A DNA stretch of 64,000 nt from a virus. Both the position numbers and the translations under genes were made by a program. Below the pieces are notes generated by a model. It was not told the origin of the DNA. It saw only the letters and a program-made list of their open reading frames with translations, and did not search any database. Location of the stretch: positions 1-64,000 of the IMG/VR virus record IMGVR_UViG_3300032213_003144; one strand, given 5' to 3'. Positions 1 through 64,000 of this stretch are shown one piece after another; positions within the stretch are counted from its first letter, which is position 1; each line of letters begins with the position of its first letter.

Positions 1-105
1 CCCACCCACCTACCTACCTACCTACCTACCTACCCACCCACCTACCTACCTACCTACCTATCTACCTACCTACCTACCTACCTACCTACCTACCTACCTA
101 CCTCA
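1..105 (+). repeat. (CCTA)n / (CCCA)n tetranucleotide tandem repeat
   Basis: Directly visible: cccacccacctacctacctacc..., about 25 units; the tract may extend beyond the window start. Confidence 0.95.
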
Positions 106-179
106 CCCCATACACACCCCATACACCTCGCATACACATACCCTTTACCAACACCCCACCTAGTAGTACCCTCGCACCT

Positions 180-560
180 ATGAAGGGCACACCTTGTATC
201 CACCACCTATCACCTAGAGCAGACACCATTAGAGGTATCAGGAGACTTCGCCTAATCAACCCACTACACACATACCAACAGGTAGTAGAGGAGTGGCACT
301 ACATAACAACCTTTATGAGTAATGTCTTTAGAGTAATGAGCAAGCAACGCATAGTGAACGACATACTCACACCACAAGTGGATATGAGCGCACTACACAT
401 ACGCACAGAGAAGCAACTAGGTATATACCAGACAGTCGATTACATAAAGACAATGACACCAGAGCAACAACACACAGTAAGTAATGAAATAAAAAGACGA
501 CGCATAAGGGCATACACCACACTCTTACGCACTACCTCAACAAGTGAGTTCTCCAAATGA
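180..560 (+). CDS. hypothetical protein
   Basis: 126-aa ORF overlapping the next gene by ATGA. Confidence 0.6.
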   Translation: MKGTPCIHHLSPRADTIRGIRRLRLINPLHTYQQVVEEWHYITTFMSNVFRVMSKQRIVNDILTPQVDMSALHIRTEKQLGIYQTVDYIKTMTPEQQHTVSNEIKRRRIRAYTTLLRTTSTSEFSK

Positions 561-811
561 GTTCGCATACACACCTACCCAAGTTCGTGATAGCACAGCG
601 CACAGTGTCATATCAGGTAAGTGACCTACTAGCCGATATGAGTAGTGATGAGGTGAGTGTTCTCTCACTTCGTGACCTACTACGCATAGCCAATGAGTTA
701 GCCGTAGTTGAGTTTGGTAGCACGGACTATGTCACCTATACAGATGAAAACGGCATAGACCTAGCGTCAAAGGCGTACTTAGAAGCGTCTTACCCCACAA
801 CCACACCATAA
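557..811 (+). CDS. hypothetical protein
   Basis: 84-aa ORF, translationally coupled to the upstream gene. Confidence 0.65.
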   Translation: MSSHTHLPKFVIAQRTVSYQVSDLLADMSSDEVSVLSLRDLLRIANELAVVEFGSTDYVTYTDENGIDLASKAYLEASYPTTTP

Positions 812-912
812 CCACACAGGGGCAGGGGTAAGACGCCAGAACAGCGTACAGGGGATATCCATATTTCTGGAAAAATGCGTCTAGTCTGATACTCGCCAAC
901 TAGGCTACTGGT

Positions 913-1212
913 ATGACCACACACACATATACAACTACATACAACCAAGAACGAGGTGCTTACCGTAAGGGGGCACTGATACAAGCCAGAGTTATCCCAG
1001 AGCGTATGAGCGCCTACGGAATTCGTACCGAGTGGGCAGTGTCGCTTACCGTAGCCTCACCAACAGGTGACAGTTCAGACTTCATTGACCTACCTATTCC
1101 TTGTCTCTCACTTTCTCAAGCGTGTGATATCGCAGATGACTACAACAGTGGATTATCGCCAGAGTTGGTAGGACACTTTCACGCTTTGTACAGAGAGCAA
1201 GGTGCTTTGTGA
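913..1212 (+). CDS. hypothetical protein (probably leaderless)
   Basis: ATG 6 nt after the TAGGCT -10 of the conserved promoter at 877-906. Confidence 0.7.
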   Translation: MTTHTYTTTYNQERGAYRKGALIQARVIPERMSAYGIRTEWAVSLTVASPTGDSSDFIDLPIPCLSLSQACDIADDYNSGLSPELVGHFHALYREQGAL

Positions 1213-1745
1213 CAGTCGCAAAGAGCGCACGGGTGTACTCGGGTAACCTACTCATACTTGAGAACGCAGTTCGTGTCGCAGGTATGACGAACGATATAAG
1301 TAGAATTGACCTAGCGTTGAGAGGCTTTCTCCCAGAGAAAGTAAAGAGGTCTGCCTATCGTAGAGAGTTAGTCGCAGGTGAGTGGCAAGAGAACACCTCA
1401 ACCTCACACGCAATATCTGACAGTCGGCGCTTGTATCCAGATGAGTGGAGTGATGACCTAGAGGTATTCACTTCCAGATACGAAACCAGACTTTCGTACA
1501 TAATCGGCAGGTGCTACGGTTTCACCTTTGCCAACAACACAGACACACACAACTCATACAGCAGTGAGGTTCTCTCGCTACTAGTGTCCTCACTCAAGAC
1601 ACAGCCAGAAGAAATACATAGTTCTTTCGGTCTCGGTGTTGTTACGGGTAGAGACGACAAGAACAAGAGAAACGAATACCAGAAGCAAGAGAGACTAGAT
1701 ACCCTTGTGTCTATCCACCACCCAGTGATGTCGGACTTTGAGTAA
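1209..1745 (+). CDS. hypothetical protein
   Basis: 178-aa ORF, GTGA overlap with the upstream gene. Confidence 0.65.
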   Translation: MTVAKSARVYSGNLLILENAVRVAGMTNDISRIDLALRGFLPEKVKRSAYRRELVAGEWQENTSTSHAISDSRRLYPDEWSDDLEVFTSRYETRLSYIIGRCYGFTFANNTDTHNSYSSEVLSLLVSSLKTQPEEIHSSFGLGVVTGRDDKNKRNEYQKQERLDTLVSIHHPVMSDFE

Positions 1746-2148
1746 TCTTCGCACTTGTTCTGGGTGTGGAGAGCAGTGTGCTTGTACACAGCAGGAAAAC
1801 TACCCAGATAATGGGTGGGTCTTACCCTTTGATACTTTCGGTTACTACGGGGGCTTTGATGACAATGTTGATGTCCTACTCACTGATGTCCCGAGTAGGC
1901 AATGGGTACTGTGTCACGACTGTGTAGTCAAGTTTCTTACTTTATTTCCTCGCTTACGGGATACTTTCAGCAAAGGTCTACACCTATGCGAGAGCGAGAC
2001 ACCTTGCTGTGAGTGGGCGTGGCGTGGGACTGACAGGTTCGGCGAGTATGAAACCAATGAGAGTGGTGAACTTGTACCTGCCAGTGGAGCGCACTACCAA
2101 GTAGTCGAGAACGGCTTATGGGTAGACGCCAAACAAAACAATGAGTGA
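1738..2148 (+). CDS. Cys-rich putative metal-binding protein
   Basis: CSGC, CHDC and CxxxxxCC motifs. Confidence 0.65.
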   Translation: MSNLRTCSGCGEQCACTQQENYPDNGWVLPFDTFGYYGGFDDNVDVLLTDVPSRQWVLCHDCVVKFLTLFPRLRDTFSKGLHLCESETPCCEWAWRGTDRFGEYETNESGELVPASGAHYQVVENGLWVDAKQNNE

Positions 2149-2341
2149 CCACTACGTAAAGCCGTATCTCTACGACCAGACAGATGATGTCATAGCCAGA
2201 TACGAAGCGATAGCCCTTGAGCGAATAGCGCAGTTAGCGTCAGCAGAGGGTCAGAGCCACTTTGATTATATCCAGACTGCCTTTGACCTTATTCACGCAG
2301 TTGCTAACGAAGTGTGGCTTAGCGAGATTACTTACGAATAG
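2141..2341 (+). CDS. hypothetical protein
   Basis: 66 aa; its TAG stop lies in a variant 13-bp box (GAATAGATAACT). Confidence 0.65.
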   Translation: MSDHYVKPYLYDQTDDVIARYEAIALERIAQLASAEGQSHFDYIQTAFDLIHAVANEVWLSEITYE

Positions 2342-2403
2342 ATAACTTTTTCGAGAAAGCCGGGGCTCCTCACCACCCAACCACAGGTGTATCCAGTTAT
2401 CTA

Positions 2404-2610
2404 TTAGATAACTATTTGTCCGACACTCACTGTGTAAATAATTCCACCCTGAACAATGTAGGCGTATTCCTTTTCAGTTCCTTGATACTCAATGAAGGTT
2501 GCCTCAACCGTTCCAGTTGTGTGTCGTTTTCCTTTTCCGTTATCAGTTATGTATCCGAACGATACGGGTATCTGGACAGTCGTTCCCTGTTTTATTTCTG
2601 TTCTGTTCAT
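2404..2610 (-). CDS. hypothetical protein (small beta-rich)
   Basis: Last gene of a coupled minus-strand operon; stop lies in the 13-bp box. Confidence 0.65.
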   Translation of the reverse strand: MNRTEIKQGTTVQIPVSFGYITDNGKGKRHTTGTVEATFIEYQGTEKEYAYIVQGGIIYTVSVGQIVI

Positions 2611-2810
2611 ATGTATCTCGGCTCACCGTGTGGTGGGCAGTCCTCGTACGGGTTCTCATTACCCTCGTTGTCCTCGCACGAACAAAAGCCGAATAGGGCT
2701 ACTTGTGTTTCGTGTGTGAGTTCAGCCATATCGTCATAAGACGGTGAACCACCGAGTTGGTCAATGACAACACTCCAGAAGTCCACAAATAGTTTCTCTT
2801 GTGTGTTCAT
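2607..2810 (-). CDS. hypothetical protein
   Basis: Coupled to neighbouring genes. Confidence 0.65.
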   Translation of the reverse strand: MNTQEKLFVDFWSVVIDQLGGSPSYDDMAELTHETQVALFGFCSCEDNEGNENPYEDCPPHGEPRYI

Positions 2811-3142
2811 TACTTACAGTCCTCTATCATCTGTCCACCATCAGTTAGGCGAAGTTCACAACTGTTATGGGTAGGTAGGTAGATGGTGTCTCCAATGGTG
2901 AGTGTCGTGCCGTATGTCTTTACAAGCCTGTCCACTGCTTCCATAAAGTTCCCGTCACAATTCATACGGGCTATCCAGTAAAGCGTGTCTCCCTCTTGGA
3001 TTTCTACGGGTGCGCCAGTACAAAAGAACTCTGCGTCTCTCTCTGACTGGTTCTGTATGTATGTAAAACTAACAAGCGATACGAAAATAACCAGAACCGT
3101 AATGAGTACGGCTTTGACTGTTCTATAAGTTGCTTCGTTCAT
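2810..3142 (-). CDS. membrane-anchored LysM-domain protein (YneA/ChiZ-like architecture)
   Basis: N-terminal TM helix, then VEIQEGDTLYWIA...LTIGDTIYLP LysM signature. Confidence 0.75.
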   Translation of the reverse strand: MNEATYRTVKAVLITVLVIFVSLVSFTYIQNQSERDAEFFCTGAPVEIQEGDTLYWIARMNCDGNFMEAVDRLVKTYGTTLTIGDTIYLPTHNSCELRLTDGGQMIEDCK

Positions 3143-3170
3143 TTCTGTTCTCCCTTTGTTGAGTTATCTA

Positions 3171-3392
3171 TTAGTAGTGGTCACGGGTTAGTTGGTCGTG
3201 TACTGCGTCATCTTTCATCTGTTCCTCAAGGCTCGTAATCTTTTGAGTGAGAGACAGGTGTCTGTTGTTTAGACCCTCAAGTTTTTCTGTTTTTGTTTGT
3301 GTGTCTGGGCGTGAGTTCCAGTACACAAGTTCGGACTCTGTCTGGGCGATAGCCAGTAGGCAGATTTCGTAAGTTTTAGTAAGTGTGGTCAT
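3171..3392 (-). CDS. hypothetical coiled-coil protein
   Basis: 73-aa ORF; stop overlaps the 13-bp box. Confidence 0.65.
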   Translation of the reverse strand: MTTLTKTYEICLLAIAQTESELVYWNSRPDTQTKTEKLEGLNNRHLSLTQKITSLEEQMKDDAVHDQLTRDHY

Positions 3393-3651
3393 ATCTATAT
3401 TCTAGGGAACACCTGACAAGAAGTAAAGCATTTGATGAAAGTTCTCACGGGTTGCTAGTTAGCAAGTCTTGCGAATTAGAACTTATCGGAAGCCCCCCGT
3501 GTGATGGCCATAAAAGCACACAGGGGAAGCCCCGGCTTTTCCCCTGTGTGCTTGGGCGTGTGTGAGTTATCTATCAGGGAACTGGCGCACCCTTCGGGCT
3601 TGCCCTCAAAGTGGGGGGGTGGGTTTGGGGAGAGAACTCTCCCCTCGCCCG

Positions 3652-4050
3652 TCAGTAGCCCAAGACATTTTCGGCTGGAGTGCCTTCAGGGATGTACCCT
3701 GCGACCCACTCTCGGTTGAGACCACAGTCTGTCAGGAACTCGGCGAACTCGCTTGCCGATGTGTCACGCCAAGAGCCTGCGAGAGCCTCAACCATGCCGA
3801 ACGCAATCTGTGCGATGTGGAAGTGTGCGTCTCGGGAAATGGTGTCGTTCCAGTCGGACTCGGGTGTGTCCTTCTCCCAAGGGAAACCGCAGCGACCCTC
3901 GGTTGCGTCACGGTAGTCCTCGTAGTCAAGGCTGTCACGGCGCAACGCTTCGGTCTCGTAGTCGTGGTACGGCTCGGACATCAGACGCACCATGCGAGCG
4001 TGCGCCTGAATTGATTTGGCAACAATGGATTTTGCTTCATTGAGGTTCAT
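3652..4050 (-). CDS. hypothetical protein
   Basis: Start re-assigned to MNLNEAK, after an AAGGGA RBS and the promoter at 4081-4110. Confidence 0.7.
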   Translation of the reverse strand: MNLNEAKSIVAKSIQAHARMVRLMSEPYHDYETEALRRDSLDYEDYRDATEGRCGFPWEKDTPESDWNDTISRDAHFHIAQIAFGMVEALAGSWRDTSASEFAEFLTDCGLNREWVAGYIPEGTPAENVLGY

Positions 4051-4340
4051 GGTTTTCCCTTCGGTGTGTGGTGTGACATCAGCGTATCGGAAAGGGTACA
4101 GGCTTGACGAGTTATCTATTAGAGAAGGTCGGGTGCGTTTGAGTTTGGCCACAGAGAAACATCTGGGCTTTTGCGAAACATCTGGGCTTTTTATCGGAAG
4201 CCCCCCGTGACCAGAGCAGGTCAAAACATCGGGAAGCCCCGGCTAAAACTCGAAAAAAAAATGAAAGAAAACTGGCGCACCCAACGAAATGAGTTGGGCT
4301 TGCCCTCGGGGGGGGAGGGCAAGCACCAGTTATCTATTAG

Positions 4341-4691
4341 TCACTCCCAACTGATGAAGCCAGTATCTGGGTCGGTGTAGTTCGGAGCAGAGTGGTCTAC
4401 TGCGACTTCACTGAAACCCATCGGCTCGACACGGTACAACTTCACACCAATTCGGATTTCGTCACCAACACTCAACGCCGTGTGTGTCCGGTACGAAGCG
4501 AGTTGTGGCTCGATTTGTTCCCAGAGACGACCGGTGTACATGTTGGTCGCCATGAAAATCGCCTCGCAGATTGCGTCATGATTTTCCTCTGATGTGTCAA
4601 TGTCTCCGAAAAAGAGCGTGACGCTCGAGTGGAAACGTCCGGCGTCTTTGTCCTCCGGAAAAGCCTTCCAGTAAATCGTTCCTGTGTTCAT
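4341..4691 (-). CDS. YodL-like domain protein
   Basis: C-terminal TALSVGDEI...YRVEPMGF resembles the YodL SLSVxD...GF motif; promoter at 4723-4752. Confidence 0.55.
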   Translation of the reverse strand: MNTGTIYWKAFPEDKDAGRFHSSVTLFFGDIDTSEENHDAICEAIFMATNMYTGRLWEQIEPQLASYRTHTALSVGDEIRIGVKLYRVEPMGFSEVAVDHSAPNYTDPDTGFISWE

Positions 4692-4900
4692 GTGATGTCC
4701 CTTCGTTGTGTGGTGTACCACCACCATATCGGGAGCGTTACAGACTAGCCAGAGTTATCTATTAGTAAATCGAAAAAACGAGAATTTGTTATCGGAAGCC
4801 CCCCATCTGCCACAAAAAACCAGACCTACACAGACAGCCCCGCTCTACCTATAAGCTGTATTAGATAAATCTATCTAGAAGGTAAGTGAGAGGACAGACT

Positions 4901-5923
4901 ATGGCACACGGGTTAGAGATAACAGCAGATGGGGTAGCCCGTATGGCGTACTCCAATAGAGAGATACCGTGGCACAGGCTTGGGGTATCAATGAACGGGT
5001 TGCAGACAGTGGAAGCAATGCTTCAGGCTGCGAAGGCTGACTTCGACGTGGTTACAACACGGGTTGCTGTGTGTGACGATAACGGTGAGCCAATTAGAAA
5101 CCCAGACAATTCGCCAGTGCTCATCAATGACAGTCGCGCGACCGTACGGGTGAACAGCGACGGCACATTTGACGGGCTATCTACGGTTGGAACTCGCTAC
5201 GTAGTCCAACAGAACAAAGAGTGCATGGACTATGCGCTTGCGATAGTCGGCGCTAGCAAGGGTGACGCAGTAGTGGATACCTGTGGCGTTCTGAACGAGG
5301 GGCGTGAGTTTTTCGCCTCGCTCGACTTGGGCTCGCTAATCATTGACCCAATGGGCATAAACGACAGCATTGAGCGTTATCTATTAGTGAGAAACGGGCA
5401 CGACGGCAAGACGCCGATTACCTTCGCAAATACTTCTATTCGTGCCGTATGTAAGAACACGGTAATCGCTGGTATGAAAACTGCGAAGCGTGTGTTTACT
5501 GCTCGTCACACTAGAAACGTTGAGAGCGCAATAGAGCAGGCGAACGAGGTTCTCAATATCTCTAATGTCTGGGCTGCAGAATTTACAAGAACAGCAGAGA
5601 AACTTCTTTCGGTGAAAGTTGCACCTGGAACAAAGATATTCGGCGACGTGCTTGACGCTGTATTTCCTCTGGAGAGTGGCTCTACGTCAAGACAAAAGAA
5701 AAATAGAGATAATGTCTTGTCTCTTGTCAAGGGTGTTTATGAAAGTGACAACAATGCAAAGGGCTATGGGTATAACGGTTGGTCAATGCTGAACGCAATT
5801 GGTGAATACCTAGACCACTACCGAGAAGCAACACCGATAGAAAGAGCATTAGCGTCAATGGATAACAACTCTTGGGTAACTCGAGCCAAGATGATAGCTC
5901 AAGACAAACTCTTGTCAGTATAA
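4901..5923 (+). CDS. DUF932 / phage-plasmid-like protein (TIGR03299 type)
   Basis: PWHRLG, RYVVQQN, YLLVRNGHDG, IRAVCKNT and RHT motifs. Confidence 0.85.
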   Translation: MAHGLEITADGVARMAYSNREIPWHRLGVSMNGLQTVEAMLQAAKADFDVVTTRVAVCDDNGEPIRNPDNSPVLINDSRATVRVNSDGTFDGLSTVGTRYVVQQNKECMDYALAIVGASKGDAVVDTCGVLNEGREFFASLDLGSLIIDPMGINDSIERYLLVRNGHDGKTPITFANTSIRAVCKNTVIAGMKTAKRVFTARHTRNVESAIEQANEVLNISNVWAAEFTRTAEKLLSVKVAPGTKIFGDVLDAVFPLESGSTSRQKKNRDNVLSLVKGVYESDNNAKGYGYNGWSMLNAIGEYLDHYREATPIERALASMDNNSWVTRAKMIAQDKLLSV

Positions 5924-5976
5924 AAAGCATTTTCGGTTGTATCATTTATCTATAACCCCCACGAAGTGAGGCAGTA

Positions 5977-6420
5977 GTGAGCGAAGAACACGACGAAGAA
6001 GCATCGGACTTCCCAGATGACTTCTCTGATGACGCGCCAACTAGAGAAGAACTAGCTATTTGGCTTAGTGAGTTTATGTCGCAGTCGCAAAAAGCAACGG
6101 CAATGTACCGTAACCACTTCTGCAACCTACTAGTCGCAAAGCTTCACTACGAATTCGGCACCGAAGGTATGTGTGAACTGATGATGGCTATCGACAAGAG
6201 GGCTGGATGGGTGTCTGACATAATTATCGAGGACAACGATATTCATGATGTTCTATTCCGTGAATATGGTGTATTCGATAATGAAGCAATAATCAAGGCA
6301 CGGATGAGCAGCCAACTTACCGAAATGAATAAGAAAATATGGAGACTTAGAAAGAAGTACTCCAGACTTATCGCCGAAGAAATAGTCGCTGGCGCTAACG
6401 CCAGACACACAGAAGCGTAA
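5977..6420 (+). CDS. hypothetical protein
   Basis: 147-aa ORF with GAGG RBS. Confidence 0.7.
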   Translation: MSEEHDEEASDFPDDFSDDAPTREELAIWLSEFMSQSQKATAMYRNHFCNLLVAKLHYEFGTEGMCELMMAIDKRAGWVSDIIIEDNDIHDVLFREYGVFDNEAIIKARMSSQLTEMNKKIWRLRKKYSRLIAEEIVAGANARHTEA

Positions 6421-8391
6421 TTACCTCTTAGAGGCTCTCTCCATAAGGTTTAGTATCAACTGAACCGCACCCTCTGTCTCGGCGAACTCTCCGCCTTCTA
6501 CTGCAGCGTTTACAACTGACCTTTTGTTATCTATTAGTGTATAAATGTATTCATCTATGGTTCCGCTGGTCAGCATGTATGTAGCGGTCACAGAACCTTT
6601 CTGCCCGAGACGGTGAAGTCTCGAGTAGGTCTGGTCTACGTCTGCGGGTGTCCAGGGAAGTTCTATGAATAGGCACTCCTCGGATGAAGTTAGGGTGTGT
6701 CCTGTCTTTGCTGCCTGTATGGATAGCACGATTACTGGCGCTTCCTCTACCGATAGCGTCTGGAACTTCCTCTTGTTCTCCTCTACTTCCTCAACCTTCA
6801 TGCCACCCTGGATACGCAGACCGCCAAACTTTCTGGCTAGTTCGTCGACCACGTCTCTGTGGTGAGCAGCAACGACGACTTTCTTTCCATTATCTACTCT
6901 TTCTTGTATCCACTCCATGGCTGCTTCCATCTTGGCTTTAGCAGCAAGTCTCCTAAGGACTGATAGTCGTACGAGGTGTTCGTTCGCTTCTGCTCTAATC
7001 ATTGCTGACATAGCAGCGTTGTACGAAGGTAGTCCTTGCTCTATCGCCAATTGACGGGCTCTCTCTGCGATGTACATCAAGATGTCTTCTTCCGCCTTGA
7101 CGTATTCCTTCATTGCCGGCGCTGAACCGTCTACAACTAGTCGGCTATGTACTACGGGTGGTAACTCTGATAAGACTTGGTCCTTGGTTCTACGTATGTA
7201 GCATGCTCCACGTAGTCGTTCGTTTAGTTCGTCGAGGTGTGAGTTGCCACTTAGGTTCCATTGACCGAACCTGTCTTGATACGCTGCGCAATACCTTCGA
7301 TAGAAGCCCCATAGACCACCGAAGTCCTTCAGCCTTCCGAGTATGTCTAACTGACTTGCGTACTCTGCTGGTCTATTGGTTACGGGTGTTCCAGTTAGAC
7401 ACAGTACGGGTGTATTTTTCTTTGTACTTCTGGCTATCTTGACTGCCGCCTTTGTTCTTTGCGCTGTCGATGTCTTACAGTAATGACTTTCGTCAAATAC
7501 GTACGAGCCATGTTCCATTAGTTGGGACTGCCACGCTTGTATGTTGCTGTACCCAACGACAACGACGTCATAAGAGTTCTCGAGTGGGAAAGACTTTCTA
7601 TTGGTTACTGCGCTCACTCGTCTATGCGGTACCCACTTGGATATCTCGTATGACCAGTTCAGCACAAGGCTTGGTGGACAAACGATTACCGCTGGATAGA
7701 TATCTCCCTCACGTGACGACAGATATTCCAACGTTGCTATTGCTTGTATCGTCTTTCCTAATCCCATCTCGTCTGCGATAAACGTTCGTCTCGCGTTCGC
7801 AGCATAAGCAACTCCAGCTTTCTGGTACGGCAATAGTTCTCCGGTCAAACCGGGGACAACGATGTTGGCGTCTGTCGAGCGAGAAGCTTCTATCAGTGTA
7901 TTTATTTCAGTATTTACTCTTTGTAATATTGCTGTCACGCCGGCGTCTACGGGTACATCGAAACCGTTCGCCCACTCGATTACCTGTGTTATCGATGACA
8001 ATGGTGCGCGCCACGAATATCTATCGCCATCCCAGGACACGGCAGGTATCTTCTTTACCGCTGAAATAATTACTCTTTCGTACGGGAACTTCATGTAAAT
8101 CATTTCATCATGAAGTGATACTCGCTTATCCCCCTGTGACGTAATGCTTTTAGGAGCCTGGAATTTGAGTATGTCCGAAGTTATGTCGAACTCGTATTTG
8201 AGAGCGAACTCTCTGGCCGAAGCAATAGATGTTATTGGTACTCTCCAGATACGTGAGACCTTGTCCCACCTAGCTCCCTCGACACGCTTCATCTCGTTGA
8301 CCTGTTCCTGGTCGTACGGGAAGTCAAAGAGGAGCTCTTTCCCATCCAGATACATCTTCATCAGGGAAGTATATTCCAGATGGGTAACCAC
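6421..8391 (-). CDS. SNF2-family (HARP/SMARCAL1-like) helicase
   Basis: ADEMGLGKT, DESH, LTGTP, RRTKDQVLSELP and SRLHRLGQ motifs; two N-terminal HARP-like repeats (FPY...W.....W). Confidence 0.92.
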   Translation of the reverse strand: MVTHLEYTSLMKMYLDGKELLFDFPYDQEQVNEMKRVEGARWDKVSRIWRVPITSIASAREFALKYEFDITSDILKFQAPKSITSQGDKRVSLHDEMIYMKFPYERVIISAVKKIPAVSWDGDRYSWRAPLSSITQVIEWANGFDVPVDAGVTAILQRVNTEINTLIEASRSTDANIVVPGLTGELLPYQKAGVAYAANARRTFIADEMGLGKTIQAIATLEYLSSREGDIYPAVIVCPPSLVLNWSYEISKWVPHRRVSAVTNRKSFPLENSYDVVVVGYSNIQAWQSQLMEHGSYVFDESHYCKTSTAQRTKAAVKIARSTKKNTPVLCLTGTPVTNRPAEYASQLDILGRLKDFGGLWGFYRRYCAAYQDRFGQWNLSGNSHLDELNERLRGACYIRRTKDQVLSELPPVVHSRLVVDGSAPAMKEYVKAEEDILMYIAERARQLAIEQGLPSYNAAMSAMIRAEANEHLVRLSVLRRLAAKAKMEAAMEWIQERVDNGKKVVVAAHHRDVVDELARKFGGLRIQGGMKVEEVEENKRKFQTLSVEEAPVIVLSIQAAKTGHTLTSSEECLFIELPWTPADVDQTYSRLHRLGQKGSVTATYMLTSGTIDEYIYTLIDNKRSVVNAAVEGGEFAETEGAVQLILNLMERASKR

Positions 8392-8517
8392 TGACGGGCC
8401 ACGTACGAGCAGCCATCGAAGGGAAATAAGATGGTTCCCGTAGTGACCCGTCAGCCACCACGTGAGCCACCCTACAGATGCGGCATCAGACTAGCCACGG
8501 GATATCATGTAGTACCT

Positions 8518-8727
8518 ATGACCCAACCTATGTACTCTCTCTTTAAATGTGTTGTATGTGGTTTACCACTGGACCCGTCTAGCTCTAATTCGGAAAGGCT
8601 GGGCGTTGTCTGGCTTAAGTCAAACGGCAGGACGGTTAACCGGGTTGTAGAGGAACTTCACTCATACAAGCATGACTTCTGTAACGACAAGGGGATGACC
8701 GACTATGTGCAAGATGCGCTTTTCTAG
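8518..8727 (+). CDS. small zinc-finger-like protein
   Basis: CVVCG...HDFC; start uncertain. Confidence 0.5.
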   Translation: MTQPMYSLFKCVVCGLPLDPSSSNSERLGVVWLKSNGRTVNRVVEELHSYKHDFCNDKGMTDYVQDALF

Positions 8728-8984
8728 ACTGGCCGGACGGCTGCGAAACATACGGGCAGTTATCTATTGGAAGAAGAACAGTCTTCTCGCCCCACCATGT
8801 GAGTACTGCATATTCGAAGAGACAAAGATGCCTAATGCGCGTGGCCGGATGAAGTACTACCCGGTTTGGATTACATGTACGAATCCACAATGGGGTGGGC
8901 CGGCAAATGAAGGATGTCAGTGGGGAAACGTTTAAGTTATCGGAAGCCCCCCGTTTCCGGTTAGAGCGGGGCTCCGCCCACTTA

Positions 8985-9155
8985 TTAGAGGCTGTCCTCC
9001 AAGTCATCATAGGCTTCTTGGTCAAGAATAAACTCATTTCCCTTTTCATCAAAGTTTTCGAGCAAGAACATTTCGTGATGAATCGAGCACCAAATGAAGT
9101 CGGTGACTAATCGTGTTTTTCCAATGTCGGAGCAGCGTTCGCAGTAAGTTGTCAT
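8985..9155 (-). CDS. small hypothetical protein (56 aa, not in ORF track)
   Basis: Hand translation MTTYCERCSDIGKTRLVTDFIWCSIHHEMFLL..., directly after the promoter at 9162-9191. Confidence 0.65.
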   Translation of the reverse strand: MTTYCERCSDIGKTRLVTDFIWCSIHHEMFLLENFDEKGNEFILDQEAYDDLEDSL

Positions 9156-9350
9156 GCGGCCATCGTATCACTGAAGGTACAGACTAGCCGAGTTATCTAT
9201 TAGAGAAAGACACCCCGGAATCATTTGCGGCCGTTACGCTTAGTTAGCCAACAAATCCACTCTGGGTTGAAGCCCCGGGGGAAACGGTTGACAACGGGGC
9301 TTCTTTCGCACGATGTTCGGCTCTGAGCACGGGGGGCTTCCGATAACCCA

Positions 9351-9510
9351 CTGGTACTCGGTGGTACTCACTGGGAGACACTGACGAACACTGGCACTCT
9401 GTAGCGCTCTGTAGCGCTCGGTGGTGAACACTCACACTCTGTAGCACTCGGTGGTGAACACTCACACTCTGTAGCGCTCTGTGACGGACACTGGTGGACA
9501 CTGACGCTCG
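9351..9510. repeat. degenerate 10-bp-period tandem array
   Basis: 16 decamers such as gtggtgaaca/ctcacactct/gtagcgctct, with a near-perfect 30-bp duplication. Confidence 0.85.
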
Positions 9511-9583
9511 GTGTATTACTAATAGATAACTATTTACCGTGAGAGTGTGACGCGCAGAACGCGCCACACTCTCTAATAGATAA

Positions 9584-9925
9584 CTATTCGGCTAGTGCTT
9601 TGTGGATGTTGCCGACTAGTTCTTGAGCCTGTGAACCACGACCCAGTGAGCGCGTATTAGTGTCAGCGCCAATTTGATTCGCGAGCCAGTACAAAAACTC
9701 AAGGTTATACACTGCTTTTAGTTCTTGTACTACAGAACCATCATCAGCGAATATCGTTCCCTTGTATGTACCGTCAGACTCATGGGTCTGCACTAATCCT
9801 GCCTCGGTCAATTCACTTAGCGTGAAGTGTGGCGCGTAATACTCGGGATAGAACAAAGTATGTCCGTCTCCGATAATTATTTTTGCTTTTATTGCCTCAC
9901 GTACTTTTTCTTTTGTGATGTTCAT
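9584..9925 (-). CDS. hypothetical protein
   Basis: Start MNITKEK after a GAGGGG RBS. Confidence 0.7.
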   Translation of the reverse strand: MNITKEKVREAIKAKIIIGDGHTLFYPEYYAPHFTLSELTEAGLVQTHESDGTYKGTIFADDGSVVQELKAVYNLEFLYWLANQIGADTNTRSLGRGSQAQELVGNIHKALAE

Positions 9926-9984
9926 ATTTTCCCCTCGCTGGTAGTTATCTATTAGTGAATAAAAGTGTTGGTAATCGTGAGCGA

Positions 9985-10332
9985 CTAAAGCCACTCGGCT
10001 AAATCGCCATCCATAATTTCAGATGGGTCTAGTCCGTGTTGCTCTGCTATCGCATCCCATAAATCTTCTTCGGTGAAATTACCTTCGGGCAAGTAGTCGT
10101 AAAATGTTCCCGTCTTTTCGCGTGGCACGATTAGTTCTACTTCTTCATCAAGCGGAAAAGAATCAAAAGTAGGTTCTGCTAGTTGCTCATCTTCATAACC
10201 CTCTACATCAACAACTAATCCCGTAGCGTCAATCTCAACATCGGAAATTACAGTAGTTGTGTAACCGCCCCACTTATCCACGTACTTGATTCGCATACCT
10301 TCTTTTAGGTCTTGGGCTTTTATGGTTGTCAC
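9985..10332 (-). CDS. hypothetical acidic protein
   Basis: GTG after ACCACAACTAACAAGGGAG leader; promoter at 10366-10395. Confidence 0.65.
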   Translation of the reverse strand: MTTIKAQDLKEGMRIKYVDKWGGYTTTVISDVEIDATGLVVDVEGYEDEQLAEPTFDSFPLDEEVELIVPREKTGTFYDYLPEGNFTEEDLWDAIAEQHGLDPSEIMDGDLAEWL

Positions 10333-10448
10333 TTTTTCTCCCTTGTTAGTTGTGGTCATAATCAAATCGTACTAAGCGCGGTACAAACTAGACGCTCTAG
10401 GAATCCCTTATACAGCATGGTGAATAGTTATCTATTAGTAGATAACGC

Positions 10449-10901
10449 CTAAACCTTATTGCGATAATCCCATACATGAATTAGTGGATACAAAGTACCG
10501 AGACACTCTAAATCTATTTCTTCATTATCTATGTCTGGAGTAGTACAGAACATACTTGCCTTAGCGTCTATCCCGTTATAGTTGTCTGGGTAGTTCTCTC
10601 TTACCGTTGCCACGAAATCATCAAATTGTTTTCTTCCGATATTCGCGAGTAGCGCTAGTTGGCAAGCGAATAAATCTGGCTCGGTAATTTTCGGCATAGT
10701 TAGAGATAGTGTCGCGCGATTATTTCGCTTTTGCTTTTCCCACTCATCACCGAATTGTTCCGTCAATACTTGTTTCACTTCTTTTGATTTTATTCCAAAG
10801 TGTTTTGCGATATCGCACACTGGCACTTCATCAAGAAACATCTCACATATGTATTTATACAATTTGGAATTGAGCGATATCTCGGTCATGGCGTTCCCCA
10901 T
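10449..10901 (-). CDS. hypothetical protein with N-terminal HTH-like segment
   Basis: VCDIAKHFGIKSKEVKQVL. Confidence 0.6.
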   Translation of the reverse strand: MGNAMTEISLNSKLYKYICEMFLDEVPVCDIAKHFGIKSKEVKQVLTEQFGDEWEKQKRNNRATLSLTMPKITEPDLFACQLALLANIGRKQFDDFVATVRENYPDNYNGIDAKASMFCTTPDIDNEEIDLECLGTLYPLIHVWDYRNKV

Positions 10902-10910
10902 AGTTATCTA

Positions 10911-11531
10911 TTAGTAATAGTTATCTATTAGTAGTATTTCGCTTTCACCCCTACGGGTGAAGTAGGCGATAGCGTCATCACGCTTTATGGTTCGCTCTAG
11001 CACGATAGGCTCATCATCATCCAGTGTGAGACGTTCTGAAAACCACTTCGCTCTGCTCGCGTCAAGTGTCCACGAAAATCCATCTTCGTTCTGTCCAGCG
11101 ATACATCCACGATAGACCGTCAGCGTCTCATCTAGTTTTTTGTATTCTTCATATTCTTCTTCGTTCATTATTAGGTGACTGCTCGCTCTGTCTGACTCCA
11201 GTAGTGAGCGCCATACATATTTGTCCTGCCACATATTTTCAGTACCGACACATACGTCACCAAGTAGCGCCCAATACTGCTCATCAGATAGTGAGTCGGC
11301 TATTTCATCAAATGCACTAATGCGATAAGGCTTTTCGTGGAGATAGATATAGGTGCTGTATTCCTTGTTCTCCAGCGCGCGCTCGGTGGCGTTCTTTTTC
11401 TGGACATACATCTCGTTTATCATGCCGATATCAAATAGCCCAATAACGTGAACCAGTGGATGAGATACGCGCTTACCGAATATGTCACACTCGTAAACGT
11501 AATCCTGTAGTTCTTCTAGTAGTTGTTCCAT
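10911..11531 (-). CDS. putative ADP-ribosyltransferase-fold protein (R-S-E type)
   Basis: TLTVYRG, GFSWTLD and RGESEILL motifs in order; start re-assigned to MEQLLEE. Confidence 0.55.
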   Translation of the reverse strand: MEQLLEELQDYVYECDIFGKRVSHPLVHVIGLFDIGMINEMYVQKKNATERALENKEYSTYIYLHEKPYRISAFDEIADSLSDEQYWALLGDVCVGTENMWQDKYVWRSLLESDRASSHLIMNEEEYEEYKKLDETLTVYRGCIAGQNEDGFSWTLDASRAKWFSERLTLDDDEPIVLERTIKRDDAIAYFTRRGESEILLIDNYY

Positions 11532-11755
11532 ATAACCAATGTACCAATTCAGTAACAGAATAGCAAGGGTTATCGGAAGCCCCCCGTGTTCTAGCTCAGA
11601 ACAAATCACCAGAAGCCCCGGCCAAAACGCTGGCGCACCCACCAAAAGAGGTGGGCTTGCCCTCAAAGTGCGGGGCTTGTCCCCCTGTCGAGCGGCTAGT
11701 CTGTACCCGGGTTGGTACGATGTCCGTCTACGGACATCTACCACAAGGAGCACAC

Positions 11756-12061
11756 ATGGAAAAAAGACATCACCCACACGCTGCGGAAATAATCGCAGCA
11801 ATCAAAGCCCTACCCGCTTACAACGACCCGCAAAACCTTTTCGAGTCGGAGCTGCGCGAGTGCTACGAGGACTCCGACTTCATTGAGGACTTCGGCTTTA
11901 ACCACGAAACTGGCAAGCCGAACTCCGTCAAGACGGCTGTGAAATATGTTCTCGAGCGCTGCGAAATTCGGCAAGATGTTTTCGGTTGGATTGTCGAAGA
12001 GGGTGACCGAGAGCGAGAGGCTGCTCACGAGGATTTGCGCAAGGAAATCTTCGGCAGCTGA
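11756..12061 (+). CDS. hypothetical protein
   Basis: AAGGAG RBS; promoter at 11692-11721. Confidence 0.7.
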   Translation: MEKRHHPHAAEIIAAIKALPAYNDPQNLFESELRECYEDSDFIEDFGFNHETGKPNSVKTAVKYVLERCEIRQDVFGWIVEEGDREREAAHEDLRKEIFGS

Positions 12062-12352
12062 ACTCCTCGCGGCGAGTTGCTCACGCACTTCGTGCGTGGG
12101 CTTCTCGCTTGGGAGAGCCCCGGCTCAACACGAAAACCGCGGGGCTTTCCCCTTCGGGGAAGGCTTCGGCGTCACGGGGGGCTTCCGATAACACGGCTGG
12201 CGCACACCTACGGTGTTTGCCCTCAACCTCGCAGGGCTACCTCTAATAGATAACTCTCGGACTAGGACAATCTCTAATAGATAACTAATGGTGGCAAGTC
12301 TGTAAGCGTCTTACTAGGCTTGTAGTACCACTACAACCACAAGGGGGCAAGT

Positions 12353-12838
12353 ATGAGCGAAGTACCAACCAACCGAATAGATGTTGCTGTTGCTTATTTG
12401 GAATTGCATTATCACGCTAATTCTTTCTATGCGAGTTTGTTCTATTCATTTCAGAAAAATGGAACTCTGACCATCAAGCAGATAGAAGCCGTTGAGAAAG
12501 ATATCGCTATTGCTGAATTGCGTGTCAAGTCGGAAGTAAATCCCGTGACTGTTATCGGTATGTACCGAAATGCTGACGGTGTGTTTCGTGTGAAGCAAAG
12601 CAAGGAAAGTGGCAATCTCTACGCTATGCGTCTTGTTCCAGAAGCAACCACCAAGTCAGAACGCTTTACATACGAGCGTGGTGGCATTTATAAACTCACG
12701 GCTGATAATCGTATGACCGTAGAGGAGTGCGCTGAACTTGGCTTGCTGTACTCAATGTGTGTCATCTGTGGCGCAGACCTCACCGACCCAAAGAGCGTTG
12801 CTCGGGGTATGGGTGCTACTTGTGCCAAGAACGTCTAA
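12353..12838 (+). CDS. DUF6011-type zinc-ribbon protein
   Basis: C-terminal CVICGADLTDPKSVARGMGATCAKN. Confidence 0.75.
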   Translation: MSEVPTNRIDVAVAYLELHYHANSFYASLFYSFQKNGTLTIKQIEAVEKDIAIAELRVKSEVNPVTVIGMYRNADGVFRVKQSKESGNLYAMRLVPEATTKSERFTYERGGIYKLTADNRMTVEECAELGLLYSMCVICGADLTDPKSVARGMGATCAKNV

Positions 12839-12868
12839 TCACTAATAGATAACTAGAAAAGGGGAAAA

Positions 12869-13150
12869 ATGAACATCATCACATCAGTATTCATAAGCGC
12901 ATTATTTCTATCCAGTCCGTTATGGCTTGCTGTAATTATCGGAAAACTCAAGTCACGCCGAGAAGCCAAAAAAAACCTAATCCAAGACACGATAGAGAAC
13001 GCTATGCGTCAAGGATACGACTGGGGCTATGAGACGGGCTACCTAGACGCAGAACTAGAAAAAGACCCAAACTACACACCAAGTCCAAGTCCATTTAGTT
13101 ACTGGAACATTGGATATAACCAACCACAACATCAAGGAAGCGAGAAATAA
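12869..13150 (+). CDS. membrane protein
   Basis: N-terminal TM helix; AGGGG RBS. Confidence 0.7.
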   Translation: MNIITSVFISALFLSSPLWLAVIIGKLKSRREAKKNLIQDTIENAMRQGYDWGYETGYLDAELEKDPNYTPSPSPFSYWNIGYNQPQHQGSEK

Positions 13151-13152
13151 TT

Positions 13153-13458
13153 ATGAACACTGAATACGAAACCGATACCTATCAGACCGAGTGCGTTCAT
13201 TGTGAGCGTGAAGCGAACTGGTCTGAAATTGACCCGAACACCGATTATCCATTTGGGTTCATTGAGGACAAGTGGGAGAACCTGTGGTGCGAGGAGTGCT
13301 ACAACGAGGACAGGAAGCAGAGCCGTAGTGGGGGCAATGAGCGTCACTCGTCTATTAGTGACTACTCACATTGGAACGAGGAAGCGTCTATCGTCAAGGC
13401 ACAAGAGGACAGATACTCTGACTACTATGCCGAGCCAAAGGAATATGACGATTACTAG
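13153..13458 (+). CDS. hypothetical protein with two CxxC pairs
   Basis: CVHC and CEEC. Confidence 0.65.
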   Translation: MNTEYETDTYQTECVHCEREANWSEIDPNTDYPFGFIEDKWENLWCEECYNEDRKQSRSGGNERHSSISDYSHWNEEASIVKAQEDRYSDYYAEPKEYDDY

Positions 13459-13514
13459 ACGTAGTCGGATTACGAGTTATCTATTAGTGATGGGGAACTA
13501 TCGCTAGTAGGTAA

Positions 13515-13769
13515 TTAGTTATCTATTGAGAATAGGTGAAGCGAGGTGCTTCGTGCTTCCCTGAATAAATATCCTGCGTCTGTAATCCACTTAGCAAATG
13601 CGTTCACCTCTGTAACAAGTTCGCTCATTGACACACCCCACTCTTTACATTGGTCATCAAAGTTGCCTTCGGCTATATCGCCCCAAACAGCCTCAATGGC
13701 TTGTGCGCCAGTTGTAGCGAGCGTGTAGTAATTCTCTGTAAGTATCAAAATTATTTCTTGTTTATCCAT
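13515..13769 (-). CDS. hypothetical protein
   Basis: 84 aa, preceded by TATGAT; ends in SIDN (13-bp box variant read in frame). Confidence 0.65.
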   Translation of the reverse strand: MDKQEIILILTENYYTLATTGAQAIEAVWGDIAEGNFDDQCKEWGVSMSELVTEVNAFAKWITDAGYLFREARSTSLHLFSIDN

Positions 13770-14064
13770 TTGCTCATCATACCGACACAGAACCTTTGCG
13801 ACTTATCGGAAGCCCCCCGTGTTCAGAGATGCGACAGCCCCACAGGGAAGCCCCGGCAAACACACCCGCCCGCGGGGCTTCTCCCCAGCTCGGCACCTGC
13901 GCGTCACGGGGGGCTCCCGATAACAAGCCCAGACGATTCACAACCTGCCGCGCGCTCTCGCGCTTGCCCACACGCGAACACGGCGCAATCTCTAATAGAT
14001 AACTTGGCAAGCCTGTACCAGCGCTGATATTCTAATAGATAACTACTACGAAGGGAGCAAGGTT

Positions 14065-14373
14065 ATGGGCAGAGTATTTGCAGAGGAATTGAGTAGCGAT
14101 GAGTTTGGTCTAGGTCTATCGGAGTCAATCCGTATTCACCTAGTGAGCAATCACTACCCACCAGTTCCAGCGTCAATGGTGCCAGTGTGCATGCAAGCGA
14201 TTCAGAGTTACAACGAGAATATGAACGGCGATGAGCGCTTGGAATTGCCTAACGGCGTATCGTGGCGAGGCGAGGCAACCGCGCCAGCATGGGCAATCAT
14301 TGAGAGTCACCACCTGCATGCTTGGTGCGATTCAGACGAGGATTACTACGATGAAGAGGGAGACGCGCAATGA
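14065..14373 (+). CDS. hypothetical phage protein
   Basis: AAGGGAG RBS; HLVSNHYPPVP motif. Confidence 0.7.
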   Translation: MGRVFAEELSSDEFGLGLSESIRIHLVSNHYPPVPASMVPVCMQAIQSYNENMNGDERLELPNGVSWRGEATAPAWAIIESHHLHAWCDSDEDYYDEEGDAQ

Positions 14374-14657
14374 GCGATGACACAAGGGTAATCACTTGCC
14401 TGAACGATGGTAATGAGGCAAGCCCATGCGAAGGCGTGGTGGAGTTCCATCCTGCGTTGCCCGTTCGTTGGCACAATTCAGGCGCAATGGTGCAATTCCC
14501 ACGATGCGCGGAGCACTACATGAAGTATTGCGATGCACACGATGAGCGCCAAGCGCGAGACGAACGGCATCGCGCAAGTCTGTACTGCGAACACGGTACT
14601 TACATTGGCGATGCTTGGGGCCCTGACTACTTGTGCGGTCGTTGCGAGTCCGAGTAA
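14370..14657 (+). CDS. Cys/His-rich hypothetical protein
   Basis: CEHG...DYLCGRCE. Confidence 0.65.
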   Translation: MSDDTRVITCLNDGNEASPCEGVVEFHPALPVRWHNSGAMVQFPRCAEHYMKYCDAHDERQARDERHRASLYCEHGTYIGDAWGPDYLCGRCESE

Positions 14658-14962
14658 CGCGAAGTTATCTATTAGTGATTCACGCCGATTCACTGATAGA
14701 TAACTCTGCATCGTGTGGGCAAGCGCGTGAGCGCGCGCCAGCGTTTGTCGAATGGCGTCGGGAGCTCGGTGCGGGGGAAGCCCCGCGGGGAACGGCGCTA
14801 GCCGGGGCTTATCCCCGAGCGATAGGCTCTGTTTGGACACGGGGGGCTTCCGATAACTCTCTGCTGTTTCTTTCTTTCTTTCTTATTCTGTGAGGGTGCT
14901 TGACTTTCTTTCCAGAGTTACCTAACCTAATAGATAACTACTAACCACAAAGGGGATACGCA

Positions 14963-15265
14963 ATGAACGCAAAGGAATTAGAACGACAAGAGAGAATAGA
15001 CGCACATTATCGGGCGTTAGCAAAAAACATTTGGCTATTTGGTCTTGCCAGTGTCATTGTTTCTCTTTTGATTTTTTTCGGTATGTCTAGTCCGTCTTAC
15101 TCTTGCCCTAATATCACGGTCACTGTTCAGCAAGGTGACACGCTTGACGGGATTATTCGTGAACACTGTTCAGGTACTTACACTGACGCACTTGACGATA
15201 TTGTGAGCGAATACGGCACGACTATCTACGCAGGGCAGACCGTCACACTTCCAGACGGTAACTAA
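14963..15265 (+). CDS. membrane-anchored LysM-domain protein (paralog of 2810-3142)
   Basis: TM helix plus VTVQQGDTLDGII...IYAGQTVTLP. Confidence 0.75.
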   Translation: MNAKELERQERIDAHYRALAKNIWLFGLASVIVSLLIFFGMSSPSYSCPNITVTVQQGDTLDGIIREHCSGTYTDALDDIVSEYGTTIYAGQTVTLPDGN

Positions 15266-15344
15266 TAGATAACTATTTGGCTAGTCTGTATCATCACCGA
15301 TAGTCTCACACCTAATAACTACTAGACACAAGGGGCAAAAAATT

Positions 15345-15830
15345 ATGGGTTACACGCATTACACATACCGACCACGCAAGAACGCAGGTTCGGCTTATAT
15401 GTTCGGAAAATTAGCGCTAGACGCTAAGACGATTTGCGATTACGCAAACGCAAACGGAATTCGTATCCGTAACGGCAACGGCGAAGGCGAGCCAGAATTT
15501 ACAGAATTTTATTTTTCTATAAATGGTGACGCTGAAGCCTTTACGAGTGACGGCAGAGACTTAGCCCACGAGAGTTTTTATTGGGCAGGTATTCCGAGCC
15601 AGCCAGAGTGGCGCAAAGATGAGCCAGATTTTTTTGAGTTTTGTAAGACTGCCTACAAGCCCTATGACGCCGTAGTGACGGCAATACTTATTCGGGCTAA
15701 GACTATCTATGGCTCTTGTGTCCGTATCTCATCTGACGGCGAGTGGCAAGAGTGGCAGGCAGGGCGTGAGATGTACGAGGCGATATTTGGCGAGGTTGCC
15801 GAGTGTCCATTTGAGAGGGCGAGCGTATGA
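15345..15830 (+). CDS. conserved hypothetical phage protein
   Basis: MGYTHY...FCKTAYKPYD...SSDG pattern. Confidence 0.75.
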   Translation: MGYTHYTYRPRKNAGSAYMFGKLALDAKTICDYANANGIRIRNGNGEGEPEFTEFYFSINGDAEAFTSDGRDLAHESFYWAGIPSQPEWRKDEPDFFEFCKTAYKPYDAVVTAILIRAKTIYGSCVRISSDGEWQEWQAGREMYEAIFGEVAECPFERASV

Positions 15831-15955
15831 GCGCCGAGCGAACACAAGAGCGAGTGACGCTCTCTAACACTTGCGCCGAGTGTGGGAGAGTGTTTGACTT
15901 GCTAGACGATACAGACGCACAAGAGTACGCCTACGGGCACGACTGCGAGGGCTAA
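15827..15955 (+). CDS. small zinc-binding protein (42 aa, not in ORF track)
   Basis: Hand translation ...CAECGRVFDLLDDTDAQEYAYGHDCEG; ATGA coupling. Confidence 0.6.
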   Translation: MSAERTQERVTLSNTCAECGRVFDLLDDTDAQEYAYGHDCEG

Positions 15956-16304
15956 TGCTTTCGGGTTATCTATTACTAATAGATAACTATTCCACCAATA
16001 CAAATAAAACAAAATCTCGACGCAAGCGCAACGAAGCCCCGCCAACGAAGTTTGACGCGGGGCTTCAACCTGCTCGCACGAACTGGTGTTCGCAAGCATT
16101 ACACGGGGGGCTTCCGATAAGTTTCGCTTTCCTGTGGGTGGGCGCAGGGGGTTTCTTTATTTACTCTTTATTATATTGACGGTGGTGGAAGACCCTTTCC
16201 CTAATAGATAACTATGGGTGTGGCTAGTCTGTACCTTGACTGATACGCTGACATCACTCCCGTTGTACCACCACAACTAGACCCAACTGGAGTGGAGAGA
16301 TAAA

Positions 16305-16733
16305 ATGACTAAGCCCATATCCATCAAAGTCAAGGTGAGTTCGCTCATCTCGGCTTTGGAGAAATCATTGGCAGAACGCAAGAAGCGTTACGAAACGCAA
16401 GAGCAAGAGGAAGCCAAGTTTGAGAAGGCAACAGAGGCGTACAACCTCTCTGTGCTGAAACTCATCAAGGCAGGCAAGGGAAACATTGAGGAAGCCTCAC
16501 GCAACCATTGGCACGACAGAAACAACAAGAACAAGGGAAAAGTTGCTTTTTCCGTAGTCGTTATGTTGCCTGCTGGTGCTTTGCCAAATGAGCCTGAGCG
16601 ACCTGAAAGTTACTCGGAGCGTGAGTACAAGCGAGATAGCGAAGCAATCTCACAAGCAATCCGTGTGCTGAAAATGTCCGAGCAAACAGAAGTCTCGGCA
16701 AGCACATACAAAGGCGTGGCTGAATACCTGTAA
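16305..16733 (+). CDS. hypothetical protein
   Basis: GGAG RBS; promoter at 16220-16249. Confidence 0.75.
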   Translation: MTKPISIKVKVSSLISALEKSLAERKKRYETQEQEEAKFEKATEAYNLSVLKLIKAGKGNIEEASRNHWHDRNNKNKGKVAFSVVVMLPAGALPNEPERPESYSEREYKRDSEAISQAIRVLKMSEQTEVSASTYKGVAEYL

Positions 16734-16754
16734 TCCCCTTCCAGAGAAAAGCCC

Positions 16755-16797
16755 AAAGGGCTGGTGGGCAAATCGCCTGCCAGCCCTTTCTCCATTT
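16755..16797 (+). terminator. stem-loop terminator candidate
   Basis: AAAGGGCTGGTGGGC-loop-GCCTGCCAGCCCTTT after the gene end. Confidence 0.6.
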
Positions 16798-17240
16798 ATC
16801 GGTGAAGTTATCTATAAAAGATATGGCGATTACCTCTAATAGATAACTCTAAACGCACTCCGATACACAGACGCTCGTAGTGTCTCGTTCGCATTACGCA
16901 GTTCGGCAATCTCTCTCTCAAGAGCGTTGAGCCTCTGTCGTGTTGCCAAGAAATCAAACTTATTGGAAGCCACCCGTGATATCGGGACAATGCTGGCAAG
17001 GGAGCCCCGGCTTTGATGCCTTCTCGACGGGGCTTCCTTCGGAGAAGGAACGCCTGCTGACACGGGGGGCTTCCGATAACTCTCGCCTTTGTCGCTCACT
17101 CACACACAGTAGCCCGAACGGGTGTTCGTATGCCCCAAGTCTCTAATAGATAACTGTCAAGGTATGTTGGAAAGTCTGATACTCGGGGTGTAGGGTAGTG
17201 GCTAGCCACAACCCACACCAACTAGAAAGAAGGTAATCAA

Positions 17241-17654
17241 ATGGCTACATCAGCAAGGGCAGTAGAGGCAACAGAGCAATATCTAAAGGCTCTGACACTC
17301 CAAGAGCAAGCCGAGCAAATGCTCGCAGAAGTGAAAGAAACAATGCTCGCCGTCTTTCAGGCAGAGGGCATTACCGAGACAGAAGTGAACGAACTCGTTG
17401 TAAAGGTTTCACCGTCATCACGCCGAAACTTTGACATTGAGAAACTCCGTGAGAAACTCACGCCTGCTCTCTTTCGTAAAGTGACCAAGCCGACAGTAGA
17501 TACACGGGCTTGGGATAGCGCACAGGACAAGGGTGAAATTAGCAAGAAAGTAATCTCAACCTGCGTAGAAGTGACAAGTTTCTTTCGTGTCACCGTCAAG
17601 CCTGCGAAGGGCGCACAGAAGCCAGCCACCAAACAGGTAAGCGAAGTCGCTTAG
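17241..17654 (+). CDS. hypothetical protein (coiled N-terminus, Gam/Gp157-like architecture possible)
   Basis: Helical N-terminus followed by a basic beta region; weak resemblance only. Confidence 0.6.
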   Translation: MATSARAVEATEQYLKALTLQEQAEQMLAEVKETMLAVFQAEGITETEVNELVVKVSPSSRRNFDIEKLREKLTPALFRKVTKPTVDTRAWDSAQDKGEISKKVISTCVEVTSFFRVTVKPAKGAQKPATKQVSEVA

Positions 17655-17732
17655 TCTGTCTAGTCTGTATCGGGGGCGTAAATGCCCCCGATACACTAAT
17701 AGATAACTCCAACTACTAGGAAAGGGGCAGAA

Positions 17733-18152
17733 ATGCCAACAGCATTACTACTAAAGACAACGGGCGAAGTAATCCCGTTAGAACTCACCAACGACAACGA
17801 CCACGAACTAATCCGTGAAAGTGTCGGGGGCTGGTTTGACTGCGTGAGAAATCACGAAAGGCGCATTGTCGGTTATGTTCACGACGAAGGGCTACTCATT
17901 GGACTGCCAGCAAATCCAGTTTCGTCGTTTCTCTTTGACCAAGTTCTCGCAGGTGACTGCGTTATCGTTGGCTCTTTCAGCGAGGCTGGAGAGTATGACG
18001 GAGAGAGCCACGAACTCCCTAAGATGTTTCACTCGGGTCGTTTCGTGGAAATGGCAAGCGAAATGGGCGCAGATATCAAACTCAATGAGAAACTAAACGC
18101 TCTGCTCGCTGGAGTGGACACAAGTTTTACAGTTACCGAGTGGTCTGAATAG
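17733..18152 (+). CDS. DUF3846-like protein
   Basis: VGGWF...DEGLLIGLPAN...LAGDCVIVG. Confidence 0.7.
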   Translation: MPTALLLKTTGEVIPLELTNDNDHELIRESVGGWFDCVRNHERRIVGYVHDEGLLIGLPANPVSSFLFDQVLAGDCVIVGSFSEAGEYDGESHELPKMFHSGRFVEMASEMGADIKLNEKLNALLAGVDTSFTVTEWSE

Positions 18153-18463
18153 TTATCTATGAGAGAGTGGTGCGAAATCCGTGCCACTCTCTCACGGAAG
18201 TATTACTAATAGATAACTCTCTCTAATAGATAACTCCAATTCCGTCAGGGGGAAGCCCCGCTGGAACGGCTTTCTGTCGGGGCTTCCCCCGAAGGGGAAG
18301 GCTTCGGCGCATACGGGGGGCTTCCGATAACTGGCGCACCCTGTCGCTTCGCTTCGGGTTTGCCCACAAGTGAGCCGACTATCCCTAATAGATAACTTGG
18401 TAAGTCTGTACCGTGCCTAGTATGATGAACTTGTAAGTAACCACCAACCACGAAGGGAATACC

Positions 18464-18910
18464 GTGAACATTACAGAGTTAGCCGAGAAAGTAGAAAGCG
18501 AAGTCAATGACAACCTTGGGTTTGACCTAAAGCAAGCCCTACTTGTATCCGTTACAGACGGACTATTTGGAATTGAGTTGTCCGACCCACTCGCACACGG
18601 AGATGTGTACGAACTCATTGAGAGTGACGCTTCATTGGAATTGGCGAAGCGTTCAGCCTTTATCGCAATTGTTACTTGTGGTTGGGCTGCGCCTATCCGT
18701 GCCAATGATGATGATGAAGTAGCACCAAGCCAACACCCTGACCGTAGGCGTGTCCGTCTAGTCGTACTCGCTAGCCGTAGTTCGGTAGCAAGTGTGCTTC
18801 GCTTTAGCGATACACCTGATGAGACAGTTACAGATGAAGGCAAGGCTACGGGTTCGCTCGCAGACGCTATTCTCAAACTGATGGCGCAGAGCGCAAGTCA
18901 CCTGAACTAA
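18464..18910 (+). CDS. hypothetical protein
   Basis: GWAAP...PSQHPDRRRVR; promoter at 18397-18426. Confidence 0.7.
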   Translation: MNITELAEKVESEVNDNLGFDLKQALLVSVTDGLFGIELSDPLAHGDVYELIESDASLELAKRSAFIAIVTCGWAAPIRANDDDEVAPSQHPDRRRVRLVVLASRSSVASVLRFSDTPDETVTDEGKATGSLADAILKLMAQSASHLN

Positions 18911-19149
18911 TAGATAACTCAAACTCTCGCCACGACACTCACCACCCCCCGAGTGTCGTGGCGTTAGTTATCTAATAGATAACTCAAACCAACTCGGCGC
19001 ACTCGGTCGGGGGGAAGCCCCGCCACCAACGCTTTTGGCCGGGGCTTTTTCGAGCTGAAAGCAAGAGCGCAACACGGGGGGCTTCCGATAAGTTGGCAAG
19101 TCTGTACCGTGTCCAGTATGATGACATCACCTAACCACAAGGAGAAAAA

Positions 19150-19452
19150 ATGGAAAATCACCTCACACTCATAAACGGCAGAACATCAGACCTGACTTTC
19201 GCCGAACCAGAAATTGGAGAAATCCTTGAGACTGGCGCAACGATACTCGCCCTCACGAAGCAGACAGAACGAGTTGTTGGAGACAGTTACGCAAGTTGGG
19301 TGACTGTCTGTTACAAGGCTGGAACTGATTACCACCCGTTTGTTGTTTGGACTGTTATCGCTCGCCCAGACGGTTTCTCGGCGCAGACTGGTGACTACGC
19401 TTTCACGCTCACGGAAGCAATGAGTTACTACGAGAGGCGTGGTGGCAAGTGA
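19150..19452 (+). CDS. hypothetical protein
   Basis: AAGGAG RBS; promoter at 19093-19122. Confidence 0.7.
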   Translation: MENHLTLINGRTSDLTFAEPEIGEILETGATILALTKQTERVVGDSYASWVTVCYKAGTDYHPFVVWTVIARPDGFSAQTGDYAFTLTEAMSYYERRGGK

Positions 19453-19715
19453 CCCGTATGTTCACTGAATACATCGGTGGAACGACTGACTGGTTTCAGT
19501 GCCTCTGTGGAAATCAGCCGAATTATGACGGTTTCTATTCGTGCCGAAGCACTGGAGAAATTGTCTCACCAACGCTCTATGGAGAGTGGGACGAAACTAC
19601 CTACCTCTGTGAGCGTTGTAGTCGGATTATCAACGGCAATACACTGGAAGTCATTGGAGTATGTTCAGAGCAAGTCGCTTTCAGCAATTCCAATTTTGAC
19701 TGGAATTCTTACTAA
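19449..19715 (+). CDS. zinc-ribbon-like hypothetical protein
   Basis: CLCGN...GFYSC...CERC. Confidence 0.65.
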   Translation: MTRMFTEYIGGTTDWFQCLCGNQPNYDGFYSCRSTGEIVSPTLYGEWDETTYLCERCSRIINGNTLEVIGVCSEQVAFSNSNFDWNSY

Positions 19716-19736
19716 TAGATAACTGGGAGAACGAAA

Positions 19737-19925
19737 ATGAGCAAAGCAGGCGAGCGAGTGAGGTTCATATCCTCATCAGACCCATACACAAAATTGCGTG
19801 AAGGTGATGAGGGTGTAATTACAAATGTAGATTCACTTGGCACGACACACATCAACTGGGATAGTGGAAGCACTCTCGGGATGATTCAGAGTGAGGGTGA
19901 CTGTTTTGAGATTATCGGGAACTGA
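19737..19925 (+). CDS. DUF4314-like protein
   Basis: GERVRF..DPY....GDEGVITNVDSLGTTHINWDSGSTLG. Confidence 0.75.
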   Translation: MSKAGERVRFISSSDPYTKLREGDEGVITNVDSLGTTHINWDSGSTLGMIQSEGDCFEIIGN

Positions 19926-19928
19926 CTG

Positions 19929-20297
19929 ATGTCTCTAATAGATAACTATTTCACTCGTATTTGGACGTTTCTATCTATCGCCTTTCAGATTCTCGTAGCA
20001 AGAATTCAGGAGAAAAAAGTAATCGGTGGAGAGGGTGAGGTCCATTGGGTTGACCTAACCAAAGAGGAGAGGCAAAACCTTGTAGGCATTTTCCCACACG
20101 GGCATAGTCTCTACTTCTCCATATCGCCAGAGCCAGTCGGTGCGATTTTTGATGACTACGGGATTCCAGATGATGAGGTCTTTCACTACTTCACGGGCAT
20201 ACGAGAGATTCTCAAGCACTCACTCGTAGCGCATGCAGAGGGCTGGCGAATCGCTTCATGCCACCTCGTTTCAGCCAAAGAGGACCTGCTGGATTAA
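19929..20297 (+). CDS. hypothetical protein
   Basis: 122-aa ORF; start uncertain. Confidence 0.55.
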   Translation: MSLIDNYFTRIWTFLSIAFQILVARIQEKKVIGGEGEVHWVDLTKEERQNLVGIFPHGHSLYFSISPEPVGAIFDDYGIPDDEVFHYFTGIREILKHSLVAHAEGWRIASCHLVSAKEDLLD

Positions 20298-20555
20298 CTA
20301 ATAGATAACTCGAATATTTTCTCAAAGAAGCCCCGCGTGCAACAAATGGGGCGGGGCTCCGACCTGACGAAGGCAGGCTCGGTGGACGGGGGGCTTCCGA
20401 TAACCAAGCAGTCACGGGGGGCTTCCGATAAGTCGGGCGCAGAAACTTGTGGGTCACTCTCTAATAGATAACTTTATATGACGGTGGTGGATGAGTTGTC
20501 AAGTCTGTACCTGTGGGGATATAGTGGGTCATACCACAACTACCTAAGGAACGAC

Positions 20556-21287
20556 ATGCCAAACTGGTGCTACCAAAACCTAGAAGTACGAGGACCGTCA
20601 CACGACCTTGATGATTTCATTGACGCTATGCAAGTTACCGAGCCTGACAGTGCAGGTGTTATGCAGACAAGCGTAGAACTGAATCAAATGTGTCCAGTTG
20701 ATGACAGGACATTTGCTTACAAAACAATTACTGATGAAGCAGGCAAAGAAACACTAATCAAGACATACGCAACTCTTAGCGAGAACGGCTTTGACGGATA
20801 CGGACACTGTGTTGAGATTTGGGGTACGAAGTGGGGCGCATGCCATATCGTATGGGATGGAAAAAAGGGAAAATATCCAATACGCATTTACTTTGAGAGT
20901 GCATGGTCACCTGCCTGTGGTCTTATCAAGGCGATATCAAGCAAGTTCCCAACACTCTTATTCGGACTTGAGTTCACAGAGGAAGCAGATTTCTTTGCAG
21001 GCTGTGAGGTGTACCAAAATGGCAAGACCATAGCCGTCCACGACATAGGTTCGGCAGAGTCGGACGAAGCAGACGCTTTCTTAGCAACGATACAGGGCAA
21101 GGCGCAAGCGAGCGAAACAGAAGTGTCCGACACTGACTGGGAAACTTATTATGACCTGTGTTCCCAAGCAAGAGAGATTCGTGATGAGAAATTACTGAAA
21201 GTGTTTGCCAAGTCAATGAACGACTTTGGCAAGTCATACTCATCAAAGCCACCGAAAGGCAAGGTGAAAAATCAAGAACCTTTCTAA
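20556..21287 (+). CDS. DUF1281/Api92-like ferredoxin-fold protein
   Basis: MPNWC, WGTKWG and FESAWSP motifs; start re-assigned to MPNW. Confidence 0.75.
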   Translation: MPNWCYQNLEVRGPSHDLDDFIDAMQVTEPDSAGVMQTSVELNQMCPVDDRTFAYKTITDEAGKETLIKTYATLSENGFDGYGHCVEIWGTKWGACHIVWDGKKGKYPIRIYFESAWSPACGLIKAISSKFPTLLFGLEFTEEADFFAGCEVYQNGKTIAVHDIGSAESDEADAFLATIQGKAQASETEVSDTDWETYYDLCSQAREIRDEKLLKVFAKSMNDFGKSYSSKPPKGKVKNQEPF

Positions 21288-21335
21288 TAGATAACTCAAT
21301 ACCCCCCAAAAAAACAAACAAGCAAAGGAAACAAC

Positions 21336-21557
21336 ATGAGTACCATGATTCAGAAAGAATCCAAGAAAATTGCACTACGACTACTCCGTGAGCGTCAAGA
21401 GCGAGAGTGGTCACAGCAGGAACTTGCCGACAAGGCAGGAATTGACAGAAAAACCGTGAATCGTATTGAGAACCTTCACTTCTCACCGAGCATGGAAACA
21501 TTTCTGCGCCTATGCAATGCAATGAAAGTTCAGGCACACGAAGTACTAAAGGGTTAA
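21336..21557 (+). CDS. XRE-family HTH transcriptional regulator
   Basis: WSQQELADKAGIDRKTVNRIEN....PSMET. Confidence 0.9.
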   Translation: MSTMIQKESKKIALRLLRERQEREWSQQELADKAGIDRKTVNRIENLHFSPSMETFLRLCNAMKVQAHEVLKG

Positions 21558-21676
21558 TTGGTGTTGTGGTGGTCGCTGTGCGACTTTGCATAGCGACCAC
21601 ACTCACTAATAGATAACCTGTCTAGTCTGTACCCTTCCTGATACGATGAAGCCACCACAACCAAAAGGAGTAAGCC

Positions 21677-22354
21677 ATGTCAGAAAATACTGATGATTTC
21701 CGAAACCAAAAAATGTTCTCCGTCTTAGAGGACGCTATGGAACGAGCGATGTACGCAAAGACCGAGATGTGCAAAGATGAACCGATGTCCGACAACCCAC
21801 CGATGTTGCTGGTTGGATACGACAAAAAAAATGTAGAGGAAAAAACACGCCTGACCATTGGTGACGATGATGAAAGTGAAATGCAAATTGGCATGGTTCC
21901 ACTGATTCACAAGGACGATGTTCGTGAGTGCTTGGTGGACGCTATCGGCGCAATTCCAACTCAAAAGTTTGAGTTCTTGATTCTCGCAGTTGAGGGATAC
22001 AAAGACACAATGACAGAAAACGGAGAAATGCCCGAAGGCTGGTCAAGGGGTGACTTGGGCAAAGACTTTAAGGAGAACCCTTTCACGACTGTTAAAGAGG
22101 GCGTAATCGTGAGTGGCGTTGACTGGGAACATGAATACGCAATAAACGGCGCATGCACATACTCCTACGATGACAAGGGCGTTCCACAGTGGGATGAAGT
22201 TATGTGGTCTGAAATTGAGATTTCAGAGGAGACTGGCATGATGACATTTATCATGGCGAGTGCCTGTGAGTTTATGAAAAAGAAAATAATCACAGAATCC
22301 TTCCACGCACTGTTGGAAGCAACACCGAAAAAATCAAAGAAAGACAAGGAGTAA
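21677..22354 (+). CDS. hypothetical protein
   Basis: AAGGAG RBS; promoter at 21618-21647; stop lies in a box variant. Confidence 0.75.
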   Translation: MSENTDDFRNQKMFSVLEDAMERAMYAKTEMCKDEPMSDNPPMLLVGYDKKNVEEKTRLTIGDDDESEMQIGMVPLIHKDDVRECLVDAIGAIPTQKFEFLILAVEGYKDTMTENGEMPEGWSRGDLGKDFKENPFTTVKEGVIVSGVDWEHEYAINGACTYSYDDKGVPQWDEVMWSEIEISEETGMMTFIMASACEFMKKKIITESFHALLEATPKKSKKDKE

Positions 22355-22363
22355 TAGATAACT

Positions 22364-22519
22364 ATGGGTGACGATGTAATCGCACAAGTTACGACACTTG
22401 TTGACAAGGCAATAAACACAATATCGGGCAGAGAGTTGGTAGCGTCAGCCGAAATGGTTGACCTACTACTTGACATCCGACTACTACTACTAGACACAGA
22501 AGCAAAGGAAACAGCATGA
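22364..22519 (+). CDS. small hypothetical protein (51 aa, not in ORF track)
   Basis: MGDDVIAQVTTLVDKAINTISGRELV...; ATGA coupling to the next gene. Confidence 0.6.
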   Translation: MGDDVIAQVTTLVDKAINTISGRELVASAEMVDLLLDIRLLLLDTEAKETA

Positions 22520-22881
22520 CAACGCACCTAACCAACGAGGAACGCATGAACCCGTTCATGTCAGACAACTTTGATGTTGATGACCTGTCACTCATAACAG
22601 AGGCAATAGGTCTATACATTGAGAACGACTCTCGCTTGATGTACAACGCACCACAAGTTATGGAAGTTGCGAAAATCCAAAACGATGATGAGCGTATGCA
22701 GGCTCTCTCGCAACTGAAACCGAAGTTTGAGGGTCAGCCACTATCCGATGAGGAACTGGACCGACTATTACTAATAGATAACTTAGTGCTTGACGCTATG
22801 GGCGTGAAAGAAGCAGAGAGCGAAGTTGACGGAGTTATCTATTCATTGGAAGAACACCTTAAGAAAAATGGAAAGGAGTGA
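22516..22881 (+). CDS. hypothetical protein
   Basis: 121 aa; contains an exact 13-bp box read as LIDN. Confidence 0.7.
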   Translation: MTTHLTNEERMNPFMSDNFDVDDLSLITEAIGLYIENDSRLMYNAPQVMEVAKIQNDDERMQALSQLKPKFEGQPLSDEELDRLLLIDNLVLDAMGVKEAESEVDGVIYSLEEHLKKNGKE

Positions 22882-23157
22882 GTGGCGACACTTCGCCGTT
22901 CGAAGCCCCGCTGCGAGCACAAAAAAAATGAAAAAAATCAAACTTTTCAGAACGTGCGCTGCCACCGCCACCACCACCGCCGCCGCCGGCCGCAGGACTG
23001 TACAAAAAAATCGTTTTATTTGACGGTGGCGGATGAGCCGGTGCGCATTGTAGACCTATGGAAAAATCCAGTTTATAAATAGGTGTATTGCTAGTCTGAT
23101 GCCCGCTCATTACACTGAGTCCATAGATAACTTTTACCCAAGAAAGCAGGGATTACT

Positions 23158-23643
23158 ATGCAGTCAATAACCGAACAATTCGTGAACAGCGTTAATAAGG
23201 AACTATGGGACGAAGCAACCGAGAGGCATAAATCCAAGTTCGCCGTTCCAGCAGATGAGGTTAACTACATAGGAGAAATTGTTCGTGGACTCCATGTACT
23301 AGGGATATGGCAAAGAGAGGGTCAGGCTCGCCCGCCCGAATCTTTCCTGCGGTCTTACTCTGTTCTGGATTTCGTGATTCCTGACCTACTCCAGAAATAT
23401 TTGGGTAAATCTACGGTCTTGTCGCTCGACGAGATAAAGCCAGAAAAACGAGAAAAGAAGTGGGGTGCTTTCATTGAGTGGGCAAAACTTCACGAAGCAG
23501 AACAGTTCACCACCGAACAACTTGTAGAGATATGTGGTTTCTCCTACCCGACCACGCTTGAGTACCTACGGATTTCTCCATACTTCAGGAAAATCAAGAA
23601 GGGTCTTTACGAAGTTATTGACCCCAAGACTCAAGACAAGTAA
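23158..23643 (+). CDS. hypothetical protein with C-terminal winged-helix-like segment
   Basis: FTTEQLVEICGFSYPTTLEYL....FRKIKKGLYEV. Confidence 0.65.
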   Translation: MQSITEQFVNSVNKELWDEATERHKSKFAVPADEVNYIGEIVRGLHVLGIWQREGQARPPESFLRSYSVLDFVIPDLLQKYLGKSTVLSLDEIKPEKREKKWGAFIEWAKLHEAEQFTTEQLVEICGFSYPTTLEYLRISPYFRKIKKGLYEVIDPKTQDK

Positions 23644-24011
23644 TTACTTCTAATAGATAACTTTTTCTCCTTTTTCTTCTTTTCTTAGGAGAGCCCCGGC
23701 CAACTCGCCGACAGGGCGGGGCTTCGCTCGGGGAACGAGCAAGCAGGCACACGGGGGGCTTCCGATAACTCTCTCGGCTGGACGGGGGGCTTCCGATAAC
23801 GCTGGCGCACCCTTCGCTTCGCTCGGGCTTGCCCACGCACCCACCGACTCTCTCTAATAGATAACTCCGAGCGCACCCTTTCTAATAGATAACTCTCTAA
23901 TAGATAACTCGCTACATATATAAATAGTCATAAATAAATGTTGGCTAGTCTGTACCCTTCCCGATACAGTGGGTCTTGCCATACCAACCACAACAAACAA
24001 GGAGAAAGAAA

Positions 24012-24734
24012 ATGGCAGATACAGCAACCAAACTCCCCGAGTGCTGGCAAGCACTAGAGGACACACTCAACGCAGGCATTGACCGTGTGATTCTGTACGG
24101 ACCTTCGGGTATCGGAAAGACTTACGCAGGTCTAACGACTGGCGATGTTGAGGCAGGCGCATACCGACTGGTATGCACAGAGGACATGACCAACATGGAT
24201 GTCACAGGTGGATTCATGCCAAACGGCAAGGGTGGATTCCAATGGCTCAATGGCTCGGCTCTCAAGGCTTGGCAGGGAAATGGGGTCAAGGGTGGTCGGC
24301 TCATCGTGGATGAAGTTGACAAGGCTTCGGGCGATGTGTTCGCAACACTTCTCTCCATGCTTGATTCCCCTGAATCGGCTTCGTATGAACACCCTGAAAA
24401 TGGTGAAATCATCCGACCACTTGCAGGATTCTCTGCAATTATGACAACCAACATTGAGACAATGGGCGAACTCCCTACGGCTCTTGCTGACCGATTCCCA
24501 ATTCGTATCCGTATTGACAAGCCACACCCACAAGCGTTGCTTCGTCTTTCGGCTGACCTTCGTGACTATGCAGTTCGCATGGCTGACGCTGGTGATGACA
24601 GAATCTCACTCCGAGCCTTCATCGCTCTTGACACACTTCGCAAGAGTGTAGGTATGGAACGAGCATGCCAGTTGACCTTCGGGCGCAGGGCAAAGCAGAT
24701 TCTTGACGCTATTGCAGTGGACATGGTGAAATAA
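24012..24734 (+). CDS. MoxR/CbbQ-like AAA+ ATPase
   Basis: Walker A GPSGIGKT, Walker B LIVDEVD, sensor TTN, ALADRF. Confidence 0.88.
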   Translation: MADTATKLPECWQALEDTLNAGIDRVILYGPSGIGKTYAGLTTGDVEAGAYRLVCTEDMTNMDVTGGFMPNGKGGFQWLNGSALKAWQGNGVKGGRLIVDEVDKASGDVFATLLSMLDSPESASYEHPENGEIIRPLAGFSAIMTTNIETMGELPTALADRFPIRIRIDKPHPQALLRLSADLRDYAVRMADAGDDRISLRAFIALDTLRKSVGMERACQLTFGRRAKQILDAIAVDMVK

Positions 24735-24736
24735 CC

Positions 24737-26290
24737 ATGTCACGACACTCAATTCCAACCTCAACCACAGTGGGGAAAGCCTTCCCTACCTCAATAGATA
24801 ACTCCGAGAGGGGGTCGGCTCAAGCAGAGCCGACCCTAATCGGGCGTTCCGACATGGAACATGGTAAGTGGCATGTAGAACACTGCCGAGCAGTGCGAGG
24901 CGAGCCAAAGACAAATGTTCTTAACCGAGTTATGTACGCACCTACCGATGATGATGAAAAGGCTCGGGCAATTCGGGCGCACGAACTCATGCATGCAAAA
25001 GTTTCACCTGCAAATGACATGGACGCTTGGGTGGGTAGGCAAATTGCCTCTGCACAAGCACTCATCGTTACAGAGGAATTGCGTGTCAATTACCTATGCA
25101 CCAAAGCAGGGTTTGACATGTCTCATCTCGCTGACGGAAGTGAAACGGCAGACGGAGAGCGCATGGGTGCAACGAAAGACTGGGCTGGTTGTGTCGCTAC
25201 AGCAGTGGCAACAGCAGGAACAGGTGCAAACAAATTATTCCTCAATGGAGTTCGCAGGCACAACCGAGAGTGGGGAGAAATCCTTCTCAAGATATCGAAA
25301 AGAGCAGTGAAAGAAATCAAGAAAGCCGATAAAGAACGGAATCTCGCAAGCACAGAAGCAGACGGGAACACTGGTCTATCGCCTATTGGTTTCGCTCACA
25401 CAGAACGAATTGCCGAGTGGGTGGACAGGCTCGCCATGTTCCCACCACCACCCGAGCCACCAAAAAAAGCGAAAAAAGCAGGTGACTCCAAGTCGGGTGA
25501 GGGTGACTCTCCAATAGATAACTCCTCTAGTGAAGTTGCCCACAGCAATAAAGGCAAATCGGAGACAGGAAACAAGGAAGGTAATCCTGACCTTGACAAA
25601 ATCACTCCAACGGAAGCGACTAGAGGAATACCTCGTTGGGGAGAACTCCGAATTGAGCGTTGCCCAATGCCAAAATACAGCAAGGGTCATATCGGTAAGA
25701 AGCGAATTGCAACGAACATGGGTCGCAGACCACGCCGTATGCACCGTCTATTGACCGACCCCTCAATGCGAGTGTTTGACCGTACCGTTCGTGGTAGTGG
25801 TGGCATGGTAATTCTTGACGCAAGTGGGTCAATGTCTTTCACCGAGAATCAAATTGCTGAAATCTTGGAACATGCACCTGGCGCAACTATCGCCATGTAC
25901 ACCGACAAAGGCAACGAAGGAACGAACATGTTCATTGTTGCTGACAAAGGTCGCATGGTTGAGCAACTACCTGACTACGGATACGGCAACGGAGTTGACT
26001 TCCCTGCCATTGAGTGGGGCGTGAAAAACAAAGCGCAAAAGAACTCGCCTTTAGTGTGGGTTACTGATGGTGGAGTGTGTGGACATAATGACGGGTTTCA
26101 CGGAGTACTGTCTATGCAGTGCCTCACCTACGCTCGTAAGAACAAATACATAATTGTTCCCCACGCAGACGAAGCCATAAAGCAACTGAAACAACTATCC
26201 AGTGGTGGCAAGGCTCGTAGCGTTTATCCAGCCATGTTCAGGCAAGTGTGGCGAGAAGCAAACGGTAACGAACTCCCATACTCTGAATAG
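24737..26290 (+). CDS. HExxH metallopeptidase-like plus VWA domain protein
   Basis: RAHELMH...EE in the N-terminal half; MIDAS DASGS and VTDG in the C-terminal half. Confidence 0.75.
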   Translation: MSRHSIPTSTTVGKAFPTSIDNSERGSAQAEPTLIGRSDMEHGKWHVEHCRAVRGEPKTNVLNRVMYAPTDDDEKARAIRAHELMHAKVSPANDMDAWVGRQIASAQALIVTEELRVNYLCTKAGFDMSHLADGSETADGERMGATKDWAGCVATAVATAGTGANKLFLNGVRRHNREWGEILLKISKRAVKEIKKADKERNLASTEADGNTGLSPIGFAHTERIAEWVDRLAMFPPPPEPPKKAKKAGDSKSGEGDSPIDNSSSEVAHSNKGKSETGNKEGNPDLDKITPTEATRGIPRWGELRIERCPMPKYSKGHIGKKRIATNMGRRPRRMHRLLTDPSMRVFDRTVRGSGGMVILDASGSMSFTENQIAEILEHAPGATIAMYTDKGNEGTNMFIVADKGRMVEQLPDYGYGNGVDFPAIEWGVKNKAQKNSPLVWVTDGGVCGHNDGFHGVLSMQCLTYARKNKYIIVPHADEAIKQLKQLSSGGKARSVYPAMFRQVWREANGNELPYSE

Positions 26291-26420
26291 ATAACTTCTC
26301 GCCTACCGAGTTCCCACCAGTTCTCGGTAGGCAGAGTAAGCAACTACCCACCTGTTCGGCTTTCTCCTTTCAGGTGGGTAGTTCGCTATCCCCTAATAGA
26401 TAACTAAGAAAGAGGAAAAA

Positions 26421-26636
26421 ATGAGTGACAACGAAACACTTGATGAATCACTAGAGAACCTGCAAGACAGTCTGCAACATGCAATTCACATACTGCAAGG
26501 GATTCTTGATGATATTGAGGACAATGGATACACCCAACAGCAAGCGACACTGGATTACGAAAACATAGTGTGGAACGAAGGCATTGACTTTATGAGTGCA
26601 TTAGAATCGTTTGCATTATTCTCTCCAGCAAAATAG
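26421..26636 (+). CDS. hypothetical protein
   Basis: GAGG RBS. Confidence 0.65.
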   Translation: MSDNETLDESLENLQDSLQHAIHILQGILDDIEDNGYTQQQATLDYENIVWNEGIDFMSALESFALFSPAK

Positions 26637-26679
26637 TTCCAGCAACCTCTAATAGATAACTCTAAGAAAAGAGAAAAAA

Positions 26680-26982
26680 ATGAAAATCAAAAAGAAAAAG
26701 AAAGAGAAGCCGAGCAAATTAAGAAAGCAGATAAATGAACACCTAGAGTCAATGGGTGAGAACGCATTACTCATGGACGGGTTTGATGAAGCACTCATTG
26801 GATTCTCTCAACGAATAAATGAGCCTTTATTGGCAGTTTATTCGTGGGAGAAAATGATGACAGTGTGCATTGAGCGTGACGGTATGGACGATGAGGAAGC
26901 AGAGGAGTACATCAGTTACAACTGCATTGGTGCATGGGTAGGCGAGCAGACACCGATTATTGTTATGCCAGTTCTTTACTAA
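26680..26982 (+). CDS. conserved hypothetical phage protein
   Basis: DGFDEALIG...AVY...EEAEEYISYN.IGAWVGEQTP. Confidence 0.75.
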   Translation: MKIKKKKKEKPSKLRKQINEHLESMGENALLMDGFDEALIGFSQRINEPLLAVYSWEKMMTVCIERDGMDDEEAEEYISYNCIGAWVGEQTPIIVMPVLY

Positions 26983-27007
26983 TAGATAACTAACGAAAGC
27001 GAAAACT

Positions 27008-27298
27008 ATGAACTATGAAGTTATCTATTATGTACTATTCGTGACCCTATTGGGAATCGCATTACACGCACACACACTCACGCTCGTTCGCTTGATGAGA
27101 CACCGTGTACCAGTTGTATCTCTAATAGATAACTCTCTAACGCTCTACGCTCTCCCTAGAGGACGCTACGACAGAACCAATGGCTCGCTCTATCGTGCGT
27201 ACAAGGACGAACAGGGCAGACACAGCGAGAGCCTGTGGGAACGACAACGCCCACGAAACGACTTCGGCACTTCGCAACACTCTGGTCACGCCGAGTAA
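27008..27298 (+). CDS. putative membrane protein
   Basis: N-terminal hydrophobic helix; contains the last exact 13-bp box. Confidence 0.5.
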   Translation: MNYEVIYYVLFVTLLGIALHAHTLTLVRLMRHRVPVVSLIDNSLTLYALPRGRYDRTNGSLYRAYKDEQGRHSESLWERQRPRNDFGTSQHSGHAE

Positions 27299-27521
27299 AG
27301 AAAGCGAATAAATCACAGAAATTGCCACGAAGCCGAAGGAAGCCCCGCCGAAAACGGATTTGCGCGGGGCCTCTTCTCGAGAGCTGACAACCATTGAAGA
27401 ATATTTAGAAAATTGATTTAATTCTCTTCTTGATGATTTACCGGACGGAGGAGGGGGTCTCATGAAAATTCCTTTTCTTATATGACGGTGGTGGATGACT
27501 CTGGCGGACTGGGTTCTTTAA

Positions 27522-27896
27522 TTAGAAATCTTCATTTTTTCTAATTATTTGATGGACCCGCTGCCGGCTCAAATCAAATACATCTGCGATTTCCCTCAGG
27601 GACTTACCGGCTGCACGCATTTGATGAATTTCTGAATTTCTGCTTATGTCTGTGGCAGGACCAGGCTTGAATGGACCCCACTGCCAATTTGGAATTTCTT
27701 GAATTTTTCTTACCCGGTCATCGGACAATTGGTTTTTGCGATATCGCTGTCTGATGTAACCGACCCATGCACCTAAAGAAATATGATTTTCTTGAATTTT
27801 TTCAGTGTGCGCAGCGGGAATCTGGGAATTGCCTTCTCGCTCAATGTATTGGGTGAGAGCTTGGATATAAGTGCTAAAGCGTGTGTTGTTGTCCAT
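27522..27896 (-). CDS. helicase-associated (HA) domain plus C-terminal HTH DNA-binding protein
   Basis: YIEREGNSQIP...LGAWVGYIRQRYRKNQLS..R...IPNWQW, then GKSLREIADVFDLSRQRVHQI. Confidence 0.75.
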   Translation of the reverse strand: MDNNTRFSTYIQALTQYIEREGNSQIPAAHTEKIQENHISLGAWVGYIRQRYRKNQLSDDRVRKIQEIPNWQWGPFKPGPATDISRNSEIHQMRAAGKSLREIADVFDLSRQRVHQIIRKNEDF

Positions 27897-28079
27897 GCCG
27901 ATAACAATAGACGAACAAGTGTTCGCCCTTGACACTTCCCCCATAAGAGGTACAAATATATTTATTTTATAGGTTGACATTTAAAAGCTCAGTAGATAGA
28001 GTTATTGGGGACCCAGAGACCGCTTTAAAAGCACAGTATTCTGAGTATCTATTGACAATCGGACCGTGGAGGATGACCT

Positions 28080-28316
28080 ATGGGTAGACGGGTAACTGTT
28101 GATATAACCGTCACTTTTGATGAGGACAATGACATCATCCTTGGGTTTGATGAGAATGAGCCGATGACCGACCAATCCCTGATGGACTGGGCACGAGACA
28201 CCTTTATAGATGACATCCATGATTTGGTTAAATTTAACCAAGTACTGGCAGCCACTCGAGTGACTCTTCATAAAAATGGGATTTTCCCTCATGAGCATCC
28301 GGCCGCGGTCGAGTAG
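28080..28316 (+). CDS. hypothetical protein
   Basis: GGAGG RBS. Confidence 0.65.
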   Translation: MGRRVTVDITVTFDEDNDIILGFDENEPMTDQSLMDWARDTFIDDIHDLVKFNQVLAATRVTLHKNGIFPHEHPAAVE

Positions 28317-28641
28317 AAAAAACGGTTTTTTTAACAAATTTCTTGCTCCTGGTCAAACGTTCGTCGGGTTCGGATGGCTGGGGGTGGGAATTCAACTAAA
28401 GGTACTGGAGGTACTGGGATGCAGGAATACCTATTAAGAGAAAAAGAACAAAAAGCCAGCATCGTTCTGGCAATGCGTTTGGCACAATCCGTGAAATTAC
28501 GACATGGAGACGACGCCGTGGATTTCCTCTCTGGGGTCATCCTTGAGCTCTCCAATCCCGAGGATGTTTTTGAACTTATTTGCAAAATTGAAAATAGCTG
28601 ACTCAAAAGACACGTGGACGAAAGTTAGGTAGATTCTGTAC

Positions 28642-29097
28642 ATGGAAGAAAAAAACAATAAATACCAGCAAGTATCCGGCAGCAATGCATTTGAAGAAAT
28701 GCTAAAAAAAGAACAAATGAAGCCAGAGCTCATCGAAGAGGTAATGGAGAAAATCGCCGAAACCTCTGAAGAGGTCCATAACATTATTTTCGTTTTTACG
28801 GATAATGATGTGGCCGTCACGGGTGTGCATGTTCCTAGGTCAGCGCTCAATGGCGAAGACGGCCCGGTCATATTTAAGAATTCTAAAGAAAATTCATTAA
28901 CTGCAGCATTCTCGCGGGAGTACATTGAAGAGAGAATCCTCAGGGCTGATGAAGTGGGAGAGAGAGCGGGGCTCGGCAGCGTTATCGCCGACCAGGTCTG
29001 GATTTCCGAGTTGGAAAAAATAGTTGAAGAGGTTAGAATGAAAATCGAAACGACCCCTCCCAGGAGCTGGGACGAACTACTAGACGAGGGTAAATAA
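28642..29097 (+). CDS. hypothetical protein
   Basis: 151-aa ORF coupled to the next gene. Confidence 0.7.
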   Translation: MEEKNNKYQQVSGSNAFEEMLKKEQMKPELIEEVMEKIAETSEEVHNIIFVFTDNDVAVTGVHVPRSALNGEDGPVIFKNSKENSLTAAFSREYIEERILRADEVGERAGLGSVIADQVWISELEKIVEEVRMKIETTPPRSWDELLDEGK

Positions 29098-29789
29098 TGT
29101 TGACGGTGGTGGATGAGCTCGGCAATGACGGACCACGTTGGTGGCAAGAGGCTGCCAAGGTTGTGGTTTGTGAGATTTTTAACGATAACTCCCTCGAGAA
29201 GGTAATCCATCACCTGGATTGCCTCGAAGAGGAATTCCAAGAAATGCGAAAAAATGAAGAAAAAGTTATCTATGCCGCCGGCCAGGTATCTCGAGAATCT
29301 CAAAAATTTCTATCGTCTCACTTCGATGGGATGCTCAATAACTTTAAGTTCTTTACTTCTGATGGTCCTTATTGGGTTGATGAATGGCGTCAGCTCGGAT
29401 GTCTAGCTGCGGCTGCGGGAATCAAAAATGGCAATTTTTTAGCAATATCTGAAGACCTGGCTGCCGGCCGCGCGCACCCAGAAAATGAGAAAAAATCAAG
29501 GAACTCCGCGTCAGCTGAATTCGATAGCTGGATGGTGCGCGACTCAATCCTCGAGACATTAGTCAAAAAACAAAAAGATTACGGTCATGAGAATATCTCA
29601 AGGTTCGGTCGATATGGACTACTCGTCCGCACGCACGACAAGCTAGCTCGATTAATTAATCTACAAAAAACAAAAAACAATCCAGAGAACGAATCAGTAA
29701 CAGACACGTATACTGACATCGTCGGCTACTCCGCAATCGGCATGATGCTCGAGCGCGGATGGTTCGGGTTACCGCTAATCGATTACTAG
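29097..29789 (+). CDS. protein with C-terminal DUF1599/Nmad1-like nucleotide-modification-associated domain
   Basis: KKQKDYG...GLLVR.HDKLARL.NL...ESV.DT..DIVGY. Confidence 0.7.
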   Translation: MLTVVDELGNDGPRWWQEAAKVVVCEIFNDNSLEKVIHHLDCLEEEFQEMRKNEEKVIYAAGQVSRESQKFLSSHFDGMLNNFKFFTSDGPYWVDEWRQLGCLAAAAGIKNGNFLAISEDLAAGRAHPENEKKSRNSASAEFDSWMVRDSILETLVKKQKDYGHENISRFGRYGLLVRTHDKLARLINLQKTKNNPENESVTDTYTDIVGYSAIGMMLERGWFGLPLIDY

Positions 29790-29818
29790 ACATACAAAAA
29801 GAAAGACATACTAGACAC

Positions 29819-30211
29819 ATGAATTATCATGACGGTGGTGGAAGACGCGCATTACAGCTCGGCTGTTTGTTGGCTGTTGAAGTTATTGGCTCATCTTCTA
29901 TATATTCTATTTTGGAAAATCATTCTTTTGCTGATGGTCTCTGGTGGTCATTCATGACCTTTACTACTGTTGGCTATGGTGACCAGTTCCCATCAACGAT
30001 GGTTGGGCGGATGGCTGGGATGGTTCTTGTCGCAACAGCTGTATTCGTAATACTGCCAACGATAACTGCAGTAATTGCAACGAGAATAATTGGAGATAAA
30101 GATAAGTTTACGCACGAGGAACAAGAAGAAATAAAAGACTCGCTGCGTCGAATAGATTCAAAAATATCCAGATATCAAGCAATCAGGAGTAAGGAAGATA
30201 CATGGGCATAG
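29819..30211 (+). CDS. KcsA-like two-TM potassium channel
   Basis: DGLWWSFMTFTTVGYGD.FP.T..GR selectivity filter flanked by hydrophobic helices. Confidence 0.88.
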   Translation: MNYHDGGGRRALQLGCLLAVEVIGSSSIYSILENHSFADGLWWSFMTFTTVGYGDQFPSTMVGRMAGMVLVATAVFVILPTITAVIATRIIGDKDKFTHEEQEEIKDSLRRIDSKISRYQAIRSKEDTWA

Positions 30212-30399
30212 TTCTTGGAACAATCATCTATAAAGCCGGCAAACGCCGCGCTAATAAACAAAGAGACAAAGAAGAGAAAGCTCAAAGAGAGTACGACAAC
30301 TGGGGCAGCCACGACTCAACCAGCGCAATGCATCAGTACTACAATGGGCACGACGGCGAAGACACGTCAGCCATGGAGGAGTACTATGCAAATCGATAA
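30202..30399 (+). CDS. hypothetical protein
   Basis: AAGGA RBS. Confidence 0.55.
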   Translation: MGIVLGTIIYKAGKRRANKQRDKEEKAQREYDNWGSHDSTSAMHQYYNGHDGEDTSAMEEYYANR

Positions 30400-30640
30400 C
30401 CCTGAAGAAGAAGACGCCATCGAGCAGCGCGCAGAATTCGAGAAAAATGCGATTCTCGACCAGGAGGACCAGATGCAATACAAAATGGAGAATTCTGTAG
30501 AGAACAAGAAACCCGATTACCTGGGAGAGCTGGTCACCAAGATTGGCGCATCCGGTGCTGCAGCTAACAAAATATTCGAAAATTTAGGAATTGCCTACAA
30601 TTGCATTCAGCTCCCTGAGGAGGAAGACGATGAGTTTTAA
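30386..30640 (+). CDS. acidic hypothetical protein
   Basis: GGAGGAG RBS before MQIDNPEE. Confidence 0.6.
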   Translation: MQIDNPEEEDAIEQRAEFEKNAILDQEDQMQYKMENSVENKKPDYLGELVTKIGASGAAANKIFENLGIAYNCIQLPEEEDDEF

Positions 30641-31031
30641 ACTTCTTTTTTTACATATTTTGTTCCTGGCCATCTGGTCCCTCGACTCCAGGTTTCTGGA
30701 AAAGAAGAGAATCTGGCGGCGGTACCAAAGAAATGTGAATAATCAGGAGCGCGCGCATCGACATGAGCTTGCGCGTATCAACTCTACGTACGTAGACCTG
30801 ACACACCACGTGACGCTGCGGCCGGCAAAGAGTGCAGAAAAAGAGAATTTTTACGACGTCCAAAACGACCTCTGGCCGGATTTGGCAAAAATGAAAGAAA
30901 ACAGGAAAAAATGGGCGTACGATGCCGGCCCAAAGTTTGGGTATACCAAGGCTAAGCGCGACGCGTTCTACACGCAGATGCGCATCAACCGCTGGGGCTG
31001 GGGTACAAGCGAGGCCGGCAAGTTCAAGTAA
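30630..31031 (+). CDS. putative membrane protein
   Basis: GAGGAGG RBS; N-terminal hydrophobic helix. Confidence 0.6.
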   Translation: MSFKLLFLHILFLAIWSLDSRFLEKKRIWRRYQRNVNNQERAHRHELARINSTYVDLTHHVTLRPAKSAEKENFYDVQNDLWPDLAKMKENRKKWAYDAGPKFGYTKAKRDAFYTQMRINRWGWGTSEAGKFK

Positions 31032-31569
31032 AAGGTAGCCCGGGGGAATCAACACCACCTACCACAACGGAGACTCAACCCCGGGCCGTGCTTCTTCAGC
31101 GATTGGGGAACTGTGCCGAAGGAAGCCCCGCTACCATAGCACTTTCTTTTATTGAAAAGTGCAAGTATTTGTTTTTATTTAATCGCCGGCTCGAGCTCCC
31201 GGAAAAAATAAAATTTTTCCAGAAAAACCCCTCTACCCGGTTGACGGTGGTGGATGACCCTGCTATGGTGACAACCCATCTAGCCCAATAGGTCTAGGTA
31301 TCAATGTGACGTCACAATCGCTGAAATCTACACGCTTAAAAACACTTTCCAGAAACGGAAGGTCTAGCTGAGGACGCCCACGATTAGTTGGTACAAAATC
31401 AAAGGTTTTCCCCCAGACCCCCTTTCCAAAGGGGGCTTCTTCTTTAACTTACTACGTTCTTTCTTTACGTAGTTATTAATGTTCTAGTTAACGAAATTAA
31501 TCCTTTCGTAAGGTTGAAAAAACAAAAACCGTTTTACCATTTTTGGTACTTACTTTTTCTTTTTTAACA

Positions 31570-31598
31570 TTGACAGTTTCAGATTTCACGGATAGGAT
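31570..31598 (+). promoter_or_regulatory. sigma70/SigA-type promoter, leaderless
   Basis: TTGACA-N17-TAGGAT, 7 nt before the ATG at 31606. Confidence 0.65.
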
Positions 31599-31605
31599 TC
31601 ACCCC

Positions 31606-31974
31606 ATGGGGAAGCGCGGTCAATCCGAACACAACAAGTCAAAGACAGCTGCAGCTAAAGAAATACCAAAAGCACAAAAGCTAGAGATATTCGATTTCTG
31701 GAAACTTACGTTCAATAAGTCTCGAGTGAGCATGGACGTCAACAGGGAGAACGCACTTGGGTGGGCTATCTATACCTACGGCCTAGAAGCCTGCAGGCAT
31801 GCCATCCTGGGTTGCGCGTCGTCAGCCTTCCATATGGGCCAGAACAAAGCCGGCAAGACATACAACGGGATAGACTTAATCTTCAGAGACGCTGAACATG
31901 TCGAGATGTTCCTAGAGCGCTATGACAAGTCGATAGATACAAGCGCGCGAGATGAATGGATTAATAATGGATAA
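31606..31974 (+). CDS. replication-initiator C-terminal-like protein
   Basis: IFDFWK...AI.G....FHMGQN...Y..IDLIFR pattern; located just upstream of a helicase loader. Confidence 0.55.
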   Translation: MGKRGQSEHNKSKTAAAKEIPKAQKLEIFDFWKLTFNKSRVSMDVNRENALGWAIYTYGLEACRHAILGCASSAFHMGQNKAGKTYNGIDLIFRDAEHVEMFLERYDKSIDTSARDEWINNG

Positions 31975-32449
31975 AGCTGAATTAGCCAACCTAGTTGACC
32001 AGGTCTTCGCCACGTATAACCAAGAGCTTCCATTGGATGACAAGAGCCGCGTACAGCTCATCTATAAGTCCTGGTACGACTTACTCCATGACCTCAGCTA
32101 CGCAGACTGTAAGGAGACCTTCCTCATTCTGGCTACCACCTCCACCTTTATGCCCAAGGCAGGGGAGATAAGACGTTCCACAATTAATAGGCATACAAAA
32201 ATAGGGGAAACAGATGAACCCATTATTGCTTGGGGTAAATTCCAACGGATAATGGAAGACGCTAACGCAGGTGTGATGAATCAGCAGGAGCTCCAAGAGG
32301 CCCTCATACTCACAGTGCGCAAGCTAGGGTCTGCCGGCGCAGGGATGCATACCAATGGGGACCGAGAACACTTCATCCGGGTATATGAAAAGACTGTGAT
32401 AGAAATAGAAGGAGAGAAATATAAAGTCCCTCTCCGAATTGAGGAATAA
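31967..32449 (+). CDS. replicative helicase loader/inhibitor (SPP1 G39P-like)
   Basis: ATY...WYDLLHDLSY.D......A....FMPKAGEIR. Confidence 0.65.
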   Translation: MDKAELANLVDQVFATYNQELPLDDKSRVQLIYKSWYDLLHDLSYADCKETFLILATTSTFMPKAGEIRRSTINRHTKIGETDEPIIAWGKFQRIMEDANAGVMNQQELQEALILTVRKLGSAGAGMHTNGDREHFIRVYEKTVIEIEGEKYKVPLRIEE

Positions 32450-32599
32450 ATGTTTGGCTTTTCTATTTGGCAATTATTGTTGCTTATTCTTTCGTCTTCT
32501 TTTATAGGGTCAGTTGCATACTCTCATAAAAGTTTCCTACATAAAGTGACCCTAATTGGGTTAGTAGTAGTTGCAATGAGGACATTCATCCTGAACTAA
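32450..32599 (+). CDS. small membrane protein (49 aa, not in ORF track)
   Basis: MFGFSIWQLLLLILSSSFIG...; GAGG RBS. Confidence 0.5.
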   Translation: MFGFSIWQLLLLILSSSFIGSVAYSHKSFLHKVTLIGLVVVAMRTFILN

Positions 32600-32608
32600 A
32601 TTCTGGGT

Positions 32609-32776
32609 ATGAAACGTAACCCAGGCCGGCCAGTTGTAATCCCAGAGAAGCCAGTAGTAACGCTTACACTCAGGGTTACAAGAGAGTTCAAACAGAAACT
32701 AATCAACCAATCATCAGCTGTTGATTTGACGCTCACCGCCTATATCCAGGCTTTGGTAGAGCGCGATGGGGCGTAA
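32609..32776 (+). CDS. ribbon-helix-helix DNA-binding protein (55 aa, not in ORF track)
   Basis: GRP....KPVVTLTLRVTREFKQKL......DLTLTAYIQALVER. Confidence 0.65.
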   Translation: MKRNPGRPVVIPEKPVVTLTLRVTREFKQKLINQSSAVDLTLTAYIQALVERDGA

Positions 32777-33110
32777 GGCCAGCAAGACAAAATACACAGA
32801 TAGATGGACAGGAATAACTCTCCGTCTAAAGGGTGATGTAAAAAATCAAATACTAGAAGCTGCAAATAAAAAAGGAATATCTGTAAATCAGTTTGTTCTT
32901 TATGCAGTATGGGATTTCATTCAGAACGAAAAGGGAATCCCTTCGCCCGGAAATGCGCAGTTTGCTCTGCCGACAGTGCAGGAAGAAGTGCTTGCGTATC
33001 TGCGCGGGGAAACATTAATGAAACCGTGCGGAAAAAAAGATTGCCAACAAATAATTACCCAATTAAATGAGATGGATTTTTGTGGTACTTGTAATCTCCG
33101 AATTTTGTAA
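32766..33110 (+). CDS. ribbon-helix-helix protein with C-terminal Cys cluster
   Basis: ITLRLKGDVKNQILEAANKKGISVNQFV; PCGKKDC...CGTC. Confidence 0.7.
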   Translation: MGRKASKTKYTDRWTGITLRLKGDVKNQILEAANKKGISVNQFVLYAVWDFIQNEKGIPSPGNAQFALPTVQEEVLAYLRGETLMKPCGKKDCQQIITQLNEMDFCGTCNLRIL

Positions 33111-33187
33111 GTGGTACATACAAGACTAGAAAAAAATTGAAAAACAAACGCGCGCGCAAACTTTTTGCCCTTTTTTTGCCTTTCTTT

Positions 33188-33535
33188 TCATCCTCCCCAC
33201 ATCTGTGCCAGTGTAGGTCTAGTAGGTTTTATCTTCCTTCTTCTTTGTTCTGCCGCTAGTTGTCGACTCGTCAACCCGGCCCAGACACCATGCATATCGG
33301 CAGGTGGAAACTCCAGTGCGTACTTCAAACACTCCCTGCGAACTGGGCATGACTTACAGATAGCTCTTGCCTGTGCAATGTAGGTAATGTCCTTATGTTG
33401 TTTAGGAAACATTAGTTCTGTCTTTCCTTTGCACCCTGCTAGTTTGAACCAGTCTTTTCTTTCTATATACAAAGACACAACAGGTGTGGAATCTTTTTTA
33501 TCCAATTCTTTTTGGGTAATTTTATTACTAGTCAC
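33188..33535 (-). CDS. whiB: WhiB-family transcription factor
   Basis: Four Cys (C..ICKSCPVRRECL) and GVWAG turn, basic C-terminus. Confidence 0.92.
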   Translation of the reverse strand: MTSNKITQKELDKKDSTPVVSLYIERKDWFKLAGCKGKTELMFPKQHKDITYIAQARAICKSCPVRRECLKYALEFPPADMHGVWAGLTSRQLAAEQRRRKIKPTRPTLAQMWGG

Positions 33536-33644
33536 TTGCTAAAGTCTCCTAAAAAGAGAGCATTCTTACTCCCTATAGGTAATTACTACTATGTAATTAC
33601 TGAAACTCAGTGTCAAGTGGTTTTAGGTATTTGGTAGGTGTGTT

Positions 33645-33878
33645 ATGCTTTCTTTTATGGATAACTTATACGCACAGGACAAGAAGACAATCCTTATGTA
33701 TGAACAGGAAGCGCTTAACTTTCTTATGGAGGGGAAGCAAATAACCCATGACGACATTGAGACAACCATTGAACAAAGCTCTAAGTACTCACTAGTACAG
33801 ATGACTGCCAACAACATGTTCCACACCAATAAGAGGCTTACCTGGAGTGATGTAGAGAACAAGAGAAGTACTCAGTAG
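33645..33878 (+). CDS. hypothetical protein
   Basis: 77-aa ORF. Confidence 0.45.
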   Translation: MLSFMDNLYAQDKKTILMYEQEALNFLMEGKQITHDDIETTIEQSSKYSLVQMTANNMFHTNKRLTWSDVENKRSTQ

Positions 33879-34153
33879 TGTTTCTCTCCCCTAGTGTTAT
33901 TCTCCCTATGTAGGGGTAGGTAACTAAGAGGGATTTAAGAACGTGGATGCTTTAAAATAGCGGCGCGATGTTTTCGGCCTTATTCAGTCCTCGTCTTGTT
34001 TAGTGTTGATTAGGTCTGAATCTTCAGATTCACCCATCTCAAAAAAAAGACCGAGCGCGACTATCACCATGATGATAACAGTGCCGATAATTGGGAAAAT
34101 CCATACTGGGCTCATGTTCTAAGAATACCAATATTTCTTTATTTACAAGTTAT

Positions 34154-34774
34154 CTATTTGGTTTTTTCTTGTCCCTGTACCAGTGTGTGGTACGGAGCAC
34201 CCGTGTATGGGTCGCACTTTGCTGCAATGGACATAGCCTTTATTGCTATCTTTCTTGCAATAGCTACTGTTAGCTTTCCTTTTGGCTGTATGGCAGAGAG
34301 GGCTCCTATGGCGTATTGAGCCCCAGTGCCCACAGCAAAGACTCCGCTGGAATCAGAAATCCATGAGTAATCACCGTCAATGATGTATATCGCTCCATTG
34401 ATAGCCATTACCACCGTAGATGAGTGCTCGGCTATATGAGTCTTGGAGCCATTCTCTGGTAATGCATAACCGTGTGATTCAAAGCATTCCCTTAAACTTG
34501 GGATAAATTTAGCTGTAACAAAGTGGTCAAGCTTCTTCCCTCGTAAAGTTGGTGTTGGATTCGGCGGCGTGAATGCATGATGCAGGATGTTTATTGCTCT
34601 TAAGTCGCCGGCGGCTCCAAGGATAAATCTGCCGTTTAGACCGATTTTCCCATTTGATTCTCTGAGGCTTGCTATCTGTGAAATGAGACCTTCATCGTCG
34701 TCCAGTGTTGATATGCGCGAGTCTGCGGTAATAACGCAAAACCCATCACCCTGGATGCCGATAATCGTTGTCAC
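34154..34774 (-). CDS. proteasome-beta/HslV-like Ntn hydrolase
   Basis: N-terminal (M)TTIIG, ADSRI, K, GAAGD, AVGTGAQYAIG, D.YTG. Confidence 0.85.
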   Translation of the reverse strand: MTTIIGIQGDGFCVITADSRISTLDDDEGLISQIASLRESNGKIGLNGRFILGAAGDLRAINILHHAFTPPNPTPTLRGKKLDHFVTAKFIPSLRECFESHGYALPENGSKTHIAEHSSTVVMAINGAIYIIDGDYSWISDSSGVFAVGTGAQYAIGALSAIQPKGKLTVAIARKIAIKAMSIAAKCDPYTGAPYHTLVQGQEKTK

Positions 34775-35010
34775 TAGTCAGAGCCTTCCTCGGTATTCTT
34801 TTCTTCTTTGTTTCTATTTGCTTCCTCTAGAAGCGTAGACATAGCCTCGTAAGGGTCGAAACTATCACTTGATTTCTCCATAAATTCAAGTGTTGTTTTA
34901 CTTAATCCATAGAGCCATTCTCCGTCATTGGTTATACCCATAACTTCGATAAGACCTGCTTCCCTCAGAAAGTCGAGGTCTTGGATGATTGCTTCATTCC
35001 ATTCTTCGCT
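34774..35010 (-). CDS. hypothetical protein
   Basis: LREAGLIEVMGI...GEWLY; start approximate. Confidence 0.55.
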   Translation of the reverse strand, partial: SEEWNEAIIQDLDFLREAGLIEVMGITNDGEWLYGLSKTTLEFMEKSSDSFDPYEAMSTLLEEANRNKEEKNTEEGSD

Positions 35011-36224
35011 CATGCTCTGTATTCTTCTCCCCTGAATATCCCGTGTCCGCTGTAAATCCACATTGGTTCATAGAAGAATTCTTCTCCGCCGACACCAATT
35101 GGCTGGTATGTAACTACTCCGAGACCCTGTTGCCAGTTCTCCGCGCCCTGTAGTAATGGTCTGCCGAATTCATCCGCGCCAGACTTTACTGATGGGACTG
35201 CTCCGTCAATCCTACATAAGCAACCAGGACTTGCGGCCATGATTGTTCTTGGCCCCTTGTCTGTTCTCCTTGTTCTATAGGCATACTCGTTTCTGTGGAT
35301 ATGCCCGTAGATGACTGATATACGCTCGTTGTCCAGATACTTCTTCGTGGTCGAGTTATTTGATACGACCTTGTCGCCGTGTACAACCATGAGGTTTGTA
35401 TTGATGTAGTGGGCAGATTCTGGATATCCAGGCAGGTAATCAACCCCGAAATCATCCATTCTGCATAAATACGGAACGGTCATTACCGGCCATTCTGGGC
35501 GAAGCTCTCCTGGTTTAATCCCTCTGGTTATTCCGAATGCTGCTTCTGCGTTTGTTTGTATATACCGAGGTAGTCGCGCTTCGTGGTTTCCAGCAATCCA
35601 GGTGATTTTGGCTCGTGGGGCCGCTTCTCTGAGCTGGGCACATAGGTGGGTAGCTCTGTCGATTGCAGCCTGGGCCAGCATCTTAAATGGAGCCGCTGTT
35701 AGATATTTGCCAAATTCTGCAAAATCTAGGTTATCCCCGACCATTACAACCTGGTTAGGGTTCAATTTTTCGATAACTTTCAAAGCCACCGAGATTGCTT
35801 GCTCGTCGTGAATCGGTTCCATCTCGAAAGAATCAAGCGATTTACGGTAGTGACCTATCTGTATATCAGGTACGATTACAGCGGTCTCCCACCCAGTTGG
35901 CTTACTTACTTTTGTCTTTGTCTTTTGTACTTGTATTTTTGGTCCCTGAGATATGACTGGCCACTTTGGACCAGACTCCCATGTAGGTGAAATCCTTATG
36001 GCTGTTGTGGTTGAGGATTTCGGTTTTCCGTCTTTATCTGTTGTTGTTCTATGACTCAGACTTATCGACGCATCCGCGATGTCTTCAACAGGGATTCCCT
36101 TTTCTTTCAGAACGTCCGCAATATCCCCAAGAATCTTCTTTTTTGCAATAGCTGAATCGCTTTCTGCTTTTAAGGTTTTTAGCCGTGAAGCGAGATTGCC
36201 GTTCGGTGTCTTCTTATTTACCAT
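35010..36224 (-). CDS. calcineurin-like metallophosphoesterase
   Basis: PDIQ, GDNLD, GNHE, HGD and GHIH motifs. Confidence 0.85.
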   Translation of the reverse strand: MVNKKTPNGNLASRLKTLKAESDSAIAKKKILGDIADVLKEKGIPVEDIADASISLSHRTTTDKDGKPKSSTTTAIRISPTWESGPKWPVISQGPKIQVQKTKTKVSKPTGWETAVIVPDIQIGHYRKSLDSFEMEPIHDEQAISVALKVIEKLNPNQVVMVGDNLDFAEFGKYLTAAPFKMLAQAAIDRATHLCAQLREAAPRAKITWIAGNHEARLPRYIQTNAEAAFGITRGIKPGELRPEWPVMTVPYLCRMDDFGVDYLPGYPESAHYINTNLMVVHGDKVVSNNSTTKKYLDNERISVIYGHIHRNEYAYRTRRTDKGPRTIMAASPGCLCRIDGAVPSVKSGADEFGRPLLQGAENWQQGLGVVTYQPIGVGGEEFFYEPMWIYSGHGIFRGEEYRA

Positions 36225-36507
36225 TTTTTGCTCCTAGCTGGTTGTGAAGGCAGCAGGTTTTTGCAGCTTCTGGGTCCTTGAGGCAGGTATTCCTTTTTTC
36301 TCCAAGAAATTCCCTACCTATAGAAATTCCTTCGCTATTTAATGTTCTTACTAATGACATGGTTGTAATGTTGCTTTTCAATACTTGGAGCAAGGCGTCC
36401 GCCGTGTCTTCGTCCAGGCCGGCAACTATCCGTCCAAGCTTGCAGTCCTGTCGTGAATTCTGTGTCTCCAATAGTTTCCCCAACGCGTCTTTTAACATGA
36501 GTTCCAC
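36214..36507 (-). CDS. hypothetical protein
   Basis: Coupled upstream of the phosphoesterase. Confidence 0.65.
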   Translation of the reverse strand: MELMLKDALGKLLETQNSRQDCKLGRIVAGLDEDTADALLQVLKSNITTMSLVRTLNSEGISIGREFLGEKRNTCLKDPEAAKTCCLHNQLGAKNGK

Positions 36508-36644
36508 CTGCTAACCTTTCGTTATATGGCCGGTCTTCCGATAGCGACTACGCAAGATATCCCAGTATCTATTAGTACTGAGGCCCCCAATGTCGTCAGT
36601 ACTGATAGTACACCATCTAGTTACATGCGTGTGGTTATGTCGTC

Positions 36645-37085
36645 ATGAAAAATCAAAACTCAGAAAAAATAAAAAAAGCCCTCGAAGAGGCCATCCAGGA
36701 TAGTTCCTCAAATGGGGCCGATGCTGTTGAGCGAATACTCCGGACGCTAGACCAACAAAAAATAGTCAGATATCACAACGATGGGGACGTCAATCTTCTG
36801 TCCACATCTGGGAGGGTTTTGGTCTCGCTTATCGAGGACCCAACAATGACGATTAGGGCGATAGCGACATATCTTGGTTTGAGCGAAACAATGATTGATA
36901 AAACCGTTAAATCATTGATGAATGCAGGGCTGATTACAAAGACAAAAGTCAATCGACAAAATGTCTACAAATTAAATAAAAAAATTATTAATCAGCAGCT
37001 TGATATACGTCAGTTTTTACGCGCTATCAGTGAATTAAATGTTGAGAATATCCAGGAAGAGATAGGAAATTCGGACCCGTTCTAG
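36645..37085 (+). CDS. MarR-like winged-helix regulator
   Basis: PTMTIRAIATYLGLSETMIDKTVKSLMNAGLITK. Confidence 0.8.
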   Translation: MKNQNSEKIKKALEEAIQDSSSNGADAVERILRTLDQQKIVRYHNDGDVNLLSTSGRVLVSLIEDPTMTIRAIATYLGLSETMIDKTVKSLMNAGLITKTKVNRQNVYKLNKKIINQQLDIRQFLRAISELNVENIQEEIGNSDPF

Positions 37086-37097
37086 TAAATTACTGCC

Positions 37098-37544
37098 ATG
37101 GAAAATTGTAGAAACTCAAAGAGCCCTATAACTTTCTACGGAAGTGGTGCTTACGCGCTTCTTTGTTTTGGTAAGAGCGCTAGAAACGCGTTTTCGTCAA
37201 AGACTGCGGCAGATGTGCTCGCAGGTAAGTTTAGGGGTCCCAGTGACGTCCGTATCACGGCTAAACGGCTAGCAGAGTATGGACTGCTTAACGAGGTGTC
37301 TCACAATATGTGGATACTCACGCAACTCGGGGATGATTCCATATATGAGATAGCAGAAAACTTTAGGAGCCTGAGGGCGAGGAAGCTTGGCAAGACCTAC
37401 GTTGAAACAAAACTCAGGGAAATCAGGCTTGGTGCTTCATCTTCTATTGATGATTTCATGGACGACGAAATCCTTGAAGAGATGTATATCAAAACTCTGG
37501 ACGCAACAAAGAAAAAATCCTCAAAGAGAAAGCCAAGGCCTTAG
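37098..37544 (+). CDS. hypothetical protein (wHTH-like)
   Basis: AKRLAEYGLL....WILTQLG. Confidence 0.6.
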   Translation: MENCRNSKSPITFYGSGAYALLCFGKSARNAFSSKTAADVLAGKFRGPSDVRITAKRLAEYGLLNEVSHNMWILTQLGDDSIYEIAENFRSLRARKLGKTYVETKLREIRLGASSSIDDFMDDEILEEMYIKTLDATKKKSSKRKPRP

Positions 37545-37879
37545 TCGCGGCTAACTAGCCAGGCCTGAAATATCTCGTCATTCAACGGCATAAACCAAAG
37601 TTGTGAAGCATCTGGGTTCTTCATGTCACCAACAAGCGTCCAGCAAATTTCTAGTTCTTTATCGGCGTAGCACATGCCACCGTTACACTCCATCCCATAG
37701 CGGGTTATAAACCATCTAACGATACATTCGTTGTCTTCTGTCTTGCATTCTCCGGAGTCCTGATGGGGGCATAATATCTCTGAAACTTCTAGTTCCGACT
37801 TGTTTATCCGCAAGACTATTTTGTGTTTATCGTTATGCCAAATCTGTTCTGTTTCTGATTGCTTTTTTGACATCATCAC
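37541..37879 (-). CDS. hypothetical protein
   Basis: Cys-containing ORF; start approximate. Confidence 0.6.
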   Translation of the reverse strand: MMMSKKQSETEQIWHNDKHKIVLRINKSELEVSEILCPHQDSGECKTEDNECIVRWFITRYGMECNGGMCYADKELEICWTLVGDMKNPDASQLWFMPLNDEIFQAWLVSRD

Positions 37880-37985
37880 CTTTGGATAAATTACAAAATC
37901 TATGTACAACTTTAAGCATTGTGGTGCAACAAAAAGGTATCACAAAAACGAGCGAAAATACAGCAAGGCCCTTTGTCTGTAACTA

Positions 37986-38315
37986 TTAAACAGTTTTTGC
38001 TAGGAGTCTTTCATCTATATCTAGAAGAACTTGGGCCCACTTATCGTCATAATTCCGTGAGAATAATGAAACCTCACCTCGAAGTTTTTCAGTTAGGCCC
38101 TTTTCGCATAGTTCCAAGAACATCTCAAAAAATGCTTCACTGTTGGTTCTAAGGTGAACTGTTTTTTGAGTGAGTGGATTGTTGATGTATACGTAGTCAG
38201 CATTGAATAGTGGGGTGATTATGTTGTAGTTCGAGTGCATTGCTGACTGTATTGCTATCTCTTCTGGAGACCGCTTATCGACAATTGCCACTTTCTTCTT
38301 TACTGGTCGGCTCAT
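37986..38315 (-). CDS. hypothetical protein
   Basis: Coupled minus-strand ORF. Confidence 0.65.
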   Translation of the reverse strand: MSRPVKKKVAIVDKRSPEEIAIQSAMHSNYNIITPLFNADYVYINNPLTQKTVHLRTNSEAFFEMFLELCEKGLTEKLRGEVSLFSRNYDDKWAQVLLDIDERLLAKTV

Positions 38316-38569
38316 CTTTTGTTCTTTTTCTTCTTTTCATAATGGCTCGGCTTGAATAAATCGACCCACTCATGTTCCCCAATGTGATTGTCTAGCTTTT
38401 GCGATATGGTATCAACGTCATCATCAATGCCTCTTATGTCTTCGCGTATGGCGTTTAGTGTCTCTTTGACAACCCCATGGTCTTTTATGTTTTCTCGTCG
38501 ACCTTTTTCAATAAGTAAAGCGAGCACACTGAATGCTCCAGTTACTGCGGCTGCCCAGACAATCTCCAT
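38312..38569 (-). CDS. lysis-associated membrane protein (holin-like)
   Basis: N-terminal TM plus coiled coil, directly after the endolysin. Confidence 0.6.
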   Translation of the reverse strand: MEIVWAAAVTGAFSVLALLIEKGRRENIKDHGVVKETLNAIREDIRGIDDDVDTISQKLDNHIGEHEWVDLFKPSHYEKKKKNKR

Positions 38570-39318
38570 TAGAGGCCAAGCAATTCTTTTACTTTTGGAC
38601 CAACCACAGAGTCTGCTGCAAGCTTGTTCGCAACCTTAAATGCTTTTATTGCTGCGTCTGTTGCTGCGTCTTTCTGACCGTTGATTTCACCCTTATAGAA
38701 CCCCTTAGCCTTCAGGGCCTCTTGTAGAGCTTTGTGGTCGCTTGCTGCTGGTACCGCACTTGCAGCAGCCACCGGTGCGGCACCACCAATGAATGCCATA
38801 ACGGCTGGTGTTGGCTTGTCGCCAGTAACTAGACGAATGTGCCATGGCTCGCTTGGAACAACTTCCCAACTGAAACCAAAATCTTTAACGTTTGCGATGA
38901 GCCAGTTCAATCTCTTTGGCTCTGACGCGCTAGAAATATCAATGGCCAAACCGAGATTATGGTTCGACTTACCCGGTGTCGCCAGCATGGCCATACCTTT
39001 TTTCAGGTACCAGGTTTTTCCTTCAAACGTCTTCGTGCTTGTTCCTGCAACTGGTTCCAAAACGTAGCGCTGCTTGAAGCCCGCCAGTTGGCTCTCGTAT
39101 GTGCGATACAAATCGCCGGAACTCGTGGGTTTAAGTTCGACTCCATCTGCTTTGGCTTTTGCGACCATTGCGTTCCAAGCGTCTGCGGCTCGGTGGTGGA
39201 GTTTTCCTCCGGTTGGTATTGCTCTGAGCAATGATTCAGGCAGTTTTCCAGGCGTAACTCCTTTTAGGTCAGCGGGCATAATCATTGGAACAATATAATC
39301 CCAGGCAACTTTACTCAT
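38569..39318 (-). CDS. endolysin: M15 (VanY-like) peptidase plus peptidoglycan-binding domain
   Basis: YRTYESQ, ATPGKSNHNLGLAID and EPWH motifs; C-terminal LQEALKAKGFYKG.I.G..T..AIKAFK. Confidence 0.85.
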   Translation of the reverse strand: MSKVAWDYIVPMIMPADLKGVTPGKLPESLLRAIPTGGKLHHRAADAWNAMVAKAKADGVELKPTSSGDLYRTYESQLAGFKQRYVLEPVAGTSTKTFEGKTWYLKKGMAMLATPGKSNHNLGLAIDISSASEPKRLNWLIANVKDFGFSWEVVPSEPWHIRLVTGDKPTPAVMAFIGGAAPVAAASAVPAASDHKALQEALKAKGFYKGEINGQKDAATDAAIKAFKVANKLAADSVVGPKVKELLGL

Positions 39319-39402
39319 GTTAAGAAATCTCCAGAGTTAGGAGCGCATATATTCGGCGCTAATAGATTTTACAACATGAATACACTAATCATTGTGTACT
39401 AA

Positions 39403-42400
39403 CTAATCAGAGTCAGGTTCTTTCATGTGTAGATACATGGAACCAGCAAACGCGAGCAAGGTTCCCCAGAGGGCAATTTGTTGCGTTAGTCCAGAAAGAG
39501 TGAAGTACATGACCGTTGCACCGGCAAGTGTGAACCCAGATGCCATAATTCCGTAAACAAACTTTCTTGTAAAGTTCTTCCAGTCCATAACTCTCACTCC
39601 ATCCTCATATTTGTAAATAGATATCCGCTTAATCCAATCTGGGCCTTCGCCTTCGATTGCTCCACCCTCTTCTGTCTCTTCTTCTTCTCTCCGAGCCGCG
39701 ACATCTTGTCGTGGTGCAGAAGGTGCAGAAGGTCCAGGGGTTGGTATTCCACCAGCAGCAGTAGCAAGAGCCACAGTACTGGTCACCAAGTTTACCGCAA
39801 TTACACTTCGTCTCGTACCAACATCTATAGAAGAACCGAGTGCGACATACGTATCGAACACGCCGGCGAACACATTTATCTCTTCTTCAAATGATTCCTT
39901 TACATCGGTTGGTGCGTCGGTGAGTGCTTCTGAAATTGCGGCACCAGCTTCTTCTGAAACCTCAGCAACAACAATTGCGTTAAACACTGCGGATGCTTGT
40001 TCTCCGTCAATGCTTTCAAGAACCTTGGCGCTTGTTGCAAGTTCGGTTGCTTGACCCGACTCAATTCCACCCTCTTGCTCAATCACCAATGTGACGACTT
40101 GTGCAACTTGCTCACCCGTAATCGTGTCTGATTCAAGGACATCCACGATGACTCTGACTGATTCGGCATTCAGTTCGCCATCTAATACAGCGGTAAAAGT
40201 TTCAATCAAAACCTCAGTGCTTACTTCTTCATCAAAGACTGCGCCAAGAGCAGCGCCTAGATTCTCTGCGGTTAGACCGTCCTTCAACACATCAACGATG
40301 AGGTCAATGGTTTCTGCATCCGATAGGTCGCTGTCAAAAACATTGTCAAATACCGCTTCTGCTTCTGACGCGCTCAAGTTTGTTTCAAGCAAGTCTCCAA
40401 GCACTGTCTTGGTGTCCTCAACGGAAATGTCTTCGTCAAATACTGCACCCATGACTTTTGATATGTCTGCACCACTTGCTGGACCATCAAAGATTGAACT
40501 GAGTGCGGAAACCATGGCTTCTGGGGATGTTGTTTCTGAGAATGCGGCATCAAGAACTTTGTCAAACTCTTTGTCGCTAAGGTCGGCACCAAGCATTGTT
40601 GTTAGTGCTTCAGTGAAAACTTCACTAGAGACATCTTCCGAGAAAACTGCATCAAGAACTTTTGTGAATTCTTTATCGGTCAAGTCTGCCTCTAGGAAAG
40701 AATCAATAACGGCACCAACATCTGCGCCGGGTTCTTCAAGTGAACCAAGGGCCGCGTCTACCACTGCGTCAAACTGTTTTGGTGTTAAGTCGGCATCAAG
40801 GAGTCCATCAAGTACGGCAGTCACTTCTTCCGATGATGCATCTGGGGTGAAGGCATTATCCAAAATACCTGCAAGGTCACCTGTGGATATTGCTTCTCCT
40901 GCATCTGGGAGGGTAACCTCATCTGATGGAATTATTACTACTACCGTTTCGGGTTCTGTTCCAACTGGTGGAATTACTATTCCTGGCAGTGCGGTTTCTG
41001 GTTCTGTTCCTACGGGAAGCGTCACCGTTGTGGATTCTGTTTCAGGCTCTGGCAATTGCGGCAGTGGCACTGTTGTATCGTCTGGGGGAGTCACGACGAC
41101 AGGAGAGACGCTTGTACTGGTCGTCCCAGTATCAACAGGTGGAATAATAACAACAACTGGCGGTACATAAACGGTAGTTGTAGTTGTAGTTGGAACAGTA
41201 GTGGTAGTCGTAGTACTGGTAGTACTGGTTGTACTGGTTGTAGTAGTAGAAGAAGTAGTTGTAGTGGTTGTGGTAATTGTGTTACCAGACTCCGCATACC
41301 CAGAGCCCGAGAAATTGTTTGTGTTGGCAGAAGTATTACCAAATGTATTTCCACTGGCTGTAGAGAACGAGTTCGCACTTACTCCGTTGTATACCGAAGA
41401 GCCGGTATTCCAATTGTTGGCAAACTGAATAGCAGTCGTATTGCCATTGAATGTATTACCTGAAACCGTTTGGTTGCCAGCACCAACCGCCCAACCCGTC
41501 GGAATCCATGAAGAGAAATACACGCCTGTACCATTTGAAGTAAATGTTGAGTTAGTTACCTGCTGACGGTTAAGACCGCCTAGTTCTGCACCAACCTGTG
41601 TGTTGCTAATAAATTGGGTGTTGTTTATTTTGAAGAATCTTTCTCCAGATATTCCATAAGTATTATTAGAAAAAACCGAATCATAAACATATGTGCGGTT
41701 TGTGTAATCGGAATCCGTTTGGCTTAAAGCCGATGGCGTCGAACCATAGTCTCCAGCAATACCGACATATAGATAATCAAATGTTGTATCCGTGAGGGTA
41801 GAGACAGAACCTCCTCCATTATTAAACACGGCAGAGCCTGCTGTCATTCCCGTGAAGCGAACATCGGTTGCAGAGAAGGTGCCTGCACCGTTATTCACAA
41901 GACCGCCGTTTGTGGCTTGCCCTTTTTTTAGTGTCATGTCCGAAATCGTCAACGACTTACCAGATGAGATATTGAATGGGCGATACAAATTGTTGCCATC
42001 AATAATGGTGGAAGTTAAACCAGCACCAGTGATTGTCAAGTTGTCCGAAATTGCAGGCAGAGCAGAAGTAAGCGTGATTGTTCCGGTGTTGCCTGAAGCA
42101 AAAGTAATGGTATTAATAGTGGCTGAAGCGTTCGCCGTAGTAATAGCCCAACGCAAAGAGCCCGAGCCCGAAGTATCTAAAAGATTTGTAACAATGACAG
42201 ATGTTGGGGCAGGAACCGTGATGGACGCAGCCGAGTTTGCCGTTAGTGACCCAATTGAGTTTGTTTTAGTTACGCGGACTCGTATTTGTTTCGCAACATC
42301 ATCTGAACCAACCGCATATGTTGAGGATGTTGCGCCAGATATATTTGTCCAAGTACACGAAGAAGGAGTACAGGATTGCCACTGATAGGTTGTCGCAGTT

Positions 42401-43578
42401 ACAGCAGACCCACCGTCACCCCAAGTTCCATCAACTGCGGTCAGAGTTTCCCCATAAGCAACAGTTCCAGACATTGATGTTCCACCAGATGTTGTTGGAG
42501 CCGTAGACCCTGCAAGGAGAGTAAACGACCGACTTACCGTGGCTGCTGCTACATATGAGTTATTAGAAGCACTATTCGTGGAGATGGTGCAAGTTCCTGT
42601 TTGACTAGCCAACACCGTCACTGTTGCAGTTGAAGTTCCACCGCTATCTGTTGATGAACCAACGGTGCACTTGTTTGTAGTGCTGGATGTAAAAGTAACC
42701 GACAACCCAGAAGTAGCAGTGGCTGAGACAGTAAATGTTTGGTTTGATGAAGATGTAACTATGTCGGCAGGCTGAGCAAAAGTAATACTGTTTGCGCTGG
42801 CTACGGATATTGCTGAGTCAATATACATTGACGCACCAAGGGCTTGACCGCCAGTTGCATCATAGGAACCATTCACAAACCTGAATCTGTAATAACCAGT
42901 AGATGGAACTATTCCGCTAGAAGTGACCCATGATTGGTTTTGCCCACGTCCGTATGAAACCAAAGTTGAGGTAGCACTAGAGCCATAGTCGTATGTGTTT
43001 CCACTTGCCGAAACCTGAACCAAGTATCCGTATGCTTCGTAGTCGTCACCACCACCAGCTGCGGCCCAGTCAAAAGAAATTGATTGATTCGCTGTGGCGG
43101 GAAACGGCTGGGTCCATATTTCTGGTCCAAACGCCGAACCGTATGTTCCATGATTATTACAAGTATTGGCATAGGAAATAACGCCAGAAGAGAAGAGACG
43201 AATTACTCCACTACGTCCGCCATATGCTTCTCCTGTAGATGTTGAGTAGGACAAGTTCTGGGTAGTCGCTTCTTGGCCTTCGTACAACTGCTGTTCTCGC
43301 GTGTAGTTCTTGTCGGTTACATAGGAATATGAACTATTGGAGGTGGCATCGGTGCCAGTCATTGTGTATGGCCCAATCCCTTGCTTGCCTAGAACCGCAC
43401 ATTGGGTTCGGCTTGCCAATGAACCTAGGGTTACCTTTGCTGCCGCAGTTGACTCAAAAACAGGCGACAATGCCTTAACTGGCGAAGAGAAGCCAAAAAT
43501 CGATACCAGTAAGAGGAATACCGAAGGCACAGCCATGATGGCTGCGGGTTTATTAATCCGGCGACGCCGTACGAACAT
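39403..43578 (-). CDS. large exported, membrane-anchored multi-domain protein
   Basis: Signal peptide, Ig-like and beta-helix segments (SGSLRWAI motif), Thr/Pro linker, acidic helical repeats, two C-terminal TM helices. Confidence 0.8.
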   Translation of the reverse strand: MFVRRRRINKPAAIMAVPSVFLLLVSIFGFSSPVKALSPVFESTAAAKVTLGSLASRTQCAVLGKQGIGPYTMTGTDATSNSSYSYVTDKNYTREQQLYEGQEATTQNLSYSTSTGEAYGGRSGVIRLFSSGVISYANTCNNHGTYGSAFGPEIWTQPFPATANQSISFDWAAAGGGDDYEAYGYLVQVSASGNTYDYGSSATSTLVSYGRGQNQSWVTSSGIVPSTGYYRFRFVNGSYDATGGQALGASMYIDSAISVASANSITFAQPADIVTSSSNQTFTVSATATSGLSVTFTSSTTNKCTVGSSTDSGGTSTATVTVLASQTGTCTISTNSASNNSYVAAATVSRSFTLLAGSTAPTTSGGTSMSGTVAYGETLTAVDGTWGDGGSAVTATTYQWQSCTPSSCTWTNISGATSSTYAVGSDDVAKQIRVRVTKTNSIGSLTANSAASITVPAPTSVIVTNLLDTSGSGSLRWAITTANASATINTITFASGNTGTITLTSALPAISDNLTITGAGLTSTIIDGNNLYRPFNISSGKSLTISDMTLKKGQATNGGLVNNGAGTFSATDVRFTGMTAGSAVFNNGGGSVSTLTDTTFDYLYVGIAGDYGSTPSALSQTDSDYTNRTYVYDSVFSNNTYGISGERFFKINNTQFISNTQVGAELGGLNRQQVTNSTFTSNGTGVYFSSWIPTGWAVGAGNQTVSGNTFNGNTTAIQFANNWNTGSSVYNGVSANSFSTASGNTFGNTSANTNNFSGSGYAESGNTITTTTTTTSSTTTTSTTSTTSTTTTTTVPTTTTTTVYVPPVVVIIPPVDTGTTSTSVSPVVVTPPDDTTVPLPQLPEPETESTTVTLPVGTEPETALPGIVIPPVGTEPETVVVIIPSDEVTLPDAGEAISTGDLAGILDNAFTPDASSEEVTAVLDGLLDADLTPKQFDAVVDAALGSLEEPGADVGAVIDSFLEADLTDKEFTKVLDAVFSEDVSSEVFTEALTTMLGADLSDKEFDKVLDAAFSETTSPEAMVSALSSIFDGPASGADISKVMGAVFDEDISVEDTKTVLGDLLETNLSASEAEAVFDNVFDSDLSDAETIDLIVDVLKDGLTAENLGAALGAVFDEEVSTEVLIETFTAVLDGELNAESVRVIVDVLESDTITGEQVAQVVTLVIEQEGGIESGQATELATSAKVLESIDGEQASAVFNAIVVAEVSEEAGAAISEALTDAPTDVKESFEEEINVFAGVFDTYVALGSSIDVGTRRSVIAVNLVTSTVALATAAGGIPTPGPSAPSAPRQDVAARREEEETEEGGAIEGEGPDWIKRISIYKYEDGVRVMDWKNFTRKFVYGIMASGFTLAGATVMYFTLSGLTQQIALWGTLLAFAGSMYLHMKEPDSD

Positions 43579-43659
43579 GGGGCCTCCTTAAAAAAGACCT
43601 CCAATTCTACCATTTAGAAATTATTCAACTGATGAATTTTCGTGATGTAATATGTTGGT

Positions 43660-44538
43660 ATGGCGTACAACAAATTTGAGACAATTCTCCCTATGTCCAT
43701 ATACGACATATCCCTGCAGTCTGCCAATGGCAAAGATAGCGATATTCTGTCAATCAGGAAAGGGAAAGTCACGCTTATATTCAATGTCGCTGCAGGATGT
43801 GGGAACATCCCACAGCACTCAGTTATTGAAGAGCTAAATCAAAAATACAAGAACGAAGATGACTTTGGGATAATTGCTGTAGTTGTTGATGACTTCACCT
43901 GCCACGGATACCCAGAATTCCAAGACGGGATTAAGAAGTACATCGAAGTAAATAATCTAGAACTAACCCCAGGTCAAGTGTCCCAGAAATATGCCGTCGA
44001 CCACTTCGGCGTTACTTATGATTTTTCGGAGTTGACAAACGGAAGATACGACAAGCACAGGTATGACCCAAGTTTCGTGCCCGGTTTAGTAAAAGAACAA
44101 GAACAGCACACCCTTTGGCATTACCTTACTGGAGCACATGAAGCCGACTTAAACGAAAATGGAGTTCCATATCACGACGAAGAAGTCCCATGGTCTGACA
44201 TCGAGCCAATAGACACCTGGGGCAAGAAGACGTTTACGCCACTAAGGGGAAATTTTGAAAAGTTTTTAATTGATAGAACTGGGACAAAAGTTAAAAGATA
44301 TGCAAACGGATTCCTGCTTGGGGAAAGGGACTATATCGGTGCAACATTTCCCTGGGTTGAAGAAAAATATCAAGAAAACGGTAAGAGGGATTGGAATCCA
44401 GTTAATACCAAAAAAGAAAATCAGGAACCAACTCCAAAAGGCCAGAAAACAAGCTGGCCCACAAAAGAGCAGAGAATGGGTATGGACGTTTCGCTTAAAT
44501 CAATTAGCGAAGATATCGATGAGTATTTAGGAAAATAA
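43660..44538 (+). CDS. glutathione peroxidase-like protein
   Basis: KGKVTLIFNVAAGCG..PQ...EL..KY and NFEKFLIDR.G motifs. Confidence 0.75.
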   Translation: MAYNKFETILPMSIYDISLQSANGKDSDILSIRKGKVTLIFNVAAGCGNIPQHSVIEELNQKYKNEDDFGIIAVVVDDFTCHGYPEFQDGIKKYIEVNNLELTPGQVSQKYAVDHFGVTYDFSELTNGRYDKHRYDPSFVPGLVKEQEQHTLWHYLTGAHEADLNENGVPYHDEEVPWSDIEPIDTWGKKTFTPLRGNFEKFLIDRTGTKVKRYANGFLLGERDYIGATFPWVEEKYQENGKRDWNPVNTKKENQEPTPKGQKTSWPTKEQRMGMDVSLKSISEDIDEYLGK

Positions 44539-44547
44539 ACTAAAGTT

Positions 44548-45420
44548 TTAATTATTTTTAAAATAACTAACAGACCTGCTTATTCCTTCTTCAAGAGTTA
44601 TCTTGGGGGTGTAGAAAGACAACATCTTCGTAGGGTCGCAAACGCGATATTGAACGCCTTCCGGTGCTTCAATTATTCTTTCGAACTCAGGAGAATAACC
44701 GCATTCATTTGCCACCAAAGTTGCTAAGTCATTAAATGAAGTAACTCGTCCAAGCCCTAAATTCACTGGACCCTGTATGTCTTGTCGAACGGCTTCTAGT
44801 GTTGCAGCGACCACATCTTCCATATGTATGAAGTCTCTAACCTGATTTCCTGAACCCCAAATCTTGAACGGATTTGCTTTTTCAACACCACGCTTAATAA
44901 ACGATGGGAAAGGATAATCCAGCGATTGGTCCTCTCCGTATCCAGAAAACGGACGGAACACATGGACTCTTAGTCCTTCTTTTTCTGCATAACCAGCGAG
45001 CATCTCTCCGGTGAGTTTTGCCCAACCGTATGTGTAGTCGGGGGATTGAATATTATTTAAGTCAATATCCGACTCAGTGAGATGGTGGGTAGAACCATAA
45101 TCTTGCAATTTGATTGGATAGGCAGCCGAAGAAGAGTAATAAATAATCCTTCCTGGTTTTGTTCTCAGCGCCCACTGAAATAGCTCAGAATCAATCGCTA
45201 GGTCGACTGCAACCGATAATGGCTCACCCTCAATTGTTGCTCTTCCCCCAACTATTGCGGCCAAATGAACCACTAGGTCAAAGTTAGTTTCGTCTGTTGC
45301 AAAAAATTTACGGGCGTCTATTCCGTTTTTTATATCCAAGCCCGTTATGTCGTGACCATCAAGTGCTTTGTGGAAATATCCCCCCACAAAACCAGCGTCG
45401 CCAGTGATAAGAATTTTCAT
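44548..45420 (-). CDS. NAD-dependent epimerase/dehydratase
   Basis: ITGDAGFVG, HLAA, YGWAK, GSGNQVRDFIH. Confidence 0.9.
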   Translation of the reverse strand: MKILITGDAGFVGGYFHKALDGHDITGLDIKNGIDARKFFATDETNFDLVVHLAAIVGGRATIEGEPLSVAVDLAIDSELFQWALRTKPGRIIYYSSSAAYPIKLQDYGSTHHLTESDIDLNNIQSPDYTYGWAKLTGEMLAGYAEKEGLRVHVFRPFSGYGEDQSLDYPFPSFIKRGVEKANPFKIWGSGNQVRDFIHMEDVVAATLEAVRQDIQGPVNLGLGRVTSFNDLATLVANECGYSPEFERIIEAPEGVQYRVCDPTKMLSFYTPKITLEEGISRSVSYFKNN

Positions 45421-46004
45421 GAGTTTAAAGACTCACATAATGCTACTTGGAACATGCCAGGCGTTTCGTGGCTGACAACTTTCCATCCATTCGATTCAAG
45501 CATTCGAGCGTATCCTTCGACGTCCCATGCCCAAGTATGATATCCATAGTGGGCATCAATGGTTTCCGTCCACGGAGAACTAGCAATTAGATACTTGCTT
45601 TTTTTACTAACCATATCGACGAACTGATGTGGTCCTACTAGATGCTCAATCATTTCTGTTGCAATAGCAATATCTGCCCAGTCAATTTGGTCAAATACAT
45701 TTCCATAACGAACGTCTTGATTTCTATCTACCGCTCCAGCAACGTTCGATGGTTGCAAATCATAACCCCATTTTTGAGCTTTGGGAATTTCTGTTAGCAG
45801 CGACAAAAGACCACCGTCACCAGCACCCAGGTCAACAACTGTCAGGTCTGACGACCACACAGACATAGCAAATCGTGCTGCGGTATCCAAACGAGGTCGG
45901 TGCATTTCTTGGTCAACGTGAGGCGCAATCTCCCGGTCTAAATACCATTCTGCAGTGCAATACTCAGGAATTACATCTAATGGGAAAAGTCTGTCTTCTC
46001 TCAT
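45417..46004 (-). CDS. class I SAM-dependent methyltransferase
   Basis: VVDLGAGDG, EMIEHL. Confidence 0.8.
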   Translation of the reverse strand: MREDRLFPLDVIPEYCTAEWYLDREIAPHVDQEMHRPRLDTAARFAMSVWSSDLTVVDLGAGDGGLLSLLTEIPKAQKWGYDLQPSNVAGAVDRNQDVRYGNVFDQIDWADIAIATEMIEHLVGPHQFVDMVSKKSKYLIASSPWTETIDAHYGYHTWAWDVEGYARMLESNGWKVVSHETPGMFQVALCESLNS

Positions 46005-46669
46005 TTTATGTTTCTTAGTTTTTGTAAGTCATCTTGTAGTTGGGTGGCAACATAATTGTGAAATGTTATTTCATCAGCACCCCATACCTCTGGGCTGTTT
46101 GCTTCGGTATACGTGTTATCTGAAAGTGCTTTTTGAAAATTAGGATGCACGTGTTCAATAATCACATCATTAAAATATGTGATGTTTGTTCCACGCCCAA
46201 GCTCCATCCAGAAGTTGTCTAAGAATAAGTGGATGCTTCCCGGAACGCATATGTACCCCAGGGTGTTGACAATATTGGATGTCATTGCGACTGACGTAGC
46301 CAACCCAGCGCCGTGAGCAAGGTCGTTGCCGTAAACCACCCCCACCTTGAGTCTGTCTAATTCGTTAATAAAAGTCTCATCCCACCCTTTAGTGCGAGGC
46401 AGGTGGTCATCCCCCATGAACCCAATATTTCGTGAAGTTGCTGCTATTTCTGGAGCAACAACATTAAGAGTGCCGCCAATTCTGATGCGCGGTCCGACTA
46501 GTATGTCAATATTGGGGATAGAAAGATAGTCGTCAAGTTTCGAGTCGTCATCATCAACGAGTACAAGTAGACGCGTATTGCGTGTGGTTGTCGTACCCCA
46601 TGCGTCTATTAAGCGAATTATGTTTTCAGGTCGTCCACGAGATGGGACGAGTATGGTCATTTCAGACAT
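46001..46669 (-). CDS. glycosyltransferase (GT-A/GT2-like)
   Basis: ILVPSRGRP, VDDDD, MGDDH. Confidence 0.8.
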   Translation of the reverse strand: MSEMTILVPSRGRPENIIRLIDAWGTTTTRNTRLLVLVDDDDSKLDDYLSIPNIDILVGPRIRIGGTLNVVAPEIAATSRNIGFMGDDHLPRTKGWDETFINELDRLKVGVVYGNDLAHGAGLATSVAMTSNIVNTLGYICVPGSIHLFLDNFWMELGRGTNITYFNDVIIEHVHPNFQKALSDNTYTEANSPEVWGADEITFHNYVATQLQDDLQKLRNIK

Positions 46670-46702
46670 TTTAATCCTTGCTCTAATGATTCTATTAACA
46701 TT

Positions 46703-47284
46703 TTACCAGCGACCTGGCAACCCGGACGTATTTGCGTGGTGATGATACCAATTCCATGTTGTGTCAGGAATTGCTAAAAATTTACCGCCAGCATCATAAA
46801 TACTTTTCCAAAATGGAAAATCTTGAATTCCCCAAGCGCCTATATTGCCTTCTTCTGGCATAAACACGGCTTTTGAATCTAAAATTAATGAACGGCGAAC
46901 AATACAAGTAATGGGAAAAATGTGGGGGTCATTTACATCCCATTGACGACCTTTGTGCATAGGGAACGGGTCAGAGCCTCCGATGACATCAAACCAACCC
47001 CACACGACATCCGCCTGATGCTCATTCGCCCTGGTGAGCAAGGTTCCAACATGATGAGGCTGAAACTCATCGTCATCGTCCAAAAAAGCAATCCATTCGC
47101 TATTTGCCATCCTTGTGGCATTGTTTCGGTTTTCCCACGCACCTGCTTTTTTTGTGTCGACCGAAATACAAATTTCGGATACAGGATGTGTTTGTTTTAA
47201 AACGCTTGGAAATGCACGAGTGGTCAACAAATCAGAACGTGTAGGGATGGATGGTATACAAACGGAAACTGTATCCAAAATCAC
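46703..47284 (-). CDS. glycosyltransferase family 2
   Basis: VSVCIPS, RN.A, WIAFLDDDD. Confidence 0.85.
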   Translation of the reverse strand: MILDTVSVCIPSIPTRSDLLTTRAFPSVLKQTHPVSEICISVDTKKAGAWENRNNATRMANSEWIAFLDDDDEFQPHHVGTLLTRANEHQADVVWGWFDVIGGSDPFPMHKGRQWDVNDPHIFPITCIVRRSLILDSKAVFMPEEGNIGAWGIQDFPFWKSIYDAGGKFLAIPDTTWNWYHHHANTSGLPGRW

Positions 47285-48372
47285 AATTTCTCCAATATAA
47301 ATTTGAACGTTGCATCCCAGTCATCGCCTCTCGCGTTCATGTTAAATTTTTCTAACAACCTTCTGTTTTCATGCATCTCGTCAATTCTCATTTGATGATT
47401 CATCAATTCATCTAGGTGATAAATCCATTCTTCGTCAGTTTTTGCCAATCTTCCTATCCCTTTGGACGCAAGCAGCTCGTATTCTGGAGAATAAGAAGTT
47501 ACGAAAGGTACGCCAGCAGCTGCATATTCAAGACCTTTTATAAAAGATTTAGCATGATTGAATTCAATGTTATTTAATGGAATAATTCCTATATCGATTG
47601 GTGTTAGTAATCCCGGATATGATTCTATTGGAGCCATAGGAGTTGAATTAAAACGTGATTTTTCTATACCAAGAAGTTCGCAAGCAGATGGTGCTGTGGG
47701 TGAGTGGCCGGAGTGGTGAAAGTATGTTCCTCTAGATTTTATGTAATCACCCATAAATCCAGAAAGCTGTTCAAGGTCATTCGAGCGCCAGTGTGTTGCC
47801 CCAACCCAGCCTATATTCGGTTTTTTTTGGTAACGAATATTTTTTATTTTATATCTATCGGAATCAATTCCATTCCTGACCATAAACACATTGTTTCTTT
47901 TTTTCCCATAGTAATCAAAAAGAAATGGTGTTGAAGTTATTACGGCATCAGCCTGCATGATTATTTGAGCGTATATTTCCCTGTTGTTGTCGGGATTTTC
48001 TTTGGGGTCTGTTGCCTTGAATGCTCTATTGGTTTCGGACAACCCATCAAACCAGTCGTCTATATCAACTACTAGCTTTTGTCCCATTGCTTGAGCAAGT
48101 GGCATTTTTTCGAGTACCTCACGCTGCATGAGGAGTTTGAAAACAATTATGTCCCAGCCATGAACTGATTGTGAGTCCGCCAGAACCATGCCAAAACCCC
48201 TATCGTCGCTAAATCCAGGGAATCCCACAGCAGTAAACCATCCACGCTTGTTGAGTTCATGAGATGGGAGGGTGCACCTGTAGTAGCAACAGCCATTTGG
48301 CTGGAGCGGGTCTGTACCCCAGGCCCAATCGTGAGTCATGAAACCAATAGTTGGCTTTTGAGGTTTCTTCAT
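47281..48372 (-). CDS. glycosyltransferase (GT-B/GT4-like)
   Basis: DIDDW, NGID, IGWVG, DIGIIPL..FN.AKS.IK.LEYAAAGVP. Confidence 0.85.
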   Translation of the reverse strand: MKKPQKPTIGFMTHDWAWGTDPLQPNGCCYYRCTLPSHELNKRGWFTAVGFPGFSDDRGFGMVLADSQSVHGWDIIVFKLLMQREVLEKMPLAQAMGQKLVVDIDDWFDGLSETNRAFKATDPKENPDNNREIYAQIIMQADAVITSTPFLFDYYGKKRNNVFMVRNGIDSDRYKIKNIRYQKKPNIGWVGATHWRSNDLEQLSGFMGDYIKSRGTYFHHSGHSPTAPSACELLGIEKSRFNSTPMAPIESYPGLLTPIDIGIIPLNNIEFNHAKSFIKGLEYAAAGVPFVTSYSPEYELLASKGIGRLAKTDEEWIYHLDELMNHQMRIDEMHENRRLLEKFNMNARGDDWDATFKFILEKL

Positions 48373-48475
48373 AAGTCTGAAATGCTATATCACTTAACTC
48401 ACACGCGCAATCAAGTGATTTTACAAAAAACACTGTGATAATATATAAACACCCAACCAAAAAAATGGAGTAAAC

Positions 48476-48691
48476 ATGAGCACAAAGTTTATTAAGGACA
48501 TTGCAGAAAGAGCAGTAAAGACATTCGTTCAGGCCTATCTAGCCGCATGGGTTGTTGCTGGTTCTGATTTCGATGCACTTACCGACATGGCAAATGTAAA
48601 AATTGGAGTTGTTGCTGTGGCTGCATCAATTGCCATGAGCATGGGTCTAAAGAATGTTGGTCCAAACAAGGATTCTGCTTCAGCTATTTGA
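48476..48691 (+). CDS. holin (r1t-like)
   Basis: AERAVKTFVQA and two TM segments. Confidence 0.75.
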   Translation: MSTKFIKDIAERAVKTFVQAYLAAWVVAGSDFDALTDMANVKIGVVAVAASIAMSMGLKNVGPNKDSASAI

Positions 48692-48757
48692 AATACTGCC
48701 TTTCTTGGCGGCGTTCCTAATCTACAATTTCTATGTCGTTAGTGAGGAGCGCGCGCC

Positions 48758-49138
48758 ATGAGGGCAGGTAAGTACGATATGACATGTGAGCAAGGGACCA
48801 CGTTTATACGAACCCTCGCCGTACTTCAACCAGACCTTGAAAATGACCCAACTGGCGAGACTTTCGAGATTATGGACCTCACTGGTTATACCGCAAGAAT
48901 GCAGGTCAGAAGAACAATTGAGAACACCAGCAAGATGCTTGAGCTGACCACAGCAAATGGCTCCCTAGACGTCACCTTCCAGGACCAGTCAAACGTTATT
49001 AGAATTTTCTTACCAGCTGAAGTAACGGCGAGTGTCAGTACGAGTGGTGTTTACGACCTTGAGCTAATCAACCAAGGTGGAGAAGTCTCGCGACTTGTAG
49101 AAGGAAATTTTATAGTTGTTCCTGAGGTGACACGATGA
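48758..49138 (+). CDS. virion structural protein (tail/baseplate-associated)
   Basis: EQGTTF...DLTGYTARMQVR...YDLEL....V.RLVEG...V.PEVTR. Confidence 0.7.
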   Translation: MRAGKYDMTCEQGTTFIRTLAVLQPDLENDPTGETFEIMDLTGYTARMQVRRTIENTSKMLELTTANGSLDVTFQDQSNVIRIFLPAEVTASVSTSGVYDLELINQGGEVSRLVEGNFIVVPEVTR

Positions 49139-49413
49139 GTGATGTCCCAAACCGCGTAATAATTGACCAAGATGTTCCTAACAGAGTATTAATTCAGACC
49201 GGAACTGCCGGTGCAAATACAAGAAGACACATCCACACTCAGGCCTCAGTTTCCAATGAATGGACAGTAACCCACTCACTTGGAGGCAAACCACAGGTAA
49301 CCGTTGTTGATAGTTCGGATACCTGTGTCTTTGGTGAGGTAATATATATAAGCAATTCACAGCTAAAGGTGTTGTTCTCGTCACCTTTTTCGGGATTTGC
49401 CTACTTAACATAA
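49135..49413 (+). CDS. small virion protein
   Basis: W.VTHSLG..PQVTVVDS...F..PFSG.AYL. Confidence 0.7.
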   Translation: MSDVPNRVIIDQDVPNRVLIQTGTAGANTRRHIHTQASVSNEWTVTHSLGGKPQVTVVDSSDTCVFGEVIYISNSQLKVLFSSPFSGFAYLT

Positions 49414-49423
49414 GGCAGGACTA

Positions 49424-50707
49424 ATGGCTCAAAAGTTTCTAACAAATATAGACCTAGTAAATAACCAGATTCTTAACGCCCGGTTTGAGTCTGTTTCGTC
49501 GGACCCAGGCTCGAATCTGTTTGAGGGTCGCCTCATCTACAACACCACAACGGACACAATTAAGGCTTACGCAAATGGCGCATGGCGCTCCATGCCACAC
49601 ACCATCACTTCCGGTGGAGCGAATACTGCCGGGATAACAATCGGTGAACTCAACGGAACAGTTACCCTCACTCTTAACCTCGCCACCGCTTCATCAGTCG
49701 GTTTGCTGACTGCAGCGCATTTTACAGACCTTAATACATCGACCAGCGCAGCAACTGGCTCCACTCTTGTAAAAAGAGACGCAAGCGGCAATATTTCGGT
49801 TGCTACCCCAACAGAATCGTCACACGCTGCAACCAAGGGCTATGTGGACGCTGCTCGTTCTGGCTTGGATGTCAAGGATTCCGTAAGGGTTGCCACAACA
49901 GCGGCAATCAATATCTCCTCAGACCTTCAGAACGGTGACGCAATAGATGGGGTGACCCTTGCAACTGGAGACAGGGTTCTTGTTAAGAACCAAAGTTCTG
50001 GTGCAGAAAACGGTATTTATGTTGTAGTTGCTACTGGCGTTGCATCACGTTCAACCGATGCTGATACTTCTGCTGAAGTCACAAGCGGAATGTTCACCTT
50101 TGTTACAGAAGGTTCAACAAACGCTGATAGTGGTTGGGTCCTCTCAACAAATGACACAATTACCCTTGGAACAACAGCATTAACTTTTGCACAATTCTCG
50201 GGAGCTGGTCAAATTACGGCTGGTGCTGGTTTAACAAAATCAGGAAACACGATTGATGCTGTTGGGACTGCAGACAGAATAACCGTAAACGCCGACAGCA
50301 TAGATATCGCTTCAACCTACGTTGGTCAATCAACCATTACCACCCTCGGCACGGTAACTACCGGCACATGGAGCGCGAGCACCATTGCAATCGCTAAGGG
50401 CGGTACAAACGCAACCACTGAGTCTGGTGCTCGAACCAATCTTGCTGCAGGCGGAACTCAGGGTGCTGGTGTAACTGCCCCTGTTCTTTCAAGAAAAGTT
50501 GCGCTAACAATTGGTGATGCCTCTTCTGCAACATTTACAGTGACGCATGGTTTTAATACCAGAGATGTGCAAGTTGAAATATACGAAGCAGCAAGTCCGT
50601 ACGCATCTGTTATTTGTGATGTCGAGAGAACGACAGTGGATGCTGTGACTATCAGCTTTGCTACCGCTCCAGGTTCTGGAGCATATAGGGTTGTTGTAAC
50701 AGGTTAA
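49424..50707 (+). CDS. tail fibre / decoration-like structural protein
   Basis: HAATKGYVD, GDRVLVKNQ...ENGIY, FAQFSGAG motifs. Confidence 0.75.
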   Translation: MAQKFLTNIDLVNNQILNARFESVSSDPGSNLFEGRLIYNTTTDTIKAYANGAWRSMPHTITSGGANTAGITIGELNGTVTLTLNLATASSVGLLTAAHFTDLNTSTSAATGSTLVKRDASGNISVATPTESSHAATKGYVDAARSGLDVKDSVRVATTAAINISSDLQNGDAIDGVTLATGDRVLVKNQSSGAENGIYVVVATGVASRSTDADTSAEVTSGMFTFVTEGSTNADSGWVLSTNDTITLGTTALTFAQFSGAGQITAGAGLTKSGNTIDAVGTADRITVNADSIDIASTYVGQSTITTLGTVTTGTWSASTIAIAKGGTNATTESGARTNLAAGGTQGAGVTAPVLSRKVALTIGDASSATFTVTHGFNTRDVQVEIYEAASPYASVICDVERTTVDAVTISFATAPGSGAYRVVVTG

Positions 50708-50760
50708 CCATAGTGCCTTGAGGGGTGCGAACGATTTAGAAAACAGTTGAGGCTGTATTC

Positions 50761-53757
50761 ATGACGAAATTCATAGGCACCCCGTTACGCGGGATAGAGT
50801 TTGCTAACCCAGGTGATGAAGCAATCTCGTCGCGCGTTAGTGGAGATACTCAGCCAAGGCTTCGCATTGATGCAGGCGGAAGAATAACTTGGTCTGATGG
50901 AACAAACTCTGGGGATACGGTACTTTTTCGTTCTAGTGCAAACGCGCTAACTACATACGACTCACTTACCGCCAGCGCAGGATTAATAACACTTACTACT
51001 AATGGCATACCTAGCCAGTCGCTACCCAACGGTGCGATAGCAATCGACACGACTAATCATGTATTTTATTTCCGTTCCAATAATGAATGGTTAGAAGTAA
51101 GCGGTGGGGCGACTGTAACAGTTGATGACTCTCCTCCATTGGCACCAGAGATAGGTGACCTTTGGTATAGCTCGCTAGAGCTTGAGTTATTTATTTACTA
51201 TTCGAATGCTTGGATTCAGTTAACAGATGCACAGGGCGGAGTACAAGAACTCTATGAACTTTCAGATGTTTTAATTGATAACCCAGTTTATGGTCAATCA
51301 CTCATGTACAACGGAACAGAGTGGGAAAATGATTTCATCACAGTGGCTCAGTCATTGGCTACAGCTCGAGCAATATCCCTAAGCGGGGATATGTCTGGTT
51401 CTGCAGCATTTGATGGTTCGCAAAATATATCGATATCTGCAACAATTCAGCCAAACTCAGTTGCACTTGGAACGGACACAACTGGAAGTTACGTCCAATC
51501 TTTAGTAGCCGGAACTGGAGTTACTCTTTCAAATAATTCCGGTGAGTCAGCAACGCCAACAATTGCGATAGGACAAGCTGTTGGGACTAGTGCTTCTGTT
51601 TCTTTTGCACATGTTGCAACAGACTCGCTGAATGTCGTCAACAATGTTATTGGCACTGGAAATATAACCCTTTCACCGAATGTGAGCTCCTATGTAATTG
51701 GTGATACTGGCCCAGCTGGCGGAAAAATATTTATAACACCATCCACATCTGGCAATACGACTGGAAAATACTTTGAAGCTGCCCCAGTTGCTGCTCAAGT
51801 ATTAAGAAAGTGGGCGACAGACACAGACCCAGGAATCGGCCTCGGCAACGCAGCGACTACAGTATCTGGTGCTGACGGAATAGTTATTGGAACTGGTCAA
51901 CAGAACACTGCAGACATTGTTGCCCAAACAGGTAACGTGGCTGCAACTTCTGCCGCTGTCTATTGTGATGAATACACCTACGGAGGTTTTTCAGATTGGT
52001 TCTTGCCATCGAAGGATGAATTGAATGAACTATATCTCAACCAAGTTGTTATTGGTGGATTTATATCCTCGTACTACTCCAGTTCGTCCGAAGTTTCTAA
52101 TGAAGCTTTTTGGTTTCAAAGCTTCATTGATGGAAACCCAAACACTCCATACAAAAATAACGCGTACTACATACGTCCTGTTCGGTCGTTTGTTGCACCA
52201 GCTCCAGCCGGAATAATCACTGGAAACCTGACTGGTAACGTAACCGGCAATGTAACTGGAAACTCATCCACTGCGACAACACTTCAAACAGCACGAACAA
52301 TTTCTCTTTCTGGTGATGTTTCTGGTTCTGTTTCGTTTAACGGTTCCGCAAATGCAACTATTTCTACAGCAATTCAGCCAAACAGCGTCGCACTTGGTAC
52401 AGACACCACTGGCAACTACATGTCGGCCCTTACTCAGGGCACCGGTGTAACAATTACACACACCCCCAGTGAAGGCTCTAACGCAACAATTGCAATTGGA
52501 CAAGCAGTAGGAACAAGCGCATCTGTAACGTTTGCAAATGTAACAGTAACCGGAGACCTAATTGTTTCTGGCACAACAACTTCAATAAATACTGAAACAC
52601 TTACCGTTGATGACAATATCATCGTTCTCAATAACAATGCCACCGGCGCGCCTAGTCAAAACTCCGGGATTGAAGTCGAGCGCGGCTCATCAGCGAATGT
52701 TGCGCTTCGCTGGAACGAGACCTCAGATAAATGGGAATTGACAAACGACGGGTCATCCTATGCAGATATAGCCACAGAAACATATGCGGCATCTCTGACT
52801 CCAGCAACCCTTAATGATATTGGCGACGTAACAATTACATCTGCTTCTTCGGGTCAGTTCCTGAAGTGGGATAGCACGGCATGGGTTAATGATGCTATTG
52901 ATTTAGGCACAGATACAACTGGCAACTACATGTCGGACCTGACCCAAGGAACTGGTGTGACAATCACCCATACACCAGGCGAAGGTTCAAATGCAACCAT
53001 TGCTATCGGTCAGGCCGTAGGAACTTCTTCTTCAGTTCAGTTTGCCGCAGTCACTGCACCGGTAATTGGAAACGCATCAACGGCTACCACTCTTCAAACA
53101 GCTCGCACGATAACGCTTGGCGGTGACCTTGGTGGTTCGGTATCGTTCAATGGTTCTTCTGATGTGACGCTTACAGCAACTGTTGCGGCTAATTCAGTTG
53201 CTCTTGGTACAGATACGACCGGTAACTACATGTCGGACCTGACACAGGGAACTGGCGTAACAATAACCCACACTCCAGGTGAAGGTTCAAATGCGACCAT
53301 CGCAATTGGTCAAGCGGTCGGGACAAGTGCATCTGTAACTTTTGCAAACGTAACCGCAACTGGAAATGTTGCAATTTCTGGAAGAATAGACAAAACAACC
53401 GTAAGAGAATCTGTTGCAGATGTATCCGTTTCTGCAAGCGTTGTTACGGCAGACTATTCAACTGGTGATATTTTCTATGTTGGAACTGCTCCCGCAAGCA
53501 ACTTCACGGTGAATCTTACAAATGCCCCAACTGATAATGGCAAAGCAATTACCGTTGTAATTTTTGTTACACAAGGAGCGACTGGGTATATTCCGAACGT
53601 AGTCCAAGTAGCTGGTTCTGCGCAAACAATCAAATGGGCAAACGGCGCTGCACCAACACCAACATCATCTGCTGGGAAAATAGATATATTCTCGTTTACG
53701 TTTGTTCGTCGAAGTTCTGCATGGACTGTATTCGGAAGCTCAAACCTAGGTTACTAG
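50761..53757 (+). CDS. long tail fibre-like protein with internal repeats and a DUF1566 (Lcl/C-type lectin-like) domain
   Basis: Repeated NSVALGTDTTGNY..GTGVTITH..IAIGQAVGTS blocks; GFSDWFLPSKDEL...YYIRPVRSF. Confidence 0.8.
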   Translation: MTKFIGTPLRGIEFANPGDEAISSRVSGDTQPRLRIDAGGRITWSDGTNSGDTVLFRSSANALTTYDSLTASAGLITLTTNGIPSQSLPNGAIAIDTTNHVFYFRSNNEWLEVSGGATVTVDDSPPLAPEIGDLWYSSLELELFIYYSNAWIQLTDAQGGVQELYELSDVLIDNPVYGQSLMYNGTEWENDFITVAQSLATARAISLSGDMSGSAAFDGSQNISISATIQPNSVALGTDTTGSYVQSLVAGTGVTLSNNSGESATPTIAIGQAVGTSASVSFAHVATDSLNVVNNVIGTGNITLSPNVSSYVIGDTGPAGGKIFITPSTSGNTTGKYFEAAPVAAQVLRKWATDTDPGIGLGNAATTVSGADGIVIGTGQQNTADIVAQTGNVAATSAAVYCDEYTYGGFSDWFLPSKDELNELYLNQVVIGGFISSYYSSSSEVSNEAFWFQSFIDGNPNTPYKNNAYYIRPVRSFVAPAPAGIITGNLTGNVTGNVTGNSSTATTLQTARTISLSGDVSGSVSFNGSANATISTAIQPNSVALGTDTTGNYMSALTQGTGVTITHTPSEGSNATIAIGQAVGTSASVTFANVTVTGDLIVSGTTTSINTETLTVDDNIIVLNNNATGAPSQNSGIEVERGSSANVALRWNETSDKWELTNDGSSYADIATETYAASLTPATLNDIGDVTITSASSGQFLKWDSTAWVNDAIDLGTDTTGNYMSDLTQGTGVTITHTPGEGSNATIAIGQAVGTSSSVQFAAVTAPVIGNASTATTLQTARTITLGGDLGGSVSFNGSSDVTLTATVAANSVALGTDTTGNYMSDLTQGTGVTITHTPGEGSNATIAIGQAVGTSASVTFANVTATGNVAISGRIDKTTVRESVADVSVSASVVTADYSTGDIFYVGTAPASNFTVNLTNAPTDNGKAITVVIFVTQGATGYIPNVVQVAGSAQTIKWANGAAPTPTSSAGKIDIFSFTFVRRSSAWTVFGSSNLGY

Positions 53758-53758
53758 G

Positions 53759-54838
53759 ATGCCTTTCATATCATCAATTTCAGCGAGGCAATCTGGATTG
53801 CTGTTTGCAAACGCAGCAAAATTGATTGCTCCATTATTTGGCTCTTCAACGGGGACTTCGGGCGGTTTCACTTTTTCAATTTCAAACTACGATGCTTCTC
53901 TGACATATTCATTCTCGGCCACCAATAGCGGTAGCGCTACCCAGTCTGCCGGTTTAGTAACTGTCACTGGACTCGGTAGTGCTATTACTTCTACTGTCAC
54001 TGTGACGGTAAACAAAAATGGTTGGCTTACGAATTCCTCAAGCACAACTGGAACTGCTCTTACTCAATACACGACTGAGTTTACATTGCTCGGTGGAGGT
54101 GGTTCTGAAGCCGGTGGTGCTGGCGCAATGGCTAATGGGTCATATAGATTCTATGGAGGGAACTCCTATACCGTTACTGTTGGTGCTGGCGGAACGGGGA
54201 ACGGAAAAGGCAACCAATCTGTTCTTGGAGTACTTGAAGCTGCTCCTGGTGGTGGGCGAGACCAAACTGGCGGCGGCTCTTCGCAGGGAGGAAATACTGC
54301 ATTTAACGAAAACACCATAAGTGGTGGTGACATTGTCGGAACAGTTGTATTCTACTCTAACGCAGGCGGAGCGTATGGCTCAGGTGCTGACTACAACGTT
54401 GGTCATAATGGAATCGGCGGTGGCGGAGGAGCAGGGGGAAATGGTAGCGCTGGTTATGAGGAACAGGGAGGAAACGGCGGAGCTGGTAGAGCAGACATTC
54501 TTGGTACATTAAGAGGCGGAGGAGGTGGAGGTCACTCGCACCTAAACGGTGGAGGCACATCCAAGCCTTCAGGTGGGAGCGGCGGCGGCGGAGCTGGAAC
54601 AAATTACAACTTTGGTTGTGACACATCTAGTGCTGGAGCAGCTAACTACGGAGCAGGCGGTGGTTCAAACTGGGGCGAATGCGGTGGTTCGAATGCTGGT
54701 GGCTCAGGAATCGTTATAATTAGGTATACAGGACCCACCTTGGCATCAATAAGTGCTGGATTGGTCTATTCGCTTTCGTCTTCGGGAAGCATTAGGACAT
54801 ACACATTTACAGGCGGAACAGGAACGATTACTTTCTAA
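53759..54838 (+). CDS. glycine-rich virion protein
   Basis: GGGGGAGG repeats, GGSGIVIIRY. Confidence 0.75.
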   Translation: MPFISSISARQSGLLFANAAKLIAPLFGSSTGTSGGFTFSISNYDASLTYSFSATNSGSATQSAGLVTVTGLGSAITSTVTVTVNKNGWLTNSSSTTGTALTQYTTEFTLLGGGGSEAGGAGAMANGSYRFYGGNSYTVTVGAGGTGNGKGNQSVLGVLEAAPGGGRDQTGGGSSQGGNTAFNENTISGGDIVGTVVFYSNAGGAYGSGADYNVGHNGIGGGGGAGGNGSAGYEEQGGNGGAGRADILGTLRGGGGGGHSHLNGGGTSKPSGGSGGGGAGTNYNFGCDTSSAGAANYGAGGGSNWGECGGSNAGGSGIVIIRYTGPTLASISAGLVYSLSSSGSIRTYTFTGGTGTITF

Positions 54839-55182
54839 TGGCACATTACGCATTCTTGGATGAAAACAACATTGTCACCGAAGTAATTGTCGGTCGCAAC
54901 GAAGACGAAGTAGTTGACGGAATCTCCGACTGGGAGGAGTACTACGGTTCTCTGCGTGGTCAGAGATGTTTAAGGACTTCTTACAACCACAATATAAGGA
55001 AACAGTTTGCGGGTATTGGCTTTAGTTACAACGAAGAAAGAGACATCTTTATCGCCAACCAGCCATATCCTTCGTGGGTTTTAGATGAAGATTTTGACTG
55101 GGTCCCACCAATCCCGTATCCGTCAAGTGATAGGGGATGTGCTCACTGGAATGAAGAAATAGGTAACTGGGACATTTATTAA
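54838..55182 (+). CDS. conserved phage protein (fibre-associated)
   Basis: MAHYAFLDENNIV..TSYN..IRK.FAGIG..Y....D.FI..QPYPSW. Confidence 0.75.
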   Translation: MAHYAFLDENNIVTEVIVGRNEDEVVDGISDWEEYYGSLRGQRCLRTSYNHNIRKQFAGIGFSYNEERDIFIANQPYPSWVLDEDFDWVPPIPYPSSDRGCAHWNEEIGNWDIY

Positions 55183-55220
55183 ATTATAGTAAGTTTAGAC
55201 CAAGACAATAAAGGAGTAAA

Positions 55221-55439
55221 ATGAGCATTTCAACACCAAAGGACCTTACTGGAAATCCAACTTTTATTTATGTAGTCGATGGAGAAGTTGTAGAGATACA
55301 GGTGCTTGAGCCGATACCTTTCAATGAAAGAAGAATTTCCTACCTATCATCGGACCCAAAAATATATGTTCTACCTGGTGGCTACCCAGCCAACCCAAAT
55401 GCACTTCCAAAACCTGGTTCCGCTTACGCCCCAGAATAA
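55221..55439 (+). CDS. hypothetical protein
   Basis: AAGGAG RBS. Confidence 0.7.
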   Translation: MSISTPKDLTGNPTFIYVVDGEVVEIQVLEPIPFNERRISYLSSDPKIYVLPGGYPANPNALPKPGSAYAPE

Positions 55440-55482
55440 AAATTTTGAAGATAATGTATAAAAGATTGAAAGTAAGTCGACC

Positions 55483-55725
55483 ATGACCATTAAGACCTGG
55501 AACTATGACGACGACCTGATTCAGCTTATTTCGGAGAAATATCACATCAGCGGCAAATCAGGTGCACAAGCAATGATTGATGCTTGGACGGATATTCGAG
55601 ACGGAAAGCTGATTGAGATATGTATGGAACTCAATATTCCAGAACCACTTGGTTTGATTCACGGATTGAACACCTTTTCGAAAAAGCTGATGGAAAACGA
55701 GAGACTAGAGACAATTAAAGACTAA
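55483..55725 (+). CDS. hypothetical protein
   Basis: 80-aa ORF. Confidence 0.6.
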   Translation: MTIKTWNYDDDLIQLISEKYHISGKSGAQAMIDAWTDIRDGKLIEICMELNIPEPLGLIHGLNTFSKKLMENERLETIKD

Positions 55726-55744
55726 AATATGCGATAATAAGCAC

Positions 55745-55927
55745 ATGCCAATTGCGTTTCCTGCTTCCCCGTCAACGAATGATGAGTTTTCTATCGCTGG
55801 GAAATCCTGGAGCTGGAATGGGTTCCGATGGCAGAGGTTTAAGTCTGCGATAATTGACGGCGGGTTTGCCAATATTGAAATAAGTCTAGGCAACAATGCA
55901 GAGGTCGCTGATGGAGGTGGTGCTTAA
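55745..55927 (+). CDS. small virion-associated protein
   Basis: FPASPS.ND....GKSWSWNG.RW motif, shared with the N-terminus of 61896. Confidence 0.7.
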   Translation: MPIAFPASPSTNDEFSIAGKSWSWNGFRWQRFKSAIIDGGFANIEISLGNNAEVADGGGA

Positions 55928-58815
55928 TGGCTTATAAGAAGATTCTATTTCGCCGAGACACGGCTGCCGCATGGACATCAGCAAACCCAATTCTTTCTGC
56001 GGGAGAAATAGGACTTGAGTCAGACACCGGGAAAATAAAGCTTGGCAACGGTTCTACGGCCTGGAACTCGCTTACTTATTTCTACGGCTCACTACAGAAT
56101 GCAAACTATGTCCAGTCCTTGGTGGCTGGCACTGGTTTGACAATAACCGGCAACTCTGGTTCTGCGGCCACCCCAACAATCTCGCTTCCTCAATCCGTGG
56201 CTACATCGGCTTCGCCAACCTTTGCTCAAGTTTTGGTTTCAAATCTCCCAAGCGCTGATTCACATGTAGCGACAAAAGCCTACGTAGATGGAATTGCCTC
56301 TTCAATAAACTGGCACGATTTTGTCGTATACGCAACGGCAGCAATTCTTCCTGGTAGTCCAACTTACAGTAATGGCACAAGCGGTGTTGGCGCAACGCTA
56401 ACTGCTACATCAAATGCGCGTCTAATAGTAGATGGACAGAATGCATCTACAGGAAATAGAATCCTTGTCAAAACCCAAGCCGACGCTAAACAAAACGGCA
56501 TCTACGCTGTCACCGCTCAGGGAAGTGTTTCAACTCCATATGTTCTCACAAGAGCTACCGATTTTGACTCTGGTTCAGCCTATGGAAACATAAATGCTGG
56601 CGATGCAATGTATGTTGGTTTTGGTAGCACAAACCAAAGCCAAGCTTTTTTGGTTACAAGTTTTGGAACAGGAACCAACCGAGCCCACATTATTGGTACT
56701 GACGATATTACGTTTACTCAATTTTCCGGTACTGCGACAGTTACTGCCGGCACCGGAATTACAAAAACAGGAAACACTCTTTCGATTGGGCAAAATGTTG
56801 CAACCAGTGCAAGCGTTTCATTTGCTGCGGTAAATGCATATTTAAACGGTGTAGCCGCTAAAGCAGCAGTTCTTGAAACGGCAAGAATGATTGGTGGTCA
56901 GTCATTTGATGGTTCGGCCAATATAGCTATTGGTACATCAGACATAACCGGATTAACCGTAACTGCATCTGAATTAAATAAATTATTCAACGTTGCCACA
57001 ACATCGGCACAGCTTGACTATTTAAACACGGCAAGCGCAAACGTTCAGGTTCAATTAAACGACAAAGCGCCACTATATAATCCAATTTTTACCAATAACA
57101 TCACAGCAACCGGTCAGGGTTACTTCAATCTTGTAGGCAACGTGACTGGAAATGTTTTTGGAAATCTGAGCGGCAATGTAACCGGAAGCGTAGATGGAAG
57201 CACGTCAGGGACACATACTGGCCCTGTTGTAGGAAACGTAACTGGAAACATAACTGGAAGTTCTGGAACCGTCACATCAATTGGGACACACGCAATTGGT
57301 GAACTGTCCAATGTTTCTGCTTCGGTAGCAAGTACTGGGGAGTTCTTGAAGTGGGATGGATTTGAGTGGGTACCAGCTGACCTTATTACTGGTTCAAAGG
57401 CTTCAGGAAAATTCATTAAATGGAATGGCTCTAACTGGGTAGCTGACGTAATTGACCTCAATGCCGATACGGACGGAAACTTTGTAGCTTCCATAAATGC
57501 TGGTACTGGCGTAAGTCTTACAAACGGAACAGCTGCCGAATCCGGGAACCCGACAATAAATATTGGCCAAGCAATTGGTACAACTGATTCTCCATCATTT
57601 GCAAACCTAAGTCTTGGAAATGCACAGGTCAATGCAACAGGTCTTGCCTACAGCAGCGGAACAGGTCTTGCAACCGTGACCGCAGTTGGTCATGGTTTGG
57701 CTGTTGGTGCAAGAATCACAGTTACTGGTGCAACCCAAACTGACTACAACGGAACATTCTCTATATATTCTGTTCCAAACTCTTCAACATTCACATATCA
57801 ACCACTTGTTGGTCCTGGTGCGGCAATTGCATCTGGCTCATACTTGGTTTATGTTGGCGGAGCAATAACACTTGAAGGCTCAACAGACGACGCTTTTGAG
57901 ACAACAATAGTCGCAGTAAACCCAACCGCTGACAGAATAATTTCCCTTCCAAATGCCACAACTCAATTGGTTGGAACAGATACAACCGACACGCTGACAA
58001 ACAAAACTCTCACAAGTCCAACCATTACGGGTATATCTCCAGTAATCACACTTGCTGGAGATTTGAGTGGTTCGGCAACATTGACTAATCTTGGAAACGC
58101 AACACTAACCGCCACAATTGCCGCAGACTCTGTTGCTCTTGGAACCGACACGACTGGTAGTTATGTAGCCAACCTTGTAGAGGGTACTGGTGTAACCATT
58201 ACAGCCAACTCAGGGGAGGGTGCAACCCCAACCATTGCAATTGGGCAGGCAGTCGGAACCTCTTCCTCTGTAAGTTTTAATACAATTACAGTGGCAAACT
58301 TGGTCGTCACCGGAAGTCAGACCTCAACAAGTCAGGCAAACTTGAACGTTGCCGACAGCATAATTACTCTTAACTCAAATGTAACTGGGTCTCCAACACT
58401 TAACGCTGGAGTGGTTGTTGAGCGTGGAACATCTGCAAATGTTGATATTCGATGGAATGAATCTTTGGATAGATGGGAAGCCACAAACGACGGCTCAACC
58501 TATGGAGTAATTGGTCAAGGCGCCAAGATGACCATAAGCGACACCCCTCCTTCTAGTCCTGTTAATGGTGACTTCTGGTTTGAGTCCGACTCAGCAATCA
58601 CTTTTGTTTACTACGATTCCTACTGGATTGAAATTGGTGCATCGGGAATTGGAGCAATAATTAGCTCCACTTCGCCATCAAACCCAGCAAACGGCCAGAT
58701 TTGGTTCAGAAATACAACCAGCGAAACGTTTGTTTATTATGACGGAAACTGGGTTAATGTGGGCGGAAGTAGCTCTGGCAGCAATGAAATTGCGTCTATC
58801 ATGGGAGCGTATTAA
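55927..58815 (+). CDS. tail fibre protein with Mtd-N/hyaluronidase-N-like N-terminus
   Basis: RRDTAAAWTSANPILSAGEIGLESDTGKIKLGNG..AWNSL; shares repeat modules with 49424 and 50761. Confidence 0.8.
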   Translation: MAYKKILFRRDTAAAWTSANPILSAGEIGLESDTGKIKLGNGSTAWNSLTYFYGSLQNANYVQSLVAGTGLTITGNSGSAATPTISLPQSVATSASPTFAQVLVSNLPSADSHVATKAYVDGIASSINWHDFVVYATAAILPGSPTYSNGTSGVGATLTATSNARLIVDGQNASTGNRILVKTQADAKQNGIYAVTAQGSVSTPYVLTRATDFDSGSAYGNINAGDAMYVGFGSTNQSQAFLVTSFGTGTNRAHIIGTDDITFTQFSGTATVTAGTGITKTGNTLSIGQNVATSASVSFAAVNAYLNGVAAKAAVLETARMIGGQSFDGSANIAIGTSDITGLTVTASELNKLFNVATTSAQLDYLNTASANVQVQLNDKAPLYNPIFTNNITATGQGYFNLVGNVTGNVFGNLSGNVTGSVDGSTSGTHTGPVVGNVTGNITGSSGTVTSIGTHAIGELSNVSASVASTGEFLKWDGFEWVPADLITGSKASGKFIKWNGSNWVADVIDLNADTDGNFVASINAGTGVSLTNGTAAESGNPTINIGQAIGTTDSPSFANLSLGNAQVNATGLAYSSGTGLATVTAVGHGLAVGARITVTGATQTDYNGTFSIYSVPNSSTFTYQPLVGPGAAIASGSYLVYVGGAITLEGSTDDAFETTIVAVNPTADRIISLPNATTQLVGTDTTDTLTNKTLTSPTITGISPVITLAGDLSGSATLTNLGNATLTATIAADSVALGTDTTGSYVANLVEGTGVTITANSGEGATPTIAIGQAVGTSSSVSFNTITVANLVVTGSQTSTSQANLNVADSIITLNSNVTGSPTLNAGVVVERGTSANVDIRWNESLDRWEATNDGSTYGVIGQGAKMTISDTPPSSPVNGDFWFESDSAITFVYYDSYWIEIGASGIGAIISSTSPSNPANGQIWFRNTTSETFVYYDGNWVNVGGSSSGSNEIASIMGAY

Positions 58816-58831
58816 ATGACTGGAGTAATCA

Positions 58832-59137
58832 ATGGCTAATACAGCTAAAACACTTTTTAGGGGGGCGGCAACGACCAATACGGGTACAACCCTGTATACG
58901 GTTCCAGCCCTAACAACAGCTGTTGTCACCAACGTAATAGTCACCAACACATCGTCGACCGATGGTACGTTTACCCTTGCCCTAAACGGTACCGCACTTA
59001 CATCAACCCTAACCATTACTGGCAAGGGTATTTTTACTCTCGATTTGCGCCAAGTTCTTACAGCAACACAAACAATTACTGGTGGGGCGAATGCCACAAG
59101 TATTAACTTCCACATTGCTGGAATGGAGATTGTATAA
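58832..59137 (+). CDS. virion structural protein
   Basis: TTLYTVP....VTN...G.EI pattern. Confidence 0.7.
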   Translation: MANTAKTLFRGAATTNTGTTLYTVPALTTAVVTNVIVTNTSSTDGTFTLALNGTALTSTLTITGKGIFTLDLRQVLTATQTITGGANATSINFHIAGMEIV

Positions 59138-61893
59138 TGGCATCTAATCAGATTCCTGCTGGTCTTACCCCAATAACCCCTGAAGAAGTTCTTTTTGACC
59201 CAGTACAAAAATTAAGAGTTTCTACGCCCCAGGCGTTGATTGACACCGACTTTGAATACGGTACACAGATTTCAAAATGGGAAAACCTCATCACGGTAAA
59301 CAATAGACCGTTCATCTATGACACGGCTGCGCCTATTACCGGCATTACCGCAATTACGATGAGTACATCGTCGAGAACTGTAACAGTATCGCTGCCGAGC
59401 ACTACGGGTATCGCAGTTGGAACACCAATTTCAGTAAGAGACACATTCTTGGCTATTGCCAATGGTAACTACATTGTTGAAGCAGTATCTTCAAACGTTT
59501 CATTTTCGTACACTGCAAAAGCTGTGAACACTGGAACTGTCACATCAATTCTTGACTCCAATAAGACGGTTCTTTATACAGGCGCTCTTTTTACCGGTGC
59601 GGCAATCGGTGGAGCGCCAACGGTTTCGTACGTATCAAACGCAGTAACCGTAACCACAACGGTTCCTCATGGTCTTTCAATTGGCAACGAGGTTGCTATT
59701 ACTGGTGTAACAACAACAGGAACAAACCCTCCAAACGGTTCAAACTTTGTTGCAAGAATCATAAGCGCAACACAGTTTGTTGTTTATGTCCCAGCAACCC
59801 CAACTGGAACATTGACATCTACTTCTGCAGCTGTGTACACATGTCCATCTGGGCTGTTCTTGCATAGACCATTTGACGGCGGTGTTATTTTCACCAACAA
59901 CGGAACATCCAACTACGAGTCAGCGGTTCGACAGACACGTCGTTACTTCCGTTATCAGTCAGGTAAGGGCATTCAGATGTCGTCCGGAACACTGCTCAAG
60001 CCAGACTTGCAACTTGACTCCTTGACATATGCTTCAGGAACAAACTTGGTTACTGTTCAGACAAAGGAAAAGCACAACCTTTACCCAGGTTCAACAATCG
60101 TTGTTTACGGCGCAACAGAAACTGGGTACAACGGAACATTTGTTGTTTACACGATTACTGGTTACAACACCTTTACCTATACCCCAGACTCAACACCGTC
60201 TGCTGCAACAGCTTCTGGTCCGTATTACATAACCGTTTCAAACTGGTATGGAAACGTAAACAGAATCGGTCTATTTGACCAGCAGAACGGTGTATTCTTT
60301 GAGTACGACGGACAAACATTGTGGGCGGTAAAACGTTCATCTACTTTCCAAATTTCAGGAAAAGTGTCAGTTACCTCTGGCGGATGCACGGTTACGCAAA
60401 CAAACGCTGCGTTTCCAACAAGATTCTCAAAGCAACTAGGAATCGGTGACAATATCGTACTAAGAGGTATGTCGTATAGAATTATCGATATTGCAAGCGA
60501 TACATCAATGACCATAAGCCCTGCATTCCGTGGAGCAACATCTGATTACGTTGTTTGTTCAAGAACTGTTGATACAAAAGTTCCACAGTCAGAGTGGAAT
60601 CTTGACAAGTTTGACGGAACGGGTTCTTCTGGTTACAACGTTGACCTTTCAAAGATGCAAATGTTCTACATTGACTACTCTTGGTATGGAGCTGGCTTCA
60701 TCCGTTGGGGCATGCGTGCAACAAACGGAAAAGTAACTTACTGCCACAAGGTTGTGAACAACAACATCAACTCTGAAGCGTACATGCGTTCGGGAAACCT
60801 ACCTGCGCGCTACGAGACAACAGCTCAGCCTCCATTTACAAACTTGGCTGCGTCATTGTCAAACGTTGCAACATCAATGACAGTTGGAAGCACAACAGGG
60901 TTTCCAACAGCTGGAACTCTTGCAATTTTCAATACGGCAACCGGATACGAGTACGTTAACTACACCGGAAAAACAGCAACAACGTTCACTGGATTAACGC
61001 GTCAGCAAACAGGAAACTCATCTCTTGCGATTACGATTGCAGCCAACTCCAACGACGGAACAGTTTCTTCTGCTGCTGGACTCCAGGTCGGTCAGCGCGT
61101 TAACGGAACAGACGTTCCGGACGGAACCTTCATTCAAGCACTTAGCGGAACAAATATCAAGCTGAGTGCCGCAGTAACTGCAGCAAACCCAACTGTAAAC
61201 GTAACCCCAATGGGAACAAATGCCGCTTTGTCTTGGACATACTCAGCAACCAATCCAATTGGTGTTGAACTTGCATTCCCGACATACGCACCATCCATTT
61301 CTCACTGGGGCACATCAGCAATCATGGACGGAAGATACGACGATGATAAATCACTCGTGTTTACGTATGGTTCGGCGACTTCTGTAGTTGTAAACGCTGC
61401 AGCAACAAACTGTTTGCTCGCAATCAGGGTCTCTCCATCAGCGGATAACGGTACGTCTGCAGTATTTGGTGCCCGCGAACTCATCAACAGAATGCAGTTG
61501 GTTCTCAGAAACCTGGATATCACCACGACTACGGCTTCATCAAACCTCTTGGTTACAGTTGTTCTTAACGGAACTCCGTCTACCGGAGCAACTTGGGTCA
61601 AGCCATACACGGTGACATCTTCACTCGCACAGATAGCAGACTACGGTAGCTCCACGGTTACGTTAACTGGTGGTGAAATTACTGGTGGTTTCTTCGTGGG
61701 AACTGGTGCAAACTCGATTGACCTTTCTGCGGTTCGCGACCTTGGCAACTCGGTCTTGGGCGGTGGAACAACATTGAGCAGTCAGGCAATCTACCCAGAT
61801 GGTCCAGATACAGTTCACATTCTTGTACGTAACCTTGGTGCTGCTGCAGCAACAGTGTTTGCCCGTCTTTCATGGACTGAAGCACAGGCCTAA
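59137..61893 (+). CDS. large beta-rich virion structural protein
   Basis: LRVSTPQALIDTDFEYG, RQTRRYFRYQSGKG, IDYSWYGAG; repeated TV.T..HGL..G..V.I.G modules. Confidence 0.75.
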   Translation: MASNQIPAGLTPITPEEVLFDPVQKLRVSTPQALIDTDFEYGTQISKWENLITVNNRPFIYDTAAPITGITAITMSTSSRTVTVSLPSTTGIAVGTPISVRDTFLAIANGNYIVEAVSSNVSFSYTAKAVNTGTVTSILDSNKTVLYTGALFTGAAIGGAPTVSYVSNAVTVTTTVPHGLSIGNEVAITGVTTTGTNPPNGSNFVARIISATQFVVYVPATPTGTLTSTSAAVYTCPSGLFLHRPFDGGVIFTNNGTSNYESAVRQTRRYFRYQSGKGIQMSSGTLLKPDLQLDSLTYASGTNLVTVQTKEKHNLYPGSTIVVYGATETGYNGTFVVYTITGYNTFTYTPDSTPSAATASGPYYITVSNWYGNVNRIGLFDQQNGVFFEYDGQTLWAVKRSSTFQISGKVSVTSGGCTVTQTNAAFPTRFSKQLGIGDNIVLRGMSYRIIDIASDTSMTISPAFRGATSDYVVCSRTVDTKVPQSEWNLDKFDGTGSSGYNVDLSKMQMFYIDYSWYGAGFIRWGMRATNGKVTYCHKVVNNNINSEAYMRSGNLPARYETTAQPPFTNLAASLSNVATSMTVGSTTGFPTAGTLAIFNTATGYEYVNYTGKTATTFTGLTRQQTGNSSLAITIAANSNDGTVSSAAGLQVGQRVNGTDVPDGTFIQALSGTNIKLSAAVTAANPTVNVTPMGTNAALSWTYSATNPIGVELAFPTYAPSISHWGTSAIMDGRYDDDKSLVFTYGSATSVVVNAAATNCLLAIRVSPSADNGTSAVFGARELINRMQLVLRNLDITTTTASSNLLVTVVLNGTPSTGATWVKPYTVTSSLAQIADYGSSTVTLTGGEITGGFFVGTGANSIDLSAVRDLGNSVLGGGTTLSSQAIYPDGPDTVHILVRNLGAAAATVFARLSWTEAQA

Positions 61894-61895
61894 AT

Positions 61896-62672
61896 ATGCC
61901 AAGTATTGATTTTCCAGCAGGAGCAGCATCAGGGGACCAGCACACAAGCGCCGGCAAGACCTGGACATACAACGGCTCCGGTTGGGTTTTGGTAACGATT
62001 CCAACCGCAATGTTTACTGCTAGTTCTGTCACTGGTACGGCATTGCAAGATGGAACAGTAACTTTGGCAAAAATTGCCTCAGCAACAGCCGGACAAGCTA
62101 TTGTCTACAACTCGTCAAACGTTCCAACAGCAACAACCGTCACAGGAGACGTAACAATTTCTAGTGCTGGCGTTACGGCAATAGCATCTGGCGTGATAGT
62201 CAATGCAGATATCAACGCTTCCGCCGCAATTACTAATACCAAGATTGCTGGGACAGCAGTAACTCTTGCGGATTCTGGAACGGTTACCTCAGCAATGATT
62301 GCTGACTCAACAATAGTTGACGGAGATATAAGTTCATCTGCAGATATTGCTCGCGGAAAGATTGCAGACCTAATCACAAATGCCCAAGGTGCTTCGTATA
62401 CCCTCGTTCTTGCCGACAAAAACAAAGTTGTAGAAATGAATGTTGCTGTAGCAAATAATTTAAGCGTCCCATCAAACACGACTGTTGCATTTCCTATTGG
62501 CACACAAATAATTGTTATCCAAACAGGGGCAGGACAAACAACACTTCTTGGTGATTCTGGCGTAACCATAAATGGAACACCAGGAACAAAACTCCGCGCC
62601 CAGTGGTCTGGCGTGACCCTTATCAAACGAGCGACTAATACGTGGGTTGCACTAGGCGACCTATCGGCATAA
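61896..62672 (+). CDS. virion fibre-like protein
   Basis: VT..KIA-type repeats; C-terminal YTLVLAD...FPIGTQI...W..GDL domain. Confidence 0.7.
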   Translation: MPSIDFPAGAASGDQHTSAGKTWTYNGSGWVLVTIPTAMFTASSVTGTALQDGTVTLAKIASATAGQAIVYNSSNVPTATTVTGDVTISSAGVTAIASGVIVNADINASAAITNTKIAGTAVTLADSGTVTSAMIADSTIVDGDISSSADIARGKIADLITNAQGASYTLVLADKNKVVEMNVAVANNLSVPSNTTVAFPIGTQIIVIQTGAGQTTLLGDSGVTINGTPGTKLRAQWSGVTLIKRATNTWVALGDLSA

Positions 62673-62675
62673 ACC

Positions 62676-63401
62676 ATGGTTGCACTAAAAGACGTTGGAG
62701 GTAAGGAACCAGGCGCACCAATAAATGTGACCGCCACAAATGGTGCTACTGGAAACGCTATTGTTTCTTTCACTCCAAATGGAACCGGAAAAGGAACCCC
62801 CACATTTCAGGTTCTTTCAAGTGCTGGACACACAGCATCCGGCGCATCTAGCCCCATCACCGTTACCGGCCTAACTGGCGGAACAAGCTATACGTATCAG
62901 GTTAGGTGTGTTTCTAACGGCATCACCGGTCCGTATTCATTGCCGTCGGGAAGTGTTACTTCTGGTTTGGCACCAGGCGCGCCAACTGGTGTTACTGCAA
63001 CGGCAGGCAACGCATTGGCAACAGTTGCATACACTGCTGGTGCCGCTGGAACAACTGCTTCAACATTTACAGCCACCTCAACACCGGGCAGCTTTACTGG
63101 GGTTGGCGCATCTCCGATAACGGTCAGCGGTTTGGCAAACGGAACCCCTTACACATTTACGGTTACCGCATCAAACAGTTTTGGCTCAGCAATATCGGCT
63201 GCATCAAACTCCGTAACTCCAGTAGCGCCCCCATACTTTCCTCCTTACTTCCCACCCTTTTTCCCACCGTTCTTCCCTCCGTTCTTTCCTCCATTCTTTC
63301 CACCGTTCTTCCCTCCATTCTTTCCGCCATTTTTCCCTCCATTCTTCCCTCCATTCTTCCCTCCTTTCTTCCCGCCAGGTTTTGGTCCAGGTTTCAAATA
63401 G
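62676..63401 (+). CDS. two fibronectin-type-III domains plus (PPYF)2(PPFF)10 tail
   Basis: PGAP..V.AT.GN...V.GL..GT.YT..V repeats; Pro/Phe tail. Confidence 0.85.
   Translation: MVALKDVGGKEPGAPINVTATNGATGNAIVSFTPNGTGKGTPTFQVLSSAGHTASGASSPITVTGLTGGTSYTYQVRCVSNGITGPYSLPSGSVTSGLAPGAPTGVTATAGNALATVAYTAGAAGTTASTFTATSTPGSFTGVGASPITVSGLANGTPYTFTVTASNSFGSAISAASNSVTPVAPPYFPPYFPPFFPPFFPPFFPPFFPPFFPPFFPPFFPPFFPPFFPPFFPPGFGPGFK
63228..63383 (+). repeat. 12-nt coding repeat encoding PP(F/Y/G)F x13
   Basis: Direct translation; synonymous codons vary between units. Confidence 0.95.
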
Positions 63402-63415
63402 AAACAAAATAAAAA

Positions 63416-64000
63416 ATGAATTACCGAGAACTGGTTTTTGATTTAGAAAGCCTGCCGTCTGCCGACCCATCAAATATAGTCATCAAAGAAAATTTTATAA
63501 GCATAGAACACCTTGCAGAAATAATGGATTACTGTAAATCTGCAGAGTACTGGGAGTCAAGAAGTCCACTAGGTTCTGACAGTATTCATATGCCAGAATT
63601 CATTCGAAAGAATTCTCCAAAAGTGTTCTCAATCATGCAGCAATACGTGGATAACGTTCAGTATGAAGTTGAATATAAATTTGGTAGGAAACTTGAAAAA
63701 ACACAACCAGGAATACGAAAATGGTATCCAGGCGAGTATCAGGATTTGCATGCTGATGGAGAGACTTCTAGTGGGTGGCCTGGATATAACTACATCGTAG
63801 ATTACGGGTCAATAATTTATTTGAACGAAGAGTACGAAGGCGGAGAGCTATTTTTCCCAAAATATGACCTATGTATTAAACCAAATCCAGGAACTCTGGT
63901 TTTCTTCCCATCAACAAACATGTATGCTCACGGCGTTACGGAAATTATGGATGGGGTAAGGTACACATCCCCACATTTTTGGACACCAGTAAAGCACAGG
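63416..64000 (+). CDS. 2OG-Fe(II) oxygenase, prolyl-4-hydroxylase-like (runs off the window)
   Basis: Hand translation: HAD (HxD), IIYLNEEYEGGELFFP, PGTLVFFPS, HGV, GVRY. Confidence 0.85.
   Translation, partial: MNYRELVFDLESLPSADPSNIVIKENFISIEHLAEIMDYCKSAEYWESRSPLGSDSIHMPEFIRKNSPKVFSIMQQYVDNVQYEVEYKFGRKLEKTQPGIRKWYPGEYQDLHADGETSSGWPGYNYIVDYGSIIYLNEEYEGGELFFPKYDLCIKPNPGTLVFFPSTNMYAHGVTEIMDGVRYTSPHFWTPVKHR

What the first reader, a model, noticed from the sequence alone, without database searches (positions are those of the whole stretch)
3582..23835. Six covarying hairpins CTGGCGCA-stem/loop-YTTGCCC, always on the + strand
Seen at 3582, 4272, 11630, 12197, 18331 and 23802. The flanks are conserved while the inner stem covaries: CCC/GGG, CCCAAC/GTTGGG, CCCACC/GGTGGG, CACC/GGTG. 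A constant asymmetric bulge (CT or TT) sits at the base. Unlike the other motifs it does not flip with gene direction, since the copies at 3582 and 4272 lie among minus-strand genes. Established: integron attC sites and HUH/REP targets are strand-specific hairpins recognised through extrahelical bases with variable loops. Inference: this may be a strand-specific ssDNA or RNA structural signal, such as a recombination, nicking or processing site.
Basis: partly seen in the sequence, partly recalled or inferred. Interest (0 to 1): 0.72.

Follow-up and report, generated by a model that had tools for sequence, protein, structure and literature searches.

The report
Polar mini-hairpin at phage cassette borders
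A 170-kb lake phage of actinobacteria has eight copies of a tiny DNA hairpin with an invariant base and a freely changing stem. Each copy sits beside a terminator cluster and points into the next early-gene cassette, like the small hairpins that primases and one phage RNA polymerase use as start signals, but its reader and role are untested.

Summary
The six copies are real, far above chance, and their stems covary. The claim "always on the + strand" does not hold. The genome has eight copies, all between 3.5 and 24 kb: seven on + and one on - (14741). Related phages carry copies in both orientations.

The rule that does hold is geometric. The left box always faces a terminator-like T/B cluster, and the element points into the adjoining cassette. 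Five copies in this genome lie upstream of a co-directional gene. Three face the 3' end of a convergent gene. This argues for a DNA-level signal rather than an RNA-level one.

That is the cap of the very stable DNA mini-hairpins found at N4 virion-polymerase promoters, RSF1010 ssiA and the G4 origin. Both flanks are identical across phage clades in which every other intergenic motif has drifted.

The integron/HUH idea is not supported. I found no integrase, Y1 transposase, Rep or relaxase, and cassette breakpoints fall on the neighbouring T, B and A repeats, never on the hairpin.

Best reading, at low confidence: an extruded DNA hairpin read at its constant base as a polar start or entry signal. 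The scan had not followed this element up before.

The parts
3582..3605 (+). D copy. Upper stem CCC/GGG, loop TTC. Faces the 3' end of minus gene 3652-4050. This site is kept in three clades of relatives with other stems.
4272..4305 (+). D copy with a 6-bp upper stem and a 7-nt loop. Faces the 3' end of minus gene 4341-4727. Lies in a cassette (4245-4820) that relative L045 lacks.
11630..11662 (+). D copy with a 6-bp upper stem. Lies about 30 nt upstream of a sigma70-like promoter (11694-11722) for plus gene 11756-12061.
12197..12222 (+). D copy. Stem CACC/GGTG, loop TAC. Lies 5 nt after a B box and 21 nt before an A box; gene 12353-12838 follows.
13945..13969 (+). Variant D copy with two changed letters in the left box, stem CGC/GCG, loop TCTC. 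Left member of an inverted pair around genes 14065-14657.
14717..14741 (-). Variant D copy on the minus strand, with the left box ending in G and loop TCAC. Right member of the inverted pair. Its left box faces the T/B cluster at 14777-14856.
18331..18365 (+). D copy that abuts a B box with 0 nt between and lies 20 nt before an A box. The 14-nt loop holds TTCGC-type repeats. Gene 18464-18910 follows.
23802..23834 (+). D copy 2 nt after a B box and 20 nt before an A box, upstream of the AAA_5 ATPase gene 23976-24734. Orthologous copies in relatives show CAC/GTG, or no upper stem.
3483..3534 (-). T/B cluster beside the 3582 copy
4191..4241 (-). T/B cluster beside the 4272 copy. The T1 arm is missing.
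11570..11620 (-). T/B cluster beside the 11630 copy
12140..12191 (+). T/B cluster beside the 12197 copy
13847..13923 (+). T/B cluster beside the 13945 copy. It shares its T hairpin with a minus-strand B box at 13803-13816.
14777..14856 (+). T/B cluster beside the minus-strand copy at 14741
18252..18330 (+). T/B cluster beside the 18331 copy
23717..23799 (+). T/B cluster with two B boxes beside the 23802 copy

Best explanation
Shown. D is a 24-35-nt imperfect palindrome found only in the intergenic regulatory modules of the early region. It has a constant base: a left box, a right box, a 3-4-bp lower stem and a small internal loop. Above that sit a variable upper stem and loop. It always lies next to a terminator-like T/B cluster, with its left box towards the cluster, so it points into the neighbouring gene cassette whatever the gene's direction.

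Inferred. D works at the DNA level. Negative supercoiling, or transient unwinding, extrudes it. The D* arm is the stable one. A factor that is conserved across these phage clades, or supplied by the host, reads the constant base rather than the apex. The known small DNA hairpins of this build are N4 virion-polymerase promoters, RSF1010 ssiA and the G4 complementary-strand origin. By analogy, the most likely role is a polar start or entry signal from which synthesis of a primer or a transcript runs away from the terminator cluster into the cassette. The phage's own Toprim-type primase fused to a RepA-like helicase (152270-154066) is the most concrete candidate reader. No hairpin-dependent RNA polymerase was found.
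For: - Covariation with invariant flanks.
- The flanks are identical in clades whose helicase is only 60-70% identical, while the A box, B box and promoter spacer differ by clade.
- Geometry: a T/B 8-mer lies within 100 nt on the left-box side in 20 of 22 distinct copies, and on the other side in 1 of 22.
- The same flanks are kept in copies that are sense and antisense to genes, 5 versus 3 in this genome. One RNA reader cannot explain that.
- Cap: C-GN(N)A-G occurs on 0 of 22 written strands and 18 of 22 complementary strands. The full GCGN(N)AGC mini-hairpin occurs in 13 of 22.
- Middle loop letters include pyrimidines at the third place (GATA, GACA, GTCA, GTTA) and triloops (GAA, GTA). This fits the DNA rule (any N) better than RNA GNRA.
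- There are no wobble pairs in any upper stem.
- Reviews state that such mini-hairpins sit at G4, ssiA and N4 start sites, and that the enzymes read the base of the hairpin, not the cap (PMC13037366; PMC4496689).
- A primase-helicase is present.
Against: - No experiment or transcript data exist.
- The hairpins are weak by nearest-neighbour energies.
- Most relatives lack D altogether although they share the replication genes, so D cannot be essential.
- One orthologous copy (G008) keeps both boxes without an upper stem.
- Nothing explains why a priming site should always adjoin a terminator cluster.
- If D is a promoter, three of eight copies would make antisense RNA, and no matching polymerase was found.
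- The strand bias by site type is 8:2, which is not statistically significant.
Confidence: 0.3

Rival explanations
1. Operator or insulator. The same extruded hairpin or cruciform is bound by a regulatory protein that tunes or shields the adjacent promoter and A boxes, with no initiation at D. This resembles the unexplained ESAS elements that precede the 13-bp start-associated boxes of Cluster K mycobacteriophages. It could also act as a polar roadblock.
For: In four copies D lies 20-23 nt upstream of an A box and 0-20 nt after a B box. A boxes sit 13-26 nt before many start codons, like SAS. ESAS are imperfect inverted repeats with a variable spacer upstream of about half of the SAS, with function unknown (PMC3203893; PMC12699233).
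Against: The distance from D to the sigma70-like promoter ranges from 22 to 104 nt. Three copies have no promoter on the side they point to.
Confidence: 0.22
2. RNA element. D, or its complement, is a hairpin in early transcripts. Possible roles are a terminator or stabiliser at 3' ends, a processing site, or an antitermination site read by a conserved host factor or by RNA polymerase.
For: The complementary-sense hairpin lies just after the stop codon of three genes. At 4272, 11630 and a relative's extra copy it is followed by a U-rich run. G...A loops are also stable in RNA. The written strand keeps a G.U-type pair in the lower stem.
Against: Any single RNA sense covers only part of the copies: 5 of 8 for the written strand and 3 of 8 for the complement. 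Both groups nevertheless keep identical flanks and are retained in other clades. No wobble pairs occur in the upper stems. Many tetraloops are GNYA, not GNRA. There is no Rfam match even at E of 5. A plain terminator does not need invariant flanks.
Confidence: 0.17
3. Site-specific recombination or nicking site. This would be an attC-like folded strand, an HUH/REP target, or a T5-like strand-specific nick site that moves or marks cassettes.
For: D sits at cassette edges and points inwards. One inverted pair (13945/14741) brackets a two-gene cassette and is kept in close relatives. Cassettes are gained, lost, moved and inverted between relatives. The conserved outer arms with a variable centre resemble attC in outline.
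Against: There is no tyrosine recombinase, Y1 HUH, Rep_trans or relaxase, and only one sub-threshold HNH match, about 80 kb from the nearest copy. All internal breakpoints map to T, B or A repeats, which fits homologous exchange between repeats. The attC core motifs are absent.
Confidence: 0.06
4. Selfish or neutral palindrome. D is a REP/MITE-like mini-element, or a by-product of repeat turnover, with no function for the phage.
For: Its distribution among relatives is patchy and copy number runs from 0 to 9. It is always close to other repeats.
Against: Copies within one genome differ in stem and loop but keep identical flanks and pairing. The flanks are unchanged across clades at 60-70% protein identity, and an orthologous site shows a compensatory change. 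That is purifying selection, not recent spread.
Confidence: 0.08

Closest known systems
Early promoters of coliphage N4 read by the virion RNA polymerase
   Same: A small DNA hairpin in the early region of a phage. The stem is partly free to vary as long as it pairs. The enzyme reads the folded strand (PMC4496689; PMC13037366).
   Different: N4 has three promoters, all co-directional with the early genes at the injected end. D has a second, lower stem and an internal loop, often a 4-nt cap, and three of eight copies point against genes. No N4-like or T7-like polymerase was found in this genome.
Single-strand initiation signals: RSF1010 ssiA/ssiB and the G4 complementary-strand origin
   Same: A mini-hairpin cap on a stem whose base and single-stranded flank are what the primase reads. 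ssiA has the same CCGAAGG apex as the complement of the 3582 copy. ssiA and ssiB lie on opposite strands as an inverted pair. Function is strand-specific and independent of genes.
   Different: Those signals lie in defined origins, one or two per replicon, and are about 40 nt or longer. D occurs up to nine times, only beside terminator clusters of early genes, and is missing from most relatives. The phage primase is Toprim-type, not RepB'-type.
ESAS upstream of SAS in Cluster K mycobacteriophages
   Same: Also actinophages. A 13-bp asymmetric box lies before many non-structural genes. About half of these boxes have an upstream pair of imperfect inverted repeats with a variable spacer. Function is unknown (PMC3203893).
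   Different: ESAS arms are 17 bp and differ by subcluster. The D arms are 7-8 nt and invariant, and the spacer is itself a covarying stem. ESAS follow gene direction, while D follows the terminator cluster.
PeSLs, the promoter-terminator repeats that mediate shuffling in T4-type phages
   Same: Repeated regulatory motifs bracket small early genes in a hyperplastic region, and exchange takes place at them (PMC2839356, PMC4122927). The same pattern appears here at the T, B and A repeats.
   Different: This describes the neighbouring repeats, not D. No breakpoint falls on D, and PeSLs have no component with an invariant base and a covarying stem.
Integron attC sites
   Same: Conserved imperfectly paired outer arms, unpaired positions, and a variable centre. 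One folded strand is the active form.
   Different: The core sequences and the size (57-141 nt) do not match. There is no integrase and no array, and cassette junctions lie elsewhere.

Membership tests
Integron attC | Integron-type tyrosine recombinase encoded with the sites | tested here: not met
   No PF00589 match in six frames of the 170-kb genome; the control genomes all matched
Integron attC | Cassette junctions fall at the site, and sites lie at the 3' ends of co-oriented cassettes | tested here: not met
   Breakpoints in nine close relatives fall on T, B or A repeats and none on D. D lies at 5' or 3' sides of genes of both directions
Integron attC | Conserved R/L core arms (RYYYAAC ... 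GTTRRRY) with extrahelical bases | tested here: not met
   The D arms have a different sequence. The unpaired positions form a symmetric 2x2 loop. The attC consensus is from my own knowledge
HUH targets (REP/RAYT, IS200/IS605, Rep or relaxase nic sites) | Cognate HUH enzyme present | tested here: not met
   No Y1_Tnp, Rep_trans or Relaxase match. Other HUH families were not searched
HUH targets (REP/RAYT, IS200/IS605, Rep or relaxase nic sites) | Copies nearly identical over the whole palindrome | tested here: not met
   Stems and loops differ between all eight copies
N4-type hairpin promoter | Short stem with a 3-nt C-GNA-G capped loop on the template strand and conserved flanking bases | tested here: met
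   C-GN(N)A-G on the complementary strand in 18 of 22 distinct copies and on the written strand in none; invariant flanks. About half of the caps are 4 nt, and there is an extra lower stem
N4-type hairpin promoter | Hairpin-dependent single-subunit RNA polymerase carried in the virion | tested here: not met
   No PF00940 match, but the control was silent too, so this search is uninformative. The three giant cargo proteins give no polymerase hit in Pfam, PHROGs, PDB sequences or the protein atlas. No two-barrel catalytic motif in a convincing context. A very divergent enzyme cannot be excluded
N4-type hairpin promoter | All copies upstream of and co-directional with early genes | tested here: not met
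   Five of eight are co-directional and three face gene 3' ends
Single-strand initiation signal (ssiA, G4 type) | Mini-hairpin-capped stem with a sequence-specific base and flank | tested here: met
   GCGN(N)AGC or CCGAAGG-type apex in most copies; invariant base
Single-strand initiation signal (ssiA, G4 type) | A primase that starts at the signal | not testable with these tools
   A Toprim-like primase fused to an AAA_25/RepA-like helicase exists at 152270-154066. Its specificity is unknown
Single-strand initiation signal (ssiA, G4 type) | Located in a replication origin | tested here: inconclusive
   No origin is known. GC skew follows gene direction only. There are no canonical DnaA boxes in the early region
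Cluster K ESAS | Imperfect inverted repeats with a variable spacer just upstream of a 13-bp start-associated box | tested here: inconclusive
   Four copies lie 20-23 nt upstream of an A box and the others do not. There is no sequence similarity, and the arms are 7-8 nt rather than 17 nt
PeSL-type shuffling repeats | Exchange between relatives occurs at the repeat | tested here: not met
   Met for the T, B and A repeats but not for D itself

The most novel reading that the evidence does not exclude
These large actinophages use hairpin-form DNA start signals in their early region in the way N4 does. On this reading the enzyme is unrecognised and delivered with the DNA, hidden in the unannotated two-thirds of the giant head-cargo proteins or assembled from the injected helicase, ssDNA-binding ArdC and sigma-region-4-like modules. 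D would then be the first hairpin promoter or entry site known outside N4-like phages. Its copies that point against genes would make antisense RNAs or primers.
Probability: 0.07. Interest if true: 0.85.

Novelty: new variant of a known kind. Interest (0 to 1): 0.55.

Why it matters
Small DNA hairpins that act as signals in double-stranded phage genomes are known from very few systems, N4 being the textbook case. Here a family of uncultured lake phages keeps such an element under clear purifying selection. Its cap is built for one DNA strand, and a simple positional rule ties it to terminator clusters rather than to genes.

If it is a start or entry signal, it would show that structure-specific initiation is more widespread than thought. 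It would also give a handle on how these phages, which inject large cargo proteins, begin their programme. If it is an operator, it would be a second, independent case of the unexplained SAS/ESAS logic of actinophages. This case has much sharper sequence constraints and is therefore easier to test.

Tried and rejected
- Sigma-54-type promoter. The two boxes resemble the -24/-12 elements, but the spacing ranges from 9 to 20 nt and actinobacteria lack RpoN (own knowledge).
- Sigma70 -35 element. No -10 lies at a fixed distance.
- dsDNA two-half-site operator. Rejected because the spacing varies over more than one helical turn.
- Rfam families, at gathering score and at E up to 5: nothing.
- Pattern scans of viral and bacterial collections. 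Both were swamped by chance or coding matches in GC-rich DNA. Only relatives of this phage gave real copies.
- DnaA box. The right box plus two bases matches 8 of 9 positions of the actinobacterial consensus (from memory) in four copies only, and no canonical boxes lie nearby.
- Mycobacterial topoisomerase I site CGCTT(C/G) (from memory): present in only some copies.
- Chi-like site: resembles the E. coli octamer in 6 of 8 positions, but there is no reason for a hairpin.
- GC skew for replication direction: it follows transcription only.
- A diverged hairpin family replacing D in relatives that lack it: none seen.
- Co-occurrence of D with the LysM-type gene or the AAA gene: patchy.
- Search for a polymerase in the giant cargo proteins: negative.


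Full report
Setting. The window is the first 64 kb of a 170,425-bp virus record rated complete. It carries two WhiB genes, tail-fibre and capsid genes and three giant cargo proteins. Earlier notes of this scan call it a lake phage of actinobacteria. The stretch from about 2.3 to 27 kb is an early region of small genes. They are mostly minus-strand up to about 11.6 kb (DUF932 4886-5923 and 5977-6420 are plus-strand) and mostly plus-strand beyond that.

Repeat families. The early region is crowded with four repeat families besides the finding.
- A is a 13-bp box, CTAATAGATAACT. Its 9-base core occurs 68 times in the genome, and it flips with gene direction. It often overlaps the previous stop codon and lies 13-26 nt before many start codons.
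- T is a GC-rich terminator-like hairpin with arms GGAAGCCCCG and CGGGGCTTCC.
- B is a second copy of the T 3' arm followed by GATAAC (18 copies).
- C is a sigma70-like promoter with a conserved spacer.
I call the finding D and its complementary strand D*.

The observation. The six copies are exactly where stated. The left box alone is eightfold over shuffled expectation. A mismatch-tolerant scan and a covariance model built from 15 distinct copies find two more in this genome. One is at 13945 (+) and one at 14741 (-). There are none elsewhere in the 170 kb. So there are eight copies, seven on the + strand.

Structure. From the outside in, D has a 4-bp lower stem that includes a G.T pair, a 2x2 internal loop, a 3-6-bp upper stem, and a loop of 3-14 nt. 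Six of ten pairs show changes on both sides. Slid and shuffled controls fall far short. One relative changes a lower-stem pair from G-C to A-T. At the site upstream of the AAA ATPase gene, close relatives read CAC/GTG where this phage reads CCC/GGG. Nearest-neighbour energies are modest and not better than shuffles. The case for structure therefore rests on comparison between copies.

Relatives. The helicase, the LysM-type gene and the AAA gene were used as anchors.
- Close relatives (87-97% DNA identity) carry three to nine copies each within the stretch available, most of them at matching positions.
- Three more distant clades, with 60-70% helicase identity, keep one or two copies whose boxes are letter-for-letter the same but whose stems differ. 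Examples are CCGTGC/GCACGG and GTGC/GCAC.
- One complete genome keeps both boxes upstream of the AAA gene with no upper stem. Another has nothing recognisable at that place.
- Most relatives have no copy.
By contrast, the A box, the A-like half of the B box and the promoter spacer read differently in each clade. Whatever reads D is therefore much more conserved than whatever reads A. D is also dispensable.

Orientation. In one clade the two copies lie on opposite strands. The variant pair 13945/14741 is inverted, and that arrangement is kept in close relatives. What holds is a positional rule. On the strand that reads left box to right box, a T/B cluster lies within 100 nt upstream in 20 of 22 distinct copies. 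The two exceptions have a diverged cluster. A cluster lies downstream in only 1 of 22. D thus sits on the outer edge of a terminator cluster and points into the next cassette.

In this genome five copies are upstream of, and co-directional with, a gene: 11630, 12197, 13945, 18331 and 23802. Four of these lie 20-23 nt before an A box. Three copies face the 3' end of a convergent gene: 3582, 4272 and 14741. Counted by site type across all genomes, the strand split is 8:2, which is not significant.

Which strand and which molecule. On the written strand every short loop begins with T and ends with C. The complement therefore reads C-GNA-G or C-GNNA-G in 18 of 22 distinct copies, against none on the written strand. 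Thirteen contain the full GCGNAGC or GCGNNAGC word. A 2026 review describes exactly these words as extraordinarily stable DNA mini-hairpins. It states that standard parameters underrate them. It lists their natural sites as the G4-type primase origin, RSF1010 ssiA (apex CCGAAGG, as in D* of the 3582 copy) and the N4 virion-polymerase promoters. In each case the enzyme contacts the base of the hairpin rather than the cap (PMC13037366).

The N4 literature adds three points. The C-G closing pair and the G and A of the loop are what allow extrusion at physiological supercoiling. Non-conserved stem bases need only pair. SSB melts the other arm (PMC4496689).

Three further points favour DNA over RNA.
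- The flanks are equally invariant in copies that are sense and antisense to genes.
- No upper stem contains a wobble pair.
- Many four-base caps have a pyrimidine at the third place, which the DNA rule allows but RNA GNRA does not.

The recombination idea. I found no integrase, Y1 transposase, Rep_trans or relaxase, and only a sub-threshold HNH match at 107.4 kb. Cassettes do move. One relative lacks 4245-4820. Another has the 18331-19005 cassette between 11677 and 12156. Two have 12240-12952 inverted. But every internal breakpoint lies on a T, B or A repeat. This is the pattern described for PeSL repeats in T4-type phages (PMC2839356, PMC4122927), and it points to homologous exchange between repeats. 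D travels as cargo of such cassettes.

Candidate readers. No T7-like or N4-like polymerase turned up. The giant cargo proteins show a prohead protease, ArdC, a zincin, a UvrD-like helicase, a weak sigma-region-4 match, an exonuclease and a ParB-like piece, and two-thirds of them remain blank. The genome does encode a primase-helicase fusion: a Toprim-like N-terminal half with PHROG primase matches, and an AAA_25 half with a faint match to RSF1010 RepA. It belongs to the conserved part of the genome, which fits the invariance of the boxes. But relatives without D have it too.

Conclusion. The element is real, selected, polar and most likely acts as DNA. I rank a start or entry signal of the ssi / hairpin-promoter kind first, at about 0.3. 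It is the only known use of this exact architecture, and it gives meaning to the rule that D points away from a terminator cluster. An operator or insulator role like that suspected for ESAS in Cluster K mycobacteriophages (PMC3203893; still unexplained in 2025) is nearly as likely. RNA, recombination and selfish readings rank lower, for the reasons given under each. None of this has been tested at the bench.

Noticed in passing
window 2300-27200, plus 169766: The 13-bp A box occurs 52 times in exact form, and its 9-base core 68 times. It flips with gene direction, often overlaps the previous stop codon, and lies 13-26 nt before many start codons with a Shine-Dalgarno sequence in between. Related phages use clade-specific versions. 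It resembles the SAS of Cluster K phages or the stoperators of Cluster A phages.
   Followed up: partly
window 3483-23799 (18 B boxes) and 169692: The T/B modules consist of a GC-rich terminator-like hairpin, about 30 nt of linker, and then a second copy of its 3' arm fused to half an A box. The A-like half changes with the clade's A box, so B looks like a weak A site attached to a terminator.
   Followed up: partly
window 4245-4820; 11678-12155; 12240-12952; 18331-19005: Whole early-gene cassettes are absent, replaced, moved or inverted between phages that are otherwise 83-97% identical. The breakpoints fall on T, B or A repeats, a PeSL-like shuffling pattern in an actinophage.
   Followed up: yes
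window 13945-14741: Two variant hairpins form a 30-nt inverted repeat that brackets two small genes (14065-14373 and 14370-14657). The pair is kept about 797 nt apart in three close relatives. No inversion of the segment was seen.
   Followed up: partly
window 18339-18357, 23810-23826; L288:1029-1046: The long loops of three copies are made of two to three TTCGC units. Each pair of units gives GCGAAGC on the other strand, and the unit number differs between orthologous copies, which suggests slippage.
   Followed up: no
window 3627-3644: A hairpin after the 3582 copy shows compensatory changes in relatives. It may be a terminator of gene 3652-4050 or the end of a short plus-strand RNA that starts at the hairpin element. 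In more distant relatives the same place holds an 80-nt G/T-rich tract plus a hairpin.
   Followed up: partly
genome 152270-154066 (outside the window): A Toprim-like primase is fused to an AAA_25/RepA-like helicase. A WhiB gene lies just upstream (151964-152185), and a second WhiB lies in the window at 33260-33451.
   Followed up: partly
L186:8811, L198:20312 (-), L174:4575 (-): Another conserved small hairpin (stem TGGC/GCCA with a GCAA or GTAA loop and conserved flanks) recurs in relatives that lack the element studied here.
   Followed up: no
window 1-175 and genome end 170200-170425: Both ends of the record are C-rich on the plus strand, with CCTA-type repeats at the left end. Two related genomes that assemble as circles have no such tract, so the ends may be assembly breaks at a low-complexity tract inside the early region.
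   Followed up: partly
window 13964, 14722 (-), 18360; 23829 has an 8-of-9 variant: The right box plus two bases reads TTGCCCACA, one letter away from the actinobacterial DnaA-box consensus as I remember it. No canonical boxes occur in the early region.
   Followed up: partly
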